Shown here: positions 1 through 64,000 of the stretch, piece by piece
Position numbering within the stretch: position 1 is the first letter of the stretch
Layout: each line of letters opens with the position of its first letter
Assembly (NCBI GenBank): GCA_963790305.1
Contig: CAWBOC010000005.1
Coordinates: forward strand, 192,001-256,000
DNA: 64,000 bases
Origin: an uncultured Gemmatimonadaceae bacterium
GTDB taxonomy: Bacteria > Gemmatimonadota > Gemmatimonadetes > Gemmatimonadales > Gemmatimonadaceae
Direction: 5' to 3'
The notes under the pieces: generated by a model
Databases searched by the model: none
What the model saw: the letters and a program-made list of their open reading frames with translations, nothing else
What the model was told of the DNA's origin: nothing
Made by a program: the position numbers and the translations under genes

Positions 1-2
1 CG

Positions 3-2048
3 ACCGTTGTCTTCCAGCGGCTGCGCCAGCCGGTCGTTTTCGGCTACCTGTTCGCCGGTATGATCGTCGGTCCGCACGTCCCGATTCCGATCGTGGCGGA
101 CGTCGCCATCGTGCAGACGCTCTCCGAGACGGGGGTGATCCTCCTCCTGTTCTCCCTGGGCCTCGAGTTCAGCCTCCGCAAGCTCATTCGTGTCGGGCCG
201 CGCGCCACCATCGTGGCGGTCGTGCAGGGGGCGCTGATGATCTGGCTGGGATATGCGCTCGGACGTGGGTTTGGATGGACGAAAATCGAGAGCTTCTACG
301 CCGGATCGATCATCGCGATCTCCAGCACGACCATCATCGCCAAGGCATTTCAGGAGCAACAGGTCAAAGGGAAGTTCACCGAGCTCGTTCTCGGCGTGCT
401 GATCATCGAGGACTTGATCGCGATCTTCCTCCTGACCGTGCTGACTGCGCTCTCCCAGGGCACTGGCGTGTCGGCCGGCAGTTTGGCGATCACCGGGATG
501 CGCCTGGCGATGTTTCTCGCCGGATTGATCGTGGTCGGGCTCCTGCTCATCCCCCGCGCGGTGCGCGCCGTCGTCCGGATGAACCGACCCGAGACCACGC
601 TCATCGCAAGCATGGGCATTTGCTTCGCCGCCGCGCTGCTCGCGTACTCGTTCGGCTATTCCGTTGCGCTCGGCGCCTTCATCGCGGGGTCGCTGGTCGC
701 CGAGTCCGGGGAGGAGCACACGGTCGCGCATCTCATCGAGCCGGTGCGCGACGTCTTCGCCGCGATCTTCTTCGTGGCGGTCGGAATGCTCATCGATCCC
801 AGCCTGGTGGCGCAGTACTGGATTCCGGTCGTCGTCTTCACGATCGCCGTCATCGTCGGGCAGGTCGTCTTCGTGACGATCAGCGCGTTCCTCACCGGCT
901 ACGGTACGCGCACGTCCATCCAGGCGGGAATGAGCCTCGCGCAAATTGGGGAGTTCTCCTTCATCATCGCGGCGATTGGGATCTCCACCGGCGCGACACG
1001 GGAGTTCCTGTATCCCGTGGCGGTGGCGGTGTCCGCGATCACGACGCTGACGACACCGTGGCTCATTCGGGGGGCGCCGCGAGCAGCCTCGTTCGTGGAC
1101 AGCAAGCTTCCTCGCCCGATTCAGACCTTCGTCACGCTTTACGGGTCGTGGCTCGAGCGCATGCGGGAGTCACGCGGATCCCGCGCGCAACGCCCGCGTG
1201 TGCGTCGGCTGGTGGGCCTGCTCGTACTCGATGTAGTCGTGATCGCCCTCATTCTCATCGGTGCCGCGCTCGAGACTGGCCGCTTTTCCACCCTGCTCTC
1301 CGGATCGACCGGCCTCTCGATTGGCGCGGCTCGTATCATTGTCATCGCTGGGATGGTGGCGATCGGAGTTCCCCTTCTCATTGGGTTCTTTCGAACCGCG
1401 CGCCAGCTCGGGACTCTCCTCGCGCATGAAGCGTTGCCCGCTGTCGAAAAGGGAGTCGATTTCGCCGCCGCCCCGCGTCGCGCACTCGTCGTCACGTTGC
1501 AGCTTACGGTGGTGATCGTGGCGGTTGTCTTCCTCATTGCCGTGACGAAGCCGTTCTATCCCCGGATTGGCTCCACGGTGGTGGTCGGTGTCGGCATCGC
1601 CATTTTGCTCGTGGTCCTTGGCATCACGTTCTGGCGCACGGCAGCGGACCTTTACGGCCACGCACGCGCCGGAGCGGAAGTGATCGTTGCCGTGCTCGCC
1701 CAGCAAATGGCGACCGAGCCGGCCGACGGCGTCGGCCGCAGACCACCCTCTCTCGATACCGTGGGAAAAATCCTGCCGGGACTCGGCGATCCAGTCTCGC
1801 TACGGATCGAGCCGGGGAGTGCGCTGGAGGGACAGACGCTCGCCGGGGCTAACCTCCGCGGGCTCACGGGTGCCACCGTGCTTGCGATCGTGCGGGGCGA
1901 CGAGCAGCTGCTGATGCCGTCCGGCCAGGAGACGCTGCGCGAGGGTGATGTGCTTGCCGTCGTCGGCTCGCACGAAGCGGTTGAAAACGCGCGGGCGCTC
2001 ATCGCGAGCGGCGCGAGTTCAGCCAGTCAGGGAGTCAGCACGGAGTAG
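3..2048 (+). CDS. CPA2-family cation:proton antiporter with C-terminal TrkA-C (RCK_C) domain; 5'-partial
   Basis: Frame open from base 3 (TVVFQRLRQPVVFGYL). Motifs GVILLLFSLGLEFS, ISSTTII, LIIEDL, LAQIGEFSFII; C-terminal GATVLAIVRG..P..ETLREGDVL. Confidence 0.92.
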   Translation, partial: TVVFQRLRQPVVFGYLFAGMIVGPHVPIPIVADVAIVQTLSETGVILLLFSLGLEFSLRKLIRVGPRATIVAVVQGALMIWLGYALGRGFGWTKIESFYAGSIIAISSTTIIAKAFQEQQVKGKFTELVLGVLIIEDLIAIFLLTVLTALSQGTGVSAGSLAITGMRLAMFLAGLIVVGLLLIPRAVRAVVRMNRPETTLIASMGICFAAALLAYSFGYSVALGAFIAGSLVAESGEEHTVAHLIEPVRDVFAAIFFVAVGMLIDPSLVAQYWIPVVVFTIAVIVGQVVFVTISAFLTGYGTRTSIQAGMSLAQIGEFSFIIAAIGISTGATREFLYPVAVAVSAITTLTTPWLIRGAPRAASFVDSKLPRPIQTFVTLYGSWLERMRESRGSRAQRPRVRRLVGLLVLDVVVIALILIGAALETGRFSTLLSGSTGLSIGAARIIVIAGMVAIGVPLLIGFFRTARQLGTLLAHEALPAVEKGVDFAAAPRRALVVTLQLTVVIVAVVFLIAVTKPFYPRIGSTVVVGVGIAILLVVLGITFWRTAADLYGHARAGAEVIVAVLAQQMATEPADGVGRRPPSLDTVGKILPGLGDPVSLRIEPGSALEGQTLAGANLRGLTGATVLAIVRGDEQLLMPSGQETLREGDVLAVVGSHEAVENARALIASGASSASQGVSTE

Positions 2049-2419
2049 TGCGACATCGCCAGGCGCTGCTGCACGACGACATCGATCTGCTGCCCTGGTC
2101 CCGCGGGAATGACGTCTGTCTGGTACGTCTGCGGGGAGCCGATCGCATCGATGAAGATGCTGAGACCGCGCGCATCGACGAAGCTCCGTGGAAGCTCGAA
2201 GACTTCGGTGTTTTGCCCGGTGACGGTGCCCAATCGCTGCCGCGAGCCGGATCTCGCCGCGTAGACGTTCACGTCGAGCCACCCGTTGTTGGTGATTCGC
2301 GCCGTCGCAATCTCGTCGAGTGCGATCAGGCCGGGTGACGAGCGCCCGGAGCGCAGGCATCCCATCGCCAGCGCGAGTATCGCGATCGCGATGATGCCGC
2401 GGAATGGTCGAGCGTGCAT
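2027..2419 (-). CDS. Small hypothetical lipoprotein
   Basis: ATG at 2419 gives a signal peptide with lipobox LAMGC, followed by a beta-rich domain (NNGWLDVNVYA..RQRLGTV). Confidence 0.7.
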   Translation of the reverse strand: MHARPFRGIIAIAILALAMGCLRSGRSSPGLIALDEIATARITNNGWLDVNVYAARSGSRQRLGTVTGQNTEVFELPRSFVDARGLSIFIDAIGSPQTYQTDVIPAGPGQQIDVVVQQRLAMSHYSVLTP

Positions 2420-2529
2420 GTGGTCCCCCATCATGACGTGCATCGCACTGCCGGACTGGTCTACCCATGCATTGGGGATACCAGCGCGGAGGGCGAACGG
2501 CAAAGACGTCCGAATTCACACTCTCAAGA

Positions 2530-3078
2530 CTAGGGGGGTGTGACATTTGTCACCGGTGGACGCCGAGTGATCATCGTGGCTACCGCCGCCAGTCCGTTCA
2601 GAAGATGATCGAGCAGTGAAGGTGGCTGACCTGCCCAACGGCGCAGCACGTAGTTCCAACCGAGCTGGTAGCCGTTGCGTGTCTTGCGCGCGGCCTTGCC
2701 GAGGCGCTCCCACCCGGTGTGCACGAGATCGAGGCGCGTCTCCTTGCCGACGGCAGTGAAGCGCAGCTCGACCTGCTGGGCGACATCGGCGGCGTGCCCG
2801 GGGTGCCAGGTGAAGGTCACGTCATGCGGCGGATTCCACGTGAGAACCTCACCCCACTCGATGCGCCGGCCATCGCGCCAGACTTCGTAGATCTTTCCTC
2901 CTTTACGCCCTTCGAAGACACAGGTCGTGACCTCCTTCTGTCCCAGTGAATGGGAGCGTGATGGCCACCACGATCCGAACTCCGCGGTAAAGCGTCTGAA
3001 TGCGGCATCGACGCCCCACGGGACGACGATCGACTTTCGCACCGGTGCGATGACCTCTCGCGACGACTGGTCAACCAT
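2530..3078 (-). CDS. SRPBCC/AHSA1-like domain protein
   Basis: VRKSIVVPWGVDAAFRRFT..WWP, GEVLTWNPP..FTW, TRLDLVHTGW, GW..VL. Overlaps the end of the upstream ArsR gene. Confidence 0.88.
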   Translation of the reverse strand: MVDQSSREVIAPVRKSIVVPWGVDAAFRRFTAEFGSWWPSRSHSLGQKEVTTCVFEGRKGGKIYEVWRDGRRIEWGEVLTWNPPHDVTFTWHPGHAADVAQQVELRFTAVGKETRLDLVHTGWERLGKAARKTRNGYQLGWNYVLRRWAGQPPSLLDHLLNGLAAVATMITRRPPVTNVTPP

Positions 3079-3394
3079 TCTTCCTCCGTTTCGTGCCGGG
3101 TTCAGTGGCAGTCGTCGCATACGCGGCAAGCACATCGTCCCACAGTGAATCCACGTAGCGTCGTAGCTCGGCCAGCCCCTCCGGGCGTGCGCTGTAGTAG
3201 CGTCGTGTTCCCTCGCGGCGGTGCGTCACGAGCTTTGCGCCGTCGAGGACGCGCAAGTGCTGCGAGACGGCGGGCTGTGAGACGGCGGCCAGCTTCGCGA
3301 GCTCGCCCACGGTGTGCGCGCGGCGGCGCATGCGTTCGTAGAGCAGGCGTCGAGTGGGATCAGCGAGGGCGGTGAGAGCGGCTATATAGGTCAT
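3071..3394 (-). CDS. ArsR/SmtB-family transcriptional regulator
   Basis: ALADPTRR..TVGELA..VSQPAVSQHLRVL..REGTRRYY. ArsR-SRPBCC is a common pairing. Confidence 0.93.
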   Translation of the reverse strand: MTYIAALTALADPTRRLLYERMRRRAHTVGELAKLAAVSQPAVSQHLRVLDGAKLVTHRREGTRRYYSARPEGLAELRRYVDSLWDDVLAAYATTATEPGTKRRKNG

Positions 3395-3398
3395 GGCT

Positions 3399-3420
3399 TA
3401 TGTAAGCTATCACTTATATA
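3399..3420. promoter_or_regulatory. Probable ArsR operator (imperfect palindrome TATGTAAG-N6-CTTATATA)
   Basis: AT-rich inverted repeat immediately upstream of the ArsR start codon. Confidence 0.6.
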
Positions 3421-3432
3421 TGCGCTCCGCAA

Positions 3433-3454
3433 GAGCCGGGCTTTCGCCCGGCTC
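3433..3454 (-). terminator. Hairpin terminator after the VWA-lipoprotein operon
   Basis: GAGCCGGGC-GAAA-GCCCGGCTC on the minus strand, 12 nt after the stop at 3467; only a short U tail. Confidence 0.6.
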
Positions 3455-3466
3455 CTGGTCGTACCG

Positions 3467-4240
3467 TTAGAGGCCGATGCTCCGAACGCGGAAGTCGACG
3501 TTGTCGCCGATCCACTTCCAGAGCGTATCCTGAGCCTCGGGCGGCGAGCCCTGGCGGTAGTGACGTCGCCAGGTGGCCATCACCTCGTCATCGACGGTCC
3601 ACATGCGCACGCGCCGGCGGGGGACCCGTTTCTCCCAGTGCACCGCGACCGTCGGCGCCGGATACAGCACGCGCACGGTCACGCTCTTCGAGATGTACTC
3701 GAGCTCGCCGAGGTCGATCTTCGTGTACATGGCGAGGCTGTCGCGCTTGTCCTTGTGCAAGTCTGGCAGCCCGTCGGTGAAGAGCACGACGTTGAGCGGC
3801 GACAGCACCAGCCCTTGCCGCTTGAGTAGCGTCGCCACACGTCTGAAAAATGGATTGAAATCCGTCAGCCCGTCCTTCGACGGATACTCGCGTCTCAAAT
3901 ACGACGAGATCTCCGCCACACTCATGCCCTGGAACGTGTGGATCGGCTGAAACGACTTCGTCTCGCCGGGCTCCTCTCCACCAATCGAGCCGACAAAGAC
4001 GTTCGTTGGCTTCTTGAGGCCCCCGAGGCCATGAAGATGGCCGTACAGGTAGTTCGCGGCGAACTCGATCGAGCTGTCGTAGCGCCCGCCACGGCGGAAC
4101 GATCCGCTCACGTCGATCCCGATCACCAGCGTCGAGCGCGCGGTACGCTGCTCCGCGCCCGACGGTGCGCACGCGGTGAGTGCCGCGAGCGCAGCGAGTT
4201 GCGCCAAACGGCGCACGGCCAAACGCCGCGCGCGGATCAT
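3467..4240 (-). CDS. Uncharacterised lipoprotein with VWA/MIDAS-like domain
   Basis: ATG at 4240 overlaps the upstream TGA (ATGA). Lipobox LTAC; MIDAS-like DVSGS ... TD ... VLFTDG. Confidence 0.75.
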   Translation of the reverse strand: MIRARRLAVRRLAQLAALAALTACAPSGAEQRTARSTLVIGIDVSGSFRRGGRYDSSIEFAANYLYGHLHGLGGLKKPTNVFVGSIGGEEPGETKSFQPIHTFQGMSVAEISSYLRREYPSKDGLTDFNPFFRRVATLLKRQGLVLSPLNVVLFTDGLPDLHKDKRDSLAMYTKIDLGELEYISKSVTVRVLYPAPTVAVHWEKRVPRRRVRMWTVDDEVMATWRRHYRQGSPPEAQDTLWKWIGDNVDFRVRSIGL

Positions 4241-5520
4241 GAGGCCACCCCAGGCATCGGGTCGCGCGGCGTGGGGATACCGCCAGCGCGACGGACCGGC
4301 CTTTCGACATGCGCGTGCGTGCGCGCAAGGTGCGTCGCCGCCAGCATGTCGTCCAGCGTCTTGAACGGCAGCGAGAACACACCGTGCGACTGCACGATCA
4401 TCACCGCGAAGTTCACCGCGCCGGCGAGCAGCTGCAGTACCGGCAGCGAGAGCAGCTCCAGCATCCGCTTCGCTTCCGCGTGGAACCAAGCCGTCTCGGC
4501 TTTCAGTGCGTCGACCGGCGCCTTCCACATCGCGGGTTGCACCGGCGGGGCCACCGCAGGCGTCGTCGCATCGTGCGTGATCGTCTGACGCGCGATCACC
4601 GCCAGCAATGCCGGCGTCCCGAAGCGACCAAAGAGGAACCACGACATTCCGCGCACGCCCATCCAGCCGAACGAGGCGAGGAACAGCGTTGCCGCGAGAC
4701 CGAGACGCACCTCACCGCCCGTCTGTTGCGCGATCCAGGGCGTGATGGCGTCGATCATCTCGCGATACAGGAACATGACCTCGAAGAACATGACCGCACT
4801 TTCGACGATCAGCATCTGCACGATGTCGCTCACCTTCTTCTGCCGAACCGCCGACGCGAGCACCTGCATACAGGCGAAGCTTCCGGCGACGAGCATGAAG
4901 AGGAAGACCCAGAGCAGCGGGACCATCACGCGCGGGTTCGGCTCGAACCCGGTGAGCCCCGCGAAGACCTCGACGAGGGTCGGGTTCAGCGTGAAGGTGA
5001 AGATCGTCGCTTCAACGCCCGTCCAGAGGAGCAGGACGAGGAACGCAACCCACGGCACACCAGGCTGGAAGTAGCGGCGCGTGCTCCAGTCGAGCAGGGA
5101 GAACGGCGAGCGCACCATTCCAACGATGAGATTCTTGAAGAAGAGCCAGGTGAATCGCAGCACGCCGATGACCCATCCCACCAGCGCGACGCCGACCCGG
5201 ACGAAGCCCATCCAGAAGAGCCAGATGCACCGTCCCGCGTCCCACCATGCGAGGAGGAGCGCGGTGATGTAGCTCCCACGGCCCGAGCGGAAGGGGAGCG
5301 TGTAGAGCGAGAGCATCGTACACCAGACCCCCACAATGACGAGCAGCGCGGGGAGCAGGAGAGTGGCGCTCACGAGCACAATGCCGGCGACGCTGTCACC
5401 GATCATCGAGGGGCGGAGGAGCGTGGCTTGTAGCTCGGGAATCCAGCGCAGCGGCGACAGCAGCACGGTGACCGTCGCACGCCATTCGGCGGGAAAGAGC
5501 TCCACGATCGCGTCGAACAT
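4237..5520 (-). CDS. Uncharacterised multi-pass membrane protein
   Basis: From MFDAIVELFP, about 8-9 hydrophobic segments. Translationally coupled to the VWA lipoprotein. Confidence 0.8.
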   Translation of the reverse strand: MFDAIVELFPAEWRATVTVLLSPLRWIPELQATLLRPSMIGDSVAGIVLVSATLLLPALLVIVGVWCTMLSLYTLPFRSGRGSYITALLLAWWDAGRCIWLFWMGFVRVGVALVGWVIGVLRFTWLFFKNLIVGMVRSPFSLLDWSTRRYFQPGVPWVAFLVLLLWTGVEATIFTFTLNPTLVEVFAGLTGFEPNPRVMVPLLWVFLFMLVAGSFACMQVLASAVRQKKVSDIVQMLIVESAVMFFEVMFLYREMIDAITPWIAQQTGGEVRLGLAATLFLASFGWMGVRGMSWFLFGRFGTPALLAVIARQTITHDATTPAVAPPVQPAMWKAPVDALKAETAWFHAEAKRMLELLSLPVLQLLAGAVNFAVMIVQSHGVFSLPFKTLDDMLAATHLARTHAHVERPVRRAGGIPTPRDPMPGVAS

Positions 5521-5809
5521 GGAGAGGTGCCTCGGCAAGGGGGCGCGCCCGCCGCGGCCTAACGACTGGCCGCGGAGGGGCGCGAGGGAAAAGTGCTTCT
5601 CTCCCTCGACGACCGAGGCGGGCCTGCCGTCTCCGAACCTACACCGGCTGTGCGCGCGATCACCCGAAGTGAGGCCAATGTGACCGTCATTTCGCCCGCG
5701 CCCGGACGGGTGTCGAGTTTCTTCGCGGCGTCGTGGGGACCGCCCAAAATGGGCTGTCGAGCCATCTCGAAGGGATACTTTCCGGACGTGGATCGCCGTA
5801 TGCTTCGGC

Positions 5810-6370
5810 GTGACCATTCTCGTCGCCATCGCAGCCGGCGTCGTGCTCGCGGCCTCCGCGGGACTCCGCGCATTCGTCCCCCTGTTCGCGGTCGGCGTCG
5901 CGTCGCGCACGTTTGGATGGGATGTCGCGAACGAGATGCAGTGGCTCGCGTCGAATACCGCGCTCACCTGCTTTGGAATCGCGAGCGCACTCGAGGTGGC
6001 CGCTGACAAGATCCCCGTCGTCGATCATGCGCTCGACGCCGTCCACACCATCATCGGTCCGATCGCTGGTGCGCTCGCCGGTCTCAGCGTCTGGCTGCAC
6101 TTCCCCCCGACCGTTGCCGCCGTCCTCGCGATCGCCGTTGGCGCGCCAGTCGCCGGGGGCGTTCATCTCCTGGCGGCTACCACGCGGGTGAAGAGCTCGG
6201 TCGTAAGTGGTGGAACGCTCAACCCCGTCGCGAGCACCGTGGAAGATGGCGTCACCCTTGGGGCGATCCTGATCGCCATCCTCGCGCCAGTGCTCGCGCT
6301 GGTGCTGGCAATCGTGTTGTTCGTGGTCGTCGGCCGCTACATCGTAAAGCGGCGCCGCTCACCCGCCTAA
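5810..6370 (+). CDS. DUF4126-family membrane protein
   Basis: LAASAGLRAFVPL, LEVAADKIPVVDHALD, NPVASTVED motifs. Confidence 0.88.
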   Translation: MTILVAIAAGVVLAASAGLRAFVPLFAVGVASRTFGWDVANEMQWLASNTALTCFGIASALEVAADKIPVVDHALDAVHTIIGPIAGALAGLSVWLHFPPTVAAVLAIAVGAPVAGGVHLLAATTRVKSSVVSGGTLNPVASTVEDGVTLGAILIAILAPVLALVLAIVLFVVVGRYIVKRRRSPA

Positions 6371-7540
6371 CGCGGCCGAGGCGACGCGCGCGGCCTCGGC
6401 CAGCACTGCGCCGCCGACAAAGATGCTGTCGTCCGCGGCGTAGAATCGCGGAGTGTGTGCGGGAATTGCTTCCCCACCGGCTTCGCATGCACCCACCCGC
6501 AAGAAACAGCCGGGCATCCGCTCCATGTAGTAGGCGAAGTCCTCAGCGGCCAGATTCACGAAGCCAAGCGGAACAACGGATTCGGCGCCCACCACCGCGA
6601 TCGCCGCGCTTCGTGCCCAGCTCGCCGCCTCGATGGGGTTGACGATCGGCGGTGGTCCGAGCTCGACGGTCACCTGCGCCTGGAGGCGATGGGCCGAGGC
6701 CACGGCGTCAGCGATGCGCCGGAGCTCATCGTGCAGGAGCCGCCGCGTGTCGGGATCCGTCGCTCGCAGCGTTCCCGTCATCATCGCCCGATCCGGGATG
6801 ATGTTCGACGCGCTGCCGGCGTTGATCGTCCCGACCGTCACCACCGCCGCGCGTGATGGATCCAGCCGGCGGGAGACGATGGTCTGCAACGCGCCGATCA
6901 GCGCGCCCGCGCCGACAATGGGATCAGCGGCTTCATGCGGGCGGGCGGCATGGGCCCCGCTGCCGAGCAGCTCGATCTGGAAAGTGTCGGCCGACGCAGC
7001 CAGCGGGCCTGCTTCCGCCACCACCGTCCCCACCGGAAAGCGCCGGTCGACGTGCGCTCCGAAAATCGCCGACACGCCATCCAGCGCTCCGCTGTCCATC
7101 ACGGCGCGTGCTCCTTTCCCAGTCTCCTCCGCCGGCTGCAGCACGATGAGGACGTCTCCCGCGGCGGGGCGCTCGCTGAGCAGGTGCGCGGCAGCCACTG
7201 CCCACGTCGCATGCACGTCGTGCCCACAGGCGTGCATGACGCCGGCATTTCGAGACGAGTACTCGAGGTTGGTGTTCTCGTGAATGGGGAGGGCGTCAAT
7301 GTCGCCGCGAATCGCGACCACGGGCGCTCGCGCATCGCGACCGGCAATGCGCGCGACGACACCAGTGCCCGCGACGCGATGGAGCTCCTTGGGACGCACC
7401 GGTGCCAGCGCGTCGTTCAGCCGGTTCGCCGTCCGCTCCTCACGAAACGCCAGCTCAGGGTCGCGATGAATTTCTCGGCGAAGCGCGATCAGCGCCGCGT
7501 GCACATCGGGCGCGAACAGCCTCGCGACCGTGTCGATCAC
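6359..7540 (-). CDS. M20D-family amidohydrolase (aminoacylase/hippuricase-like)
   Basis: RREIHRDPELAFRE, RGDIDALP, MHACGHD, QPAEE, AEDFAYY, H.P.F. Confidence 0.93.
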   Translation of the reverse strand: MIDTVARLFAPDVHAALIALRREIHRDPELAFREERTANRLNDALAPVRPKELHRVAGTGVVARIAGRDARAPVVAIRGDIDALPIHENTNLEYSSRNAGVMHACGHDVHATWAVAAAHLLSERPAAGDVLIVLQPAEETGKGARAVMDSGALDGVSAIFGAHVDRRFPVGTVVAEAGPLAASADTFQIELLGSGAHAARPHEAADPIVGAGALIGALQTIVSRRLDPSRAAVVTVGTINAGSASNIIPDRAMMTGTLRATDPDTRRLLHDELRRIADAVASAHRLQAQVTVELGPPPIVNPIEAASWARSAAIAVVGAESVVPLGFVNLAAEDFAYYMERMPGCFLRVGACEAGGEAIPAHTPRFYAADDSIFVGGAVLAEAARVASAALGG

Positions 7541-8890
7541 TCGCGAGAGCGCGAGCGCCAGAGGTAGAACGCCGGCACGCCAAGCAGGACCAGGCCGAGC
7601 CCGACCGCCGCCCGCCCGGGCTGGCTCACGATCGTGTTGAGCACGATCGCCGCCGCCGAGGCAACGAAGAGGAGTGGCGTCACCGGATACCCAGGCGTGC
7701 GAAACGGGCGTGGCAAATCGGGCTGCTTACGCCGGTACACGAAGATCGCCAGGCCACCGAGCGCGTAGAAAAGCCAGCCGCTGAAGACGACGTAGGTCAA
7801 CAATTGCTCGAACGTCCCCGTCGCGGCGAGGAGCATCGCCCACACCGAGCTGGCGACGATCGCCAGCGCCGGCGTGCCGAATCGCGGATGCACCTCAGCC
7901 AACTTGGCAAAGAACACGCGGTCACGCGCCATCGAGAAGTAGAGACGGGGCGTGGTCAGAGTGAGGCCGTTCGCCGCGCTGAACATCGACACGAGGATGA
8001 CGGCCGCGATCACCTTGCCGGCGGAGGGTCCGAGCACCGCGCTCACGGCGTCCGCCGCCACTCGCTCGCTCGCCATCACCCCCGTCGTCCCCAGCGCCGC
8101 GAGGTAGGCGACGTTGGCCAGCAGATACAGAACGATGAGGAGCACGCGTACCGAGCACGAGCGCGCGCGGAAGCGTTCGCTGCGGATCGATCGCCTCGCC
8201 CGCGGAAAAGGTGACGTACTGCCACCCTTCGTACGCCCAGAGCACGGCGATCATCGCCAGCCCCACGCCGGCGAACAGCGAACCACCCGTCGCGCCGGCG
8301 ACGTCGGCCGCCGCGCCGGCGGCGGGCCATGTGCCTAACGCGAGCAGGAGGATGCTCATGACGACGATCGCCCCGGCCTTGATCGCGGTCGTGACGTTCT
8401 GAACGTCAGCGCCCTGTCGCGCGCCGCGGACGTTGACGGCCATGACGACCACCACCACGAGAACCGCTATCAGCTTCGCCACCAGGGGCGACACCGTCAC
8501 GAACTGCTGAAGGTATCGCGTGAACGCAACCGCGAGCGTCGCCACCGAGCCGGCGCCGAGCACGAAAAACGACGTCCACCCATAGAGGAACGCCGGAAGC
8601 GGACCGAACGCATCGCGGATGTAGAGATAGAGACCGCCCGCGTCCGGCTTCGCCGCTCCCATCTCCGCGAAGGTGAGCGCACCGAGCAGCGAGAGCACAC
8701 CGGCAAAGACCCAGACCGCGAGGGCGAGGCGCACGTCGCCACCGGTCTGCCGGAGCACCGGGCCCGGCACGAGGAAGATCCCCGATCCGATCACCGTGCC
8801 GACCACGATCAGGATGAGATCGCGCGGACGTAGCGTGCGCCGGAGGGATCGTGCGGGCTCGTCGGCGGCGCGCGGCGCCGGAGATGTCAT
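7537..8890 (-). CDS. APC-family amino acid permease (frameshift near 8147, probably a sequencing indel)
   Basis: GTVIGSGIF, AEMGAAKPDAGG, WAYEGW in one frame; YLLANVAY, HPRFGTP, PFRTPGYP in the next. Together they make one full-length permease. Confidence 0.88.
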
Positions 8891-10569
8891 GGGGTCGCTT
8901 GTGTCGGTGGCCAGCCCTGCCCCCGCAGCACGTGCCCGGGCTTCGCTCCGGTGTGCCGCGCGCGATCAATCACGACGACGCCGTTGACCAGCACCCAGTC
9001 GATCCCGGTCGGAAATTCAGTCGGTCGCTCGTACGTCGCGCGATCGTCGAGCGCGTCGAGATCGAAGATCGTCACATCGGCCCAGGCGCCGACGCGAATC
9101 ACGCCGCGGTCAGCGAGGCGCATTCGAGTCGCGGGCCAGGACGTCATCTTCCGCACCGCCTCCTCGAGCGAAAGCGTCTTCCTCTCCTTCACGTATCGCG
9201 CGATCACGCGAACATGATTGCCGAAGCTGCGCGGGTGCGGCAGTCCGGTCGCATCGGGAACGCCGACCTGCGCGACCGCTCCCGCGTCGCTGCCGATGCT
9301 CGTCCACGGGAAACGGAGAGCGGTCTCGATGTCGCGCTCGCTCATCATATGGTAGATCGCCATGACGCGGCCCTGCCCCTGCGTGACGAGATCCCACGCC
9401 ACGTCCGCCGGATCCCGCTTCGCCTCACGAGCGATCTGGGCGATCGTCTTGGTCTCATGCTTCGCGTTCGCGGGATTGCGCGCGTTGACCAGGACGATGC
9501 CCTCCCATCCGCCGGCTGCCTCGACGATGTTCCACCAGCCTGGAGAGCCGGTCTCGAGCTCGCGCTTGAGCCGCGCCCGTACATCAGGGCGTGCGAGTCG
9601 CGCGCGCAACGAATCCGCGCCGCCCTCGTGCGCCCAGCTCGGGATCGTTGCTTCGAGCCCCGTTCCGCCCGCGGTGTACACGTACATGTCGGCGGCCACA
9701 TCCACCCCTCGCGCGCGCGCCGCCTCGATCACCTGCCGCACCGAATCCATGAGGATTCCCCACCCGGGCCGATACGCGACCTTGAGGTGAAAGACCTCGA
9801 CCGGCATCCCCGCCCGCTCGCCGACCTCGATCGCCTCGCGCACCGCCTGCACGACTTCCTTGCCTTCACCGCGAATGTGGCTCGCGTAGATCCCACCGTA
9901 CTGAGCCGCCGTCTTACCGACTTCCACCAGCTCGTCGGTCGTGGTGTAGCTCGACGGGGGATAGATGAGCGCGGTCGTCATGCCCATTGCGCCGTTGCGC
10001 ATCGCGGTATCCATGATGGCGCGCATGCGCGCCAGCTCGTCCGCCGTGGGCGCCCGTGCCTGCCGCCCCAGCACCGCGACGCGCGTCTGTGTCTGGCTGA
10101 AATACGTGCCGAAGTTGATGCTGATCCCCTGCCGCTCGAGCGTCGCGAAGTATTCCGGAATCCCGGACGCTGGCACCGGCGTACCGCCCTCGCCACCGAT
10201 GGCGGTCGTCACTCCCATGCGAAGCTTGTTCTCGGCCAGCCCGTTCCGCGGCAGCACACTCCCCGACTGATCCATGACGTCGATCCAGCCCGGCGAGACG
10301 TATTTCCCGCGCGCATCGATCTCGGTGCGACCGCGCGCTTCCACCCTGCCGATTTCGGCGAAGCGCCCATTCGCGATCGCCACGTCGGCGAGGATCCAGG
10401 GATTCCCCGCTCCATCCAGCACCCGCCCGTTGCGGATGACGATGTCGTATTCCGTCGCCACGCGCGGCACCGGAACCACGTGTCCCGGAGTCGCCATCGG
10501 AGGCGCGCTCGCGCGCGTCGATGTACACGCCGCCGCCGTTAGGCAGATGAGGATGAGCGACCGCTTCAT
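8887..10569 (-). CDS. N-acyl-D-amino-acid deacylase (D-aminoacylase) family amidohydrolase, lipoprotein
   Basis: Lipobox AAAC; DIVIRNGRVLDG, YASHIRGE, VFHLK, GSDA, HPRSFG, GIDWVLVNG. Confidence 0.9.
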   Translation of the reverse strand: MKRSLILICLTAAACTSTRASAPPMATPGHVVPVPRVATEYDIVIRNGRVLDGAGNPWILADVAIANGRFAEIGRVEARGRTEIDARGKYVSPGWIDVMDQSGSVLPRNGLAENKLRMGVTTAIGGEGGTPVPASGIPEYFATLERQGISINFGTYFSQTQTRVAVLGRQARAPTADELARMRAIMDTAMRNGAMGMTTALIYPPSSYTTTDELVEVGKTAAQYGGIYASHIRGEGKEVVQAVREAIEVGERAGMPVEVFHLKVAYRPGWGILMDSVRQVIEAARARGVDVAADMYVYTAGGTGLEATIPSWAHEGGADSLRARLARPDVRARLKRELETGSPGWWNIVEAAGGWEGIVLVNARNPANAKHETKTIAQIAREAKRDPADVAWDLVTQGQGRVMAIYHMMSERDIETALRFPWTSIGSDAGAVAQVGVPDATGLPHPRSFGNHVRVIARYVKERKTLSLEEAVRKMTSWPATRMRLADRGVIRVGAWADVTIFDLDALDDRATYERPTEFPTGIDWVLVNGVVVIDRARHTGAKPGHVLRGQGWPPTQATP

Positions 10570-11759
10570 GGAGCGACCGGTGCGGTGGTCCAGATGTCGG
10601 TCAGGACACGCCGGAAGTTGCCGCCGAGGATTCCCTCGATCTGGCGGTCGGTATACTTGCGGCGCACCAGTCCCTCGGTGAGGTCGAACATCCGCTTCGG
10701 ATGATCGAGCCCCTCGATGTCGATCTTTTCGCGAAAGCCATAGCTTCCCTTGTAGCTCGCGCGGAGCTGCTTGTTCGCCTCCGCTGGCATGTCGTCGTAG
10801 CCGTCGAGGTCCATGTCGCTCCCGACGCCGACATGCTCCACGCCCACCAGCTTCGCGACGTGATCGAAGTGGTCGAGCGCATGCTCGATCGTCGTCGGCT
10901 CCTCGGCGCGCACGAACATGCGGACCCCGGTGAGGCCCATCACGCCGCCCGATTTCGCCATCGCGCGAATCGCCTCATCGGTCTTCACCCGCGGATGGCC
11001 GGGCACGAGCGCGCGACAATTGGAGTGGGTGATGAGCACCGGTTTCTTCGAGACCTCGAACGCATCGAGCGTCGTCCGATCTCCGCAATGTGAGACGTCC
11101 ACGGCCATGCCGACCGTATTCATCCGCTCGACGATCGCTACCCCGAAGTCGCTCAGGCCTTCGTCGCGGCGCTCCGTCGATCCGTTGCCGATGAGGTTGC
11201 GCCGATTGTAGGTCAGCTGGGCGACTCGCTGGCCGAGGCCGTAGAACGCGTCGACGTCGTCGGGCCGCCGGAAATGCTCCGCGTTTTGCACGCCGAGGAT
11301 CACGCCAATTTTCCCCGACGCCTTGATCCGGGCGAAGTCGGCCGGGCTGTCAATGCGCAGGAGGTATTGGTCGCTGCCGGCGATGAACGAATTCCACCCA
11401 CCGAAGAACTGAAGCCCCTGGTCGTAGGCGTTCGTGCCTCCAATCCCGACCGCCGGGTGGAAGACGGTGATGCCGGAGCGCTTGAACTTCTCGAAGTCCG
11501 CGGCGGTGAACGTCTCGGGCGCCTTCGCCCATTTCGCTTGCAGCGGGAAATCGAGCGTGAACACGGCGAGCATGTCGATGACCAGCGAGCGCTGCATGAG
11601 CGCGATGGTGCGCGCCGAGTAGTCGTCGGTGGAGTGGGCAAACAGGCGGAACCGCCCGCGGTTGAGCATGGGCGCCGCGAGGGCGGCCCCTGCTGCGACC
11701 GCGGCGCTCCGAAGGAGCTCACGTCTCGAAAGCATGTGTGGGTCGTGAGGAGATTTCAC
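10566..11759 (-). CDS. M19 membrane dipeptidase with Tat signal peptide
   Basis: SRRELL twin-arginine signal; QLTYN, VDVSHC, ITHSN, HVGVGSDMD, ILGGNF. Confidence 0.9.
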   Translation of the reverse strand: MKSPHDPHMLSRRELLRSAAVAAGAALAAPMLNRGRFRLFAHSTDDYSARTIALMQRSLVIDMLAVFTLDFPLQAKWAKAPETFTAADFEKFKRSGITVFHPAVGIGGTNAYDQGLQFFGGWNSFIAGSDQYLLRIDSPADFARIKASGKIGVILGVQNAEHFRRPDDVDAFYGLGQRVAQLTYNRRNLIGNGSTERRDEGLSDFGVAIVERMNTVGMAVDVSHCGDRTTLDAFEVSKKPVLITHSNCRALVPGHPRVKTDEAIRAMAKSGGVMGLTGVRMFVRAEEPTTIEHALDHFDHVAKLVGVEHVGVGSDMDLDGYDDMPAEANKQLRASYKGSYGFREKIDIEGLDHPKRMFDLTEGLVRRKYTDRQIEGILGGNFRRVLTDIWTTAPVAP

Positions 11760-11804
11760 GGCAAGCTAGTTAGGAGATCTGGACGATGAGGTGCCCATAG
11801 GAGA

Positions 11805-11964
11805 CGACAACGGCAACGGCAACGGCTTTTCAACGCAGAGGGGGCAGAGGACGCAGAGGCAACCCCAACTGCCAAAGCCTTTTCAAAAGCACTTGCAGTT
11901 GAAGTTCCTCTGCGTCCTCTGCGTCCTCTGCGTTAAAAAGGCCGTTGCCATTGCCGTTGCAGTT
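11805..11964. repeat. About 160-bp intergenic palindrome of (CAACGG)n and (ACGCAGAGG)n arms, copy 1
   Basis: Left arm CAACGGCAACGGCAACGGCTTTTCAACGCAGAGGGGGCAGAGGACGCAGAGG pairs with right arm CCTCTGCGTCCTCTGCGTCCTCTGCGTTAAAAAGGCCGTTGCCATTGCCGTTG; the inner part is also self-complementary. Confidence 0.9.
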
Positions 11965-12012
11965 CTAGTTCTCCGGCATTGTGCGGTCATCTGCGGCTCC
12001 CGACTCAAGAAG

Positions 12013-13539
12013 TCATCGTGGCGCTGCTGCACGCGTGAACGTGATCCCGAACGCGCGCACCGAGGTCACACCTCCCGTGCCGTCCGGCGCGAAGACGACA
12101 AGAGAGGGGTCCATCCGCACGTCGTCCCATTTGGCCTGGAACGTGTCGTAGTGCCAATGCGTCAACGTGCCGATGCGACCGCGTCCGAACGCGAAGTGCA
12201 GCGCATCGTTCCGAACGCTGACCACTGCGTTGCCATAGGTCTGGTTGGTATATGTCCCCGCGTAGCGGTCGAGCGGCACACTCGGCCGCGTATCGGCGAC
12301 GCGGCGCTGGATCTGATCCCGCCGGGCCGAGTCCGCCTGCCGCTCCAGCCCGGAGTAGAGGGCGAGTAGCTCCTTGCTCCAGTCGCGGGGTGCGTTGCCG
12401 CTGTACATGTCGAACACGCGATACATGAGCGCGTGTCGAAGCTCCGCGTGGTCGAGGTTCGCGAGCACGTACACGCCCAGCCGCCGGTCGGGGATGAGTC
12501 CGATGAGTGCGCTCATGCCATCGATGCTTCCGGTGTGCATCGCCACCGCCTGACCCTGATAGTCGTGGAGAAACCACCCGAGCCCATAGGTGAAGAAATG
12601 CGGGCGCACGAGCGGCATCGTCGAGTACATCTCGCGCGGCGCGACGACCTGGGGCGACAGGAGCTCGCGGAACGTTGCTTCGCTCAGCAGTCGTTTTCCG
12701 CCGACGCGACCGCTGTCGAGGATGAACCGAGCCCACTTCGCCATGTCGCCGACGCTCGACCAGACTGAGCCAGCCGGTCCGACCGCATCGACCGGACGGT
12801 TCGTGATCGGGCGGATCGTGTCGGCAATTTCTCCGTGCGGCGTAGCGATGTTGGATTGGCCATCGAGCGCAGCGAGCGTTGCCTCGGTCGCCTTCATCCC
12901 CAGTGGCTCGAAGATTCGCGTGCGGAGGAATTGGGCCCACGGCATTCCCGATGCCGCGGCAATGACGTCTCCCGCCACGGCATACATGATGTTCTGGTAA
13001 ACAAACCGCGAGCGGAGCGAGTACGCGGGAGCGAGCGTCGCGACGCGGCGCATGATCTCCTCCGCCGGGTAGCCAGCGCTGGCCCACAGCTGATCGGCGT
13101 TGCCGAGCCCACCCCGGTGGGTCAGGAGATCACGAACCGTCAGCTCGCGCGTGACGTACGGATCGCCGACACGGAACCCGGGAAGGTATGTGATGACCGG
13201 CTCGTCCCACCGCACCTTCTTCTCATCGACCAGCATGCCTAACGCAACAGCCGTCATCGCCTTCGTCGTCGAGCCGATGGCGAACCGTGTCCCGGCGTCG
13301 ACCGCGGCGGGTTTCCCGAGCTCGCGAACACCGTAGCCCTTGGCGAAGACGACGCTGTCATCCTTGACGACCGCGATCGCAAGTCCCGGAATCCGCCACT
13401 CGGCGACTGCGCGGGTGATGTAGGCGTCGAGACCGTTCAGGGCTACCGGCGGGCCGGCGCGCTGCGCATTGGCGGACGCTGCGGCGACGATGAGGGGAAC
13501 TGCGGCGAGAACGCGCGCGAGTGGTGGCATTGGTCGCAC
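12013..13539 (-). CDS. Secreted serine hydrolase (beta-lactamase/PBP family) with DUF3471-like C-terminus
   Basis: Signal peptide; SxxK (GSTTK), YQN, HTG; C-terminal YAGTY...YG. Confidence 0.92.
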   Translation of the reverse strand: MRPMPPLARVLAAVPLIVAAASANAQRAGPPVALNGLDAYITRAVAEWRIPGLAIAVVKDDSVVFAKGYGVRELGKPAAVDAGTRFAIGSTTKAMTAVALGMLVDEKKVRWDEPVITYLPGFRVGDPYVTRELTVRDLLTHRGGLGNADQLWASAGYPAEEIMRRVATLAPAYSLRSRFVYQNIMYAVAGDVIAAASGMPWAQFLRTRIFEPLGMKATEATLAALDGQSNIATPHGEIADTIRPITNRPVDAVGPAGSVWSSVGDMAKWARFILDSGRVGGKRLLSEATFRELLSPQVVAPREMYSTMPLVRPHFFTYGLGWFLHDYQGQAVAMHTGSIDGMSALIGLIPDRRLGVYVLANLDHAELRHALMYRVFDMYSGNAPRDWSKELLALYSGLERQADSARRDQIQRRVADTRPSVPLDRYAGTYTNQTYGNAVVSVRNDALHFAFGRGRIGTLTHWHYDTFQAKWDDVRMDPSLVVFAPDGTGGVTSVRAFGITFTRAAAPR

Positions 13540-14586
13540 CTACTTGAGCTTGGCCACGAGCCAGTCGACCGTCACCCCGATCACCTCCGGCTCGACGCTG
13601 TTTCGCACCAGACGCGAATACCCGCGGGGGAAGCCGACGGGATCGTAGACGAAGAGATGGTTGAGATCCGGGAATACGCGGAAGGTCACGTCAGTCATGC
13701 CACCGGATTTGATCGCCGCCGCGAGCTCGGCCGTCTGTTCCGGCGTGACCTGTTGGTCGGTGGCGCCGTTGAGCAACAGCGTCGGCGTCTTCACCTGCCG
13801 CGCGACGGCGAGCACGTCGTGATCGAGAAAGAACTTCATCCACGCATTGGACGCTCGCAGCGAGTCGATGCGCGCGGGGATTCTCCCGAGCGCCGAATCC
13901 AGCTTCGTCCCTTTGAGGGACGTGTCGCCGCGAGCCAGGTTGGCCAACTGATACTCGAGAATCCTTCGCCCGCCCCATGACGGCCCCGCCAGCAAGGCCA
14001 TCGCGCGCAGCTGCGGCTCTTTGACGGCGACCAGAGGACCGATCAATCCGCCCTCGCTGTGGCCGAGGATTCCCAGCCGGCTCGCATCGATCTCCGGTCG
14101 CGTGCGCAGGTAGGCGAGCCCGGCGCGAATGTCCTCGGCGAAGTCGGCCGACGTTGCCGTCGAGTGATTTCCTTTGGAGGCGCCGGTTCCACGATCATCC
14201 ATACGCAGCACGGCGATGCCGCGCCGTCCCAACGAGTCGGCGAACTGCCGGAAGGGGCGATACCCTGGCAGCGGCGTGAGCGTCTCATCCCGATCCTGCG
14301 GCCCAGACCCCGTCATGGTGACGACTGCCGCCACCTTGGCCGTCGCGCTTGCGCTGTTAGGCAGCGTCAACGTTCCGGCCAGCGTGTGCCCCATGGGCGT
14401 GGGGATGGTGACGTCGTGCGCCGTATAGGGCGCGCCCAGCGGGGCGGAATAATCCTTTGGCGGCGTGCGACGCGCCGTGTCCGGTCGCGACGCGGTTCGT
14501 GCCGTGTCGGCGGCCGGCCGACCCTGTGCCGGCAGTGCACTCGCCATCAGGATCGAGCCAACGAAGACAGTGGCTACACCGCGCAT
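13540..14586 (-). CDS. Secreted alpha/beta-fold hydrolase (serine aminopeptidase S33-like)
   Basis: LAGTLTLP, GSGPQDRDE, DDRGTG, GHSEGG nucleophile elbow, D.QV, LNHLF. Confidence 0.9.
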   Translation of the reverse strand: MRGVATVFVGSILMASALPAQGRPAADTARTASRPDTARRTPPKDYSAPLGAPYTAHDVTIPTPMGHTLAGTLTLPNSASATAKVAAVVTMTGSGPQDRDETLTPLPGYRPFRQFADSLGRRGIAVLRMDDRGTGASKGNHSTATSADFAEDIRAGLAYLRTRPEIDASRLGILGHSEGGLIGPLVAVKEPQLRAMALLAGPSWGGRRILEYQLANLARGDTSLKGTKLDSALGRIPARIDSLRASNAWMKFFLDHDVLAVARQVKTPTLLLNGATDQQVTPEQTAELAAAIKSGGMTDVTFRVFPDLNHLFVYDPVGFPRGYSRLVRNSVEPEVIGVTVDWLVAKLK

Positions 14587-14620
14587 GACGAATCTCCGAA
14601 GTCCGTTGTGGTGAAAACGC

Positions 14621-15355
14621 CTACCAGCTGCCGCGCTCGCCCAACGCTCCGATCACCTTCGACAAGCGCAGCGCGGCGTTGCTCCAGTTCGTGTCGACCG
14701 CCTGACGAGCCGCGACCGGATCGCCATCGGCAATGTGCCGAATGATCACGTCGTGCTCCTCGACCGAGGTCGTGATCTCGTCGACCAGGCTGCTGATGTA
14801 GAGGCGGATGTATCGCTCCGCTTGCGGCTTGGTGGCGTCGTGCAGAGCGACGAGCCGCGGTCCCGCCCCGCTCTCCACGTACGTCCGATGAAAGGCGGTG
14901 TCGAGATCGAAGATGCGCAGCGGATCGGGACGCGCCTCGCGCGCCGCCTGGGCAAGGTCGCGGTTGAGCGCTTTCAGTCGCTTGACCACAGCGGCACGTT
15001 TGTCGGACGGAAGCTCCGCCGCCGACCGGGCCGCGAGCCCTTCCAGCTGCCCGACGATGTGAAAGAGCTCGCGCGCGTCGTCCTGCGTGAGCGGCGCGAC
15101 GATGAGGCGACGCTCCTTTCCGCGGTTGAGCGCGATGACGTAGCCCTCTTGCTGGAGGCGATGCAGCGCGCTTCGCGTTGGCGTGCGGCTGATGCCGAGG
15201 CGATCGGCGATCTCGCTCTCCACGATCCAGTTCCCGGGGGAGAGACGTCCCCAGACGATGAGCTCGCGCACCTGATCGTACGCGCGCGCAACGCTCTCGC
15301 CCCGTCCGGACGTCGCCTCGCTCGCAACCGCGGCTTCGTCTCGCACGGCGCTCAT
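14621..15355 (-). CDS. GntR-family transcriptional regulator (FCD domain)
   Basis: ATG at 15355 overlaps the CocE stop (ATGA). wHTH AYDQVRELIV..LGISRTPTRSAL; FCD DTAFH, EEHDVI. Confidence 0.9.
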   Translation of the reverse strand: MSAVRDEAAVASEATSGRGESVARAYDQVRELIVWGRLSPGNWIVESEIADRLGISRTPTRSALHRLQQEGYVIALNRGKERRLIVAPLTQDDARELFHIVGQLEGLAARSAAELPSDKRAAVVKRLKALNRDLAQAAREARPDPLRIFDLDTAFHRTYVESGAGPRLVALHDATKPQAERYIRLYISSLVDEITTSVEEHDVIIRHIADGDPVAARQAVDTNWSNAALRLSKVIGALGERGSW

Positions 15356-17254
15356 GGCACCATTTCTCGAGCCGGCTCGAGCACATGCACTACGAGATGC
15401 GACGACGCGGCTCCCGTCGAGCGGTGGATGCGCTGCGTCGTCCGACGGTACTGGCCCGGCCGGGCGTGATAGATGTTGGTGAACACGCCCGGATTGCGAT
15501 CGATGACCGGGAACCAGCTGCTCTGCACCTGCACCATGATCCGGTGCCCTTTCTTGAACGTGTGGTACCGGTCGCGCAGCTCGAACGACACCTTCGTCGC
15601 CTGCCCCGGCACCAGGGGCACCGGCTTCTCGTAGCTCTGCCGATACTTCGCGCGGAACACCTCGCCAGCGAGCAGCATCTGAAAGTGTCCCATCTCTGAT
15701 GCCCGCGGGGTTCGGCTCGTTGTTCGGCGTGTCCCCGGGGAGGACATCAATGAGCTTGACCACCCAGTCCGCGTCGGTGCCGCTGGTCGACGCCTGCAGG
15801 CTGGCGACGATCGGTCCGGCGATCGTCACGTCCTCCGTCAGCGGCTCGGTCTCGTAGACCATGACATCCGGCCGCGCCGCCGCGAAGCGTTGATCCTCGA
15901 TCATCCACAGGTGCCCTTGTGTGGTGCGCACCTCGCTCGAGAAGGGAACGGGCTTGTTCGGGTCGTGCACGTATTCGTCGACACCCGGAGACTGCGGCGG
16001 ATCGAAGGAGAGCTTGCCGTTCGCATGGAAGTACAGTCTGCGCGGCGACGTCGTCTTCGGTGGCCACGTGTCATACGTCCGCCACACGTTGCTCCCCGTC
16101 TCGAACACGGTCGCCTCGGCGAGCGTCTTCGCGCACGCGTCTTTCAGGTGGCATTGGAAGAACGGGAACTGAATCTCGGTCTGGAAATGCCGGCTCGTCG
16201 GAGAGCCGAACTTGATGTTCCCGAGCTGATCGCCGGGCATGCTGTTCCAGCCCCCATGAAGCCATGGGCCGACCGCGAGAATGCTGCGATTCTTCGGATG
16301 CAGCTTCTCCAGCGTGTAGTAGATGCTCACTGGACCGTAGAAGTCCTCTGCATCGAACCACCCTGCGACGTTGAGAATCGGCAGATCGGCCGGAACGGTC
16401 CCGAGATCCTTGAGGACGTTCTGCGCCTTCCAGTACTCGTCGTAGTCGGGATGGCGCATGAAGTCGTTCCACGCCGGCACCTGGCCCTGGAAGTACAGCG
16501 AGTCGATGCGCGCCGGTGCCCCCGCGTCCATGAAGAACCGATATCCGTCCGGCGTCCCGTAGCCGAACCCGGTGCCGCCCGTCGTCGTCTGACCGGCGCG
16601 GGTGCGCGCGTTCCCCGCCAGCCAGCTGAACGCGTACATGAGACGGAAGGCGCCGTTGTGGTGGAAGTCGTCGCCGATGAACATGTCGGACGGCGATGCT
16701 TGCGGCGATGCGGCCTTGAGCGCGGGGTGCGCGTTCATCATGCCCATGACCGTCTGCCAGCCGGGGTATGAGACGCCCCACATGCCGACGCGCCCGTTGT
16801 TCCGCGGAATGGCTTTCAGTAGCCAGTCGATCGCATCGTAGGTGTCGCTACTCTCGTCGACGTCCTTCGGTGTGCGCTTCGTCGCCTTGAAGGGCCGCAT
16901 TACCTCGAACTCGCCTTCGGACCGGAATTTTCCGCGGACGTCCTGGAAGACGAAGATGTAGCCTTCCCGATCGAACTCCTGCGACGGACCAAGGACGCGG
17001 CGGAACTGGTCCGGCTCGTACGGGCGGATGGAGTAGGGGGTGCGGACGAGGAGGATCGGGTAGGTGCGCGTCGTATCGCGCGGCTCGTAGACGATCGTGA
17101 ACAGTCGCACGCCGTCGCGCATCGGGACCATGTGATCCCGCTTGAGGTAATGCTGTTTCGCGTCGAACGCGGTATCCTGAGCGGCGATCGCGCTCGCAGC
17201 GAGAAGGAGGGACGCGGTGGAAACCGAGCGCCGGACGAGAGTGCTCCCGAGCAT
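15352..17254 (-). CDS. CocE/NonD-family hydrolase (peptidase S15/amino acid ester hydrolase-like); frameshift near 15695
   Basis: MVPMRDGVRL, RTPY, QDVRG, GVSYPG, GWFDAED, GPWLHG. The C-terminus continues in another frame (HTFKKGHRIMVQVQSSWFP..DRNP). Confidence 0.9.
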
Positions 17255-17355
17255 AGGCGAGGCCCGTTGAGGTTCCTGAGGAGTCGGTGCTGCCGCGTCG
17301 TCTTGCGCGCTGGTGCGTCCGCCAACATACTATCCGGCGCATACAGTATCCAGCC

Positions 17356-18510
17356 TTGTACACACTAATACGCGCAATTTTCCGTTGCCCTGCGGTCGCG
17401 GCCCTCGCGCTGGTGCTTCCGCGCTGGGTCGAGGCGCAGGCACAGCTGCCGCCGTTCGTCGAGATGCGCGTCGCGAAAGCGCCGGCGGTCGTGACGGGCA
17501 GGGGAACGGGGATGCTCGTGCACGAGCTGCACGTCACCAACTTTCAGCCGACGGCCTTCACGGTCACTCGTCTGGAAGTCCTCAGTGGCGAAGCGGATGG
17601 CCGCGTTCTGCTCGCGCTCGAGGACAGCACCCTTGCCCGCGCTCTCTCGCGACCGGGCATCACGCCACCGCCCCCGCTGCTGGAGCGCGCGCGGCTGAAT
17701 GGGGGACTGCGAGCGGTCGTGTTTCTGTGGGTACCGCTCGATACGCGCGGAGCGCCGGGCAGCCTGCGTCATCGCGTGACGATCTCACAGGGATCCGGCG
17801 ACAGCGTCCGCACGCACGTGATCGAGGGCGGGCGAACGCCCGTGGTCCGCGACGCCGTGGTGATCGGACCTCCGCTACGTGGAACAGGATGGCTCACCGC
17901 CAACGGGCCCGACGCGCAAACCGGACATCGGCGTGCGATCGTCCCGGTCGAAGGCACGGCGGCGATCGCGCAGCGCTTCGCGATCGACTACGTGAAGATG
18001 GACACGAACGGCCGCCGGTTCACCGGCGACTCACTCAAGAACGAGAGCTACTACGCCCACGGCACGGACGCGATCGCCGTGGCGGATGGGATCGTCGCCG
18101 CCGTGAAGGACAGCATCCCCGAGAACATTCCCGGACCTGCGTCGCGCGCGGTTCCGATCACGCTCGAGACCGTGGGCGGGAACTTCGTCATCCTCGACAT
18201 CGGCCAGGGACGCTACGCGTTCTATGCGCACCTGAGGCCGGGCTCTCTGCGCGTGCGCGTCGGCGAGCGCGTCCGCAAAGGTCAGGTTCTCGGGCTGGTG
18301 GGCAACTCCGGGAACTCCACCGAGCCGCATCTGCACTTCCACGTCATGGATGGAACCTCACCCCTCGGGTCGGAGGGAATTCCGTACGCTCACGAGCGGT
18401 TCGATCTCCTGGGGACGTGTCGTCGGATATTCACCGAGTGCGCACGCTCACCGGCTGAGCCGCGGCGGGGGGAGATTCCGTTGGCCAACATGGTGATAGC
18501 CTTCCCTTAG
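17356..18510 (+). CDS. M23-family metallopeptidase (start uncertain; TTG at 17356 used)
   Basis: QRFAID, GNFVILD, YAHL, GNSGNSTEPHLHF; signal-peptide-like N-terminus. Confidence 0.85.
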   Translation: MYTLIRAIFRCPAVAALALVLPRWVEAQAQLPPFVEMRVAKAPAVVTGRGTGMLVHELHVTNFQPTAFTVTRLEVLSGEADGRVLLALEDSTLARALSRPGITPPPPLLERARLNGGLRAVVFLWVPLDTRGAPGSLRHRVTISQGSGDSVRTHVIEGGRTPVVRDAVVIGPPLRGTGWLTANGPDAQTGHRRAIVPVEGTAAIAQRFAIDYVKMDTNGRRFTGDSLKNESYYAHGTDAIAVADGIVAAVKDSIPENIPGPASRAVPITLETVGGNFVILDIGQGRYAFYAHLRPGSLRVRVGERVRKGQVLGLVGNSGNSTEPHLHFHVMDGTSPLGSEGIPYAHERFDLLGTCRRIFTECARSPAEPRRGEIPLANMVIAFP

Positions 18511-18532
18511 TCGACGCGCTTCGCCCTGCATC

Positions 18533-21361
18533 GTGATCACGCCACGCGCCCCGATCCGCGCACTCGTTGCGGTCGCCGCTCTCGCCCTATCCTCTGCGGC
18601 TGCCAGTGCCCAGCGCTCTGCACCACTCGACCTCGTGCTCGTCGGCGGCCGGGTGCTGGATCCGGAGACGCGTCTCGACGCTTCTCGGACCGTCGGGATC
18701 CGGGGCGGGCGCATCGCAGTCATCACCTCAGGCAGAACCGTTCCGACGGCACGCGACACCGTCGATGTGCGCGGACTCGTCGTGGCCCCCGGGTTCATCG
18801 ACCTCCATTCCCATGGGCAGGACTCGGTCAACTACGCCTTTCTCGCCCGCGATGGTGTGACGACGGCGCTCGAGATGGAGCTCGGCACGTACCCCGTCGC
18901 GCCGTGGTATGCCCAACGCGAGGGCAAGGCGCTGATCAACTTCGGCGCGACCGTGGGCCACCCAGGGGCGAGACGAGCGATGCTCGACGGCGATTCCACC
19001 GCGGCGGGCGCCGACGTGATCGCAGCGGACGGACGATTCGTGCGCGAGCCCATTGCACCTGCGCGATTGTCCGAGCTCGATGGACGTCTGGCGGCGGGGA
19101 TACGCGACGGCGCGCTCGGCATCGGCATGGGCATCAACTACACGCCCGCCGCGACGCGCGAGGAGATCCGGCGCGCCTTCGTCGTGGCGGCGCGCCACAA
19201 CGTTCCGGTGTTCGTACACCTTCGCTCCGGCGGGCTGAGCGAGCCGGCCGGCGGCATCGCCGGCGTGCAGGAGGTCATCGCCAACGCCGCCGCAACCGGC
19301 GCGGCGCTGCACGTCGTGCACGTGACGAGCATGGGACTCAGCGCCACGCCCACGCTGCTCGAGCTCATCAACGGTGCTCGTGCCCGAAAGCTCGACGTCA
19401 CCACCGAGGCGTACCCGTACAACGCCGGCGCGACCTTTCTCCAGAGCGCGCTGTTCGAGCCGGGGTTCCAGGAAAGGATGGGAATCACGTACAGCGACAT
19501 CCTCTGGCCGGCAACCGGCGAGCGGCTCACCGCGGAGTCGTTCGCCAGGTATCGGAAGGAGGGTGGGCTGGCGGTCATCTTCATGATTCCCGATTCCGCC
19601 ATCGATCAGGCGTATCGCGACCCGGACGTGATGATCGCGAGCGACGGCGGCTTCGCGATCGTCAACGGTAAGGCGTTAGGCCATCCGCGAAGCGCCGGGA
19701 CGCACGCTCGGGTACTCGGCCGCTTTGTGCGGGAGCGCAAGCTCCTCTCGCTGATGGACGCAGTGCAGAAGATGACCCTGCTCCCGGCGCGCCGGCTCGA
19801 GGGCGTCGACCCCGACATGCGACGGAAAGGGCGCGTCCAGGTCGGTGCCGACGCCGACCTGACGATCTTCGATCCCGCTCGCGTGCTCAATGTCGCGACC
19901 TTTGAGAACCCGACGCAATACTCGGCGGGAATCGTCCACGTACTGGTGAACGGGACGTTCGTCGTTCGGGGCGAGCAGCTCGTGACGGGCGTTGCGCCAG
20001 GTCGCGGAGTGCGCGGATCTGGCGCCGCTCGGTCGGGCTCGGCGCCCGGCATGTCGTCACTCGCATTCACCCATGTCGCCGTCATCGATGGCACGAGCTC
20101 GAGTCCACGGCTCGACCAGACGGTCGTCGTTCGCGGCAACCGCATCGCGTCAGTTACGCCGTCGCGGTCGGCGCGAGTTCCCGCCGGCGCACGCGTCGTG
20201 GATGGACGGGGGAAGTTTCTCATCCCCGGATTGTGGGACATGCACGTCCACACTGCGATTGTCGGCGGACGTGACCTCCTCCCGCTGTACGTCGCGAACG
20301 GAGTCACCGGCGTGCGTGACATGGCGGGCGACTGGACGACGATCACCGCGTTTCGCGACGAGATGGCGCGCGGTGCACTGGTCGGCCCGCGCATCATCGC
20401 CTCCGGTCCCTACCTCGAGGGCGGCGACGTTCCCATTCCGCACATCCTCGCGCGGGATCCCGACGAAGCACGGGTCGCCGTGGATTCGCTGGTCCGGTTA
20501 GGCGTCGACTTCGTGAAGGTGCACGGTCAACTCAAGCGCGAGACGTACTTCGCCATTGCGCGGCGCGCCCGCGAGCGCGGCATCGCGTTCGGCGGACACG
20601 TCCCATCGGTCGTCGGATCCGCCGCTGCTTCCGATTCCGGCCAGCGCAGCATCGAGCACCTTCTCGCCATCCCGGCACCGTGCACGCCGGCCGAGTCGAT
20701 CGCGCTCCAGCCGCGCTTCACGGTGCAGCGGGCGCTCGGTCGATGCTCGTCGGAGAACCTTGCGTCACTCTACGCGCGGTTCGTGCGAAACAACACGTGG
20801 GTCACTCCGACGTTCGTCGCGCAGTACGAGGTCGCGGCGTGGCCGCAGCGTGCGGTGCCGGGTGATTCGCTCGCGCACTATCTGCCTGACACGCTGCGAC
20901 GCTACGTCGCGTCGATCTTCCCGATGCCGGACAGCATTCCGGCGGGCGCGGACTCGGTCGGCCGGGCGATGTTCGAGAAGCGCCTCGCTCAGGTCGCGAC
21001 CATGCGCCGAGCCGGCGTCCGGATCCTCACCGGCACCGACGCGCCGCTGCGCAACAGCCCGCCCGGCTTCGGGCTGCACGAGGAATTTGTTTTGCTGTCG
21101 CGCGGAGGTCTTTCGCCGTTCGAGATCATTCGCGCCGCGACGCTCGAGCCTGCTCGCTTTCTCGGGATGCTCGACTCGGCCGGCACTATTGCGGCCGGCA
21201 AGCTCGCGGACCTGGTTCTCCTCGACGCGAATCCGCTTCGCGATATTCGCAACACGCGGCGCATCGCCGCGGTCGTCGCGAATGGCGAGCTGTATGAGGC
21301 GAGTGACCGGGAAAGACTTCTGAGGAGCGCGCAATGTCATCATGGCGCCGCTTGCGACTAG
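18533..21361 (+). CDS. Secreted tandem amidohydrolase (D-aminoacylase-like domain fused to a second amidohydrolase domain)
   Basis: Domain 1: PGFIDLHSH, ASDG, HPRSAG. Domain 2: PGLWDMHVH, GTDA, GKLADLVLLDANP. One 942-aa frame. Confidence 0.88.
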   Translation: MITPRAPIRALVAVAALALSSAAASAQRSAPLDLVLVGGRVLDPETRLDASRTVGIRGGRIAVITSGRTVPTARDTVDVRGLVVAPGFIDLHSHGQDSVNYAFLARDGVTTALEMELGTYPVAPWYAQREGKALINFGATVGHPGARRAMLDGDSTAAGADVIAADGRFVREPIAPARLSELDGRLAAGIRDGALGIGMGINYTPAATREEIRRAFVVAARHNVPVFVHLRSGGLSEPAGGIAGVQEVIANAAATGAALHVVHVTSMGLSATPTLLELINGARARKLDVTTEAYPYNAGATFLQSALFEPGFQERMGITYSDILWPATGERLTAESFARYRKEGGLAVIFMIPDSAIDQAYRDPDVMIASDGGFAIVNGKALGHPRSAGTHARVLGRFVRERKLLSLMDAVQKMTLLPARRLEGVDPDMRRKGRVQVGADADLTIFDPARVLNVATFENPTQYSAGIVHVLVNGTFVVRGEQLVTGVAPGRGVRGSGAARSGSAPGMSSLAFTHVAVIDGTSSSPRLDQTVVVRGNRIASVTPSRSARVPAGARVVDGRGKFLIPGLWDMHVHTAIVGGRDLLPLYVANGVTGVRDMAGDWTTITAFRDEMARGALVGPRIIASGPYLEGGDVPIPHILARDPDEARVAVDSLVRLGVDFVKVHGQLKRETYFAIARRARERGIAFGGHVPSVVGSAAASDSGQRSIEHLLAIPAPCTPAESIALQPRFTVQRALGRCSSENLASLYARFVRNNTWVTPTFVAQYEVAAWPQRAVPGDSLAHYLPDTLRRYVASIFPMPDSIPAGADSVGRAMFEKRLAQVATMRRAGVRILTGTDAPLRNSPPGFGLHEEFVLLSRGGLSPFEIIRAATLEPARFLGMLDSAGTIAAGKLADLVLLDANPLRDIRNTRRIAAVVANGELYEASDRERLLRSAQCHHGAACD

Positions 21362-21575
21362 CGAGGCTTGCCATCGGGATGATCTGATGGCGACGGAGAG
21401 ACCGCTGGGCTGAGATTACCCGGTCCGAATCGAGATCGAGCGCGTGCGTCCTGCGCTCACGTTCGCGGCACCTCGCCACTCCTGGCCGGTTGTGTCCGCC
21501 CGCCGGGGGCTGCATGTTCGCTCGCCCGCGCCGGGGCTCCGGCGAGCCGGTGAGCGAACCTCAGTCTCTCCGCCA

Positions 21576-23051
21576 ATGCACACCCCGACGACCGCGCCGG
21601 AAGCCCGCTCGGGCCTCGACCCGTGGACCCGCGCCGACCTCCCGGCCCCGCCCGTGCCGAAGGGGCTCTCCTGGATCGGTGTCGTCGGCCCCGGCGTCAT
21701 CGTCCTCGGCCTCTCGATCGGGAGCGGCGAGTTTCTCCTCGGGCCGACCGCGTTCGTCCGACACGGATTGACGCTCCTCTGGGTGACGACCGTCGCCGTC
21801 TTTCTTCAGACCGTGTTCAACATGGAAGCCGTACGCTATACGCTTGCCACCGGCGAGCCCGCGTTCACGGGCTTCATGCGGACGCGGCCCGGCTCCACCT
21901 TCTGGGCATGGGTCTACTCGATTCTCTACTTCCTCCAATCCGGCTGGCCGGCGTGGGCCGGCACCGCCGCGGGCGCGATCTTTTATCTCTTCGCCGGCCG
22001 ACTCGCCGCGCCCGAGGATCGTGACGCCGTCTACCTCATCGGTGTCGGCGCCTTCCTCCTGACGATCTGCGTCCTGCTCGTCGGCCGGCGGATCGAGCGC
22101 ACCCTCGAGCTCCTCAACTGGGTCATGATCGTCTGCATCCTCGGCGGATTCTTCGCGCTCGCGCTGCTCTTCGTTCCGGGGCACACCTGGCTCGCCGCCG
22201 GAGCGGGACTCGTCGGCTTCGACATCGACACGCGCCGCTTCGCGTTCATTCCTTCCGGCGCCGACTTCTTCCTCCTCGGAGCGTTCGCGGCGTACTCGGG
22301 GGCCGGCGGCGTCAACAACCTCACCCTCGCCAACTGGGCGCGCGACAAGGGCTACGGCATGGGCCAGGTCGCGGGCTATATCCCAGCCGCCGTCGGTGGA
22401 AAGAAGGTGCACCTCGCCCATACCGGCTTCTTCTTCGTGCCGACGTCGGAATCGATGGCGCGGTGGCGCGGATGGTGGCGTATCGTGCGCGCCGACCAGT
22501 GGGGAATCTTCTTCGCCGGCGCGCTGCTCGGGATGGTGCTTCCGGCGCTGCTGTACGTCACGTTCCTCTCCGCGGGAACCGACATTCGCGGACTCGGGAT
22601 TGCCGCGACCCTCGCCCAGAGCATTCGCGGCCAGGCTGGCGCATTCCTCGGCGGAGCGGTCGCGTTCCTCGGCGCGTGGATACTGTTCAAGACCCAGCTC
22701 GACATCACCGAGGGAATGACCCGCGCCATCACCGACATGGTGTGGACCGGCAGCTCGCGGATCCGCGCCCGGCGAGGCGGCGATGTCCGCCGCGTGTACT
22801 ACGGCGTCCTCGCCGCGATCGTGCTCTGGGGGATCATCGCCCTGCGACTCGCGCAGCCGATCGTCCTCCTCCAGCTCGGCGCCAACATGGCGGGGATCGT
22901 CTTCGTCGTCAGCGCGCTCCACATTCTCTACGTGAATACCCGGCTATTGTCGCCGGAGCTCAGGCCTCCTCTCTGGCGCCGGATCTCGCTCGTCGCGATG
23001 GCGCTCTTCTATGGAACGTTCGTGACGCTCTGGATCCGTAGTCTCGTGTGA
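21576..23051 (+). CDS. NRAMP-like (YcsG-type) membrane transporter
   Basis: GPGVIVLGLSIGSGEF, RYTLATGE, about 11 transmembrane segments; lacks the MntH DPGN motif. Confidence 0.8.
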   Translation: MHTPTTAPEARSGLDPWTRADLPAPPVPKGLSWIGVVGPGVIVLGLSIGSGEFLLGPTAFVRHGLTLLWVTTVAVFLQTVFNMEAVRYTLATGEPAFTGFMRTRPGSTFWAWVYSILYFLQSGWPAWAGTAAGAIFYLFAGRLAAPEDRDAVYLIGVGAFLLTICVLLVGRRIERTLELLNWVMIVCILGGFFALALLFVPGHTWLAAGAGLVGFDIDTRRFAFIPSGADFFLLGAFAAYSGAGGVNNLTLANWARDKGYGMGQVAGYIPAAVGGKKVHLAHTGFFFVPTSESMARWRGWWRIVRADQWGIFFAGALLGMVLPALLYVTFLSAGTDIRGLGIAATLAQSIRGQAGAFLGGAVAFLGAWILFKTQLDITEGMTRAITDMVWTGSSRIRARRGGDVRRVYYGVLAAIVLWGIIALRLAQPIVLLQLGANMAGIVFVVSALHILYVNTRLLSPELRPPLWRRISLVAMALFYGTFVTLWIRSLV

Positions 23052-24172
23052 CCGCGCCCCACCGCTCCGATTCCGCCGCACCGGCGACACCGCTCGCTCT
23101 GCGCAACGTCGCACAGTACGAGGAGGCGGCGCGCGCGCTGCTGACTCCGGCGGTCTACGATTATTACGCGGGCGGCGCCGAGGATGAGCTGACGCTGCGG
23201 TGGAACGAGGCGGCGTTCCGGCAGTTCGCTCTGCGCCCGCGAGTGCTCGTCGACGTAAGCCGGATCGACCCGTCGGTCGAGCTGTTAGGCGATCGACTCG
23301 CGTTTCCGGTGCTGCTCGCCCCAACCGCCTTCCAGCGTCTCGCGCACCCTGACGGCGAGCTCGCGACGGCGCGCGCCGCGGCGGCGGCAGGAACGGTGTT
23401 CGTCTCGAGCACTCTGTCGACGTTCACGATCGAGGAGATCGCGGCGGCGACCCAGCGGCTCTGGCTCCAGCTCTACGTCTTCCGCGATCGAGCCATAACC
23501 CGGTCGCTGGTCGAACGCGCCGAAGCTGCCGGCTGCCAAGCGATCTCGCTGACGGTGACGGTGCCGGTTCAGGGAAACCGCGAGCGCGACGCGCACAACC
23601 GTTTCGCGCTTCCTCCGGGGATCGAGATCGCGAACTTCACCGGACTGCGTCAGTCGCGCCTTCCGGATGCAAATGCGTCGCGCCTCAATGCGTTCATCGA
23701 CGAGGAGTTCGATCCGTCGCTCTCCTGGAGGGACATCGAGTGGCTTCGCTCGATCACGAAGCTTCCGATCGTGCTGAAGGGGATCATGGCGCCGGAGGAT
23801 GGCGTGCTCGCGGTCGAGCACGGCGCCGCGGCGGTGGTCGTTTCGAACCACGGTGGACGCCAGCTCGACAGTGGCGAGCCGACGCTGTTCGCGCTGCCCC
23901 GGATCGCCGATGCGATTGGCGGTAGAATCCCTGTCCTGATGGACGGAGGAGTGCGCCGCGGGACCGACGTCGTGAAGGCGCTGTGCCTGGGCGCGACGGC
24001 AGTGATGATCGCACGACCCTATCTGTGGGGTCTCGCTATCGGCGGGCAGCGCGGGGTGGCGGATGTGCTCGGGTTGCTGCGCGCCGAGGTGGAGCGCACA
24101 CTTGCCTTGCTCGGCCGCCCGACGATCTCCGCGCTCGAGCGAAGCGCGATCGGACCGTCGCCGGACGCCTGA
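23048..24172 (+). CDS. FMN-dependent alpha-hydroxy-acid oxidase/dehydrogenase
   Basis: YDYYAGGA, WLQLY, VLKG, VSNHGGRQLD, DGGVRRGTDVVKAL. Confidence 0.94.
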   Translation: MTAPHRSDSAAPATPLALRNVAQYEEAARALLTPAVYDYYAGGAEDELTLRWNEAAFRQFALRPRVLVDVSRIDPSVELLGDRLAFPVLLAPTAFQRLAHPDGELATARAAAAAGTVFVSSTLSTFTIEEIAAATQRLWLQLYVFRDRAITRSLVERAEAAGCQAISLTVTVPVQGNRERDAHNRFALPPGIEIANFTGLRQSRLPDANASRLNAFIDEEFDPSLSWRDIEWLRSITKLPIVLKGIMAPEDGVLAVEHGAAAVVVSNHGGRQLDSGEPTLFALPRIADAIGGRIPVLMDGGVRRGTDVVKALCLGATAVMIARPYLWGLAIGGQRGVADVLGLLRAEVERTLALLGRPTISALERSAIGPSPDA

Positions 24173-24700
24173 GGTCGACTCGGGCGCCCCGTCAGCGGGC
24201 GAGAGGGCAACCAAGTGGCGCTATGGCCCGACGGTCTCGCCATTCAAAGGCCGGAGTCCGACAAGCCCGAGGAGGTCGGCAACGGGTCCAAACTGGTTGC
24301 GGGACGCCCTTGGACCTGGGCGAGCTATGTCTCGCGTCCGACCATGACGATCTACCAGCCCAAGGGGCGAAATACCCGCGCTGCGATCCTGGTGTTGCCG
24401 GGTGGCGGATACCAGGCTGTGGCCATGGATCTCGAAGGTACGGAGATCTGCGACTGGATCACGAAGCAGGGCGTCACCTGCATCGTGTTGAAATACAGGG
24501 TTCCGCAAGCATGGCGTCACGACCGCGTCGAGCAGGCGCCGAAGATGCAGCTTCCGCTGCAGGACGCGCAGCGTGCGATCGGTTTGCTGCGACACCGGGC
24601 GGTCTTCGTACGGCATCGATCCCCACAAGATCGGCGTCATCGGCTTTTCGGCCGGCGGGCACCTTGCCGCGGCGGTGAGCAACGCGAGACGTGAATCTGA
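24173..24700 (+). pseudogene. Truncated alpha/beta hydrolase (esterase-like) fragment
   Basis: PTMTIY.P, LPGGGY, LQDAQRA, then a frameshift near 24600 into IDPHKIGVIGFSAGGHLA. No N-terminal signal, and the resemblance stops right after the GxSxG motif. Confidence 0.75.
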
Positions 24701-24772
24701 TTGCGTCGCCAATCTCCCTCGCCTAATATCGCCACCAACCCTCCGCGCTGCTCCTGACGCGCCGGTGTCTCC

Positions 24773-26083
24773 ATGAAACGCACAAAAGCGTTGACGACGA
24801 TTCAGATCGCTGGCCTCGCCGTTCTGCTCTCCTGCGCGGGAGAGCCGACGGCGCCCCTCTCTCCTCCGGTCCAACCGGAGATCCCGATCACAGGCAGTGC
24901 CGTGCCGGGAATGGCGTCATTCGACTCGTTCGTCACCGATTTCATGCGGAAGCTCGCCATTCCCGGTGGCGCGGTTGCCGTGATGCGCGACGGTAAGCTC
25001 ATCTACGCGCGCGGCTTTGGTTACGCCAATGTCGAGAACAAGACGCTGGTGCAGCCTGACGCGCTGTTCCGGATCGCCAGCGTGTCCAAGACGCTCACCG
25101 CCGCCGCCATCATGAAGCTCGTCGAGGAAGGCAAGCTCCAGCTCGAGGATCGGGTTGCGCCATTGATCGCGCACCTCGCCCCTGCGCCGGGAGCGACCGT
25201 CGATCCGCGGTGGGAGCAGATCACCATTCGGCATCTGCTCAACCACGCCGGAGGCTGGGATCGTAAGAAACCGAATGGCGGATTCGACCCGGTGGATCGG
25301 CCGGCGATCGCCGCCGCCGCGGTCGGCGCGCCCCCGCCTGCGTCGCCTGAAACGCTGATCCGCTACATGAAGGGGATGCCGCTCGACTTCAACCCGGGCG
25401 AAAAGTTCGCCTACTCGAATTTCGGGTACATCGTTCTCGGTCGCGTGATCGAACGTGTGAGCGGCATGCCGTACAAGGATTATGTGCGCACACGCGTGCT
25501 CGAGCCCGTGGGCGCCAATCGCACGCAGCAGGGCAGATCGCGCATGACCGACGCCCTCGCGGACGAAGTGAAGTACTACTCTCCCCCCAGTTGGAACGTC
25601 ACCGCACTCCCGGTGCCTTCCGTTTTCCCGGGAGAAGGGGTGGTGCCGTACCCCTATGGCGGATTCCACCTCGAAGCAGGTGAGGCAAGCGGCGCCTGGG
25701 TCTCGTCGACCATCGATCTGTTGCGAGTCGTGGGCGGTATCGATGGCCGCCCCAGTCGTCCGGACGTCCTCAGCGCTGCACTCATCGCCGAGATGACCGG
25801 CACCGGCCCTGCGGTATGTGCCAGTGGTGCGTGCTATTATGGAGCTGGCTGGTTCGTTCGTCCAACCCAGGGCAATGCGAACTGGTGGCACGGAGGATCG
25901 ATGCCCGGCGCGACCGCCATGCTCGTGCGCACGTATGACAACGTCGCGTGGATCGGGCTGTTCAACGGTCGCGTCGTCACGCCCACCGCCAACTCCGAGC
26001 CCGAGCTCGATGCGACGCTATGGAAAGCGTTCGCGGGAGTCACATCGTTTCCGGCGCACGACCTGTTCCCGACTTTCCGATGA
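24773..26083 (+). CDS. Serine hydrolase (beta-lactamase family) lipoprotein
   Basis: Lipobox LLSC; FRIASVSK, YSNFGY, WWHGGS. Confidence 0.9.
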   Translation: MKRTKALTTIQIAGLAVLLSCAGEPTAPLSPPVQPEIPITGSAVPGMASFDSFVTDFMRKLAIPGGAVAVMRDGKLIYARGFGYANVENKTLVQPDALFRIASVSKTLTAAAIMKLVEEGKLQLEDRVAPLIAHLAPAPGATVDPRWEQITIRHLLNHAGGWDRKKPNGGFDPVDRPAIAAAAVGAPPPASPETLIRYMKGMPLDFNPGEKFAYSNFGYIVLGRVIERVSGMPYKDYVRTRVLEPVGANRTQQGRSRMTDALADEVKYYSPPSWNVTALPVPSVFPGEGVVPYPYGGFHLEAGEASGAWVSSTIDLLRVVGGIDGRPSRPDVLSAALIAEMTGTGPAVCASGACYYGAGWFVRPTQGNANWWHGGSMPGATAMLVRTYDNVAWIGLFNGRVVTPTANSEPELDATLWKAFAGVTSFPAHDLFPTFR

Positions 26084-26133
26084 CAAAGACCGCAGAGGCT
26101 TAGCGCCGCCGTCCATGACCCGCGGCGAACATG

Positions 26134-26622
26134 TCAGTCACCGCGTCCGAGCAGTTCCCGCTTTTCGTCCTCGGTAAGTTCGGCCTCCGCCGAATGCCCA
26201 CTGTCGCCAGCGAGTTCTCGCCGTTCAGCCCGTCTGGCTACGGCCAGCGAACCAGCAGCGCAGACCGCGCCCGCCATGGCGAGGGGAGGGCCGAACACCA
26301 GGAACTCTCCCCACAAGGCCCCCCCTCGAAGGGCCGCGCCAACGACGAAGATCCCGGACAGCAGAAGGCCACTCGCGGCGCCCCACCCCGCAAAGCGCGA
26401 AAGAGACGTGCGATCAAGCCCACGACGGCGCTCCATTCCCACGAGGATCCCGGAGAATATGATGCCGGTAACAAAGCCGAGCGGAGCAAACAGGAGGGCA
26501 AACGGGAGGTCGGAGTAGAAACCGGGCACCCGCGCCAGCAGGATCCCCGCACCAAACCATGCCGCTCCCCACGTGAGGCCCATCCCGATTGCTGCGCGGA
26601 TGCGTCGTCCCCACTTCTTCAT
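26134..26622 (-). CDS. Hypothetical 4-TM membrane protein
   Basis: MKKWGRRIRAAIGMGLTWG with GGAGG RBS; four hydrophobic segments. Confidence 0.75.
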   Translation of the reverse strand: MKKWGRRIRAAIGMGLTWGAAWFGAGILLARVPGFYSDLPFALLFAPLGFVTGIIFSGILVGMERRRGLDRTSLSRFAGWGAASGLLLSGIFVVGAALRGGALWGEFLVFGPPLAMAGAVCAAGSLAVARRAERRELAGDSGHSAEAELTEDEKRELLGRGD

Positions 26623-26986
26623 GACTACCTCCCGACGCTCAATCGGACGCGCTTTCCCGCATGCTAACGATGGAAGGCCAAGTACTTTGTGATGTAGAGT
26701 ATGCCTCGGCGAGGCGGAGGTCAAGAGCGTCCTAGACCGAGCATGACGAGGCCGTGGGTGTCAGAACGCAAGCCCGTCGCGATCAACGCCGCAGCAGGGT
26801 CGATGAGTAGGTGAGTTCCGCGCTGCGGGGCGTAACGTGCGTCGCAGCTGAACTCGGGCGTTCGGCGGCAGGGGCACCGACCTCCGCTTATTTCCACACC
26901 GAACCGGACGAGCCGGACCACTACACTGCCGATCTTGGTCGGACTCTCACACTGAGTGGACCCGAAGGACAGGAGCAGGTCAGCCC

Positions 26987-27760
26987 ATGGGATGGGAGGC
27001 ACTCGAGCAGTGGGGTGACGACGTCGCTCGCATCGAACCGCTCGCTGGCGGCGTCGCCAACGACGTGTGGAGCGTGCGCGTCAACGGCCACGTTGCCGTC
27101 GGTCGTCTCGGGGCGAGGAGCGACGCTGATCTCGCGTGGGAAACCGAGCTCCTCCAACACCTCGACCGTGAAGGCCTGACCGTGCCGGTGCCGATCCCGA
27201 CCATGGACGGCCGGCTCTTCGCCGACGGTGTGGTGGTGATGACCTACGTGGAGGGCGGACCCCCCGAGACGGAGGCCGACTGGCGTCGCGTTGCCGACAC
27301 CCTCCGCCAGCTGCATCGGGTGACGCAGGGCTGGCCGCAGCGCCCCGGCTGGCGATCGTCAACCGACCTTCTAACCGCTGAGACCGGCACGAAGATCGAC
27401 CTCGGCGCGATGCCGCCTGAGAGCGTTGCTCGATGCCGGGCAGCGTGGGCGCGACTCGTCGGACGTCGGACGTGCGTCGTCCACGGCAACGCCACCAACC
27501 CTGGCAACGTCCGAATGACGGCAGATCGGGTCGCGCTGATCGACTGGGACGAGTCGCACGTCGACGCCCCCGACCTCGACCTGGTGCTGCCCCACAATGC
27601 CGCCGGTCTCGACGACGACGCGCACGACATCGCCGCGCAAGCATCGGCCGCATGGGAAGCCGCCGTCTGCTGGGACGACGAGTACGCGGTCAAGCGGCTC
27701 GCCGACGTTCGAGCTACCTCGCCAAGGCCTGACACCGGCGAAGGCGCGCAGGCCATCTAA
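26987..27760 (+). CDS. APH/choline kinase-like phosphotransferase family protein
   Basis: LAGGVANDVW, VMTYVEG, VHGN....N, LIDWDE. Confidence 0.82.
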   Translation: MGWEALEQWGDDVARIEPLAGGVANDVWSVRVNGHVAVGRLGARSDADLAWETELLQHLDREGLTVPVPIPTMDGRLFADGVVVMTYVEGGPPETEADWRRVADTLRQLHRVTQGWPQRPGWRSSTDLLTAETGTKIDLGAMPPESVARCRAAWARLVGRRTCVVHGNATNPGNVRMTADRVALIDWDESHVDAPDLDLVLPHNAAGLDDDAHDIAAQASAAWEAAVCWDDEYAVKRLADVRATSPRPDTGEGAQAI

Positions 27761-27811
27761 CGAGGACGCGAAGCGATTTGAGCCGACAATTTCCGGCTTT
27801 CTCGAAGCTCG

Positions 27812-27838
27812 TGTCGATTTTGACCGGTCTCGTTCGAC
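27812..27838 (+). promoter_or_regulatory. Putative ECF42-type sigma promoter (TGTCGA-N17-CGAC)
   Basis: Matches the ECF42 consensus TGTCGA/CG(A/T)C and lies upstream of a DGPF/YciI gene, the usual ECF42 target class. Confidence 0.6.
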
Positions 27839-27896
27839 GTGTTAGTGAGGCCGCCAAGGGCGCGGCACCCGTCACGAACCCGATCAGGAGAGAACA

Positions 27897-28304
27897 ATGC
27901 GTTTCATCGTCATGGCCATGGCGACGAAGGAATCGGAAACGGGCGTAATGCCGAAGCCCGAAGCGTTTGCCGCGATGCAGGAGTACAATGAAGACCTCGC
28001 GAAGAGAGGCATCCTCCTCGCCGCCGAGGGGCTCGCCCCAACCTCGAAGGGTGTGCGTGTGAAGTTCAGCGACGAAGAGCGCATCGTCATCGATGGTCCG
28101 TTCGCCGAGACGAAAGAGCTCGTTGCGGGCTTCTCGATCATTCAGGTGAAGTCGCTGGAAGAGGCGATCGAGCTGGTGAAGCGCACTCCGAATGTCTCTC
28201 CGAACGGCAAGGGCGAGGTCGAGATCCGCAAGCTGATGGACGTCGAGGATTTCGGTGAGGGCTTCACGCCGAACGCGGAAATCGCGAAAGTGAAGTTCAA
28301 GTAG
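27897..28304 (+). CDS. YciI/DGPF-family protein
   Basis: VIDGPFAETKELVAGF, KSLEEAIE, EVEIR; AGGAG RBS. Confidence 0.92.
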   Translation: MRFIVMAMATKESETGVMPKPEAFAAMQEYNEDLAKRGILLAAEGLAPTSKGVRVKFSDEERIVIDGPFAETKELVAGFSIIQVKSLEEAIELVKRTPNVSPNGKGEVEIRKLMDVEDFGEGFTPNAEIAKVKFK

Positions 28305-28369
28305 CCGCAGAAGGTCGCGCCCGCGGCGCGAAGGCTCGAAGGCCTGTTCCCACTCACCGGAAATGGCGC

Positions 28370-28768
28370 ATGAAGAAGAGCGCGAAGGCTCGGTTCGCCA
28401 TCAAGAGCTGGGATGAAAAGCCCTACAGTGAGGGGCAGGACCAGCCAAAGCTCACTCGGGCCAGCGTCATCAAGACCTACACCGGCGACATCGAGGGGGA
28501 GGCGCAGGTCGAGTACCTCATGATGTACCGCCGCGATGGCTCGGCGACCTTCGTAGGCCTCGAGCGCTTCGTCGGACGGATCGGCGGCAAGACCGGCACC
28601 TTCGTGCTCCAGCGCACTGGTGTATTCGAAAGCGGGCAGGCCAAAGAGTCCTATTCCGTCATCCCCGGCTCGGCAACTGGAGACCTTCACGGCCTCGTGG
28701 GCGACGGGAGCTCCGCCGTTGGACACGGCATGGAGCATCCTTTCACCCTGAGCTATGAGTTGGCTTAG
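28370..28768 (+). CDS. DUF3224-family protein
   Basis: F.IKSWDE, YTGDIEG, FVGLERFVG, VIPGSATGDL.GL.G. Confidence 0.88.
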   Translation: MKKSAKARFAIKSWDEKPYSEGQDQPKLTRASVIKTYTGDIEGEAQVEYLMMYRRDGSATFVGLERFVGRIGGKTGTFVLQRTGVFESGQAKESYSVIPGSATGDLHGLVGDGSSAVGHGMEHPFTLSYELA

Positions 28769-28846
28769 CATTCCGGCGCGCGCGGCTGCGACGTTACAGG
28801 TGAGCTCGCGCGTTAGGCGTCGCAAAGAGGCCGTTCGGAGGCGCGT

Positions 28847-29284
28847 ATGTCGGTACTGAAGACCAAACCCACGGAAGTCAGCGTCGAGAGTCACATCGCT
28901 GCTCTTGCGAACGAGGAGCAGCGGAATGACGCCCAGCGTCTGGTTGTTCTCATGCGAAAAGTGACCAAGCAGGAACCAAGGATGTGGGGCCCAAGCATTG
29001 TGGGATTCGGGACCTACCATTACAAGTACGCCAGCGGTCACGAAGGCGATTCCGCTCTCGCTGCGTTTGCCGCGCGTGGAAGGGAGTTGGTGGTCTACAT
29101 CGCGGAGAGCTTCGAAGGTCGGGACGTCCTGTTAGCCAAGCTGGGAAAGCACAGGATTGGGAAGGTATGCGTCTACATCAGACGGCTGGCCAACGTCGAT
29201 CTGAAGGTCCTGGAGACGTTGATAGCCCGATCGGTAGCAGATACGAAGAGTCGCTATCCGCAGTCCAGGCAGAACGACGCCTAA
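28847..29284 (+). CDS. DUF1801 (YdhG-like) protein, flanked by integron-like core sites
   Basis: MWGPSIVGFGTYHYKY.SG, LGKH..GK.C.YI. Confidence 0.9.
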   Translation: MSVLKTKPTEVSVESHIAALANEEQRNDAQRLVVLMRKVTKQEPRMWGPSIVGFGTYHYKYASGHEGDSALAAFAARGRELVVYIAESFEGRDVLLAKLGKHRIGKVCVYIRRLANVDLKVLETLIARSVADTKSRYPQSRQNDA

Positions 29285-30096
29285 CGAACGGGGACGAGAA
29301 CCTCTGTGAGCAGTTCGGCCGGCGCCGTTCGCTCCGGCGGCGTGAGATAGATCTCGACGCACGGCGCCTTGCGCATCGATCGTCCTTCGCGAGGCATGAA
29401 CTCGAGCGCGAGCCACGCGTACGTCTCGGCGACGCGATCGAACGGGCCGCGATGGACGGCGGTCGCGTACTCGCCCCCGCAGACCTCAGTCACGCCGACG
29501 TCGCCTTCACCCCGAACGTTCGCGGTGATCTCGATGCAACAGTCGAAGCGGAGCTGCGCGGCCGGCGTGATGCGCGGATCGTCGTGCGCGAGGCCGAGAA
29601 ACAGCGGCTCGATGTTCGAAGCGCGCGCCGCGGCCCAGACGGCGAGCCGTTCGAACACCGGGCGTACCTGATCGTACGGGCCGACGTGCCGGACGAACGC
29701 GACGCGAAGCGGCGTGAGCGTCTCGATGCGACCCACGAGCCTTCGTTGTTCAACCACGGGTCCGGCCCAGCGTCCGCGCTCGCGTTCGCGAAACACACCG
29801 GGTGCGCAGCCGAAGCGTTCGCCAAAGGCGCGCGTGAACGCGCTCTGGCTTCCGTACCCCGCCTCTCGTCCAATATCGGCGACGGCGCGATGACTCGTCG
29901 ACAGCTCATGCGCCGCGCGCTCCAGTCGCAACCGCCGGACATACACGGCCGGCGGCTCTCCGACGACCGCCGTGAAGAGCCGATGAAAGTGAAACGGCGA
30001 GAGACACGCGTGATCGGCCAGCTCGGGCAGCGAGAAGGTGGCATCGAGGTCGCGCTCGATGGCGACCACCGCGCGCATCACGCGCTCGACGCTCAC
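29281..30096 (-). CDS. AraC-family regulator with GyrI-like effector domain
   Basis: LSPFHFHRLF, RLRLERAA, GY.SQSAFTRAF; HVGPY, DDPRITP, HRGPFD, EIYL. Confidence 0.92.
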   Translation of the reverse strand: MSVERVMRAVVAIERDLDATFSLPELADHACLSPFHFHRLFTAVVGEPPAVYVRRLRLERAAHELSTSHRAVADIGREAGYGSQSAFTRAFGERFGCAPGVFRERERGRWAGPVVEQRRLVGRIETLTPLRVAFVRHVGPYDQVRPVFERLAVWAAARASNIEPLFLGLAHDDPRITPAAQLRFDCCIEITANVRGEGDVGVTEVCGGEYATAVHRGPFDRVAETYAWLALEFMPREGRSMRKAPCVEIYLTPPERTAPAELLTEVLVPVR

Positions 30097-30482
30097 CGCC
30101 GCGCCGCGAGCAGACCTGCCGCTACGCCCGCGAGGAGTCTTCCCGCCCAGGAGGCCGCGAAGAGGGGAATGAACTTCGCTCCGGTCGCCATCGTTAGGAC
30201 GGCGTCGAGCAGCGCGACCGCGACGCCGACGAGTGTGCCGTGCAGAAGCGGGCGACCCGTGCTACGGGCGGCCCAGAAGGCAAAGCCAAACGTGGCGATG
30301 GCTCCGGCTATCGGACCGAGCCACATTCCGACGCGTTCCGCGAAGGCCTGGCGCGTTTGCGGGTCGACGCCTCTGGTCTCGTAGATGAGTACGACCACGA
30401 CGAGCAGCAGGATGGGAGTGAGCTCGCTGGCGATCGTCGCCAGCGTGATACGGCCGATCCGAATTCCATTTGTTCCGGGCAC
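30093..30482 (-). CDS. Hypothetical membrane protein
   Basis: Four hydrophobic segments; GTGA overlap with the AraC gene. Confidence 0.65.
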   Translation of the reverse strand: MPGTNGIRIGRITLATIASELTPILLLVVVVLIYETRGVDPQTRQAFAERVGMWLGPIAGAIATFGFAFWAARSTGRPLLHGTLVGVAVALLDAVLTMATGAKFIPLFAASWAGRLLAGVAAGLLAARR

Positions 30483-30631
30483 GGCGCCGATCCTGTGAAG
30501 AGGTGGCGCGAAGATACCGTGTGGCTGGCGCGCGCGGGGGAGCGCGCGCCCAAGTCCGCAAGAAATGTCAAATCACGGCTTGCGTCATGCTCCGATTCAA
30601 CACTCCGAACCCCTGGAAAAGGAATATCGCA

Positions 30632-31228
30632 ATGTCGAAGGTTGTCGCGATCATGTCCATGTCGCTCGACGGCTACGTCGCCGACGTCAACGATGGCGTA
30701 GCCGAAGTGTTCGACTGGTATGTCAACTCGGGGGACGTCGAATTCCACACCGGAGGATCGGACCCCATGACGTTCAAGGTGTCCCGGCCAAGCGCCGAGC
30801 ACCTTCGCAGTCTCTGGTCCGAGCTTGGTGCCGTGCTCACCGGTCGACGCACCTTCGACGTCGCCCAGGGCTGGGGCGGAAATCACGCGTGGGGACCAGC
30901 ATTCGTCCTTACCCACCACATCCCCGCCGGATGGCCGCGACCCAACTCGACTGTCCACTTCGTGACCGACGGCATCGCAAGCGCCGTGAACCAGGCGAAA
31001 GCCGCCGCCGCCGGGAAGTCCGTTGGGCTCCACGGCGCCGACACCATCCAGCAGTGCCTGAATGCTGGCCTCCTCGACGAAATCCACGTCGACATCGCGG
31101 CGGTTCTGCTTGGCTCCGGAGTTCGACTCTTCGATCACCTCGCCGGCACGCCAGCCGTCCTTGGCAACCCAAAGGTGATCCCGGGCGTCGGCGTTACACA
31201 CGTGCGCTACCCAGTACGCAAGGCGTAG
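30632..31228 (+). CDS. Dihydrofolate reductase/RibD C-terminal domain protein
   Basis: MSMSLDGYVA, GRRTFD, LLDEIH, LLGSGVRLF. Confidence 0.9.
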   Translation: MSKVVAIMSMSLDGYVADVNDGVAEVFDWYVNSGDVEFHTGGSDPMTFKVSRPSAEHLRSLWSELGAVLTGRRTFDVAQGWGGNHAWGPAFVLTHHIPAGWPRPNSTVHFVTDGIASAVNQAKAAAAGKSVGLHGADTIQQCLNAGLLDEIHVDIAAVLLGSGVRLFDHLAGTPAVLGNPKVIPGVGVTHVRYPVRKA

Positions 31229-31245
31229 CCTACCCTACTTACGCA

Positions 31246-31794
<549 letters not shown>

Positions 31795-31844
31795 CCATCG
31801 TTAGGTAGATGCGTCCCTTAGCCGCGAGGTCACCCTGGGAGGGC

Positions 31845-32234
31845 ATGATGTACTTGCAGAGCGACACCGCCTACCGATTGGCTGCGAGCATCGCGCTCGT
31901 CACCGCGATCGTGATCGTGTGGCTCAATGCTGCCGCGGGCCTCATCGGGATTGAGGACGACGACCCCGCCAACCTGCTATATGCCGCGGTGCTTGCCATC
32001 GGATTCATTGGTGCGATCATCTCGCGCCTTCAGCCACGTGGACTCTCACGCGCGTTGTTCGCGATGGCGCTGGCGCAGGCGTTGGTTGGCACGATCGCCC
32101 TCAAGTTGCCGAACACCGCCAGTTCCGTGCAGATCGTGATCGTGCATGGGGTGTTCGTGGCGCTCTTTGCCGGGGCGGCCTTGCTGTTTCGATATTCCGC
32201 GCGAAAGGGATTCGCCCCGCTACGCCCAACTTGA
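31845..32234 (+). CDS. Hypothetical membrane protein
   Basis: W.NAAAGLIG.EDD.PANLLY pattern; four transmembrane segments; GGAGG RBS. Confidence 0.7.
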   Translation: MMYLQSDTAYRLAASIALVTAIVIVWLNAAAGLIGIEDDDPANLLYAAVLAIGFIGAIISRLQPRGLSRALFAMALAQALVGTIALKLPNTASSVQIVIVHGVFVALFAGAALLFRYSARKGFAPLRPT

Positions 32235-32253
32235 CCGCACTCAGGAGACTCAC

Positions 32254-32640
32254 ATGAAAAGAGTCACAGGCATCGGAGGAATCTTCTTCAACGCGAACGA
32301 CCCCGTCGCACTGCGTGCGTGGTACAAGCGGCACCTGGGCATTGACGTCCAGGAATGGGGAGGCACCGCGTTCACCTGGAGCGATGCAGCGGGCAATCCA
32401 ACGAAGGGAACGACTGTGTGGTCCATCGGCGCCGCCGATGGGAAGCACTTCGCACCAAGCAAGTCGACCTTCATGGTCAACTATCGCGTCGAAGACCTGG
32501 TCGCTCTACTTCAGTCGCTTCGGGACGAAGGATGCAACGTCCTCGAGAAGGCGGACGACTCCGAGTACGGAAAGTTCGGCTGGGTAATGGATCCCGAGGG
32601 CAACAAGGTCGAGCTGTGGCAGCCACCCCCGGGGCAGTGA
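32254..32640 (+). CDS. VOC/glyoxalase family protein
   Basis: MKRVTGIGGIFF, NYRVEDL, YGKFGWVMDPEGNKVELWQP. Confidence 0.92.
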   Translation: MKRVTGIGGIFFNANDPVALRAWYKRHLGIDVQEWGGTAFTWSDAAGNPTKGTTVWSIGAADGKHFAPSKSTFMVNYRVEDLVALLQSLRDEGCNVLEKADDSEYGKFGWVMDPEGNKVELWQPPPGQ

Positions 32641-32696
32641 GCCTTCATCCCTGAAACATCACTCCACGGTCGTTCAACTATCTACGAGGCAGACCA

Positions 32697-33041
32697 TTGA
32701 GCGAAATCGAGGGTGTCGCGAGGCTCCGGATTCACCCGGGCAAACTCGAGGAGTTCAAGGCGCTCCAAATGCAGTGCCTGGCCATCACCCGCAGCAAGGA
32801 TACTGGCACGCTCCAGTATGACGTGTTCTTCAACGAAGACGGCTCGGAGTGCATCGTACACGAACGATACCGGGATTCAGACGCGCTCCTGGAGCATTTC
32901 GCCAATCTCGGCGAGACGGCGACCGCCCTCTTTCAGATCTGCTCCGCGGAGGGCGAGGTCCTGGGCACGCCCAGCGCGAAGCTGCGGAAGGCCCTCGAAG
33001 GCGGGCCCGTCCGCATCTTCACGCCATACAAATCCCTCTGA
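32697..33041 (+). CDS. Antibiotic biosynthesis monooxygenase (ABM)-like protein
   Basis: IHPGKLEEFK, DTGTLQY, ERYRDSDALLEH; TTG start after GAGG. Confidence 0.82.
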   Translation: MSEIEGVARLRIHPGKLEEFKALQMQCLAITRSKDTGTLQYDVFFNEDGSECIVHERYRDSDALLEHFANLGETATALFQICSAEGEVLGTPSAKLRKALEGGPVRIFTPYKSL

Positions 33042-33068
33042 CTCCGACTGCGTGGTTCTCTGCCTTCA

Positions 33069-34059
33069 TCACGGGAGGAAGAGCGTGGTCCTGCCCGCGA
33101 TCGACCTGTTGCCGGCCTCGTCGATCGCGATGACGGTGATTTCGTTGTCTCCGAACACACCATACGCGCTGGGAGTCATGTTCCTGCCGATGGCAGTGTT
33201 CTCGTGCACACCGTTCACGTAGATCTCGTACACGATCACATTCTGAGGCGTCACGGCGTCCGTGGACGCGGTCCACCAGACTTGCATCTCGAGATCGCCG
33301 TAGCCGAAAGCCTGCACGTTTGCTGGCTGGGTCGGCGGCGTCACGTCGCTCCCGTCGTTCACGCTTGGTCGTGACGGTGAATGGTGGGCTGACCGCTGAC
33401 AGGTTGCCGCCTGACTCGTTGACGAAGCGGTCCTTGGCCTGAGCCGTGAACGTGTAGGTGGTCCCCGGCTGGAGCAGGGTGAACGTTCTCGACGTCTCGG
33501 AGACCCAGTGAACCCGCAGTGTGATCTTGACGCCGTCCTTGTTCACCTGATAGGAAATGAACGGGGCGTCGTCCGTCGACGACCAGGCGAGCCCTATGTG
33601 CCTCGTACCCACGCTCGTTACCGTGAAGGCAGGAACCGTCGGTGGTGTGTGGTCCAGTGGAAGCGACACGGTCACCGTGTTGCTGCTCGCCGACTTGTTC
33701 CCGGCCGCGTCCACGGCGTACACCGAGAACGAATAAGTGGCCCCGTTATGCAGGGGCGGATGCGGATACTTCCACGTGACGCTCGTCTGCGTGCCGGGCA
33801 CGGTGATTTCGCGGCCCCAATTGTCGCGGACCCGATACGAAGCGGTGCCGGTCAACGCGTCCCAGGCTAACGAGACACTCCACGATGTGTTGCCGGTCGA
33901 GCGAAGATTCAACGGCCCCGCAGTCGGAGGCTTCTTAGGCCCAGACCTCGCCAGTGCGGGCGAGTCTGTCGCGAGACTCGATGGTGCAGTGGCATCTCGG
34001 CACGCGGCCGCCACGACTAGAATCCCAGCCGTCGTCACACATCTCGCAAATGGACGCAT
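33069..34059 (-). CDS. Fibronectin type III repeat lipoprotein (frameshift near 33365)
   Basis: Lipobox AAAC; three FN3-like units (YSFSVYAVDAAGNKS, YTFTAQAKD, VIAIDEAGNRS); the third is in a shifted frame. Confidence 0.8.
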
Positions 34060-34189
34060 AGAAGCCCCTGGTTCCCGAGGAGATGACTAGCCTCACCGCT
34101 ACCCTTGTGCGGCTACGGGCGACGCTAGCGCCGTCCTGAAGTCTCCGACAACGGGTCTGCGGTGACGGCACCTCACCGGCGGTGAACGC

Positions 34190-35350
34190 ATGAAGGGAAG
34201 AGCCGAAAGCGCACGTGCACTGGCGATCGGGGTGCTGGTGTGCCTCGCAGGATGCTCGCGCACGAGTCAGCCCGCCCGCTCTCACTCGGGCACGCCGCAG
34301 GCACTCGAGGCCATCGTCCAGGACTTTGCGGACCAGCATCGACTGCCCGGTCTTGCCGCCGGGGTCTGGCGGCGCGGCGAGGTCATTCTTCGAATGGGCG
34401 TGGGCCATCAGGCTGGACCCGGGTCGCCACCGATCGATGGGGAGACCGTTTTCCACCTTGCGTCTGTCACCAAGCCGTTCGTCGCGACCGCCGTGATGCA
34501 GCTCGTGGCCGCGGACAAGATGTGCCTCGACTGTCCGGTGCAACGGTATCTGCCGTACTTCTCAATGCAGGGGCCGGGCGCTGAGCGGATCACGATCCGT
34601 CAACTGCTGACCCACACCGCTGGCACGGGGGACACGAGCGACTTCGGCTGGACCAAGCCGGAGTACGACGACGGGGCCGTCGAGCGATACGTTCGGAGCT
34701 TGGCGTCCGCGCGCCTCGAGTTCGTGCCCGGATCCCAGTGGCGTTACAGCAACCGTGGCTTTGACGTGCTCGCGGACGCGATCGCCAAGGCCGACGGGCG
34801 GCCGTTCGAAATAGTCATTCAGCAGCGTATCCTGACTCCGCTGGGCATGCGCCGGAGCACGCTGTTGATGAGCGATATCGACTCCGCCCGAATGGCGCGT
34901 GGTCACCGGCGTGATGGGAGCGCGGTCGGCTACTATCCCTATAACCGCCGCCATGGTGGGAGCTCTACGCTACACTCCACCCTCGATGACATGCTCCAAT
35001 GGGCAGCCGCCAACCTGGGGCGTGGTGCCCTCGATCAGCGGCGAATCCTGCCCGCGTCTGCCTACGACGACCTGTGGCGCCCATATCGGGACATCCGAGC
35101 GACCATCGCCGAGCAGGTGCGCAGGGCGGGCTACGTATTCCCGTACGACAGCCTGGCCATCGGGCTCAGTTGGTTCCTTCCGGTCCAGGAGGGCCGCCAA
35201 CTGGTGTATCACAGTGGCAGCGATCCTGGGTTTGCGAGCAATGTGCTACTCTCTCCGTCGGAACAGATCGGGGTGGTGGTGCTGATCAACGCCAACGGTG
35301 CTGACCCGCGAGCCCTCAGCCGATCTCTGCTCGACGCCGCGCGTCGCTAG
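34190..35350 (+). CDS. Serine hydrolase (class C beta-lactamase family) lipoprotein
   Basis: Lipobox LAGC; ASVTK, LLTHT.G, YSN, YHSG. Confidence 0.9.
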   Translation: MKGRAESARALAIGVLVCLAGCSRTSQPARSHSGTPQALEAIVQDFADQHRLPGLAAGVWRRGEVILRMGVGHQAGPGSPPIDGETVFHLASVTKPFVATAVMQLVAADKMCLDCPVQRYLPYFSMQGPGAERITIRQLLTHTAGTGDTSDFGWTKPEYDDGAVERYVRSLASARLEFVPGSQWRYSNRGFDVLADAIAKADGRPFEIVIQQRILTPLGMRRSTLLMSDIDSARMARGHRRDGSAVGYYPYNRRHGGSSTLHSTLDDMLQWAAANLGRGALDQRRILPASAYDDLWRPYRDIRATIAEQVRRAGYVFPYDSLAIGLSWFLPVQEGRQLVYHSGSDPGFASNVLLSPSEQIGVVVLINANGADPRALSRSLLDAARR

Positions 35351-35384
35351 TAGCCAATCACGGGGCCGAACCAAAGGAGAAGTC

Positions 35385-35807
35385 ATGCGACGTATCGTGG
35401 CGTTATTCTCGACAGGCGTCGTCGCAGCCTGCAGCACCGCTCCAGTTCCTAGCGGTCAATCCCCGCTGACGACAGCCCCGCTCAACCCGTCCGTCGAGTT
35501 TCTCCTCACATCGGCCGCCACTGATTTCCACACCCACCGCCCACCGTTTCCTGTCCGCTTTCGTGATGTGCGCAGTGGCTACGTCATCGCTTCGGATGGG
35601 ACAAGACAGTACAGGTTGTGCGGCGAGTTTTTGCCAGCAGCGGAAAGCGGCAGGACTGAATGGACTCCTTTCGCAACACTCAAGACGTCAGGGTACGAAC
35701 AATGGCTTGGCGCTCAAGCCGAGACCTTCTGCAAGAGATCACCAATGACGTGGGACAAGGAAGATTTGTCGTCCTTGTTGCAAAGGCGCCTTGATTCTCT
35801 GCGATAG
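35385..35807 (+). CDS. Hypothetical lipoprotein
   Basis: AAGGAG RBS; lipobox VAAC; two further Cys residues. Confidence 0.7.
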   Translation: MRRIVALFSTGVVAACSTAPVPSGQSPLTTAPLNPSVEFLLTSAATDFHTHRPPFPVRFRDVRSGYVIASDGTRQYRLCGEFLPAAESGRTEWTPFATLKTSGYEQWLGAQAETFCKRSPMTWDKEDLSSLLQRRLDSLR

Positions 35808-35848
35808 CTAATCGCGACGGTTCAAAGTCCTGATGGCGCCTGTCGCTC

Positions 35849-36871
35849 CTAGAGCGCGCCGCGCAGAATCCGCTCGAGCACTTTCGTATCGAGATTGCCG
35901 CCGGAGAAGATCACGCCGACGCGCATTCCCTTCAGCTGATCACGCAGCTTGATCGCGGCGGCCAGACCGAGCGCGCCCGCTCCCTCGACCATGTTGTGCG
36001 TCAGCGTGAGCACGACGCGAATCGTCTCCGCCATCTCCGCCTCGCTCACGGTCACGAATCCCTCGAGTCCTTCCACCAGCGTCGCGAAGGTGAGCGAGTA
36101 CGGCTGGCGCGTCGCGACGCCTTCGGCAAACGTGTTCGCCCGCTCGGTGCTCAACGGAGTGCGCGCGTGCCACGAGTCATGGATCGCCGGTGCGCCGGCC
36201 GCCTGCGCGCCGTAGACTTTCAGCGCGGGAGCCAGCTCACGCGCCACCGTGAGCGCGCCTACCGACTGCGATCCGCCGCCGACGGCGATCACGATCGCAT
36301 CGAGCCCGCTGGACTGCTCGAGCATCTCCAGGCTCATCGTCGCCGCTCCGGCAATGACGCGCAGATCGTTCGTGGAGTGCGCAACGGCCATGTTCTGCTC
36401 GCGCGCGACGCGCAGCATTACCTCGACGGACTCGTCGTAGTCGCGCCCTTCCTCGATGACGGTGGCGCCCCATCCGCGCATCGCCGCGTTCTTCTCCGGG
36501 TTGTTCCCCACCGGAACGCAGATCGTGGCGCGCACGCCGAGGAGTGACGCACCGTACGCGATCCCCTGGCCGTGATTTCCTGTCAATGCGGCGACGACGC
36601 CTCGGGCACGCTCATCGGCGCTGAGTCCTGTCACGAAGGACAGGCCGTTGCGCACCTTGAAGGAGCACGTCGGCTGATGATTCTCGTGCTTGATCAGGAG
36701 TGACGTGCCGGCGGCCATCCGCGCATCGAGCTGCGGATAGCCGCGCAGCGGCGTCGGCGTCAGGTAGCGCGCGATCCGCTCGCGTGCTCGCTGCACGTCG
36801 TCGAGCGTGATCGGCCATGCCGGCGCCATCGTGCCAAAGGACTTCGGCACGGGCGTCGCTTGCGTGGTCAC
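35849..36871 (-). CDS. PLP-dependent threonine/serine dehydratase or serine racemase-like enzyme (no regulatory domain)
   Basis: KHENHQPTCSFKVRNG, TGNHGQG, VGGGS, EGAGA, SGGN. Confidence 0.9.
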   Translation of the reverse strand: MTTQATPVPKSFGTMAPAWPITLDDVQRARERIARYLTPTPLRGYPQLDARMAAGTSLLIKHENHQPTCSFKVRNGLSFVTGLSADERARGVVAALTGNHGQGIAYGASLLGVRATICVPVGNNPEKNAAMRGWGATVIEEGRDYDESVEVMLRVAREQNMAVAHSTNDLRVIAGAATMSLEMLEQSSGLDAIVIAVGGGSQSVGALTVARELAPALKVYGAQAAGAPAIHDSWHARTPLSTERANTFAEGVATRQPYSLTFATLVEGLEGFVTVSEAEMAETIRVVLTLTHNMVEGAGALGLAAAIKLRDQLKGMRVGVIFSGGNLDTKVLERILRGAL

Positions 36872-36890
36872 GTCGTCACCGCCGCACCGC

Positions 36891-38450
36891 CTACCGGGGT
36901 GTTCCCCCCGCGGCGCGCACCTCGGGCGCCGGCTCCGGCCGGCGCTTGAAGTTCGTCGGCGCGCCGCCGAGATCCATTTGGAGCTCGTCGACCTTGCCCT
37001 GCGCATTGAGGCGGAAGGTCACGAACGACGTTCCGAGTGATCGCGCGCCCCAGCGTGCGCGGAACGTGTCGAAATGCCAGTGCTCCAGCTCGCCCTGAAA
37101 CGCAGGGCCACGATCAATGCGGAGCTTCGCGCTGTCGCCGCGCACTCGAATCTCCCCGTACATGCTGTCGACGTAGACGCCCGCATACTGCGCAAGCGAC
37201 AGCGACGGCTTCGTGTTGGGCACGCGCTCCGCCTCGCGCTTCTTCTGCGCCTCCCGCGCCCGTGCGAGCAGCGAATCGGTCACCCTGAACATCTCCGCGT
37301 TCCAGTCTTTCGCCTTCGGCGTCTTGAGATGCAAATCCCAGAGCTTCTGCATGATCACGTACGGCAATGCACTCTGGCTGATGTTCGTCAGCACCACGAC
37401 GCCGAGCTTTTCCTCGGGCAGCATCGCGACGAGAGCGCTCATTCCATCGATGTTGCCACCGTGCTGCACGACGAGCCGGCCTTCGTAGTCGCTCAGGAAC
37501 CAGCCGAGTCCGTACGCCAGGAGATGCGCTCCGGGATTGATTCGCTTCCAGGCCCCTTCGAGGCGAACGACGGTGTGCGGGGTGTGCATCTCTTCGATCT
37601 GTCGTTCGCTGATGATCTGCTTGCCGCCGTACTTTCCCTTCCCGAGCTGCAGTCGAACCCACTGCGCCATGTCGACGACGTGCGAGTTGATGGAGCCGGC
37701 CGGCGCAATGTTGTCGATGTTGCGCCAGGGGATGACGCGGACCGTGTCGTCAATGTCGGCGTGCGGCGTCGCGACGTCGCGCATCGACGCGAGCTTCTTG
37801 ATGGTTGTGTTGCTCTCCGTCATGCCAAGCGGCGCGAAGATCCGCCGCTCGATGAAGTCATCCCATGTCGTGTTCGCGACCCGTGCCGTGAGCTGCCCGG
37901 CGGCGAGGTACATCAGGTTCTGATAGCCGAACTGTGCCCGGAAACTCCACGACGGCGCGAGGAAGCGCGTGCGACGCATGATCTCATCGCGGTCGAACTC
38001 GCTCCCGTACCAGAGCATGTCGCCGCGGGCGAGCCCGCTGCGGTGACTGAGGAGGTCGCGGATGGTGAGCTCGCGCGAGGCATACGGATCGAAGACGTGA
38101 AAGCCGGTGAGGTACTTTTCGGCCGGATCGTCCCACGCCACCTTCTTTTCGTCGACGAGGAGCGCAACGCCGGCGGCGGTGAACGCCTTCGATGACGAGC
38201 CGATCGCGAATACCGTCCGATCGGTCACGCGGTCCGGCTTCGTGATGTCCTTGACGCCGTACCCCCGCGCGTAGATGACGGAGTCGTTGCGCACGATCGC
38301 GATCGCGACCCCGGGAACCTTCCACGTTTTCCGGGCGGTCTCGACGTAGGCGTCGAGCCCCGGGTACGGCTCGCGGGCCTGAGCGTTCAGGCTGACCGGT
38401 GCGATCAGGACGATCGTGGCCAGCGCATAGACGAATCGTGTGCAAGTCAT
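36891..38450 (-). CDS. Secreted serine hydrolase with DUF3471-like C-terminus
   Basis: Signal peptide; IGSSSK, YQN, HGG. Clear paralog of 12013-13539. Confidence 0.92.
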   Translation of the reverse strand: MTCTRFVYALATIVLIAPVSLNAQAREPYPGLDAYVETARKTWKVPGVAIAIVRNDSVIYARGYGVKDITKPDRVTDRTVFAIGSSSKAFTAAGVALLVDEKKVAWDDPAEKYLTGFHVFDPYASRELTIRDLLSHRSGLARGDMLWYGSEFDRDEIMRRTRFLAPSWSFRAQFGYQNLMYLAAGQLTARVANTTWDDFIERRIFAPLGMTESNTTIKKLASMRDVATPHADIDDTVRVIPWRNIDNIAPAGSINSHVVDMAQWVRLQLGKGKYGGKQIISERQIEEMHTPHTVVRLEGAWKRINPGAHLLAYGLGWFLSDYEGRLVVQHGGNIDGMSALVAMLPEEKLGVVVLTNISQSALPYVIMQKLWDLHLKTPKAKDWNAEMFRVTDSLLARAREAQKKREAERVPNTKPSLSLAQYAGVYVDSMYGEIRVRGDSAKLRIDRGPAFQGELEHWHFDTFRARWGARSLGTSFVTFRLNAQGKVDELQMDLGGAPTNFKRRPEPAPEVRAAGGTPR

Positions 38451-38490
38451 GGCGATCTCGCGGAGACTAGTGAGCGCTTGCTTTCTGAGG

Positions 38491-38661
38491 ACGGCAACGG
38501 CAACAGCAACGACAACGGCTTCTCAACGCAGAGGACGCAGAGGAACTGCCACGGCAAACGTCAAACGGCAAGGCTGTTAACAAAAGCTCCTGCCGTTGTA
38601 GTTCAAGGCGGCAGACCTCTGCGACCTCTGCGTCCTCTGCGTTGAAAAATGCCGTTGCCGT
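38491..38661. repeat. Intergenic palindrome of (CAACGG)n/(ACGCAGAGG)n arms, copy 2
   Basis: ACGGCAACGGCAACAGCAACGACAACGGCTTCTCAACGCAGAGGACGCAGAGG ... CCTCTGCGACCTCTGCGTCCTCTGCGTTGAAAAATGCCGTTGCCGT; same family as 11805-11964. Confidence 0.88.
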
Positions 38662-38700
38662 ATCCGTGCTCCATACGCGTAAATCCGCGGCTGCAGTTCG

Positions 38701-40305
38701 TCAGTTACTGAGCCGGGGCACGACCCAATTCGCGATCTCCCCCATGACATCCGGCCCGATCTTCCCGCTCGGCAGTCGCACGTATCCCGCGGGATTCCCG
38801 ATCGAATCAGGGAGAAAGAGGTGATTCCGATTGGGGAGAACACGGACGGTCACGTCGCGGTTTCCGGCTTGCCGCAGGGCCGCGCCGATCGCTTCCGCCT
38901 GATCGGCCGTCACCTGCTGATCGGTCGCGCCCTGCAGAACCAGCACCGGCACCTTGACCTTCCGGATCGTCGGCAGTGGCTCGTACGCCAGGAAAAACTT
39001 CATCCACGGCGGCGGCGCGGCGGTCGTGTCGGCGGCAATCCTCGAGGCCGCGAATGCAGAGTCGCGTTTGGCCGGTGCGATCGAGGAATCATGCTCGACG
39101 CCATACCGAATCTGATGGTCGAGAACTTCCCGCCCGCGCTTCGACGGTCCGGCCATGAGGACGATCCCCGCCAGCTTCGGATCTGTCGCGCCCACCATGG
39201 GCGCGATCATCGCTCCCTCGCTGTGGCCGAGCAGGGCGATGCGCGCCGGATTGACGTCAGGCCGCGCGCGGAGCCACGCGATCGCGGCGCGCACGTCGTC
39301 GGCAAAGTCGGCTGACGACGCCTTCGCGAAGTCACCGGTGGACTCGCCGGTGCCACGGTCGTCGAGGCGCAGGACGGCAATGCCGCGCCTGCCTAACGTG
39401 TCGGCGATTTGCCGGAACGGGCGGAAGCCCGGGACGATCGGGATGCTTTCGTCGCGGTCCTGCGGTCCGCTGCCCGAGATCGTGATGACGACGGGAAGAC
39501 GACCGCTCGCGCTCCCAGGAATCGTCAGCGTACCTGCCAGCACGTGTCCGGACGGCGTGGGGATGCGAACGTGCTCGGCGCGATAGGGCGCCCCCGCTGG
39601 GGCGGAGTAGTCCGGCTTCCCGAGCGCGAGCCGGCGAACGGCCTCCCCCTCGACCCGCTCGACGACGAGCCGTTGCGCGGGAACGTGCGCGCGAAGGATG
39701 CGCGTGCCGCGCAGGGCGAGGTGGGTCTGTGAGGGACCGATCGTCACGATCACCGAGTCGGGTGACACGCGACGCGCCGTCGCCGACAGCGTCTGGCCGC
39801 CGGCAGCGAGCAGCACTGGGAAGGTGACGCTGTCGCGGTTCGCGCCGCTCATGCGCTCCAGCGCCACTTCGGTCATGCCGAAGGAGCTGTTGAGCATCAG
39901 GAACGCGTCCGCCTTCGAGGGAAGACGCTGGGTCTGCGTGCTGCCGCCGGCCGTGATCTCGGCGATGCCGGTGTCCGCGACGAGCCGCAGCCTGACCGAC
40001 TGAAGGGCGGACGCGTCCGGCCCGCTGCCCGCCGGGTATGCGACGAGATACAGCTCGCCAATGCGGCCCGCCGCCTCACGAGTCGCGAGGTAAGTGAAGC
40101 GAGGCTGCCCCTGCAGCAGGACCTCGCCGGAAATTCCGCCGGTTGACGAGTTGAATCGCTCGATGCCGATCGTGTCGGTGCCCATGCGAAACACGAACGC
40201 CGCCTCGCCGGCAGTCTGCGCGCTGGCGGCCGACGACACGACCGCCAGTGCGCAAAGAACCTTACGCGCTACGCGTAGTACGTGGTCCGCGCGCTTCTCA
40301 AACAT
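38701..40305 (-). CDS. Secreted alpha/beta hydrolase with extra N-terminal beta-rich domain
   Basis: PDYSAP.GAPY, GSGPQDRDE, GHSEGA, RNHLF. Paralog of 13540-14586. Confidence 0.88.
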   Translation of the reverse strand: MFEKRADHVLRVARKVLCALAVVSSAASAQTAGEAAFVFRMGTDTIGIERFNSSTGGISGEVLLQGQPRFTYLATREAAGRIGELYLVAYPAGSGPDASALQSVRLRLVADTGIAEITAGGSTQTQRLPSKADAFLMLNSSFGMTEVALERMSGANRDSVTFPVLLAAGGQTLSATARRVSPDSVIVTIGPSQTHLALRGTRILRAHVPAQRLVVERVEGEAVRRLALGKPDYSAPAGAPYRAEHVRIPTPSGHVLAGTLTIPGSASGRLPVVITISGSGPQDRDESIPIVPGFRPFRQIADTLGRRGIAVLRLDDRGTGESTGDFAKASSADFADDVRAAIAWLRARPDVNPARIALLGHSEGAMIAPMVGATDPKLAGIVLMAGPSKRGREVLDHQIRYGVEHDSSIAPAKRDSAFAASRIAADTTAAPPPWMKFFLAYEPLPTIRKVKVPVLVLQGATDQQVTADQAEAIGAALRQAGNRDVTVRVLPNRNHLFLPDSIGNPAGYVRLPSGKIGPDVMGEIANWVVPRLSN

Positions 40306-41647
40306 CGGGAATGTTGGGATTGTTGTTTCGCTCGACGGCCGGCAACGGGAAGCAGCGCTGGTCGCCGTAGAGTCCACCGCGCGGGAACGTCGCACCCACG
40401 GCGGGGAGCAGCGGCAGGTTGAGGCGCCGCATGTCGCCCAGCCGGTGGCTCTCGAGGAACAGCTCGCGTCGCCGCTCCTCGCGTACCTGCGCGAGCACCT
40501 CGGCTTGCGTCTTTCCCGTACCGTCATACGCCGGGATGCCCGCCGCCGTGTGCAGCGCGTTGATGATGGTGACGGCCCCGGTCAGATCGTTGGCCAGTGC
40601 TTTCGCCTCCGCCTCGATCAGGCGCGCTTCGTTCGTCCGCGCGAACGGAATCGGTGACCCGAGGTTCGCGTACTTCCGCTGTTGGCGGACGATCGTGGCG
40701 TTATCGGCGCCCACGGCGCCCGTGTTAAAGACGGGCACGCGCGGGTCCAGCACACCGGCGAATCGCAGGCTGTCGAACGTCGGGTCGACGGAGGAGAAGT
40801 TTGTCGAGCCAGTGCCTCCGCTGTGCGCAAAGACAATGTTCTGCTGTCGGTTCGTTCCCGTAACGAGCGCGACGGCGTTCACGGCAAAGCCAGCCGGAAT
40901 CTGCGCCGCGAGAGCGCCCGCCTGCGCAACGAGCGTGAGATTCGGATCGTTCGGGTTGGCGGGCGTCCCTGCGTACGCGAGGTTCAGCACCGTGCGCGCC
41001 AGTCCCAGCCGCGCGAGTCTGAGCGTGATGCTGTCGTTGGCGGTTGTGGCGGCGGTGATCGCCGTGTTGAATCGCGTCTGCGCTTCACCGAAGAGCTGCT
41101 CCGGCGTCAGCTCCGGTCCCACGTTGATCGCCGCGCTGCACATCCCTTCGCCTAACAGAACCAGGCTGTAGCCCGCGTACGCCGCGGCCTGTCCGATGAG
41201 CTGCGTGCGGTTCACACCGGGCACCATCTCCGCATCCGTCCACTCCTGGAGTCGCGCGAGGACCGTGTCGGCTGACGCGCGAGCGACCGAGAGCGACGTG
41301 TACACGCCCGGGAGCTGCGCGCCACCACAGCCGTCCGCGTACGGGCCGGTGAGCGGGTGGCTGCGTCGGTCGTAGTTGTCCTGCGCTGCGTTCGCGAAGG
41401 CATTGACGAGCTCATCGCCGAGCAACCCTGCGGCAGTCGTATACCGGAAGAGCGCGCACTCGAAATCTCCGATCGCGCCATTGACGAGCAGCGTCGCGTT
41501 TCGCGGAACGTACGCGTCGTTGGCGAGGATCTGCGACGGGTTGTCCTGCTCGAGATTGGTGAGATCATCGCAGGCGAATAGGGCGACGGCTAGCGGCAAC
41601 ACCACCAGCGCGTACGACGCCTCTCTCCCTCGAAAAAGGGTGCGCAT
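40298..41647 (-). CDS. RagB/SusD-family nutrient-uptake lipoprotein
   Basis: Lipobox LFAC; EARLIEAEA, ERRRELFLE..R..D.RR, FPLP..E..NNPN. Confidence 0.92.
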   Translation of the reverse strand: MRTLFRGREASYALVVLPLAVALFACDDLTNLEQDNPSQILANDAYVPRNATLLVNGAIGDFECALFRYTTAAGLLGDELVNAFANAAQDNYDRRSHPLTGPYADGCGGAQLPGVYTSLSVARASADTVLARLQEWTDAEMVPGVNRTQLIGQAAAYAGYSLVLLGEGMCSAAINVGPELTPEQLFGEAQTRFNTAITAATTANDSITLRLARLGLARTVLNLAYAGTPANPNDPNLTLVAQAGALAAQIPAGFAVNAVALVTGTNRQQNIVFAHSGGTGSTNFSSVDPTFDSLRFAGVLDPRVPVFNTGAVGADNATIVRQQRKYANLGSPIPFARTNEARLIEAEAKALANDLTGAVTIINALHTAAGIPAYDGTGKTQAEVLAQVREERRRELFLESHRLGDMRRLNLPLLPAVGATFPRGGLYGDQRCFPLPAVERNNNPNIPDV

Positions 41648-41649
41648 GA

Positions 41650-44600
41650 TCAGAATCCGAGGTTGAGGGACACGACGAACTGCGTGAGCGCGGGCAAGAG
41701 ACCTTGATCCTGCGGAAAGGACCCCTGCGTCGGTGGGACGCCCGTGTAGCGAACCTCGGGATCTGGTCCGTTGAAGTCGGTCCAGGTTGCGAGGTTGCGT
41801 CCCGCCACGGTCAGCGCCGCGGTCGCAATGCCGGCTCGACTCACCCAATTCTCGGGCAGCCGATACGTCGCGGAGATCTCGCGCAGCTTCACGAACGAGG
41901 CGTCCTCAATGAACTGATCCCCCACGCCAGCGGTCGTCGATGAGGGGGCAATCCCCGCGAGGTACGCCGTCGAGTACCGTTCGGGGAAATGGCGCGCTTC
42001 GCAGACGCCGAAGGCGCAGGCGTTCGCGGCGTTCGCGTTCTGTAAGTTGTGACCCCGCTTGAAGTCCACCATGCCGTACAGCGTTAGGCGCTGGCCGATC
42101 GAGAACGTGTTCGTCACATTCCCCAGGACCTTCGGCGTCTGCGTCCCGACGAAAATGGGAAGGGCTTGCGCGCAGGGGACCGGCGTACCACCGGATGGCC
42201 CGGCCACGCACAAGATGTTGGTGATCGCGTGAGTCGCGGGATCGCGCGTCGCGCTGGCAATGCGCTTCGTCCACCAGCCCGCGATCGGGTAGCCCTCGAC
42301 GTTACGAATGGCCCCAGCACCGGACGGGACGCCGCCCATGTCTTCGATTCGGTCCTTGTTGGTGCTGACGTTCCCGCCGATCTCCCACGCGAAGCGGTCG
42401 AGCGTGATCGCTCTGAAATTCGCCTGAAGCTCGATCCCACTGCCGCTCGTCTCGCCAATGTTGACCGTCTGATCCCCGGCGAACCCACCCAATGGCGCGA
42501 GCTGCCTCGTTAGGATCGCGTCCTTCGTCCGCCTCGTGTAGTAGGTGAAGTCCAGGCTCAGGCGATCGAAGAGGCCCGCCTCGAAACCGGCTTCCCACTC
42601 CGTCCCGCGCTCCGGCTTGAGATCCGGATTCCCGAGCGAGCCCGGAGTCACGCCCGGTATCCCGTTGGCGCGCGGTGCATTGGTCACCGTGCGAAGCGCA
42701 ACAAACGTGTTCGGCTGCTGGCCGGATTGTCCGTATGCGGTGCGGAGCTTCAGGGTATTGACGACATTGCCGAATCCGCTCCAGAACGACTCCTCGCTGA
42801 TCACCCACGCGGCACTGACCTTCGGGTACGTGACCCAGTCGAGGTCTTCGCCGAACGCCGAGTTGTTGTCGACACGCACGCCGGCGGTGAGGAAGAGGCG
42901 GTCGTTCCACCCAAACTGCTGCTGCCCGTAGACACCCATGGTCGTGTTGACGATGAGCTCTTGCGTCGGCGTACCGGCGACTGTCGTCCCCGAGACGGTT
43001 TCAACGCCTGGCGCGGGGAACCGCTGACCCGACAGCGCGCTGTTCTTGAGCTGCTTTCGCACCCACTGTCCGCCAACCGACGTCGCCGACGAGATCGCTG
43101 GGGTAATCGCGAACGTCGCCGTGCCCGAGTAGTCGCCCGTGATGTAGCTGTGGTTGCGCAGCGTCTGCGTGATGCGCCCATCAGCGGCGGCTGCTCCAAC
43201 AAGCGCCGCCACGAATGGCCTGAGCTCAGGCGGGGCGAATCGCTCGAGCGCCCGGCTGTCGTCCGAGGTGTAGTCGAGACCGAGCGTGAGCCGGTGGGCG
43301 AACCAGCTGGCCGGCCGGTGGTTCAGTGTCGTCCCACCGGTGAAGCGGTTGATGTCCTGAGCATTGTCGTAGAGCTGCTGCGGGACTTCCGGCGGCGCGA
43401 AGCCGAACCCGCGATTGGCGGGAAAGACGAGCGGATGGCCAATCGACATTCCCAGCAACGGTGAAACGCCCCCGTCGGTGCCGAGGTGAAGGTTGCTGCG
43501 CACAAAATGCAGGGTGGCCCCAATGTCGATCTTGTCGGTCGCCGCGGTGCGGACGTTCGCGTGGGCGCTGAACGTCTTTCCGAAGTTGTTAGGCTCGATT
43601 CCTTCATCGTCGTTGTACGTGCCCGACAGGTAGTAGGTCAGTTGCTCGCGTCCGCCCGAGAGCGCGAGGTGATAGGATTGCGTGCGGCCGGTCGAGAACA
43701 CCGGCGTCCCGCGATCCTCTTCCTGCTGGATGGGATTCCAGGGAACGATCTCACCCGCGGTGTTGCGAGCGTAGTTGGTGGTGATGCGTCCCTCGGGATC
43801 CCGGAACCATTGCGCGCCCTGCTCGGTGCGCACCGTCAACCGTGCCGGCCCCGCAACGCCTTTCTTGGTGATGATCTGGATCACCCCGTTCGCCGCTTCC
43901 GTCCCGTAGATGGTCGCCGCCGCCGGACCTTTGATGATCTCAATGTCCTGGATGTCCTCCGGCGCGATGTCGTTCAGCCGTGACGCGACCTGCGAGTTTT
44001 GCGCGCCGAGCGCGCCGGCACTCGGCGGCCCTTGATTCACGGCGTTGTTCACCCGAACGCCGTCGATGTATACGATCGGCTCGTTGGAGAGCGATAAACT
44101 CGATCGGCCGCGTATCCATACCGTCGGCCCGGAGCCGACACGCCCCGAGTTGGGCGCGATGATGACGCCCGGAGCGCGCGACTGAAGCAGCGTGCCCAGG
44201 TTCGGCGCCGCTGAACGCTCGAGCTCCTGGGCGGCATCGATCGTTGCCACGGTGTTTCCAAGGCTTCGGCGCCGCTCCCCGATACCCGTGCCCGTCACGA
44301 CGACTTGATCGAGCTCGACGGCCGCCTCGGTGAGAACGATGCGAATGGCGATTTCGCCGACTCGCGCGACTTGCGTCGCCGGCTGAAAGCTCAGTCGGCG
44401 CACCTCGAGCGTGACCTGGTCGCCGGAAAGTCCGGTGATCCGGAAGCGGCCGGCCGCGTCGGTCGCGGCGCCGAAGGTCGTTCCCTGGACGCGGACATTC
44501 GCGCCTTCGACTGGGGTCATCACGCCGGCTTTGACGACCACGCCGGCGACCGTCCCCTGTTGTGCGGCGGCAATGACCGGCGCGAGAACGACGAGTGAGG

Positions 44601-44673
44601 CGATGCCCAACGTGGCGCGCCACCGTGAGTTGGCCGGGTGGCCGACAGCGCGGATCGACGAGAGAATGCGCAT
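41650..44673 (-). CDS. SusC/RagA-family TonB-dependent outer membrane transporter
   Basis: N-terminal carboxypeptidase-regulatory-like domain, VVVTG TonB box, IEIIKGPAAATIYGTEAANGVIQIITK, LGNPDLKPE, SFVKLREIS, terminal F. Confidence 0.95.
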   Translation of the reverse strand: MRILSSIRAVGHPANSRWRATLGIASLVVLAPVIAAAQQGTVAGVVVKAGVMTPVEGANVRVQGTTFGAATDAAGRFRITGLSGDQVTLEVRRLSFQPATQVARVGEIAIRIVLTEAAVELDQVVVTGTGIGERRRSLGNTVATIDAAQELERSAAPNLGTLLQSRAPGVIIAPNSGRVGSGPTVWIRGRSSLSLSNEPIVYIDGVRVNNAVNQGPPSAGALGAQNSQVASRLNDIAPEDIQDIEIIKGPAAATIYGTEAANGVIQIITKKGVAGPARLTVRTEQGAQWFRDPEGRITTNYARNTAGEIVPWNPIQQEEDRGTPVFSTGRTQSYHLALSGGREQLTYYLSGTYNDDEGIEPNNFGKTFSAHANVRTAATDKIDIGATLHFVRSNLHLGTDGGVSPLLGMSIGHPLVFPANRGFGFAPPEVPQQLYDNAQDINRFTGGTTLNHRPASWFAHRLTLGLDYTSDDSRALERFAPPELRPFVAALVGAAAADGRITQTLRNHSYITGDYSGTATFAITPAISSATSVGGQWVRKQLKNSALSGQRFPAPGVETVSGTTVAGTPTQELIVNTTMGVYGQQQFGWNDRLFLTAGVRVDNNSAFGEDLDWVTYPKVSAAWVISEESFWSGFGNVVNTLKLRTAYGQSGQQPNTFVALRTVTNAPRANGIPGVTPGSLGNPDLKPERGTEWEAGFEAGLFDRLSLDFTYYTRRTKDAILTRQLAPLGGFAGDQTVNIGETSGSGIELQANFRAITLDRFAWEIGGNVSTNKDRIEDMGGVPSGAGAIRNVEGYPIAGWWTKRIASATRDPATHAITNILCVAGPSGGTPVPCAQALPIFVGTQTPKVLGNVTNTFSIGQRLTLYGMVDFKRGHNLQNANAANACAFGVCEARHFPERYSTAYLAGIAPSSTTAGVGDQFIEDASFVKLREISATYRLPENWVSRAGIATAALTVAGRNLATWTDFNGPDPEVRYTGVPPTQGSFPQDQGLLPALTQFVVSLNLGF

Positions 44674-44744
44674 TGGCGTGGGACGGGTAGGAGGTCGGCC
44701 AGCGCGCGGCGGGCGGCCGGGCTGGCTCCATCGCTGCGACCAAT

Positions 44745-44756
44745 ACTGTATACAGT
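44745..44756. promoter_or_regulatory. Putative GntR-type operator ACTGTATACAGT
   Basis: Perfect 12-bp palindrome with TGTATACA core in the divergent susC/GNAT intergenic region. It lies downstream of a minus-strand TTGCGC-N18-TAATAT promoter-like element (44800-44771). Confidence 0.6.
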
Positions 44757-44868
44757 GCGGCGTACACGCTATATTACGCCTCCCGCGCGACGAAGCGCAA
44801 GACAAGTTTCTGGACGTCCGCCCGCCATCCAGCTCCTTTTCCTCGCCCTTACAGCGCGCGAAGACCAC

Positions 44869-45756
44869 ATGCAGCGAGCCCGCACTCCCGCGGACCCCGA
44901 GACGCACGACAACGCCCTGCGCGGACCGGATGGCATCACCCTGCGCCGCGTGTCGGGACTCCGCGAGTATCAGGAGTGTCTGGCCATTCAGGAAGAGACC
45001 TGGGGGAACGGGTTCCGGGAAATCGTGCCGCCGGTGATCCTCATGGTCGCCCAGAAGCTCGGGGGGGTGTGCGCCGGCGCGTTCGCTCCCGACGGCCGCA
45101 TGCTCGGCTTCGTGTTCGGGATGACCGGGCCCCTCAACGGCCGGCTCGTGCACTGGTCGGACATGTTGGCCGTCCGCGCCGACGCTCGGGGCGGCCACAT
45201 TGGGCAGCGACTCAAGCTGTATCAGCGCGATCTCGTGCGCGCCGTGGGCGTCGAGACCATGCACTGGACCTTCGACCCGCTCGTCGCCCGAAACGCTCAC
45301 CTCAATCTCACGCGCCTCGGCGCACGAGCCATCGAATACGTCCCCGACATGTACGGAACCAACACGGGCAGTCCGATACACGGCGCCCTCCCCACCGATC
45401 GCGTGATCGTCGCCTGGGATCTCACCAGACCGCCTGATCCCGTCGAGCGCACGTCGCGCCTCGGTCTGCTGGTGAACCCGCCCGCGGCCGACGGTCTGCC
45501 GTCTCTCAACGGCCTGCTCGACGCGTCGGTCGTTCGCATCGCCATCCCCACCGACCTGGAGGCGGAACCGGGCGAGCGGCGCGCCGTCTGGCGTCAGGTG
45601 ACCCGCGCGGCGTTCGAGTCGTACCTCGGTCGCGGGTACGAGGTGGTCGGCTTCCGCCGCGGTCAGGGAGACGAGCTGCCATCCTACGAGTTGTCGCCAC
45701 GCGGATTGCCATCCTCGACGGCTGTCCCGACTGAATTGGTACATGCTGCGCGTTGA
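44869..45756 (+). CDS. GNAT-family acyltransferase (D-amino acid N-succinyltransferase-like)
   Basis: HWSDMLAV, IGQRLKLYQR, WTFDPLVARNAHLN..RLGA, LPTDR...W. Coupled to the OSBS/NSAR gene. Confidence 0.85.
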   Translation: MQRARTPADPETHDNALRGPDGITLRRVSGLREYQECLAIQEETWGNGFREIVPPVILMVAQKLGGVCAGAFAPDGRMLGFVFGMTGPLNGRLVHWSDMLAVRADARGGHIGQRLKLYQRDLVRAVGVETMHWTFDPLVARNAHLNLTRLGARAIEYVPDMYGTNTGSPIHGALPTDRVIVAWDLTRPPDPVERTSRLGLLVNPPAADGLPSLNGLLDASVVRIAIPTDLEAEPGERRAVWRQVTRAAFESYLGRGYEVVGFRRGQGDELPSYELSPRGLPSSTAVPTELVHAAR

Positions 45757-46894
45757 GCGGATCTCGCTGCGCGAGATCCGGCTCCCGCTGCGCGAGCCTT
45801 TCCGGATCTCGAGTGGGGTGGTCGACGAGCGTCGCATCGCGCTCCTCGAGATCGTCGACGCCGACGGGGTCGCCGTATGGAGCGAGTGTGTCGCCGGCGA
45901 GCACCCGAACTACAGCTCCGAGACGATCGATACCGCATGGCACGCGATCACCGAGTGGGTTGCCCCGCGCGTGCTCGGGCGGTCGTTCAGCGATGTGCGT
46001 GACGTCTTCCCGGCACTCGAGCGCGATTTCCGCGGACACCTGATGGCGAAAGCCGCGGTCGAGATGGGAGTTTGGATCCTGGCCGCCGAACGGCTCGGTA
46101 CCTCGCTGGCCAATCTGCTCGGCGGCACCCGATCCCAGATCGCCACCGGCATCTCGCTCGGCATCCAGCCCTCGCCCGAGGTGCTCGTAGAAAAAGCGCG
46201 CGCGGCGTTGGCGTTAGGCTATCGCAAGGTGAAGATCAAGATCCAGCCGGGCGCCGACATCGCCTACGTCGGCGCCGTCCGCGTGGCGCTCGGGCCAACG
46301 GCGCCGCTGATGGCCGACGCGAACAACGCCTACACCATCGCCGACGCCGAGCACCTCGCCCGCCTCGACGCCCTCGAGCTGATGATGATCGAGCAGCCGT
46401 TTGCGTTCGATGATCTCGTGCAGCACGCCGCCCTTCAGCGCCGCCTGACGACGCCGATCTGTCTCGACGAGTCCATCACCTCGGTCGACCGCGCGCGCGA
46501 CATGGCGGCGCTCGGCAGCGGACGCATCGTCAACATCAAGCCGGGACGCGTCGGAGGATTCACAGCGTCACTCGCCATTCACGACTTCTGCGAGACGAAG
46601 GGGATTCCCGTCTGGTGCGGCGGTATGCTCGAGAGCGGTATCGGACGCGCCTGCAACGTGGCGCTGGCGTCGCTCCGCAACTTCACCAAGCCGGGCGACG
46701 TGAGCCCGAGTGCGCGGTACTGGGAGCGGGACATCGTGACGCCGGAATGGACGATGAACGCCGACGGAATGGTTCGCGTCCCGCTCGACCGGCCCGGCCT
46801 GGGCGTGGATGTGGACCTGGGACGCGTGGACGATCTCACCGTCCGAGAAGCGAAGCTCACGGCTCCGAACCGGGCGGCGACCGCTCGAGTTTAG
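45743..46894 (+). CDS. menC: o-succinylbenzoate synthase / N-succinylamino acid racemase (enolase superfamily)
   Basis: KIK, DAN, IEQP, LDE, NIKPGRVGG, WCGGMLESG, PGDVS; resembles the NSAR/OSBS subfamily. Confidence 0.88.
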   Translation: MLRVERISLREIRLPLREPFRISSGVVDERRIALLEIVDADGVAVWSECVAGEHPNYSSETIDTAWHAITEWVAPRVLGRSFSDVRDVFPALERDFRGHLMAKAAVEMGVWILAAERLGTSLANLLGGTRSQIATGISLGIQPSPEVLVEKARAALALGYRKVKIKIQPGADIAYVGAVRVALGPTAPLMADANNAYTIADAEHLARLDALELMMIEQPFAFDDLVQHAALQRRLTTPICLDESITSVDRARDMAALGSGRIVNIKPGRVGGFTASLAIHDFCETKGIPVWCGGMLESGIGRACNVALASLRNFTKPGDVSPSARYWERDIVTPEWTMNADGMVRVPLDRPGLGVDVDLGRVDDLTVREAKLTAPNRAATARV

Positions 46895-46951
46895 CGCGGT
46901 TGCCGAAGGACGCGCTTCCCGCCGAGCGGGGGGGACGCGAGATTCGGTGGC

Positions 46952-47788
46952 GTGTCCGAGCTACCGACCTACACCGCCACGCGATACCTGCAGCCGCTCC
47001 GTGAAGGCGGATCGCTACCCGCTGTGGTCGATACCGACGGGGGCGGGCTGTTCGTGGTGAAGTTCCGCGGAGCAGGCCAGGGCGCCAAAGCGCTCGTGGC
47101 CGAGCTCATCGTCGGAATGTTGGCCCGCGCGCTGGGCCTGCCGATACCGAGCCTCGCGCTCATCGAGGTGCCCGCGTCGTTCGGGCGCAGCGAGCCCGAC
47201 TCCGAGATCCAGGATGTCCTGCGAGCCAGCCACGGCGTCAACGTCGGCCTTCGATACCTGGACGGCGCATTCAACTACGACAACAGCGCCGCCGGCGAGC
47301 TCATCACGGCCGAGCTGGCCACGCGTGTGGTCTGGCTGGACGCGTACGTGACGAACCCCGATCGCACCCATCGCAATCCCAACGTGCTGATCTGGGAGCG
47401 CCGCCCCTGGCTCATCGACCACGGCGCAGCGCTCTACGCGCATCACGATTGGCCGACCGTCGACGACGCACGTACCCTCACCCCTTTTCCGCGAATCCGC
47501 GAGCACGTGCTGCTCGGCCGCAGCGCGAGTCTCGAGGCGACCGACGCCGACCTCGCCGCGACGCTCACCGATGAATGCATCACGCAAGTCTTGATGAACG
47601 TGCCCGACGCCCTGCTCCTCGATCCCACGCGCGGGCAGGAATTCACCGCGGGAGACGACGCACGCGCTCGTTACTTCGACTACCTGACGCGACGGCGCGA
47701 TGGACCGCGCGTCTTCGTGCAGGAAGCGGCCCGCGCGCGCATTCACATGCGCGACACGCCACCGCACCGCCTGTCGGCGCGTCGATGA
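46952..47788 (+). CDS. HipA-like kinase
   Basis: PLREGGSLP, VVKFRGAGQG, NPDRT.RNPN, WLIDHGAAL. Confidence 0.85.
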   Translation: MSELPTYTATRYLQPLREGGSLPAVVDTDGGGLFVVKFRGAGQGAKALVAELIVGMLARALGLPIPSLALIEVPASFGRSEPDSEIQDVLRASHGVNVGLRYLDGAFNYDNSAAGELITAELATRVVWLDAYVTNPDRTHRNPNVLIWERRPWLIDHGAALYAHHDWPTVDDARTLTPFPRIREHVLLGRSASLEATDADLAATLTDECITQVLMNVPDALLLDPTRGQEFTAGDDARARYFDYLTRRRDGPRVFVQEAARARIHMRDTPPHRLSARR

Positions 47789-48186
47789 TGCCTCGATCGC
47801 GCTCGGTTTCCTACGACTTCGCGGTGCTGCGCGCCGTGCCACATCCGCATATCGGCGCGTTCGTTCCGGTGGGTGTGGTGCTGCACGCGCGCACCGTGGA
47901 CTACCTGGGGATGCGCTCCCTCACCGACATCGACGAGCTTCGAGCGCAGGTGCCCGAGGTGGACGCGGAGCTCCTCGCGCGGTACCTGCGATCCGTGCGC
48001 GCCATCTGCGACGGCGATGAATCCGCCGGCCCAGTAGCGCTGACACCTCCCTCCGAGCGCTTTCATTGGCTCACGGCGCCGCGGTCGGACGTCATCCAGA
48101 GCTCGCCGATCCACGAGGGCGTGTGCTCCGATCCGGAGCGGGAGCTGGATGCGCTGTTCAGGACCTACGTGAGGCGGGGCGCCTGA
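47785..48186 (+). CDS. DUF3037-family protein
   Basis: YDFAVLRAVP, VGVVL, ERFHWLTAPRS.VIQ.S..H.G; ATGA overlap with the kinase gene. Confidence 0.88.
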   Translation: MMPRSRSVSYDFAVLRAVPHPHIGAFVPVGVVLHARTVDYLGMRSLTDIDELRAQVPEVDAELLARYLRSVRAICDGDESAGPVALTPPSERFHWLTAPRSDVIQSSPIHEGVCSDPERELDALFRTYVRRGA

Positions 48187-48189
48187 CAG

Positions 48190-48323
48190 GACAAGGGGTC
48201 AGGAGTCAGGAGTCAGGGATCAGGGGGTGTCAGGGAGAAGGTTCGAGGAGTACGACTCGCGACTCCTGAAACCTCTTCCCTGACACCCCCTGATCCCTGA
48301 CTCCTGACTCCTGACCCCTTGTC
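48190..48323. repeat. Perfect 47-bp inverted repeat built from GGAGTCA-type heptamers
   Basis: 48190-48236 GACAAGGGGTCAGGAGTCAGGAGTCAGGGATCAGGGGGTGTCAGGGA is the exact reverse complement of 48277-48323; the 40-nt spacer is partly paired. Confidence 0.95.
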
Positions 48324-48328
48324 TCACA

Positions 48329-48877
48329 TCACCTCAGGTAGAGTACGCCGCTCGTAAAGTCGAACACCGCCTCTCGCTCGGCGAGGAGGTCCGCGCCGAT
48401 CACCCCATCGGCGAGCTCGATACCCTCTTCGCGCAAGCTCTGGTTCACGTGCGAGAGATCGAGCACGACCACCGGGAGCGAATCGAGATGCAGCCCGCCG
48501 AGGCGGACGTCATCGAGTCGACCGCTCAGAGCGCGCTGCGCGGGTGCGCCGAGGCCGGACACGCGGGTGCGGCTGCGGCGAAGCGAGAGGCCGAGCCTCA
48601 GCGCACTGGCGTTATCGAGGATGCTCGTCGACGCACCGGAATCGATGATGAGTGACAGCCGTTGTCCGTCAACCTGCGCCATTGCTTGATAGTGACCCGA
48701 TTTTAGCCGCCTCGTCGGGATGCCGACGTACCCCCGATCGCGCAGAACGGAATTGATCACCGACGAAGGGGTTGCGCGCGCCGCGCGATCCGGTGAACCT
48801 GCTGATGGCGTCATCGTACAGCCAATGAAGGCCGCGATCGTGCCTAGCGCGCGGAGTGCCAAAGAAGCGAATCGCAT
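48329..48877 (-). CDS. Retropepsin-like aspartic protease (probable lipoprotein)
   Basis: LIIDSGAS catalytic motif, DGVIGADLL; signal peptide with FIGC. Confidence 0.85.
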   Translation of the reverse strand: MRFASLALRALGTIAAFIGCTMTPSAGSPDRAARATPSSVINSVLRDRGYVGIPTRRLKSGHYQAMAQVDGQRLSLIIDSGASTSILDNASALRLGLSLRRSRTRVSGLGAPAQRALSGRLDDVRLGGLHLDSLPVVVLDLSHVNQSLREEGIELADGVIGADLLAEREAVFDFTSGVLYLR

Positions 48878-49001
48878 GGGGATGCCTGGAAGCGGGAGAA
48901 CGAAGGCTCATCCCTACGACACCACCGGCGCCCCGCATGTTGCGTCCTTACACAAAACTTGACGATTTCCGAGAGGCGGCTCATCAAACGCCGAGGTGTC
49001 C

Positions 49002-49409
49002 ATGAATGCGATCGCGACGACTGCCCAACCCGCTCCCTTCCTGCAGCCGCTGTGTCTCAGGACGCATCGCCTCACGAACGCGTTGATCCTGCTCCTCATC
49101 CCGGTGCAGTTCTACGCAGCGGGCTTCGGTATTTTCCGCGCCGGCAGCATGGTGCCGCATGCACTCATTGGGTATTTCCTGGTGCTGGTGGCGCTGGTGT
49201 CGCTCATCTCCGCGGCGATCGCGCGGCGAAGTCTCCCTGATCTCGGCCGCGCATTCGGCGTGCTCGTTCTCATCATCATGCAACCACTGTTGATCCATGT
49301 GCCGCGATACACGCTTCCCGAGCTGTCGGCGCTCCATCCCGTGAACGGGTTGGCGATTGGCGTGCTCGCGTTCGTCATCCATCAGCGACTTCGTACGGCG
49401 CCGCGCTGA
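49002..49409 (+). CDS. Small membrane protein (DUF6220-like)
   Basis: VQFYAAG.G.F, H...G, LHPVNGL; four transmembrane segments. Confidence 0.6.
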   Translation: MNAIATTAQPAPFLQPLCLRTHRLTNALILLLIPVQFYAAGFGIFRAGSMVPHALIGYFLVLVALVSLISAAIARRSLPDLGRAFGVLVLIIMQPLLIHVPRYTLPELSALHPVNGLAIGVLAFVIHQRLRTAPR

Positions 49410-50746
49410 TGCGCGTGAGCAGCACCCGTTCAGGGCTCTCGTCGTCGCTCGTGCGCCGGCCGGCTCTCGCGCTAGTCGCGACACTCCTGCTGAGCCCGTC
49501 GCAAGCCAGGTCGCAGCACGAGCATCCCCCAGCAGCGCCGTCCGCCCCTGTCGATCACTCGATGCACGGCATGATCGCTGGTGCGCTCGGCATCTCGCAC
49601 GCACGTATGGGATCGGGCACGACGTGGGTTCCCGACGTCACCCCTATGCGCGCGATCCATACGACGTGGGGCGACTGGTCGGTGATGCTCCATGGTGTCG
49701 CCTTTCTCCAGTACGATCGCCAGTACTCGCGCCGCGGCGACGATCAGGTTGGCCTGATCGACTGGGAGATGTTGATGCTCATGCGGCGACTCGGCCCCGG
49801 GCTTCTGCACTTGCATGCGATGACGAGTCTCGAGCCGTTCACCATCGGCGCCGAAGGCTACCCCTTGCTGCTTCAGACCGGCGAGACGTTCGAGGGGCGT
49901 CCGCTCGTCGACCGCCAGCATCCGCACGATCTCATCATGGAGCTGGCAGGAATGTACGAGCAGCCGGTCTCCGACAATCTCGCCCTCTCGGTGTATGCAG
50001 GCTTTGCCGGCGAGCCTGCGATGGGACCCGTTGCTTTCATGCACCGGCCATCGGCGCAGAGCGATCCGCTCGCGCCACTCGGCCACCATTGGCAGGACGC
50101 TACCCACATTACTTTTGGCGTCGTCACCGGCGGCATCTTCTCGCGACACTGGAAGCTGGAGGGCTCGTGGTTCAATGGCCGCGAGCCGGATGAGAATCGC
50201 TGGAACCTCGATCTCCGGCCACTCGACTCGTGGGCGGGTCGCCTAACGCTGAATCCAACACAGCGCCTGAGTCTGTCGGGATGGTATGGCTTTCTCGAGA
50301 GCCCGGAAGCCAGCGACCCCGATGAGTCGACGCGGCGCTTCGGAGCCTCGCTCCTCTTCGCGCACCCAGGCGTCGGCGGAGGCTGGTCGACGATGCTGCT
50401 CTGGGCCGCCAACGACCACGGTCACGGAGCGGAGCCCAGCTTCGCCGCCGAGAGCGATCTCCAGGTGAGGGGCCACAGTGTCTTCGCGCGCTACGAGTTC
50501 GTGCGCAAGAGCGCCGACGACCTGGTCATCGAGGGCGCGGGAGACGCGGACTTCCCGATTCATTCCTTCGTCGCCGGATACGCCCGCGACCTGGTGAGAA
50601 CGGAATCCGCGGCCATCGGCGCTGGCTTTCGAGCATCCATCAACTGGATTCCGGCATCACTCGCGGAGTCGTACGGAACGCGGAGGCCGGCCGGGATCGC
50701 GGTCTACCTCAGGGTCCGCCCGCCGGATGTGATGCTCGCGCCGTAG
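49409..50746 (+). CDS. Hypothetical exported protein, probable outer-membrane beta-barrel with His/Met-rich N-terminus
   Basis: Signal peptide, QHEH..DHSMHGM, GSGTTWVP, DRQHPHD, HHWQDATHI, alternating beta-strand pattern. Confidence 0.7.
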   Translation: MRVSSTRSGLSSSLVRRPALALVATLLLSPSQARSQHEHPPAAPSAPVDHSMHGMIAGALGISHARMGSGTTWVPDVTPMRAIHTTWGDWSVMLHGVAFLQYDRQYSRRGDDQVGLIDWEMLMLMRRLGPGLLHLHAMTSLEPFTIGAEGYPLLLQTGETFEGRPLVDRQHPHDLIMELAGMYEQPVSDNLALSVYAGFAGEPAMGPVAFMHRPSAQSDPLAPLGHHWQDATHITFGVVTGGIFSRHWKLEGSWFNGREPDENRWNLDLRPLDSWAGRLTLNPTQRLSLSGWYGFLESPEASDPDESTRRFGASLLFAHPGVGGGWSTMLLWAANDHGHGAEPSFAAESDLQVRGHSVFARYEFVRKSADDLVIEGAGDADFPIHSFVAGYARDLVRTESAAIGAGFRASINWIPASLAESYGTRRPAGIAVYLRVRPPDVMLAP

Positions 50747-51494
50747 CTGCCACCCCACCCTGCCGAAGATAGTCGGCGAAGTCGTCGGGAAGCTCGCTGG
50801 CGATGATCGCCTGTGCCGCCGCCTCGACGTCATAGTCGACTCTCACAATCTCGGCGTTGACGCTGCCCGCCTCGACATCGAGCACGACGTAGCTCGCCCG
50901 CCAGTCGCCATCCTTCGGCCGGCCGACCGAGCCTGTATTGACGTAGTGCACGCCCTCCACGACGCGATGCCACGGCACGTGCGTGTGACCGAAGCACACG
51001 ACATCGCCGGCGCGCGCGCCGAGCCCGGAGCCCATCTTCTCGAGGAACGCGTCGGAGCGATCTTGATGGACGTACACGGTGTTGAGCGTCTGGTTGCCGT
51101 GAACGAGGGTCACGGTCGGCCCGGCGACGTGGCCACCGTTAGGCCGGATGTCGATCCGAAACGGTAGCCCACCCAGAAACGCCTTGGTCCGCGGTGAGAC
51201 GTGCGCGCGCGTCCACGCATAGGAGACGTGCGACAGCTCCTCCTGCCGCGGATCTTCGTACTGGCACCCACAGTGCTTGTAGTCGGCCGCGACCGTGGAG
51301 TCATAGTTTCCCGCCACACCCGAGATGCCGGCCGCGATGAGCGTCTCGACGACCTCGTTTGGCCATGGTGCATATCCGACGAGGTCGCCCAGGTGGTACG
51401 TCGCATCTACGCCCTCGCGCATCGCGACGTCGCGCAGCACCGCCTCCAGCGCCGGCAGGTTGGCGTGAATGTCGGAGATGAGAGCGTAGCGCAT
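50709..51494 (-). CDS. Metallophosphoesterase (calcineurin-like, YfcE-type) in ars operon
   Basis: SDIHAN, GDLVGY, GNYD, GHTH, NTGSVG; internal CGC. Confidence 0.9.
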   Translation of the reverse strand: MRYALISDIHANLPALEAVLRDVAMREGVDATYHLGDLVGYAPWPNEVVETLIAAGISGVAGNYDSTVAADYKHCGCQYEDPRQEELSHVSYAWTRAHVSPRTKAFLGGLPFRIDIRPNGGHVAGPTVTLVHGNQTLNTVYVHQDRSDAFLEKMGSGLGARAGDVVCFGHTHVPWHRVVEGVHYVNTGSVGRPKDGDWRASYVVLDVEAGSVNAEIVRVDYDVEAAAQAIIASELPDDFADYLRQGGVAATARASHPAGGP

Positions 51495-51496
51495 CG

Positions 51497-51952
51497 TCAA
51501 TCGAGCGCGAGCGCCATGACCGTGGCCGAGGACGGACACGCTTCCCGGAACTCGACGGACTGCTTGACCTCGTCAGGCACCGCGTCGCGTTGCGTCGTCA
51601 CGAATCCAAAGCTCGGAAAGTAGCGGTCGGCGGTCGTCGTCAGCAGATACAGCGCCTTGATGCCGCGCGACTCGGCCTGCGCGATCGCCTGTGTGACTAG
51701 CCGTCGCCCGAGTCCGGTTCCTCGCCACTCGGGCTCGACCGCCGTGGAGCGGAGCAGCGCATACTGGTCGCAGCAGTGCTCGAGACCCACCACTCCCACG
51801 ATGCGCTTGTCGGGCTCGCTCTCGGCGACCACGAAGCCGCCGAGCGCGTCCGCGACTCCAGCCGTCGGTAACCCGCTCGACACGAGCAGCCGCTCGATCG
51901 CCGGGAGGTCGCTGCGCGTTGCGGTACGGAGCGACGCTTCGTGTGCTTGCAT
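51497..51952 (-). CDS. arsN2: Arsenic resistance GNAT N-acetyltransferase
   Basis: ALLRS.AV, G.GLG, LYLLTTTA..YF...GF, SVEF...CP.SA..M; ars operon context. Confidence 0.85.
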   Translation of the reverse strand: MQAHEASLRTATRSDLPAIERLLVSSGLPTAGVADALGGFVVAESEPDKRIVGVVGLEHCCDQYALLRSTAVEPEWRGTGLGRRLVTQAIAQAESRGIKALYLLTTTADRYFPSFGFVTTQRDAVPDEVKQSVEFREACPSSATVMALALD

Positions 51953-51975
51953 GGTCTTGTTGCCTCCAGATGACA

Positions 51976-52890
51976 CTACACGCAGCAGGGACGTCCGTCG
52001 GACCCCGTGCAGCAGCCGACGTTTGCCGTCGCGACGGGCTTCGTCGCCCGCACGAAAGCACTCACGAATTTCCCATCGATCTCACGGGCGAACTCCGCCG
52101 CGTCGAGTCCGGAGCCTTCGAGAAATGCCGCGGCATCCTCGGCGGCGTACACCCGCGTGACCTCGAGGTCGATCTGCTCGAACCCTGCATCGGCGAGGAG
52201 CGTGCGATACTCCTGCTCCTCCAGGGCACCGGCGACGCACCCGACCCAGAGCTCCATGCTCCGACGCACCGCCTCAGGCGCGTCTCCCCGTACGACGACG
52301 TCGCTCACCGCGAAGCGACCGCCCGGTTTGAGGACACGGAACGCCTCACGCAGCACCTCGCGCTTGTCGCCCGAAAGGTTGATCACGCAATTGGAGATGA
52401 TGACGTCGACCGATGCGTCGGGCAGCGGAATATGCTCGATCTCGCCCTTGAGAAAGGTGACGTTCGTCGCGCCCGCCTTTTGCCGGTTTTCTTCGGCCAG
52501 CGCGAGCATTTCGTCGGTCATGTCGAGCCCGTAGGCGTGGCCGGTGGGGCCGACGCGGCGAGCGGAAAGGAGGACGTCGATACCGCCGCCCGAGCCCAGA
52601 TCGAGGACGGTTTCGCCCTCGTGCAGCTCGGCGAGCGCCGTCGGGTTCCCACACCCTAACGACGCGAGGAGCGCCTTGGCGGGGAGGCCGGCGGTCTGGC
52701 CTTCGTCGTACAGATTGGCGGTGATCGGGTCCCAGGCCTCGGTGGTGGTTCCGCAGCATCCGCTCGATCCGCAGCAGCTGGCGCCCGACTCACCCTTGCT
52801 CGCGCGAAGAGCAGCCTGCCCGTACTTGTCCTTGACGACTGCCTGGAGCTGGGAGAGCTCCGTCTGGCTCGACTCCACTGGGGGCTTCAT
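51976..52890 (-). CDS. arsM: Arsenite methyltransferase
   Basis: [35 protein letters not shown]; terminal CC pairs. Confidence 0.95.
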
Positions 52891-52905
52891 GTTCGGTCTC
52901 CGATA

Positions 52906-52921
52906 ATCAAGTTTTCTTGAT
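52906..52921. promoter_or_regulatory. ArsR operator ATCAAG-N4-CTTGAT upstream of arsM
   Basis: Palindrome identical to 53280-53295. Confidence 0.8.
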
Positions 52922-52941
52922 ATGTTGGGGAAATAAAAAGG

Positions 52942-53268
52942 TCAGCAGCACGACGAGCTGCGAGTCGGCAAGCGCCGCGCGGTTGGCTTCAGGACCGAGA
53001 GTACCGATTCCGCTTCCTCGAACGTGTCGCGCGCGAGTGCGTAGTACACCCATCGCCCTTCCTTCCGGTCGGTGAGAATGCCGGCCTCCTTGAGGGCACG
53101 CAGGTGCCACGAGAGTCGTGGCTGTGCAATGTCGAGCTCGGTCGTAAGCTCACAGACGCACCGTTCTCCGTCCCGGAGCAGGTCGATGACCTCGAGACGG
53201 ATCTCATCCGAGAGCGCGTGAAAGAGTCGCGCGGCGCGGGTGTAGTCGGTGCGTGCGGCGGTAGCCAT
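52942..53268 (-). CDS. arsR: As(III)-responsive ArsR repressor
   Basis: FHALSD..RL, ERCVCEL, LSWHL, EGRWVYY, C-terminal CC. Confidence 0.92.
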   Translation of the reverse strand: MATAARTDYTRAARLFHALSDEIRLEVIDLLRDGERCVCELTTELDIAQPRLSWHLRALKEAGILTDRKEGRWVYYALARDTFEEAESVLSVLKPTARRLPTRSSSCC

Positions 53269-53279
53269 GCCCCTATTGT

Positions 53280-53295
53280 ATCAAGTTTTCTTGAT
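53280..53295. promoter_or_regulatory. ArsR operator ATCAAG-N4-CTTGAT upstream of arsR
   Basis: Palindrome 11 nt upstream of the arsR ATG; matches the ATCAA-N6-TTGAT ArsR box. Confidence 0.8.
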
Positions 53296-53298
53296 CTG

Positions 53299-54345
53299 TC
53301 AATGGCCTCCTCGCGCCACGCCCTCCCACACCCCTTGCAGGTACACGGCGCCCAGCGCCCGGTCGAACAGCCCGTAGCCCGGACGACCGCGCTCGCCCCA
53401 AATCATCCGCCCATGATCGGGCCGCATTGGACCGCTGAAGCCCGTGTCGGCGAGCACGCGCAACACGGCCAGCATGTCGACGTCGCCGAACGCTGACGGA
53501 TGCGACGTCTCGTGAAATCGGCGCCGACCGGTTCGCTTGACGTTTCGGCAGTGAGCGAAGTGCAGACGACCGAGCTCACTGAGACGTCGTGCCATCGCCG
53601 GAAGATCATTCCCCGCATCGGCGCCGAGCGAGCCGGTACAGAAGGTGACGCCATTGGCCGGGCGATCCACCAATCGGACGAGACGCTCGAGCGCGGGAGC
53701 GTTGGTGACGATGCGCGGCAGACCAAAGATGGACCACGGCGGATCGTCGGGATGAATCGCCATGCGCACACCACTGCTCTCCGCCACCGGCACCACGCGC
53801 TCCAGGAAGTGCGCCAGGTTCTCCCACAGCCGCTCTTCGTCGATCTCGCGGTATGCCTCGAGAAGCGCGCCGAGCTTCGTGGCGTCATAGGCAGCACCCC
53901 ATCCGGGGAGGTTGCCGGTTCCGCGCGAGAGGTCGATCGCCGCTAATGCATCGTCGTCGTATGCAAGGGACGTCGAGCCGTCAGGCAGGGCACGCGCGAG
54001 ATCGGTGCGTGTCCAGTCGAAGATCGGCATGAAGTTGTAGCACAGCACCGGGACGCCGATCTCCCCCATGTGCCGCACGGAGGCGCAGTAGGCATCGATC
54101 AGCTTGTCACGCGTGGGACGTCCGAGCTTGATGTCCTCATGCACGGGGATGCTCTCGATCACCGCCAGCGAGAGGTCAGCGGCGTCGATACGCTCTGCCA
54201 GCTCGGCGAGACGATCCCTCGGCCACACTGCGCCCACAGGAAGATCGTGGAGCGCGCTCACCACCCCGCGCACGCCCGGGATCTGGCGAATGTGGGCCAG
54301 GGGGATGGGATCGTCCGGGCCGAACCAGCGGAAGGTCATCTGCAT
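53299..54345 (-). CDS. uxuA: Mannonate dehydratase
   Basis: MTFRWFG, ESIPVHEDIK, CYNFMP.FDW.RTDL, HPDDPPW, RPDHGR, GYGLFDRALG. Confidence 0.95.
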   Translation of the reverse strand: MQMTFRWFGPDDPIPLAHIRQIPGVRGVVSALHDLPVGAVWPRDRLAELAERIDAADLSLAVIESIPVHEDIKLGRPTRDKLIDAYCASVRHMGEIGVPVLCYNFMPIFDWTRTDLARALPDGSTSLAYDDDALAAIDLSRGTGNLPGWGAAYDATKLGALLEAYREIDEERLWENLAHFLERVVPVAESSGVRMAIHPDDPPWSIFGLPRIVTNAPALERLVRLVDRPANGVTFCTGSLGADAGNDLPAMARRLSELGRLHFAHCRNVKRTGRRRFHETSHPSAFGDVDMLAVLRVLADTGFSGPMRPDHGRMIWGERGRPGYGLFDRALGAVYLQGVWEGVARGGH

Positions 54346-54378
54346 CGCGATCTCAACTGGGAGCACCTCGAGCACCCT

Positions 54379-55131
54379 TCATCTCGCCATCCACCCGCCA
54401 TCCACCACGAGCATGTGCCCGTTGACGTAGTCGCTGGCGCTCGATGCGAGGAAGACCACCGCTCCCTTCAGATCGTCGGGCTCACCCCACCGACCCGCGG
54501 GTATGCGGCTCCGGATCTCGGCGAAACGCGCCGAGTCATCGCGCAGCGGCTGCGTGTTATCGGTGACGAAGTATCCCGGCGCGATCCCGTTCACCTGCAC
54601 GCCGCGCGGTCCCCACTCGTTCGCCAGCACCTTCGTGAGCCCCGCCACCGCGTGCTTGCTTGCGGTGTACGCGGCGGTGTCGATGCCACCGCTGAACGAA
54701 AGCAGCGATCCGACGTTGATGATCTTCCCCGCTCCGCGCTCGACCATCTCGCGGCCGAGGCGCTGCGCGAGGAAGAACGTCGCATCGAGATTGGTGCGCA
54801 TGACGTCGTCCCAGTCCTCCGCCGAATAGTCGAGCGCGGGATGACGCCGAATGGTTCCGGCGTTGTTCACCAGGATGTCGATATGCCCGGCGAGCCGCAC
54901 CGCCTCATCGGCCATCGCCAGCAAGGCCTGGCGGTCGGATAGCTCGGCGTGTACTTCCCACGCGTCCTTCCCCAGCGCACGCACGGACGCTGCCGTCGCA
55001 TTCGCGCCCCCCCGCCGCGAGCTGGCACAGACGACCCCCGCGCCTGCTTCAGCGAGCGCAATCGCCATGGCACGACCGAGCCCGCGGCTCGCGCCGGTGA
55101 CCAGCGCCCGCCGTCCGGCAAGCGAAAACAT
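54379..55131 (-). CDS. kduD: SDR oxidoreductase, KduD-like (2-keto-3-deoxygluconate 5-dehydrogenase)
   Basis: TGASRGLG, NNAGTIRR, YTASKH, NGIAPGY, VDGGWMAR. Confidence 0.8.
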   Translation of the reverse strand: MFSLAGRRALVTGASRGLGRAMAIALAEAGAGVVCASSRRGGANATAASVRALGKDAWEVHAELSDRQALLAMADEAVRLAGHIDILVNNAGTIRRHPALDYSAEDWDDVMRTNLDATFFLAQRLGREMVERGAGKIINVGSLLSFSGGIDTAAYTASKHAVAGLTKVLANEWGPRGVQVNGIAPGYFVTDNTQPLRDDSARFAEIRSRIPAGRWGEPDDLKGAVVFLASSASDYVNGHMLVVDGGWMAR

Positions 55132-55192
55132 CAGCGTTCGAGCTCCACGGCTGCGAGAAGAAACGCGCCGAGCGACGACGCACATCGGCGTC

Positions 55193-56520
55193 TCACGAGC
55201 GGGACGGCGCCTCCAGACGTGCCGGCTCGAGCCGCGGGACGAGGAGATGAATGACGGCCAGCGCGGTGACGTACGCCAGCCCGCAAACGATGAAGATCGG
55301 CACGTAGTCGTTCCCCGTCGCCTCCAGGACGCGGCCGGTCGCACGCTGAAAGAGCATTCCCCCCATCGCACCGCCGAATCCGCCGAGCCCCACGACCGAC
55401 GCGACGGCGCGCCGTGGAAACATGTCGCTGGCGGTCGTAAAGAGATTGGCCGACCACCATTGGTGCGCGGCAGCCGCCACGCTGACGATCGAGACGGCCA
55501 CCCACAGGCTGCCCGCGTTAGGCGCCAGCATCGTCGGCACGATCAGCAGCGCGGCAATGAGCATCGCGGTTTTGCGCCCGCGGTTCACCGTCCAGCCGCG
55601 CTTGATCAGCGCGCTGGAGAGCCATCCGCCGCCCACGGAGCCGACATCAGCCACGAGGTAGATGACGACCAGCGGCATCGCGATCTGGGCAAGCCGGATG
55701 CCGTACTCCGCGTCCAGGAATTTCGGCAGCCAGTACAGGTAGAACCACCAGATCGGGTCGGTCATGAACTTTCCGATCATGAACGCCCACGTCTGGCGAT
55801 GGCGGAGAAGGCTGCTCCAGCGAACCGCCTCCGTCGATTCCAGTGGATCGCTCCGGATGTAGGCGAGCTCCGCGGTCGTCACCTTCGGATGCACCTCCGG
55901 CGGGCGGTACATCCAGAGCCAGAACGCCAGCCAGACGAACCCGAGGGCACCGGTGACGATGAACGCGAGCGGCCATCCCCAGGTCAGCGCGATCCACGGA
56001 ACGATCAGCGGCGTGAGAATGGCGCCGACGTTGGTGCCAGCATTGAAGATCCCCGTCGCGAGCGCGCGCTCCTTCCGCGGAAACCACTCGGCCACCGCCT
56101 TGATCGCTCCCGGGAAGTTGCCCGACTCGCCGAGGCCTAACGCGGCGCGCGCGACGGAGAAGCCGGTGGCCGTTCGCGCGAAGGCGTGCCCAATCGCCGC
56201 CAGCGCTCCACGCGACGATCGAGAACGCGAACCCGAGGCGAACGCCGAAGCGGTCGAGGAGGCGCCCCATGCCGAGGAAGCCGAATGCGTAGGCGAGGCT
56301 GAACCACGAGACGATGTCGCCATACTGTGTCTCGGTCCATCCGAGCTCGCGCGAGAGGGTCGGCGCGAGGATGCCGAGCACCTGGCGGTCGATGTAGTTG
56401 ATCGTCGTCGCCGCGAACAGCAGCGCGCAGATCGTCCATCGATATCCGAGCCATCGCCCCGGAGCGGGGGCGCGCCGCCTCGGCTGCGCTCGGCATCGCT
56501 GGTGCTCCCGCGACCGTCAT
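55193..56520 (-). CDS. exuT: MFS hexuronate transporter (frameshifts near 56450 and 56203)
   Basis: [63 protein letters not shown] across three frame segments; ATGA overlap with kdgK. Confidence 0.85.
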
Positions 56521-57546
56521 CGCTGAACCCGCCCGCTCCCCTCGCCGCCGACGAGCGCCTCGACTTCGGCGACGCTGACCCGGTTGAAATCGCCCGGGAT
56601 CGAGTGCTTGAGACACGACGCCGCGGTCGCGAACTCGAGCGCCCTGGCGTCATCACGATAGGTCATGAGGCCGTAGATGAGCCCGGCACAAAACGAGTCG
56701 CCGCCTCCGACACGATCGACGATGTCGGAGATCTCGTACCGACGGCTGGTGAGGAAGCTCCCGCGCGTCGCCATCAGGGCCGACCATCCATTGACGTCCG
56801 CGCTCCGGCTCTCGCGCAGCGTGATCACCTGTCGCTCCAGATTCGGAAACTCGTCGAGCACGCGCTTCCCGATCGCGGCGTATCGCTCCGTCTCGAGCGC
56901 CCCGGAATGCACGTCGACGGCAATGTCGATGCCCAGCGCATGCTGACAGTCTTCCTCGTTGGCGATCCCCACCTGCACGTGCCTGACGAGCTCGCGCATG
57001 ACCTCGGGTGCCTTCTTGCCGTACTTCCACAGGTTCTTTCGGTAGTTGTAGTCGCAGGAGACGGTGAGGCCTTTCGCGCGCGCCGCCCGCGCCGCCTCGA
57101 GGCAGACGTCCGCGGCCGACTGGCTGATCGCCGCCGTCACACCGGTGATGTGGAACCAGCTCGCGCCGTCGAAGATCGCGTTCCAGTCGAACTCACCCGG
57201 CTTCGCCGTGGCGATCGCCGAGCCCGCGCGGTCGTAGGTGACCCGCGAGGGACGCTGGTTCGCGCCATTCTCGAGGAAGTAGATCCCGAGCCGCGTCCCC
57301 CGTGCGGCGCACGCGGCTCGTGTCGACGCCGAAGCTGCGCAGCTCGGCAATACACGCATCGCCCACGGGATTGGCGGGGATGGCCGAGATGAACGAGACG
57401 GGCACGCCGAACTGCGCGAGCGAGACAGCGACGTTCGCCTCCGCGCCGCCGAACGTCGCCTCGAGCATCGGGGACTGAAAGAGCCGTTCCGCCCCAGGCG
57501 CTTTGAGGCGAAGCATCACCTCGCCAAAGGTCACGACGCGCGTCAT
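56517..57546 (-). CDS. kdgK: 2-keto-3-deoxygluconate kinase (frameshift near 57300 at a G homopolymer)
   Basis: [39 protein letters not shown]. Confidence 0.9.
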
Positions 57547-58226
57547 GAACGGGAGGCTCCCGCTGGCGCGCGCGGCGATTCTGTATCACCGCGTGCTGCG
57601 CTGACCGCACGCGTCGTCTCGTCGCGAATGCGCTCGAAGGCTTTCGCCGCGATCCAGTCCGCCGGTGCCATCCACGACCCGCCGCAGGCGATCACCCGGT
57701 CGAACGCCAGGTAGGATCGGAGGTTGTCGGCGTTGATGCCACCGGTCGGCACGAACCGCATCATGCCGTAGGGAGCCGCGATCGCTTTCAGGTACTTCAG
57801 CCCCCCAATCGGCTCCGCGGGAAAAAACTTGACCATCGTTAGGCCGAGTGAGAGCGCGGCCTCGATGTCGGTGGGCGTGCATACGCCGGGGCACACGGGA
57901 ATGTCGTGCTCGAGACAGTGCTCCACGACCGCGGGATTGAACCCCGGTGCCACGATGAACGTCGCGCCGGCACTTCGCGCCTCGCGCGCTTGAGCCACGG
58001 TGAGCACCGTACCCGCCCCGAGGAGCAGCTCGGGCGCGGCGGCGCTCATGCGCCGCAAGGCCTCCCCCGCGCCCGCCGTCCGAAAGGTGATTTCGGCGCA
58101 GGGAAGGCCGCCGTCGATAAGTGCCCTCGCCAGCGGACCCGCGGCCGATGGATCATCGATCACGATGACCGGGACGATCTTGAGCCGGGCAAGTTTGTCA
58201 GCGAGTGGGGAGTTGCCGAGCGTCAT
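57543..58226 (-). CDS. eda: KDPG/KHG aldolase
   Basis: EITFRT, GAGTV, PG..TP, KFFPAE, PTGGI, GGSW. Confidence 0.93.
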   Translation of the reverse strand: MTLGNSPLADKLARLKIVPVIVIDDPSAAGPLARALIDGGLPCAEITFRTAGAGEALRRMSAAAPELLLGAGTVLTVAQAREARSAGATFIVAPGFNPAVVEHCLEHDIPVCPGVCTPTDIEAALSLGLTMVKFFPAEPIGGLKYLKAIAAPYGMMRFVPTGGINADNLRSYLAFDRVIACGGSWMAPADWIAAKAFERIRDETTRAVSAARGDTESPRAPAGASRS

Positions 58227-58256
58227 GAGATCATGTGAGGAAGTAGTGCATGTGGC

Positions 58257-59808
58257 CTACACCCTGACCTTGATGCCACTCGTCGTAGCGCCGTTTCGAC
58301 GCTCGGCCGCGAGAAGCGACTCCAGGACCGCGTTGATCCCACTGCGCCGGATTCCTTCCAGATACTCCACGACGAGACGCACGAAACCCGGAACATGCGA
58401 CAGATCCGTTCCCCAGAGAGATGCGTCCACGCAGGCTGCACGGACGACAGACGCGTCGTCATCGCCCTGGGCGTTCCAAAGAGCGCGCACCTTCTCCCCT
58501 TGATCGTCCGGCGGCACCGTAGCGCCTGCCTCTCGAGGGTGGCGGGTCTCGCCGCGCAAAAAGAGCAGGTGGGCCGCGAAACCGAGAGAGAGAAGCGCTG
58601 GGGGCATGCCCTGTCCGAGTCGCGTGGCGCAGGATCGAGGGAATCACCCGCACCCGCATTTTCGTCGTTCCCTGGAGCGTGATGTCGAGAAGCGCGTGCC
58701 GAATGTGTGGATTGGCGAAGCGGTCGAGAACCTCGTGCGCGAAGGCGACCGCATCAGGAACGTCGAGTCCGGGTGCAATGTCCTCCAGCATCATGCGCCG
58801 GATGAACCGCCCTACCTGCACGTGGTTCATCGCGTCGAGAACGGTCTCGCATCCGGCGAGTAGTGCCACCGGCACCATAGCGGTGTGCGTGCCGTTGAGC
58901 AGTCGCACCTTTCGCTCGCGGTATGGCGCGATGTCGTCCGCGACCACGAGGCCGCGCATATCCGGCGCAAAGGGGAGCCGGGAGCGAGTCTCATCATCGC
59001 CCTCGATGGCGAACAGCCGGTAGCTCTCGCAGATCGTGAGCAGCGCGTCTCGATAGCCCAGCGTTTGGTGCAGCTCGGGAAGACGATCGGGTGGCGGCGT
59101 CCCCGGGACAATGCGATCCACGAGAGTATTGCAAAACGGCACCGCGGTCTCGATCCAATCGACGAACTTTGCGCCGAGGTTCCAGCGATCCGCGAGCGCG
59201 AGCACGATCGCGCACAACCGCTCCCCGTTCTCCTCGATGAGCTCGCAGGGAATGACCGTCAGTCCCTTCGTGGTGTCGTAGTCGAACGCACGGGCGCGCT
59301 CGTGCAGGAAACGGGTGAGCTTCCCAGGGAAGGAGCGCGGGGGAGTCGCGTCTCCCCGATCGCTCTCATCGAGAATGATGCCGACCTCCGTCGTGTTGGA
59401 GAATACGAGCTCGAGTGCGGGGTTGCGGGCGCACTCGAGGACGGCGTGCCACTCGTGAGGCGTGGAGAGCGCGCGACTCACCGATGCGATGATGCGCATC
59501 TCCTGGCGCGCAGCACCCCGCTCGATGCCCTGAATCGAGAGCGTATACAAGCCGTTCTGCTCGTTGAGCGTCTGTCCGCGGCCGCTCGACGTCGATGCGA
59601 TGGCGACGACGCGGCCGCCGAAACGACCTTGCCGGTTGGATTCATCGAGAAAGGCATCGACGAACCCGCGGAGAAACGCCCCGGTCCCGAATTGAACGGC
59701 CTTCTCGGGCAGGTCGAGAAGGGCCGGATCAGGCAAATCGACCACTGCGCGGCGCCGGAAGGCTGCGTCGCGCACCAGTGCCTCGTCGAGACGCGGAAGC
59801 GCCGTCAT
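58257..59808 (-). CDS. uxaB: Tagaturonate reductase (altronate oxidoreductase) family; frameshift near 58590
   Basis: PEKAVQFG.G.FLRGF.D, SNTTE.GI, SFPGKLT, PCELI, NTLVDRIVPG, KVRLLNG.H, RF.NP.I.H. C-terminal LWG.DL is in a shifted frame. Confidence 0.85.
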
Positions 59809-59817
59809 CCTGCAGCG

Positions 59818-61359
59818 TCAGTGGGTGACGTCGCCACGCCGCGAAGTGCTGTCGGAGGAAGCGATCGTGCTCGCGGGAGGTAGCGCGTCCAGCTTGTAGG
59901 CGCGACGCGGGAGGTCATAGGCGAGGGCGCGAGCCATGTCGCGCCCATCCTGCACATCAATCACGTGACGAGCGACGAGCCCGGCGAGCCAGTTCGCGTC
60001 GATGCGTCTCGCGAGGTCGTGCCGGGCCGGGATCGAACAGAAGGCCCGCGTGTCGTCGTTGAACCCGACGGTGTTGTAGATCCCCGCGGTTTCGGTGACG
60101 GATTCGCGGAACCGCCGCATCCCTTCGATCGAATCGTGAAACCACCATGGCGGTCCGAGCCGCACCGACGGGTAGTGCCCCGCGAGTGGCGCCAGCTCGC
60201 GAGCGTACGTCGACTCGTCCAGCGTGAACAGGATGAGAGTGAGCCGCGAGTCGCTTCCGTGCTCGTTGAGCAGGGCGTGGAGGTTCCGGGTGTACTCGGT
60301 CGCGACCGGGATGTCGCCGCCGACATCGGGGCCGAACCGCGTCGCCAGCGACGCATTGTGATCCCGCAGTGATCCCGGGTGGAGCTGCATGACCAGACCG
60401 TCGTCGATCGACATGCGAGCCATCTCGATGAGCATGTGCGCCTGGAAACGACGCTGATCCTCCTCCGTCGCGTCTCCCCGCAGGGCCCGCTGGAAGATCG
60501 CCTCGATCTGGTCGTCGGGGAGCAGCGCCGTGTAGGGCTCGACCACCGCGTGATCGGTGGATGTGGCGCCCATGGACTTGAAGAAGGATCGGCGCCGCTC
60601 GAGCGCTCGGCCGAAGGTATGTGAGTCCTGGATACTCGCACCATCAATGCGGGCGAGAGCGTCCACCTCGTCGCGCCACGCTGGACTGGCGATGCGAAGC
60701 ATCGCGTCGGGTCGAAAGCTGGGAAGGACGACTCCGCGCCATCGCGACGCGCGGAGCACACGGTGATGGTCCAGCGTATCGGTCGCGGCGTTGGTCGTCG
60801 TGAGCACCTCGATACCGAAGCGCTCGAACAGCGCCCTCGGGCGATACTCCGGAGACGTCAGTCGCTCCGTCAGCTCATCGTAGACGAACTGGGCGCTCTC
60901 CCCGTCGAGGCGGGTGTCGACGCCGAACACCACCGCCAGCTGGTAGTCGAGCCACGCCGCGGTGGGGGTGGCGCGAAACAGGAAGTATCGCTCGGCGAAC
61001 CGCTGCCACACGGTGCGTGGGTCCTGCTCGACCCGCGTGCCGTCCCGCGTCGGAATGCCTAACGCCTCCAGCGGCACGCCCTGCGAGTACAGCATGCGAA
61101 AGATGTAGTGGTCGGGCGTGATCAGCAGGGCGGTCGGTTCGGGGAACGCGCGATCGTCGGCGAGGAGAGCCGCGTCGACGTGACCGTGGGGACAGATCAG
61201 CGGAAGGTCTCGCGTCTCGTCGTGGAGGGTACGCGCGAGCCGCCGGACGGTTGGATCCGGGTCGAAGTAGCGGTCCTCGTGCAGGACGAGGGGGGCACGC
61301 GCGGCATGCGGCGCAGCGCGGGGCCCGTCCGATGTTACGCCCATCGGGATGTCAGCCAT
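59818..61359 (-). CDS. uxaC: Uronate (glucuronate) isomerase
   Basis: PHGHVD, PDHYIFRMLYSQG, QLHPG, GPPWWFHD, GFNDDTRAF.SIPARHD. Confidence 0.95.
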   Translation of the reverse strand: MADIPMGVTSDGPRAAPHAARAPLVLHEDRYFDPDPTVRRLARTLHDETRDLPLICPHGHVDAALLADDRAFPEPTALLITPDHYIFRMLYSQGVPLEALGIPTRDGTRVEQDPRTVWQRFAERYFLFRATPTAAWLDYQLAVVFGVDTRLDGESAQFVYDELTERLTSPEYRPRALFERFGIEVLTTTNAATDTLDHHRVLRASRWRGVVLPSFRPDAMLRIASPAWRDEVDALARIDGASIQDSHTFGRALERRRSFFKSMGATSTDHAVVEPYTALLPDDQIEAIFQRALRGDATEEDQRRFQAHMLIEMARMSIDDGLVMQLHPGSLRDHNASLATRFGPDVGGDIPVATEYTRNLHALLNEHGSDSRLTLILFTLDESTYARELAPLAGHYPSVRLGPPWWFHDSIEGMRRFRESVTETAGIYNTVGFNDDTRAFCSIPARHDLARRIDANWLAGLVARHVIDVQDGRDMARALAYDLPRRAYKLDALPPASTIASSDSTSRRGDVTH

Positions 61360-61441
61360 GTCAGCACGTCGCGTCGCTCGGTGCCCGCCTCGCGGCGCCA
61401 ACGTTCGCCGCGCCGCAAGTCGCATAGCTTACCCTACGACG

Positions 61442-61469
61442 ACGGCCCGGCGCAAACGCGCCGGGCCGT
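61442..61469. terminator. 12-bp stem hairpin downstream of the CHRD gene
   Basis: ACGGCCCGGCGC-AAAC-GCGCCGGGCCGT; no clear U-tract. Confidence 0.5.
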
Positions 61470-61492
61470 TGGTTCAACCAGGATAGAAAGCC

Positions 61493-62017
61493 CTAGGGCA
61501 AGAACCCCCGCGCAAAGCCACCGGGGAAGGCGTCCGAATGGAAATTGACGTAGAAGCTCGCCGGGTCGCGCAGCAGCTCGGCCAGCGCGGCATCGTGGCT
61601 GGTGAAGTGCGCGTTCGTGACGAAGATGCCCTGCTGGCGGAACTCGAGATGCTGGTCAGTGAGATTGAGGTCCGTCCCAACGGGGTTCGACAGCCACCAG
61701 ATCACCGGCCCTGTCGCGGCGCCCGGGTTCAGGTGGTGAATGTGGCCGAAGCGGACGCTCTCATCACCCTTGTTGTTGATGATGACCGTGGACTCGATGG
61801 TCCCATCGGCCAGGATCATGATCTGGGCGTGTCCTTTCGATTCCGAGGTCGAGGTGGGGACCTCGAGCTCCGAGCGCATCTGCGTGTTGAATACTATCGG
61901 GGGCGCTCCGTCACTCCCGACGGAGAGCGAAGCCGCGAAGCGCTCCGGTCCGGTCGAGGGCTGATCGGCGCACGCGGCTACAGCAACGACAGCCATAAGT
62001 GCCTGCCAATGTCGCAT
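61493..62017 (-). CDS. CHRD domain lipoprotein
   Basis: Lipobox VAAC; EVP, HIH, GPV, FYVNFHS..FPGG..RG.L. Confidence 0.87.
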   Translation of the reverse strand: MRHWQALMAVVAVAACADQPSTGPERFAASLSVGSDGAPPIVFNTQMRSELEVPTSTSESKGHAQIMILADGTIESTVIINNKGDESVRFGHIHHLNPGAATGPVIWWLSNPVGTDLNLTDQHLEFRQQGIFVTNAHFTSHDAALAELLRDPASFYVNFHSDAFPGGFARGFLP

Positions 62018-62261
62018 AGAACCTTCCTGGTCGAGGGGATCGGGAAGGGTCGTAGTCCCTCGTCGTCCCGAAAAGTGCGTTGCGGCGAACGTAGAGTTCG
62101 GTGGGGCGGACGGTCCGACCGGCACCGCCGGCGTTTTCGGGAGGCATTCGCCACAGAATTCAGGGATTCAGAACACCCGCGCGTACGACCTCCCGGTTAT
62201 TGTCTGAATTCTGATTTCGTATTCTGACATCTGACGTCTTTGCCGTTCTCCCAAAGCAAGA

Positions 62262-63219
62262 ATGGACAACCTCGCCCACACCCTGACTGGACTCGCGATC
62301 GCCGAGGCCGGCCTTCGCCGCAAGACGGCCCTCGGCGCCACGACGCTCGCGATCGCCGCCAACCTCCCGGACATCGACGCATTCATCTATTTCGTCGGCG
62401 ACGGCATCGACGCGCTCGCCTTTCGTCGCGGGTGGACGCACGGAATTCTCGCGATGCTCGTGCTCCCCGTGCTCCTCGCCGCACTCATGCGCGGGGCGAG
62501 CCGGCTTCGCAAACCGGCTGCTGACGCCCCCGCCACGAGCTGGCGATGGCTCATCGCGCTCTCGGCGATCGGGGTGTGGTCGCACCCGCTGCTGGATTTG
62601 CTCAACACGTACGGCGTGCGCCTCCTGATGCCGTTCTCGAATCGATGGTTCTACGGCGACACGCTGTTCATCATCGATCTCTGGCTCTGGCTTGCGCTTC
62701 TCGTCGGCATTCTGCTGTCGCGGAGGCGCACTTTGCGACTCACCGCCAACCCGGAACGTCCGGCTCAGACTGGCGATCGCGCTCGTTGGCGTGTACGTCG
62801 TGTGCATGGCCATATCCTCACGGGTGGGCCGCGGTATCGTCGACCAACAGGCGAGCGGGGAGCGCGCCGACCGCATCATGGTCTCTCCGATTCCAGTGAC
62901 ACCCTTTCGTCGCGTCGTGGTGCGCGATCTGGGCGATCGCTACGAGACCGGAGCGCTGGCGTTAGGCGGGGCGACGGCGTATCGACCAACGGGCCAGACA
63001 CCGACGGGACGCGACAGCGATCTGGCGGCGGCTGCCGCACGAACGCCCGACGGCGCCGCGTTCCTCTCGTGGTCCCGCTTTCCGCGGTTCGCCGCCGAGC
63101 CCTCGAGTGATGGGCTGTCGGTACGAATCAGCGACATGCGCTACGCGGATGTCCGCGGCCGTGGATGGGCATCGGTGGTAGTCCGTATCCCTGCCGAGGA
63201 CCGCCTAGGGGATCAGTGA
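62262..63219 (+). CDS. YdjM-like metal-dependent membrane hydrolase (frameshift near 62767)
   Basis: MDNLAHTL, NLPDID, RGWTH, SHPLLD..N.YG..LL.PF. The C-terminus (WSRFP, DMRY) is in a shifted frame. Confidence 0.85.
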
Positions 63220-63999
63220 TCGCTGGAAGGCACGATCCCAGACAGCGAGTGCCGGCTTGGGGCTCAGCTGCGTGTTCACGAGCCCGAGGTACGCGAACAG
63301 CGGAAGGATCGAGCCGGGTGGAACAGGATAGGAGGTAAGATCGAGATCCGTGAACGTGATCTGATAGACCCCTGCGAGATGCGCTTCGTCCGCCAACTGC
63401 CACTGCCTGGCGATCCATCGCGCCTGCTTGTCGGGCGAGGACGTTATCGCCGCGAGGGACCCCGACGTCCATCCACCTTCCATGATCATCATGGGGAGGT
63501 CGTGGTCTTCGCCCAGCCGAGCGTAGTAATTCAGCGGCACCTGTTCCGGCTCGGCGAAGCCAGCCAGGAAGGGATAGGACGAGAGACCCAGGCCGCGAAC
63601 GAAGGGGAAGTCCGCGAGATCCACCCCGATGCCGACGAACTGGTTCGTCCCCTGTAGACGGCCCCAGGCGACGTCGACCTGGACGGTGACCGACAACCTC
63701 GCTCGCGCGGCCGATCCGCCGAGCGCCTGTGCCGTTGCGTTCACCATGTCGCGCAGCGCGTCATAGGTCTCACGCGGCGCCGCAAGGCGAACGAGGTTCG
63801 TCTCCATCGCCAGCGCGAGGTCCGACGGCCGGAGGATGCTGTCCACCGCCATCACGTACTCGCGGTACACCTGCTGCACCTCGGGCTCTCGAATGGATCG
63901 GCCGAGCTCGACGAGCTCCGGCGCTTCGCGCTCGCGGGCGAGGCCGTCGGTCGCATCGACCATCGCGACCACCTCGAGCCCGCGGCCACGGTACGCCTG
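63205..63999 (-). CDS. Hypothetical protein, possibly glycoside hydrolase-like TIM barrel; 5'-partial
   Basis: Open to the window edge; ETN, GLSSYP, MEGGW, LGL...KPA...W resemble clan GH-A barrels. Confidence 0.55.
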   Translation of the reverse strand, partial: QAYRGRGLEVVAMVDATDGLAREREAPELVELGRSIREPEVQQVYREYVMAVDSILRPSDLALAMETNLVRLAAPRETYDALRDMVNATAQALGGSAARARLSVTVQVDVAWGRLQGTNQFVGIGVDLADFPFVRGLGLSSYPFLAGFAEPEQVPLNYYARLGEDHDLPMMIMEGGWTSGSLAAITSSPDKQARWIARQWQLADEAHLAGVYQITFTDLDLTSYPVPPGSILPLFAYLGLVNTQLSPKPALAVWDRAFQRSLIP

Positions 64000-64000
64000 C

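Follow-up and report, generated by a model that had tools for sequence, protein, structure and literature searches.

An asymmetric octamer, CGTTAGGC, is a genome-wide DNA-level signal in the genome from which the 64,000-nucleotide stretch analyzed here (the window) derives, and we tentatively read it as an uptake-sequence-like self-recognition word served by a putative, horizontally moving reader. It occurs 18 times in the window (10 on the plus and 8 on the minus strand), against a mean of 1.07 and a maximum of 4 in 100 dinucleotide-preserving shuffles, and GTTAGGC occurs 23 times (13 plus, 10 minus; mean of 1.95 and maximum of 6 in dinucleotide-preserving shuffles). A sequence-only reading had already listed 18 full octamers and 23 sites of GTTAGGC or its reverse complement; exact counting places every one of them at its coordinate, and the accompanying hand estimate of 2-3 expected copies agrees with order-0 composition. 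The 4.31-Mb source genome (G000) holds 855 copies (419 plus, 436 minus) where 166 (order 0), 67.9 (order 1), or 44.3 (order 3 Markov) would be expected. The word ranks first among the genome's 8-mers under order 1 and order 3 alike, and its excess amounts to 13-19-fold over Markov expectation and 10-30-fold over synonymous-codon shuffles. A maximal-order Markov ranking missed it, because the sub-words of CGTTAGGC are themselves enriched, while lower orders do flag it. An apparent depletion of some one-letter neighbors, considered as a sign of directed conversion, was discarded, since the word itself inflates the Markov expectation of those neighbors. Full-text searches of the literature gave no paper that treats the octamer as a genomic signal.

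The copies in the window fall in varied settings, as judged by crude gene calls that cover 83% of the genome and leave 17% uncalled. Outside these calls lie 5557..5564, 8333..8340, 29279..29286, and 56135..56142 on the minus strand and 10537..10544 and 28811..28818 on the plus strand. The context GCG TTA GGC (Ala-Leu-Gly) recurs at 6365..6372 (minus, sense in a minus-strand gene), 13237..13244 (minus), 19674..19681 (plus), 46212..46219 (plus), and 61057..61064 (minus), with ACG TTA GGC (Thr-Leu-Gly) at 39391..39398 (minus). Other copies are antisense to the gene that contains them, reading CGC CTA ACG (Arg-Leu-Thr) at 42082..42089 (plus) and 50241..50248 (minus), GGC CTA ACG (Gly-Leu-Thr) at 57837..57844 (plus), CGG CCT AAC GGT (Pro-Asn) at 51137..51144 (plus), and GCG CCT AAC GCG (Pro-Asn) at 55516..55523 (plus). 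A fourth frame, GGC GTT AGG CGG (Val-Arg), is used at 62960..62967 (plus). The edge variant TGTTAGGC is found antisense at 14356..14362 (plus, CTG CCT AAC, Pro-Asn) and 43588..43594 (plus, GAG CCT AAC, Pro-Asn), and as CTG TTA GGC (Leu-Leu-Gly) at 23284..23290 (plus) and 41150..41156 (minus); a second edge variant, GGTTAGGC, stands at 20497..20503 (plus, CGG TTA GGC, Arg-Leu-Gly).

Genome-wide, CGTTAGGC uses all four frames that are free of stop codons, the other two each containing one. The counts are 328 for xCG-TTA-GGC, 142 for xGC-CTA-ACG, 150 for xxG-CCT-AAC-G, and 56 for xxC-GTT-AGG-C, the last being absent from the three coding contexts first proposed. Another 179 of the 855 fall beyond the crude gene calls or at their margins, density is equal in genes and between genes, and placement along genes is uniform. 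The excess stands under a codon-aware null: 30 within-gene synonymous shuffles gave 12.7 (maximum 22) and 27.7 (maximum 45) copies in the two orientations, compared with 386 and 292 observed, or 30-fold and 10-fold. Among TTA codons, 330 of 1055 (31%) sit in NCG-TTA-GGC, and 142 of the 1660 CTA codons sit in NGC-CTA-ACG. In RpoB and RpoC, TTA GGC is found in word-rich genomes at sites that carry CTC or CTG in word-poor genomes, and Phe-to-Leu and Val-to-Leu changes generate copies of the word. Copies arise against codon preference, and some are paid for with an amino-acid replacement. That selection, as first proposed, or else drive acts on the DNA word rather than on the protein is thus borne out by the frames, the shuffles, the RpoB and RpoC replacements, and the retention at orthologous places described next. 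Since the word is kept at silent codon positions, some putative factor must read it.

Copies are also retained far better than neighboring silent sites. At orthologous places in two sister species, G004 and G008, the word of the source genome is identical in 15 of 16 and 22 of 23 cases (37 of 39 together), where the baseline at 83-87% DNA identity is 29-33% of aligned 8-mer windows identical. Retention is graded by resemblance to the exact word, falling from 37/39 to 8/12 for CGTTATGC, 4/7 for TGTTAGGC, 4/9 for CGTTAGGT, and 1/13 for CGTTACGN. GTTAGG is the core, C is preferred on either side, and word positions 1, 6, and 8 tolerate some variation, with one-letter deviations clustering at the first and last letters; the flanks are uninformative apart from a weak G/A at +9, so there is no flanking consensus. 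Nor is accessory DNA short of the word: unaligned blocks carry 0.30 copies per kb and aligned blocks 0.19. The lack of strand skew, initially noted in the window as speaking against Chi or KOPS, extends to replication: oriented by local GC skew, the copies of the source genome divide into 445 and 410, and those on the chromosome of G418, a member of the Verrucomicrobiota, divide into 432 and 411 relative to replication.

The copies are more evenly spaced than chance. Short gaps are scarce, with 1 gap observed versus 17 expected below 100 bp, 11 versus 49.9 below 300 bp, and 108 versus 155 below 1000 bp. The same tendency to few short gaps is seen in an 80-kb sample of G016, and the deficit is weak in a Verrucomicrobiota sample. 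At the other extreme, a single 54-kb gap free of CGTTAGGC (C6:288265-342699) is the only one beyond chance; its composition is normal and near-word hexamers are present.

The distribution among genomes is patchy. All nine of nine genomes of the source genus are word-rich, and other word-rich genera are scattered over three Gemmatimonadales families, with rich and poor lineages intermixed on an rpoB tree such that at least three changes are needed. One genome, G292, has 66 copies where the other three sampled genomes of its genus have 3479-4141; word-poor genomes have about 10-40, and the richest, G016, has 6360, or one per 0.8 kb, compared with one per 5 kb in the source genome. The same word recurs in a second phylum, at 2110-3510 copies in three Verrucomicrobiota genomes from a narrow soil clade, in a dialect in which 83% of 223 copies have T at -1. 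The original description of the signal as lineage-specific was therefore too simple, given its patchiness within the order, its low count in G292, and its recurrence in another phylum.

We suggest that a sequence-specific factor could read CGTTAGGC as duplex DNA, blind to strand, gene, and reading frame, and that the word may function as sequences for DNA uptake or exchange do, such that word-bearing DNA would be favored in passage from cell to cell. Recombination could then spread and restore copies, by molecular drive and possibly also by selection. The gene of the reader may itself be mobile, in which case the trait would come and go in close relatives and two soil phyla could share a word. 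Of the analogues proposed at the outset, uptake sequences and HIP1 have held up as the closest. The word resembles DUS as described in PMC3630211 in being short and non-palindromic, repeated hundreds to thousands of times over both strands, in genes in any frame as well as between genes, without replichore skew, and conserved between species. USS are alike in this respect. One-letter dialects are also shared with DUS (PMC3630211), taking the form here of the T-extended word in Verrucomicrobiota and edge variants elsewhere. However, DUS dialects follow family phylogeny (PMC3630211), whereas CGTTAGGC is patchy, does not run along the family tree, and has the same core in two phyla. Unlike DUS and USS, it also has only 8 informative positions and lacks inverted pairs at terminators. 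Classical uptake sequences are denser than the one copy per 5 kb of the source genome, although G016 reaches one per 0.8 kb.

Genes of the uptake machinery are present in rich and poor genomes alike. ComEC is present in 40 of the 40 genomes compared (23 word-rich and 17 word-poor), and DprA and secretins in five of five; as they are equally present in poor genomes, they are uninformative either way. The source genome has six type IV pilin-like genes and a weak, partial ComEA-type match. ComP_DUS (PF16732), the family of the dedicated DUS receptor, had no match over cut-off in G000, G240, G418, G292, or G095. Strong relatives of a FimT/GspH-like pilin are found in 8/23 rich and 2/17 poor genomes. 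We know of no competence phenotype for these phyla and, to our knowledge, the USS receptor itself is not known.

An alternative is that CGTTAGGC is a half-site for a tyrosine recombinase of the integron-integrase type or a relative, the copies being duplex sites of R-box type that resemble attI or attG sites. The resemblance pointed out initially is correct, in that GTTAGGC fits the integron core site, defined as GTTRRRY in PMC3053210. In the word-poor relatives G027, G025, and G378, the full octamer forms same-strand arrays at a spacing of about 500-600 bp, where it is the end that recurs in what are probably cassette arrays, and one such array (G027 C80) adjoins integrase fragments; the viral-contig matches listed are likewise mostly same-strand arrays. 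Real attC sites have as R' boxes two variants of the word that show enrichment in rich genomes (GTTATGC in G000, GTTAGGT in G418), an integron integrase exceeds the family cut-off in the source genome and in all three rich Verrucomicrobiota genomes, duplex genomic sites can be used by integrases (bioRxiv 10.1101/2022.09.11.507474), and recognition conserved across phyla would explain one word in two phyla. However, an integrase over cut-off is present in 15/23 rich versus 12/17 poor genomes and thus is not associated with the word, and the richest genome has the gene only as three broken pieces. The attC sites of the source genome mostly use another R' box, six of eight ending in GTTCTGC, which is not enriched (1.07x). 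The scattered copies, unlike attC, lack inverse-core partners, hairpins, and cassette spacing, and are embedded in long, conserved genes, rpoB among them. An attC site has an inverse core (RYYYAAC) and forms an imperfect palindrome of 57-141 bp that follows a cassette gene; no inverse-oriented partner at attC distance was found in the genome, the one pair being at 177 bp, and hairpins around non-genic copies were the same as in controls. In addition, the attG sites described in bioRxiv 10.1101/2022.09.11.507474 require only GWT, insertion sites within rpoB and rpoC would endanger the cell, and a route by which copies would accumulate is not evident. We consider such a half-site role of the copies unlikely. 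A broader version, in which a mobile reader with integrase-like or integrase-derived R-box recognition spread among soil Gemmatimonadota and Verrucomicrobiota and drove the octamer into their chromosomes as a cross-phylum "currency" of DNA exchange, would in our view be quite unlikely as well.

It is also doubtful that CGTTAGGC marks the cell's own DNA for a nuclease or helicase of defense or repair acquired by horizontal transfer, as a Chi-like word without polarity by which word-bearing own DNA would be spared or processed differently. Several observations would fit: gain and loss in the patchy manner of mobile defense genes, a word shared by two phyla, even spacing, strong site conservation, and a frequency of one copy per 5 kb, similar to that of Chi in E. 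coli. Against this, there is no replication orientation bias, no candidate system was found, and the sole defense-like pair examined, a type IIG-like enzyme with an SNF2 helicase, is present in 40 of 40 genomes. A genome newly gaining such a nuclease or helicase would, moreover, hold just the 10-40 or so copies of the poor genomes.

The word could also be the site of an abundant nucleoid or chromosome-organizing protein, kept by weak selection. Its even spacing would fit, as would its balance between the strands, its like density in genes and intergenic DNA, and its uniform placement along genes. We think this improbable, as thousands of rare-codon sites forced into conserved proteins imply a strong force on each site, and repeated loss and gain in close relatives would be unusual for a core chromosome protein; nor is a candidate protein known.

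Methylation with biased short-patch mismatch repair, as modeled for HIP1, is disfavored as the process that makes and keeps the word, and we rate it very improbable. Such a model exists for highly iterated palindromes (PMC4390886), and the word shares with HIP1 and alternate palindromes, as reported there, genome-wide iteration of an octamer, patchiness in relatives, and one-letter deviations at the outer letters; unlike HIP1, a palindrome with matching methyltransferases, it is asymmetric and not its own reverse complement. The methylation option raised by the sequence-only reading is weakened. The source genome has no Vsr and no matches to C5, N4/N6, or type-I-like methyltransferases (G000 and G240 have no match to PF00145, PF01555, or PF02384), and its single Eco57I-like enzyme occurs in all 40 genomes, rich and poor, at sequence identities that mirror how closely the genomes are related. 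Across the rich and poor genomes, Vsr is found in 2/23 versus 4/17, PF00145 (C5) in 4/23 versus 5/17, and PF02384 in 8/23 versus 10/17, and, compared by family presence, no methyltransferase family tested tracks the word. The deficit of short gaps would be unexpected under a purely mutational process, and most gains of copies take at least two changes, for example CTC to TTA. Finally, Chi- and KOPS-type readings are disfavored: Chi and KOPS/AIMS are similarly over-represented octamers that occur about once per 5 kb and show conservation in core genes, but are strongly skewed to the leading strand, whereas CGTTAGGC has no orientation skew.

The candidates considered as reader or driver of a putative uptake-like word did not track it: integron integrase, Vsr, ComEC, the Eco57I or type IIG-like enzyme, PF02384, PF00145, and PDDEXK_3. 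An absence of restriction-modification in rich genomes, suggested by two rich versus two poor Gemmatimonadota, failed on 40 genomes. Comparison of the source proteome with half of one rich Verrucomicrobiota chromosome gave 146 of the best 150 matches within one locus, 133 of them stop-free and 40-700 residues long. The 107 of these scanned against Pfam were nearly all housekeeping or metabolic proteins, with no convincing shared reader among them.

Few genome-wide iterated words have a known reader; DUS, USS, and Chi do, and each of the three founded a field of study, from self-recognition in transformation to the control of recombination. What is unusual here is that an identical word is shared by two soil phyla that are unrelated, abundant, and for the most part uncultured, and that it is the canonical integron core site, a match that the uptake reading leaves unexplained. 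Unusual, too, is the switching of the trait on and off in close relatives, which provides natural contrasts for finding the reader. Were it found, it would offer a way into the study of gene flow among soil bacteria and could reveal that integrons are linked, in a manner so far unrecognized, to DNA recognition across whole chromosomes; if a mobile, integrase-derived reader proved to be true, integron biology would be joined to molecular drive of the uptake-sequence type.

Copies are also found in viral contigs. Among the matches listed, at least 119 stretches carry the word, and no phage with scattered copies was recognized. One viral contig carries the word 18 times, in both orientations and amid small ORFs, and it too resembles cassette arrays.

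The octamer CGTTAGGC, hereafter the word, occurs 18 times in the window (10 on the plus strand, 8 on the minus strand), where dinucleotide-preserving shuffles predict 1.07, and its heptamer core GTTAGGC occurs 23 times (13 plus, 10 minus; 1.95 expected). Each of the 18 octamers was recovered where the sequence-only reading had placed it. The genome that contains the window (G000, with the window at C5:192001-256000; 4.31 Mb, 13 contigs, 66% G+C) holds 855 copies, 419 on the plus and 436 on the minus strand, against Markov expectations of 166 (order-0), 67.9 (order-1) and 44.3 (order-3); no other 8-mer outranks it under either the order-1 or the order-3 model. The 20 bases on either side are uninformative apart from a weak preference for G/A directly 3´ of the word, and the word is therefore not embedded in a longer repeat. 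The variants TGTTAGGC, GGTTAGGC, CGTTAGGT/G/A, CGTTATGC and CGTTACGC occurred 8-27 times in 184 kb sampled from word-rich genomes (those with the word in excess of control) and not at all in 99 kb from word-poor genomes; thus the core is GTTAGG, with the outer letters and the sixth letter looser. Genome-wide, CGTTATGC is enriched 3.7-fold and CGTTAGGT 6.4-fold. Other 8-mers also exceed their order-3 expectation in G000, namely AATGCGGA/TCCGCATT (628 copies, 6.4x), GCTAGAGG/CCTCTAGC (198 copies, 15x), CTAGAGGC (189 copies, 15x) and GGCGCTAG (271 copies, 7x), and are possibly further signals or pieces of a repeat.

A force at the level of DNA creates and keeps the word. With our own, crude gene calls (3619 genes, 83% of the genome), copies occupy all four stop-free frames: 328 in the context xCG-TTA-GGC, 142 in xGC-CTA-ACG, 150 in xxG-CCT-AAC-G and 56 in xxC-GTT-AGG-C, with 179 not wholly within a called gene. 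After 30 rounds of synonymous-codon shuffling within genes, 12.7 copies remained in one orientation and 27.7 in the other, compared with 386 and 292 observed, so the excess persists under a codon-aware expectation. The earlier suspicion that TTA and CTA codons gather in the word also withstood counting, with 330 of 1055 TTA and 142 of 1660 CTA codons lying in its context. The share of peptide sites that carry the word is 10.3% for [APST]-Leu-Gly tripeptides, 7.9% for [RGSC]-Leu-Thr, 17.1% for Pro-Asn before a G-initial codon and 2.3% for Val-Arg before a C-initial codon, and placement along genes is uniform. Hairpins at non-genic copies are no stronger than at random non-genic DNA.

Maintenance was followed in about 200 kb of alignment to G000, comprising ~105 kb of G004 and 90 kb of G008, two species of the same genus with 83-87% DNA identity to it. 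Word copies were unchanged in 15 of 16 and 22 of 23 cases, whereas aligned 8-base windows as a whole were identical in 29% and 33% of cases. Conservation declines with the quality of the match, from 37/39 for the exact word to 8/12 for CGTTATGC, 4/7 for TGTTAGGC, 4/9 for CGTTAGGT and 1/13 for CGTTACGA/C/G pooled. Word density is 0.30/kb in blocks unaligned to either relative and 0.19/kb in aligned DNA, and accessory DNA is therefore not depleted of the word.

The force acts on duplex DNA, without polarity, against close neighbours, and is graded by match quality. Sorted by orientation against the sign of local GC skew, the copies divide 445 to 410, which bears out the reported lack of strand skew and leads us to reject a Chi/KOPS-type function. 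Adjacent copies less than 100 bp apart number 1 against 17 expected from an exponential distribution, with 11 against 49.9 below 300 bp and 108 against 155 below 1 kb. One 54-kb stretch (C6:288265-342699) has no exact word, a gap length for which chance predicts ~0.01 cases; its G+C is normal and its 46 genes are of ordinary size.

Counts in 41 relatives show every one of the nine genomes in the G000 genus to be rich, with 382-1006 copies against 211-366 of the reversed word as control. Elsewhere in the family, copy number varies between genera from 6 to 6360, and three genomes of a second family are likewise rich. The maximum, in G016, amounts to about one copy per 0.8 kb. Even sampling of the phylum (401 genomes) yielded 16 with the word at twice the control or more, of which 13 belong to family f1 and 3 to a single f2 genus; another, G218, stood at 1.7x, and none of 135 genomes in families f4-f12 was enriched. 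Four unpublished genomes (G015, G085, G203 and G124) were counted solely as word-poor rows. Within one genus, g44, three genomes (G240, G296 and G400) carry 3479-4141 copies and a fourth, G292, carries 66. When rpoB and rpoC of ten genomes were aligned by codon, the word fell at the same codons in rich genomes of different genera (for example GCG TTA GGC in G000, G240, G296 and G303), and CTC or CTG stood there in poor genomes, among them G292; at some places TTA replaces TTC (Phe) or GTA/GTG (Val). These shared positions may reflect common descent, or the few codons able to take the word. In the RpoB tree rich and poor genomes interleave with starred support, G303 grouping with G095 and G292 falling within the clade of G000, G240 and G296, and at least three changes are required.

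The word is also found in a second phylum. When 185,579 species genomes were searched for pairs of the word separated by 400-430 bases, at least 127 stretches qualified; among the 80 matches listed, 25 were titled Gemmatimonad-, 30 Chthoniobacterales, Verrucomicrobiae, Verrucomicrobiota or Spartobacteria, and 25 came from other taxa. Three Verrucomicrobiota genomes hold 2136, 2110 and 3510 copies (controls 247, 321 and 357). None of 200 other Verrucomicrobiota in an even sample exceeded control, so the word is confined to a narrow clade in that phylum too; nor was it enriched in one Acidobacteriota and one Nitrospirota genome from the other taxa. In 400 kb of the rich Verrucomicrobiota genome G418 the word lies on both strands (109 and 114), with T 5´ of it in 83% of copies and purines 3´; in the 1.5 Mb with positive GC skew, out of 2.0 Mb covered, orientations number 432 and 411. 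The force that keeps the word has been gained and lost among relatives, with a single word in two phyla, and we infer that its reader is a mobile, sequence-specific DNA-binding function. A literature search whose coverage excludes subscription journals found no paper naming the word as a genomic signal.

Among known systems, DNA uptake sequences (PMC3630211) and HIP1 (PMC4390886) behave most like the word. We rank first, tentatively, a drive of the uptake or exchange type, which would explain gradual accumulation, copies in accessory DNA and decay after loss. Candidates were compared in 23 rich and 17 poor Gemmatimonadales, which are related genomes rather than independent samples, and from incomplete assemblies in which a profile without a hit does not equal an absent gene. 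ComEC is present in all 40 (23/23 and 17/17), and DprA and secretins in all five genomes tested; ComEA matches weakly in G000, and ComP_DUS gave no match above cut-off in G000, G240, G418, G292 or G095. Strong relatives of a FimT/GspH-like minor pilin occur in 8/23 rich and 2/17 poor genomes. G000 has a minor pilin gene cluster with two paralogous GspH/FimT-like pilins (C3:167446-169001); beyond the genus, the nearest relatives come from rich genomes of family f3, at 38-40% identity, and a copy in the poor genome G032 has an internal stop.

Three other readings share second place, each improbable. One links the word to integrase-type recognition. Integron cassettes are bounded by the core site GTTRRRY (PMC3053210), which GTTAGGC fits, as had been pointed out from the sequence. 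In word-poor Gemmatimonadales the octamer forms same-strand arrays with cassette-like spacing of ~500-600 bp (G027 C95, C43 and C80; G025 C3; G378 C2; G147 C51), probably large integron cassette arrays; that on G027 C80 adjoins integrase fragments. Most of at least 119 octamer stretches in viral contigs are also same-strand arrays. One stretch filed as viral (L335; IMGVR_UViG_3300049057_000028, 4448-14885) packs 18 octamers into 10.4 kb, where 0.26 would be expected; they lie on both strands, amid ORFs 100-250 residues long, and the stretch looks like two opposed cassette arrays rather than phage genes. In the Acidobacteriota genome G421 (C4 ~995350-1383429), octamer pairs 25 bp apart on one strand are repeated in arrays, perhaps an unusual variant attC. 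G000 itself has a complete chromosomal integron (L029:9912-19250, equal to C9:694912-704250), in which intI (C9:694984-695919) is followed by at least eight same-strand attC sites of 130-138 bp, from a repeat family of 13 copies. Their outer boxes are GTTCTGC (6) and GTTATGC (2), the pairs GCAGAAC/GTTCTGC or GCATAAC/GTTATGC deviate from GTTRRRY, and the scattered word is not used; GTTCTGC is not enriched in this genome (1.07x), which also has no inverted pairs of the word at attC-like distances. Two attC-like sites in G418 both end in GTTAGGT. Integrases can deliver cassettes to duplex genomic sites, with a published consensus of just GWT (bioRxiv 10.1101/2022.09.11.507474). Integron integrases above the family cut-off, in 15/23 rich and 12/17 poor genomes, do not settle the link, and the match to the core may lead to the reader or may be coincidental.

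Equally doubtful is a non-polar self-mark for a nuclease. PDDEXK_3 nucleases occur throughout family f1, whether genomes are rich or poor, and none was found in rich f2 and f3 genomes. Recognition by a nucleoid protein seems no likelier. No convincing shared reader emerged when the proteins of G000 were compared with the initial 2.0 Mb of G418 (877 proteins matched over >60% of their length, median identity 36%). Of the best 150 matches, 146 fell inside a single locus; 133 of these had no stop and 40-700 residues, and the 107 of them scanned with Pfam were almost all housekeeping or metabolic genes.

Methylation with biased repair as the maker of the word is very unlikely, with Vsr in 2/23 rich and 4/17 poor genomes and unmatched in G000, PF02384 methyltransferases in 8/23 and 10/17, PF00145 in 4/23 and 5/17, and PF01555, PF00145 and PF02384 all without matches in G000 and G240. 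For cultured Gemmatimonadota (CP007127-CP007130), PMC3974934 describes just three m6A motifs, and the word is not one of them; were such a strain word-rich, this methylome would already count against m6A or m4C at the word. In G000 a single protein is a candidate DNA methyltransferase; Eco57I/type IIG-like and 1021 residues long, it adjoins a 739-residue SNF2 helicase (L028:8022-13370, equal to C7:233022-238370). All 40 Gemmatimonadales tested have a homologue of it, an unusually wide distribution for a gene of restriction type, and identities track relatedness.

Two genes of G000 are split by frameshifts or assembly errors: rpoC, read as two overlapping ORFs of 1001 and ~540 residues (C9 ~421700-426027), and a ResIII-type helicase (C13:131102-133281), 53-65% identical to one in G418. 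Finally, a palindromic repeat of ~115-150 bp at 11808-11959 of the window, matching on both strands, has dozens of copies in G000, G004, G008 and G001 (78-87% identity) and resembles either a MITE or a shared control cassette.

Follow-up and report, generated by a model that had tools for sequence, protein, structure and literature searches.

A candidate D-amino-acid-peptide utilisation locus joining a SusC/SusD importer to a GNAT-NSAR-M20 enzyme set in a Gemmatimonadota bacterium

The stretch of Gemmatimonadaceae DNA analysed here (64,000 nucleotides, hereafter the window) carries genes for an outer-membrane SusC/SusD-type importer and for exported enzymes resembling peptidases; in divergent orientation, they adjoin the known set of enzymes for the conversion of D- to L-amino acids, which suggests a feeding system dedicated to D-amino-acid peptides. 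We consider it fairly probable that two known modules, the SusCD importer and the GNAT-NSAR-M20 set, are joined here in a new way as a regulated locus for the utilisation of such peptides. On balance, the SusCD/GNAT-NSAR region would also be one half of a regulated super-locus that scavenges them, and, if this is true, the cell-wall debris of bacteria would be an example of its food. Gene identities, protein folds, the lack of a men pathway and the recurrence of the linkage were established in this work. All the genes that a sequence-only reading of the window had placed in this region are present, with starts corrected from ORFs, Pfam, NCBIfam and N-termini, and the host, which it had taken to lie probably outside the Bacteroidota, is a soil-type member of the Gemmatimonadota. 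Wherever that reading lent itself to computational checks, the results agreed with it.

Gene content of the SusC operon

On the minus strand, the operon begins with SusC and SusD, continues with two exported enzymes (an alpha/beta hydrolase, then an S12 serine hydrolase) and ends with the PLP enzyme. The genes of the GNAT-fold protein and the NSAR/OSBS enolase lie on the plus strand and point away from it (Table 1).

Table 1. Features of the window discussed in the text (loci of the survey are designated by L numbers).
Feature	Position	Strand	Evidence or remark
M20D aminoacylase	6359..7540	-	PF01546+PF07687; TIGR01891 326.7 bits
Amino-acid permease	7558..8824	-	Apparent frameshift near 8142-8147; tblastn pieces in frames -3, -1
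Amidohydro_3 metallo-amidohydrolase, PRK09061-like	8887..10569	-	NF006560 197.8 bits, below cut-off 340
M19 membrane dipeptidase	10566..11735	-	PF01244 256 bits
Second S12 hydrolase	12013..13530	-	PF00144+DUF3471; orthologs after SusD in L184, L185, L186
Second alpha/beta hydrolase	13540..14586	-	Paralog of the catalytic half of the 38701-40305 protein
GntR/FCD transcription regulator	14621..15355	-	PF00392+PF07729
S15 exported peptidase (CocE/NonD, X-Pro dipeptidyl-peptidase family)	15418..17254	-	Apparent frameshift near 15662-15696
M23 peptidase	17413..18510	+	PF01551; 89% ortholog in L211
Fold-type II PLP enzyme, serine/threonine dehydratase or serine-racemase-like	35849..36829	-	PF00291 214.8 bits
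S12-family serine hydrolase, exported	36891..38450	-	PF00144 225 bits; C-terminal DUF3471 (PF11954) 71.7 bits; signal peptide
REP/MITE-like long inverted repeat	38451..38700	.	Between the alpha/beta hydrolase and S12 genes
Exported alpha/beta hydrolase	38701..40305	-	Pfam Hydrolase_4, Peptidase_S15, Peptidase_S9; signal peptide; ORF open to 40527
SusD/RagB-family surface lipoprotein, 449 aa	40298..41647	-	PF07980; lipoprotein signal/lipobox ending LFAC
SusC/RagA-type TonB-dependent transporter, 998 aa	41650..44646	-	CarboxypepD_reg domain, plug, barrel (Pfam); TIGR04056
SusC/GNAT divergent spacer, 222 bp	44647-44868
Perfect 12-bp palindrome ACTGTATACAGT	44745..44756	.	Within the divergent spacer, upstream of SusC
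GNAT-fold acyltransferase, extra C-terminal domain	44869..45756	+	AF2 + Foldseek; stop overlaps enolase start
NSAR/OSBS-subfamily enolase	45743..46894	+	TIGR01928 323.3 bits vs cut-off 200.65

SusC scores 466 bits with the NCBIfam model (cut-off 368.25); its ORF remains open for 397 codons further, to 45837, and this extension lies outside the gene, whose start was taken from the translation. The AF2 model of SusD (pLDDT 89) has the SusD fold according to Foldseek, with matches including RagB (5cx8) and BT2263. RagB stands at rank 18 among these fold matches and glycan-binding SusDs match at least as well; the model is compatible with a peptide binder and with a glycan binder alike. By sequence, RagB gave no match to SusD. 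Pfam detected no glycoside hydrolase family among the ORFs tested within 33-50 kb, as the sequence-only reading had stated, and no CAZyme family was found in the SusC operon or its close orthologs.

The S12 hydrolase of the operon carries the motifs SSSK, YQN and HGG in its translation, and its best solved relative is Pab87 (2qmi, E=4e-33); we regard it as a candidate D-stereospecific peptidase. Neither this protein nor its paralog (the second S12 hydrolase) reaches any NCBIfam model. In the alpha/beta hydrolase, the C-terminal half is catalytic and S9/S15/S33-like, the N-terminal ~230 aa are uncharacterised, and the solved structures nearest to the protein are those of esterases and S33-like hydrolases. 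The PF00144 and alpha/beta hydrolase families include esterases and beta-lactamases, which counts against a D-peptide function. In close orthologous loci, a PD40+S9 peptidase takes the place of this hydrolase; an S9 peptidase follows SusD in L184 and L187 and lies three genes downstream of it in L183.

The PLP gene is the last of the operon; its ORF is open to 37006, with homology beginning at Met 36829. The enzyme has no signal peptide, scores below the cut-off of NF004771 (283.7 vs. 317 bits), and the solved proteins closest to it are IlvA, 1v71 and 6lut, the last of which is a probable serine racemase. The REP/MITE-like repeat between the two exported hydrolase genes has a second copy at 11736-12012; its RNA fold reaches -121.5 kcal/mol (z=-7.2), and the motif common to both copies occurs 27 times genome-wide and in dozens of copies in the same-genus genome G171.

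The GNAT-NSAR pair and the menaquinone route

The GNAT-fold protein matches only Acetyltransf_7 in Pfam (E=0.18), nothing in NCBIfam and no sequence in the PDB. Its AlphaFold2 model (pLDDT 90.7) matches PA4866, YncA and PAT-type amino-acid N-acyltransferases in Foldseek, and we regard it as a candidate D-amino-acid N-succinyltransferase. The best solved relatives of the enolase are N-acylamino acid racemases (2zc8, 1r0m, 1sja), and its NIKPGR motif aligns to NIKIGR of the Lysinibacillus enzyme; it is read as an N-succinylamino acid racemase.

The proposal of a GNAT/NSAR/M20 triad held up, since each protein aligns over its full length to its counterpart in a Bacillota operon, that of Lysinibacillus fusiformis encoding a peptide MFS transporter, M20, GNAT and menC. 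The GNAT shares 24% identity with the Lysinibacillus one (full length, E=3e-22) and the M20D protein 27% (E=1e-32). Moreover, no men genes were found by Pfam in the window, in line with the sequence-only reading, and the genome (94% complete) encodes MqnC (472.9 bits, over its cut-off) and two matches to PF02621 (MqnA/MqnD family), with neither MenD nor MenB over cut-off. This answers a check that had been suggested on the menaquinone route: futalosine genes are there and neither MenD nor MenB reaches its cut-off, so that the host does not require the enolase to act as an OSBS.

The M20 cluster and its regulator

The M20D protein, the sole close copy in the genome, is a candidate N-succinyl-L-amino acid desuccinylase by its family and alignments. 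Its gene lies 37 kb from the GNAT-NSAR pair in this assembly. It had been suggested as the source of the desuccinylase step, and synteny agrees: its ortholog is found in 69 of the 134 GNAT loci of our survey, mostly just downstream, follows GNAT-NSAR in 64 of them, and joins the SusCD operon in an unbroken run of genes in a genome of the same genus. That genome, G171, carries one contiguous array (SusC-SusD-abH-S12-PLP, M23, S15-GntR-abH-S12-M19-Amidohydro_3-AAperm-M20, where abH is the alpha/beta hydrolase and AAperm the amino-acid permease) with the M23 gene between the PLP gene and S15; compared with it, our window has ~17 kb extra between the SusCD operon and the M20 cluster. The G171 ortholog of the second alpha/beta hydrolase matches residues 232-533 of the operon's own alpha/beta hydrolase (51%).

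Both the amino-acid permease and the S15 peptidase genes are intact in G171, and an amino-acid permease adjoins M20 in L149 and L186. The frameshifts of these two genes in our assembly reflect either decay or sequencing error, and count against a D-peptide function. The Amidohydro_3 protein has a 76% ortholog within the L186 array; if it were an N-acyl-D-amino-acid deacylase, it would oppose the succinylation step, which again counts against such a function.

The GntR/FCD regulator shares 57-64% identity with GntR proteins adjoining GNAT or SusC in six loci (L126, L127, L149, L164, L183 and L187), and the palindrome ACTGTATACAGT is its candidate operator. The motif TGTATACA, defined post hoc after inspection of the data, is rare (5 sites in the 4.31-Mb genome), and the -500..+60 region of SusC contains it for 7 of the 9 orthologs with at least 47% identity. 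One of the genome's sites is flanked by the genes of a further GntR/FCD protein and of an amino-acid permease.

Conservation and synteny

The GNAT-centred survey comprised 134 unique loci. The GNAT-NSAR pair is the conserved core, with NSAR in 117 of them. Taking expected counts from this genome's own gene densities, and with related genomes that are not independent, we found Amidohydro_3 homologs in 31 loci (~2.6 expected), GntR/FCD in 29 (~1.0), SusC in 22 (~6.2), SusD in 17 (~2.6) and VanX-type M15 in 8 (~0.5). In addition, 23 loci encode PF00144+DUF3471 homologs of the S12 hydrolase or its paralog (best-labelled tblastn), 7 encode M19 and 4 an S13 DD-carboxypeptidase. The PBP4-type S13 gene adjoins GNAT or SusC in L055, L061 and L126, PF00144-M15 (VanX) fusions occur in L149, L184, L187 and L191, and related loci additionally carry M23, S9 and S15 peptidases and the GntR/FCD regulator. 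The alpha/beta hydrolase of the operon (1 of 134 loci) and the PLP gene (3 of 134) are non-conserved parts, the latter a lineage-specific add-on.

The survey that the sequence-only reading had called for shows that SusCD linkage recurs in several genera, as a minority arrangement: SusC is divergent and adjacent in 9 loci, and the majority of GNAT-NSAR(-M20) loci have no SusCD, which counts against a D-peptide function. From the side of SusD, the eight top-ranking orthologs from other genomes (49-91% identity; G171, G092, G131, G031, G125, G165, G111 and G077) all lie 3-14 kb from GNAT, and the next two, in G170 and G126, have no GNAT match. When the two match tables were compared, SusD and GNAT were at most 14 kb apart in 11 of the 34 genomes holding both (G000 included). 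In ten genomes, SusD has an ortholog (at least 45% identity) but GNAT has no match; the SusCD and GNAT modules are therefore separable, which also counts against the D-peptide reading. Besides the array of G171, two loci are co-directional arrays: GNAT-NSAR-M20-AAperm-Amidohydro_3-SusC-SusD-M23-Amidohydro_3-S12-S15 in G077 (L186), where M23 follows SusD, and NSAR-AAperm-SusC-SusD-S12-unknown-S9-GNAT in G131 (L183).

Proposed mechanism and alternative explanations

For the substrate, the enzyme specificities and the regulation of the locus, we infer the following scheme, in which activities are candidate assignments. Oligopeptides would be captured by the SusD surface lipoprotein and imported through the SusC TonB-dependent barrel in a RagAB-like manner, then trimmed by the exported S12 enzymes (PF00144+DUF3471), the alpha/beta-fold S9/S15-type peptidases and the M23 peptidase. 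The products would cross the inner membrane via the amino-acid permease, and the M19 dipeptidase and Amidohydro_3 enzymes would complete hydrolysis in the cytoplasm. Freed D-amino acids would be N-succinylated by the GNAT, racemised by the NSAR and desuccinylated by the L-specific M20D enzyme, a known irreversible route. The GntR/FCD regulator probably controls both divergent promoters via the ACTGTATACAGT palindrome. Judged from gene context, the most plausible substrate would be peptidoglycan stem peptides of dead bacteria.

It is unlikely, though the foremost of the alternatives, that the SusCD operon serves to import and degrade ordinary L-oligopeptides in general, with GNAT-NSAR adjoining it through a common role in amino-acid nutrition and a common regulator, and D-amino acids as a side stream. 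RagAB carries ordinary peptides, as far as the accessible part of its description goes (10.1101/755678), the S9, S15, tricorn-like and M19 peptidases of related loci belong to families acting on L-peptides, the PLP enzyme resembles L-Ser/Thr dehydratases, and SusD orthologs are present in genomes without a GNAT match. Against this, enzymes of D-specific families recur (S13 DD-carboxypeptidase, M15 VanX-type dipeptidase, M23, S12), and it is the closest SusD orthologs that are GNAT-linked, the more distant paralogs occurring in other contexts.

Less likely still, the locus would import and degrade non-ribosomal peptides, lipopeptide or depsipeptide antibiotics or beta-lactam-like compounds; resistance would then come from S12 and alpha/beta hydrolases working as D-stereospecific peptidases or esterases, and the D-residues set free would be salvaged by GNAT-NSAR-M20. 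D-stereospecific S12 resistance peptidases acting on non-ribosomal peptides exist, and this speaks for such a role, as do the weak matches of the PF00144 proteins to class C beta-lactamase and esterase models, class-A beta-lactamase-like genes in 7 of 134 loci and the esterases that stand closest to the alpha/beta hydrolase among solved structures. However, the DD-carboxypeptidase, VanX-type dipeptidase and M23 genes indicate D-Ala-D-Ala and cell-wall cross-links rather than secondary metabolites, and conservation with the locus extends to a GntR/FCD regulator of the nutrient type and an amino-acid permease but to no efflux or resistance regulator.

That the two modules are neighbours by chance alone in a phylum rich in peptidases, with unrelated functions and a SusCD whose ligand is possibly a glycan or other polymer, is very improbable: some chance neighbours are expected in a genome with 12 SusC-like and ~18 PF00144 genes, direct adjacency is limited to 9 of 134 loci and the SusD fold search is compatible with a glycan ligand, but the linkage was found from both directions in at least 8 genera and 2 families, L183 and L186 interleave both modules in single arrays, the palindrome, with only 5 sites in this genome, is conserved upstream of orthologous SusC genes, and no CAZyme family turned up in the operon or its close orthologs.

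Comparison with known systems

Sakai et al. in 2006 reportedly found that a GNAT succinyltransferase, an NSAR and an M20 desuccinylase convert D- to L-amino acids in Geobacillus kaustophilus. A GNAT/NSAR/M20 pathway from D- to L-amino acids is also described in the accessible part of 10.1101/2022.03.03.481873. The same three protein families are found here, with GNAT and NSAR as an overlapping operon pair (our alignments being with Lysinibacillus proteins), whereas the host is a Gemmatimonadota, M20 lies at a distance, and the three enzymes come together with a SusCD importer of the outer membrane, exported peptidases and a regulator of the GntR/FCD type. The L. fusiformis operon, carried by plasmid pMGMM7, likewise couples a peptide transporter gene to M20 aminoacylase, GNAT and menC (by annotation), but in a Gram-positive bacterium, where an MFS transporter of the inner membrane takes the place of SusCD and the 10.8 kb viewed contain no exported S12/S13 enzymes.

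Pab87, of the CubicO S12 type and the closest solved structure to our S12 hydrolase, is a D-stereospecific D-aminopeptidase/DD-carboxypeptidase that strips terminal D-Ala from muropeptides; its neighbours in Pyrococcus abyssi encode a D-aminoacylase, a PLP enzyme and a peptide transporter, and its authors proposed feeding on bacterial cell-wall debris (PMC2651629). In the accessible part of that account, the system differs from ours in being archaeal and cytoplasmic, with an ABC importer and no GNAT-NSAR-M20 set.

SusCD tandems are on record in Gemmatimonadetes, where PULDB predicted polysaccharide utilisation loci, according to the accessible part of PMC5753385. As in those of Bacteroidota, a susC-susD tandem is followed here by exported hydrolases and accompanied by a local regulator; in contrast, the operon has no CAZyme, its hydrolases are of peptidase/amidase families, and the regulator is GntR/FCD rather than of the hybrid two-component or SusR/ECF type.

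Finally, RagAB of Porphyromonas gingivalis is an oligopeptide importer and, in the accessible part of its description, resembles our locus in its SusC/SusD-type pair, proteolytic context and lack of glycoside hydrolases (10.1101/755678). Our putative D-peptide importer belongs to another phylum, has very low sequence similarity to RagAB, and is linked to D-specific peptidase families and a D-to-L conversion route.

Gene content and layout of the locus

The map of the region was built from the ORF listing, Pfam and NCBIfam searches and inspection of N-termini. It bore out the gene set and layout of the sequence-only reading, with corrected gene starts. A SusC/SusD outer-membrane import pair (SusCD), followed by an alpha/beta hydrolase, a serine hydrolase of the S12 group (PF00144+DUF3471) and a PLP enzyme, diverges from the genes for a 295-aa protein (GNAT, a candidate D-amino-acid N-succinyltransferase) and an enolase (NSAR, a putative N-succinylamino acid racemase). 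The SusD start lies 3 bases from the SusC stop, and the enolase start overlaps the stop of the 295-aa gene. The SusC signature model TIGR04057 scores 39.7 bits, under its cut-off of 46.2. The reported absence of glycoside hydrolases was also upheld: Pfam detected none of these families among the ORFs tested from 33 to 50 kb of the window, and no glycoside hydrolase, lyase or carbohydrate esterase family in the SusC operon or the close orthologous loci examined. The host had been supposed to lie outside Bacteroidota, and the names on homologues indeed place it in the Gemmatimonadota (Gemmatimonadaceae).

Features of the window discussed in the text
Feature	Coordinates	Strand	Evidence or remark
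M20D	6359-7540	-	TIGR01891
Amino-acid permease	7558-8824	-	split frames
Amidohydro_3	8887-10569	-	Pfam
M19 dipeptidase	10566-11735	-	Pfam
Intergenic spacer	11736-12012		REP/MITE-like repeat
Second PF00144+DUF3471 (S12)	12013-13530	-	Pfam
Second alpha/beta hydrolase	13540-14586	-	Pfam
GntR/FCD regulator	14621-15355	-	Pfam
S15 peptidase	15418-17254	-	split frames
Half-sites, S15/M23 spacer	17341-17364
M23 peptidase	17413-18510		Pfam; divergent from second cluster
Extra stretch relative to G171	18533-35848		~17.3 kb
AmpH-like PF00144 lipoprotein	34190-35350		inside the extra stretch
PLP enzyme	35849-36829	-	Pfam/NCBIfam
PF00144+DUF3471 serine hydrolase (S12), exported	36891-38450	-	PF00144, 225 bits
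Spacer between S12 and alpha/beta hydrolase, 250 bp	38451-38700		REP/MITE-like repeat
Alpha/beta hydrolase, exported	38701-40305	-
SusD lipoprotein	40298-41647	-	PF07980, lipobox
SusC	41650-44646	-	TIGR04056, 466 bits vs cut-off 368.25
SusC/GNAT divergent spacer, 222 bp	44647-44868
Palindrome	44745-44756		in SusC/GNAT spacer
295-aa protein (GNAT)	44869-45756	+	fold
Enolase (NSAR)	45743-46894	+	TIGR01928, 323.3 bits vs cut-off 200.65
HipA_2-like kinase and DUF3037 genes	46952-48186		4-base overlap
Hexuronate catabolism cluster	53299-61359	-

Two scans were uninformative: one for sigma-70 promoters returned 0 sites in the SusC/GNAT spacer, and one for terminators in 35600-38800 returned 3 sites against 2.3 expected. 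For 37500-47000, no RNA data set was listed, and the DNA data sets listed all had small shares. The G+C content of the window is about 65%, and because of this high G+C the SusC frame contains no stop in the 397 codons before its true start (44647-45837), running antisense across the whole GNAT gene, which could mislead gene callers. The REP/MITE-like inverted repeat, with arms GGCAACGGC and CCTCTGCG, lies in one intergenic spacer in each of the two clusters of the window; it folds at -121.5 kcal/mol (z = -7.2), and its motif occurs 27 times in this genome and dozens of times in a genome of the same genus (G171), often at contig ends.

Identity of the GNAT and NSAR enzymes

With Pfam at default thresholds the long GNAT ORF gave no match and the trimmed protein only E = 0.18; NCBIfam and the PDB sequences gave none. 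Homologues number 3834 with E ≤ 0.001 among 8000 scored candidates, and many carry the name "predicted GNAT superfamily acetyltransferase"; a separate search gave 3936 cluster representatives. An AlphaFold2 model was computed from 60 sequences (pLDDT 90.7) and searched with Foldseek. Its first ~185 residues match amino-acid N-acyltransferases (PA4866, YncA, phosphinothricin acetyltransferases), and its last ~100 residues form an extra domain. The 295-aa protein is thus predicted to have a GNAT fold, the modelled structure settling a question on which the sequence libraries failed.

The closest PDB matches of the enolase are N-acylamino acid racemases (2zc8, 1.3e-91; 1r0m; 1sja), the solved enzymes coming from Thermus, Deinococcus and Amycolatopsis. 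Its NIKPGRVGG segment aligns with NIKIGRVGG of a Lysinibacillus enzyme, a Lys being followed by an Arg three residues later. The Amycolatopsis pair K263/R266, in which the Arg is second-shell to the catalytic Lys, matters for NSAR activity (10.1101/2022.03.03.481873). The motif and the Lysinibacillus alignment, rather than the Amycolatopsis structure, identify the Lys and Arg of NIKPGR as the putative equivalent of this pair.

A check of the menaquinone route, proposed from the sequence to separate racemase from o-succinylbenzoate synthase, came out in favour of the racemase. In the genome (4.31 Mb, 13 contigs, 94% complete), neither MenD (best match 38.3 bits, cut-off 244) nor MenB (163 bits, cut-off 342.7) has a match over cut-off, while MqnC (472.9 bits, with an MqnE-like neighbour) and two matches to PF02621 (MqnA/MqnD family) exceed theirs. 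The futalosine route thus supplies the menaquinone, which leaves no need for the enolase as an o-succinylbenzoate synthase. A second enolase of the same genome (G000:C9:272600-273847; L209:6601-7848), 39% identical to the NSAR of the window, scores 201.8 bits with TIGR01928 (cut-off 200.65). At E ≤ 1e-15, NCBIfam gives no model for its two upstream neighbours or for one downstream neighbour; pyruvate kinase and transaldolase genes lie further upstream.

A second cluster and its continuity with the SusCD operon

Pfam searches over the rest of the window revealed a second cluster, running from the M20D gene to the S15 peptidase gene, with an M23 peptidase gene diverging from it. The M20 gene encodes an M20D aminoacylase (TIGR01891, 326.7 bits) and is not adjacent to GNAT-NSAR in the window; only one other M20-like match (37% identity) was found in the genome. 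In G171, both clusters are contiguous on one contig (locus L043): NSAR and GNAT diverge from SusC, SusD, the alpha/beta hydrolase, S12 and the PLP enzyme, after which come M23 on the opposite strand, then S15, GntR, alpha/beta hydrolase, S12, M19, Amidohydro_3, permease and M20. Given this contiguity, the M20 gene of the window is not an unrelated distant gene but the end of one super-locus. Its suggested role as a partner gene was strengthened, by this contiguity with the SusCD operon and by orthologs in 69 of 134 GNAT loci. Compared with G171, the window has an extra stretch between the M23 and PLP genes; either an insertion split the super-locus in the window, or a deletion joined it in G171.

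The extra stretch encodes a 942-aa double amidohydrolase (PRK09061, 558.6 bits, with an Xaa-Pro dipeptidase-like C-terminus), Nramp, an FMN-dependent dehydrogenase, a third PF00144 gene, an APH kinase, YCII, DUF3224, an AraC/GyrI regulator, RibD_C, glyoxalase, ABM, an fn3/Big protein and a small lipoprotein. Elsewhere in the window, a hexuronate catabolism cluster (UxuA, SDR, MFS transporter, PfkB kinase, KDPG aldolase, mannitol-dehydrogenase family, UxaC) is unrelated to the SusCD/GNAT finding.

The permease gene is split between two frames near 8142-8147 and the S15 gene near 15662-15696. There is no homopolymer run at either place, and G171 has both genes intact; the splits reflect either decay or sequencing error. 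An apparent S15-GntR fusion (ORF 14621-17254) was rejected, since the frameshift makes the S15 reading frame run into the GntR gene and so mimics a peptidase-regulator fusion.

Conservation of the gene association

We then measured the conservation of the association, starting from GNAT: of the 201 Gemmatimonadota genomes sampled, 80 gave a match. For the best-scoring 60 of these 80, a region of about 20 kb surrounding the top match was fetched, and the best 80 of at least 597 matches from a contig scan, nearly all from Gemmatimonadota, were added. After removal of six duplicates, 134 unique loci (2.24 Mb) remained. They were labelled by tblastn with the window proteins and proteins of related loci, and unlabelled neighbours were annotated by Pfam and NCBIfam. 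Expected counts were obtained by applying the gene density of the host genome to an equal length of DNA; they are a rough yardstick, related genomes not being independent.

Partner genes in the 134 unique GNAT loci
Gene	Loci	Expected
NSAR	117
M20 ortholog	69 (64 downstream, same strand)
Amidohydro_3	31	~2.6
GntR/FCD	29	~1.0
PF00144+DUF3471-like	23
SusC	22	~6.2
SusD	17	~2.6
Amino-acid permease	16	~6.2
VanX-type M15 domain (D-Ala-D-Ala dipeptidase)	8	~0.5
M19	7	~1.0
Class-A beta-lactamase-like	7	~0.5
S13	4	~1.0
PLP enzyme	3
Window alpha/beta hydrolase	1

According to these counts, GNAT-NSAR(-M20) forms the conserved core, which SusCD joins repeatedly but in a minority of loci; the alpha/beta hydrolase and PLP genes are local additions. 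The linkage read from the sequence was borne out as a minority arrangement: SusC recurs near GNAT (22/134), and a divergent SusC within 1.6 kb was found in only 9 of the 134 loci (8 of the 115 with at least 4 kb of upstream sequence). PBP4-type S13 D-Ala-D-Ala carboxypeptidases adjoin GNAT or SusC in three loci (L055, L061, L126). Other neighbours are an S15 peptidase after SusD (L046), a tricorn-like S41 protease (L061) and a PF00144-M15 (D-Ala-D-Ala dipeptidase) fusion (L149), and GntR/FCD regulators and amino-acid permeases also occur in the SusCD-bearing loci. Directly downstream of NSAR in the window lies the HipA_2-like kinase gene, overlapping a DUF3037 gene. This pair stands beside GNAT-NSAR in one of the 134 loci, from a same-genus genome, and was left out of the system because it is conserved in the same genus only.

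The converse search started from SusD, matched at E ≤ 1e-30 in 51 of the 201 genomes (a tally that includes G157, marked unpublished), and the positions were compared with those of GNAT. All eight best orthologs outside the host genome (49-91% identity; G171, G092, G131, G031, G125, G165, G111 and G077) have GNAT 3-14 kb away on the same contig; the next two (G170 and G126) come from genomes without a GNAT match. SusD and GNAT lie within 14 kb of each other in 11 of the 34 genomes having both (host included), and these 11 span at least 8 genera and 2 families. A further ten genomes lack a GNAT match although they carry a SusD ortholog with 45% identity or more.

Twenty SusD neighbourhoods were fetched and annotated. 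G077 (locus L186) has a single co-directional array of GNAT, NSAR, M20, permease, Amidohydro_3, SusC, SusD, M23, Amidohydro_3, S12 and S15, the GNAT position being taken from the GNAT genome survey and the rest from L186. The Amidohydro_3 after M23 is 76% identical to that of the window and the S12 protein 54% identical to the second S12. In G131 (L183), NSAR, permease, SusC, SusD, S12, an unknown gene, an S9 peptidase and GNAT face a GntR gene. In three further loci (L184, L187, L191) a PF00144-M15 fusion accompanies SusC and SusD; GntR and an S9 peptidase are present as well in L184 and L187, an S12 gene in L184, and a permease instead in L191. Distant SusD paralogs (≤45% identity) adjoin amidohydrolases, gamma-glutamyltranspeptidase, GHL10 and 3-keto-disaccharide hydrolase, so the D-peptide company is specific to this SusCD clade.

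A candidate GntR/FCD regulon

The GntR/FCD regulator of the window shares 57-64% identity with regulators adjoining GNAT or SusC in six of the seven relatives compared (54% in the seventh, L194), and 56% with a second copy on contig C2 of the same genome. The SusC/GNAT spacer holds a perfect palindrome, ACTGTATACAGT; the 4.31-Mb genome has just 5 copies of its core, TGTATACA. At one of these (G000:C2:27832; L205:5033), the C2 GntR/FCD gene diverges from an intact amino-acid permease gene and the core stands in their spacer; this may be a further member of the same regulon. The remaining sites, in a TetR/unknown-gene spacer, in a spacer between two family-less genes and inside a gene, have no clear regulon tie and were set aside. 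Among the 35 SusC genes with a full upstream region, 11 have TGTATACA within -500 to +60 of the start. It is present for 7 of the 9 SusC orthologs with at least 47% identity; in the two exceptions (L183 and L186), SusC lies inside a longer array.

Related half-sites, ATACAGTAT and TGTACACA, are found in the S15/M23 spacer. The composite ATACAGT-N(3-14)-GTACAC has three genomic occurrences, two of them at the SusC/GNAT and S15/M23 spacers. The motif is kept in G171. The third occurrence (C5:389964) was treated as chance, as few genes are called there and none matches the query set. The palindrome and half-sites, defined post hoc from the same data, are suggestive of candidate operators of one GntR/FCD regulon.

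Leads on the substrate

The first S12 protein carries SSSK, YQN and HGG in its translation, instances of SxxK, YxN and HxG, which we take to be the defining motifs of the S12 (PF00144) fold. PF00144 also includes esterases and beta-lactamases, and every NCBIfam match of the S12 proteins is far below cut-off. Among solved structures, the first S12 protein comes closest to Pab87 of Pyrococcus abyssi (2qmi, E = 4e-33). Pab87 prefers D-Ala-pNA and cuts terminal D-Ala off muropeptides; near its gene lie those for a D-aminoacylase, a PLP enzyme and a peptide transporter, and its authors proposed feeding on bacterial cell-wall debris (PMC2651629). Esterases are the closest solved relatives of the alpha/beta hydrolase, and the PLP enzyme is about as similar to serine racemases as to threonine dehydratases.

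The SusD model (pLDDT 89) gave SusD-superfamily matches in Foldseek (TMq 0.52-0.70) without discriminating among levan-binding BT1762, RagB (rank 18), ButD and BT2263; among PDB sequences SusD has weak C-terminal SusD matches only. It is gene context alone that favours a peptide ligand for SusCD.

Proposed function

The locus probably serves the regulated use of peptides that contain D-amino acids, the stem peptides of peptidoglycan being the most plausible substrate. SusCD would import the peptides, exported S12, S9/S15 and M23 enzymes would trim them and the permease would take up the products. Cytoplasmic M19 and amidohydrolase steps would come next, and the released D-amino acids would be converted by GNAT, NSAR and M20D.

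A general L-peptide importer, with a regulator merely common to it and the conversion route, appears unlikely. Uptake and breakdown of non-ribosomal peptides or beta-lactam-type compounds is somewhat less likely still. Given the recurrence across genera, accidental adjacency is very improbable.

Returning to D-amino-acid peptide utilisation, it may be, although we say so tentatively, that Gemmatimonadota carry a conserved, GntR-controlled, non-glycan "PUL", in which SusCD serves peptidoglycan stem peptides and other D-amino-acid peptides and TonB-powered import with D-specific trimming feeds GNAT-NSAR-M20. If true, this would give the pathway a natural substrate supply, and open a molecular way into the turnover of D-amino acids and necromass in soil, where this phylum is abundant and little studied. 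A recurrent SusCD/GNAT-NSAR link would stretch the SusCD paradigm to D-amino-acid peptides beyond Bacteroidota, propose an origin of NSAR substrates, and give concrete genes for testing the recycling of cell-wall debris and D-amino acids in soil.

Comparison with known systems

The D- to L-amino-acid route of G. kaustophilus was reportedly defined by enzyme assays (work attributed to Sakai and colleagues, 2006), and to our knowledge the GNAT-NSAR-M20 pathway is so far known only from such assays. Its composition of N-succinylation, racemisation and desuccinylation is on record (10.1101/2022.03.03.481873); the literature surveyed names no natural source of its D-amino acids. A protein search of plasmid records with the window GNAT found two comparable loci. 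In Deinococcus radiodurans pMP1 the order is menC, binding protein, GNAT (36.6% identity to the window GNAT), so that GNAT lies two genes from menC; in Lysinibacillus fusiformis pMGMM7 it is peptide MFS transporter, M20 aminoacylase, GNAT, menC. All three Lysinibacillus proteins align over their full length with those of the window: NSAR (43% identity, E = 8e-113), GNAT (24%, E = 3e-22) and M20 (27%, E = 1e-32). The triad of the window is read as a candidate system for GNAT acylation, NSAR racemisation and L-specific desuccinylation of D-amino acids.

SusCD systems are, as far as we know, understood almost entirely as glycan importers of Bacteroidota, RagAB being the best-studied peptide case. 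RagAB is a SusCD-type pair able to import peptides (10.1101/755678), and susCD tandems in Gemmatimonadetes are already on record (PMC5753385). A strict polysaccharide utilisation locus has CAZymes beside susCD, whereas Pfam finds none here. In the literature covered (titles and abstract openings, few subscription journals), nothing ties SusCD to NSAR or to D-amino-acid conversion. What is new is the joining of two known modules, SusCD and the three-enzyme route.
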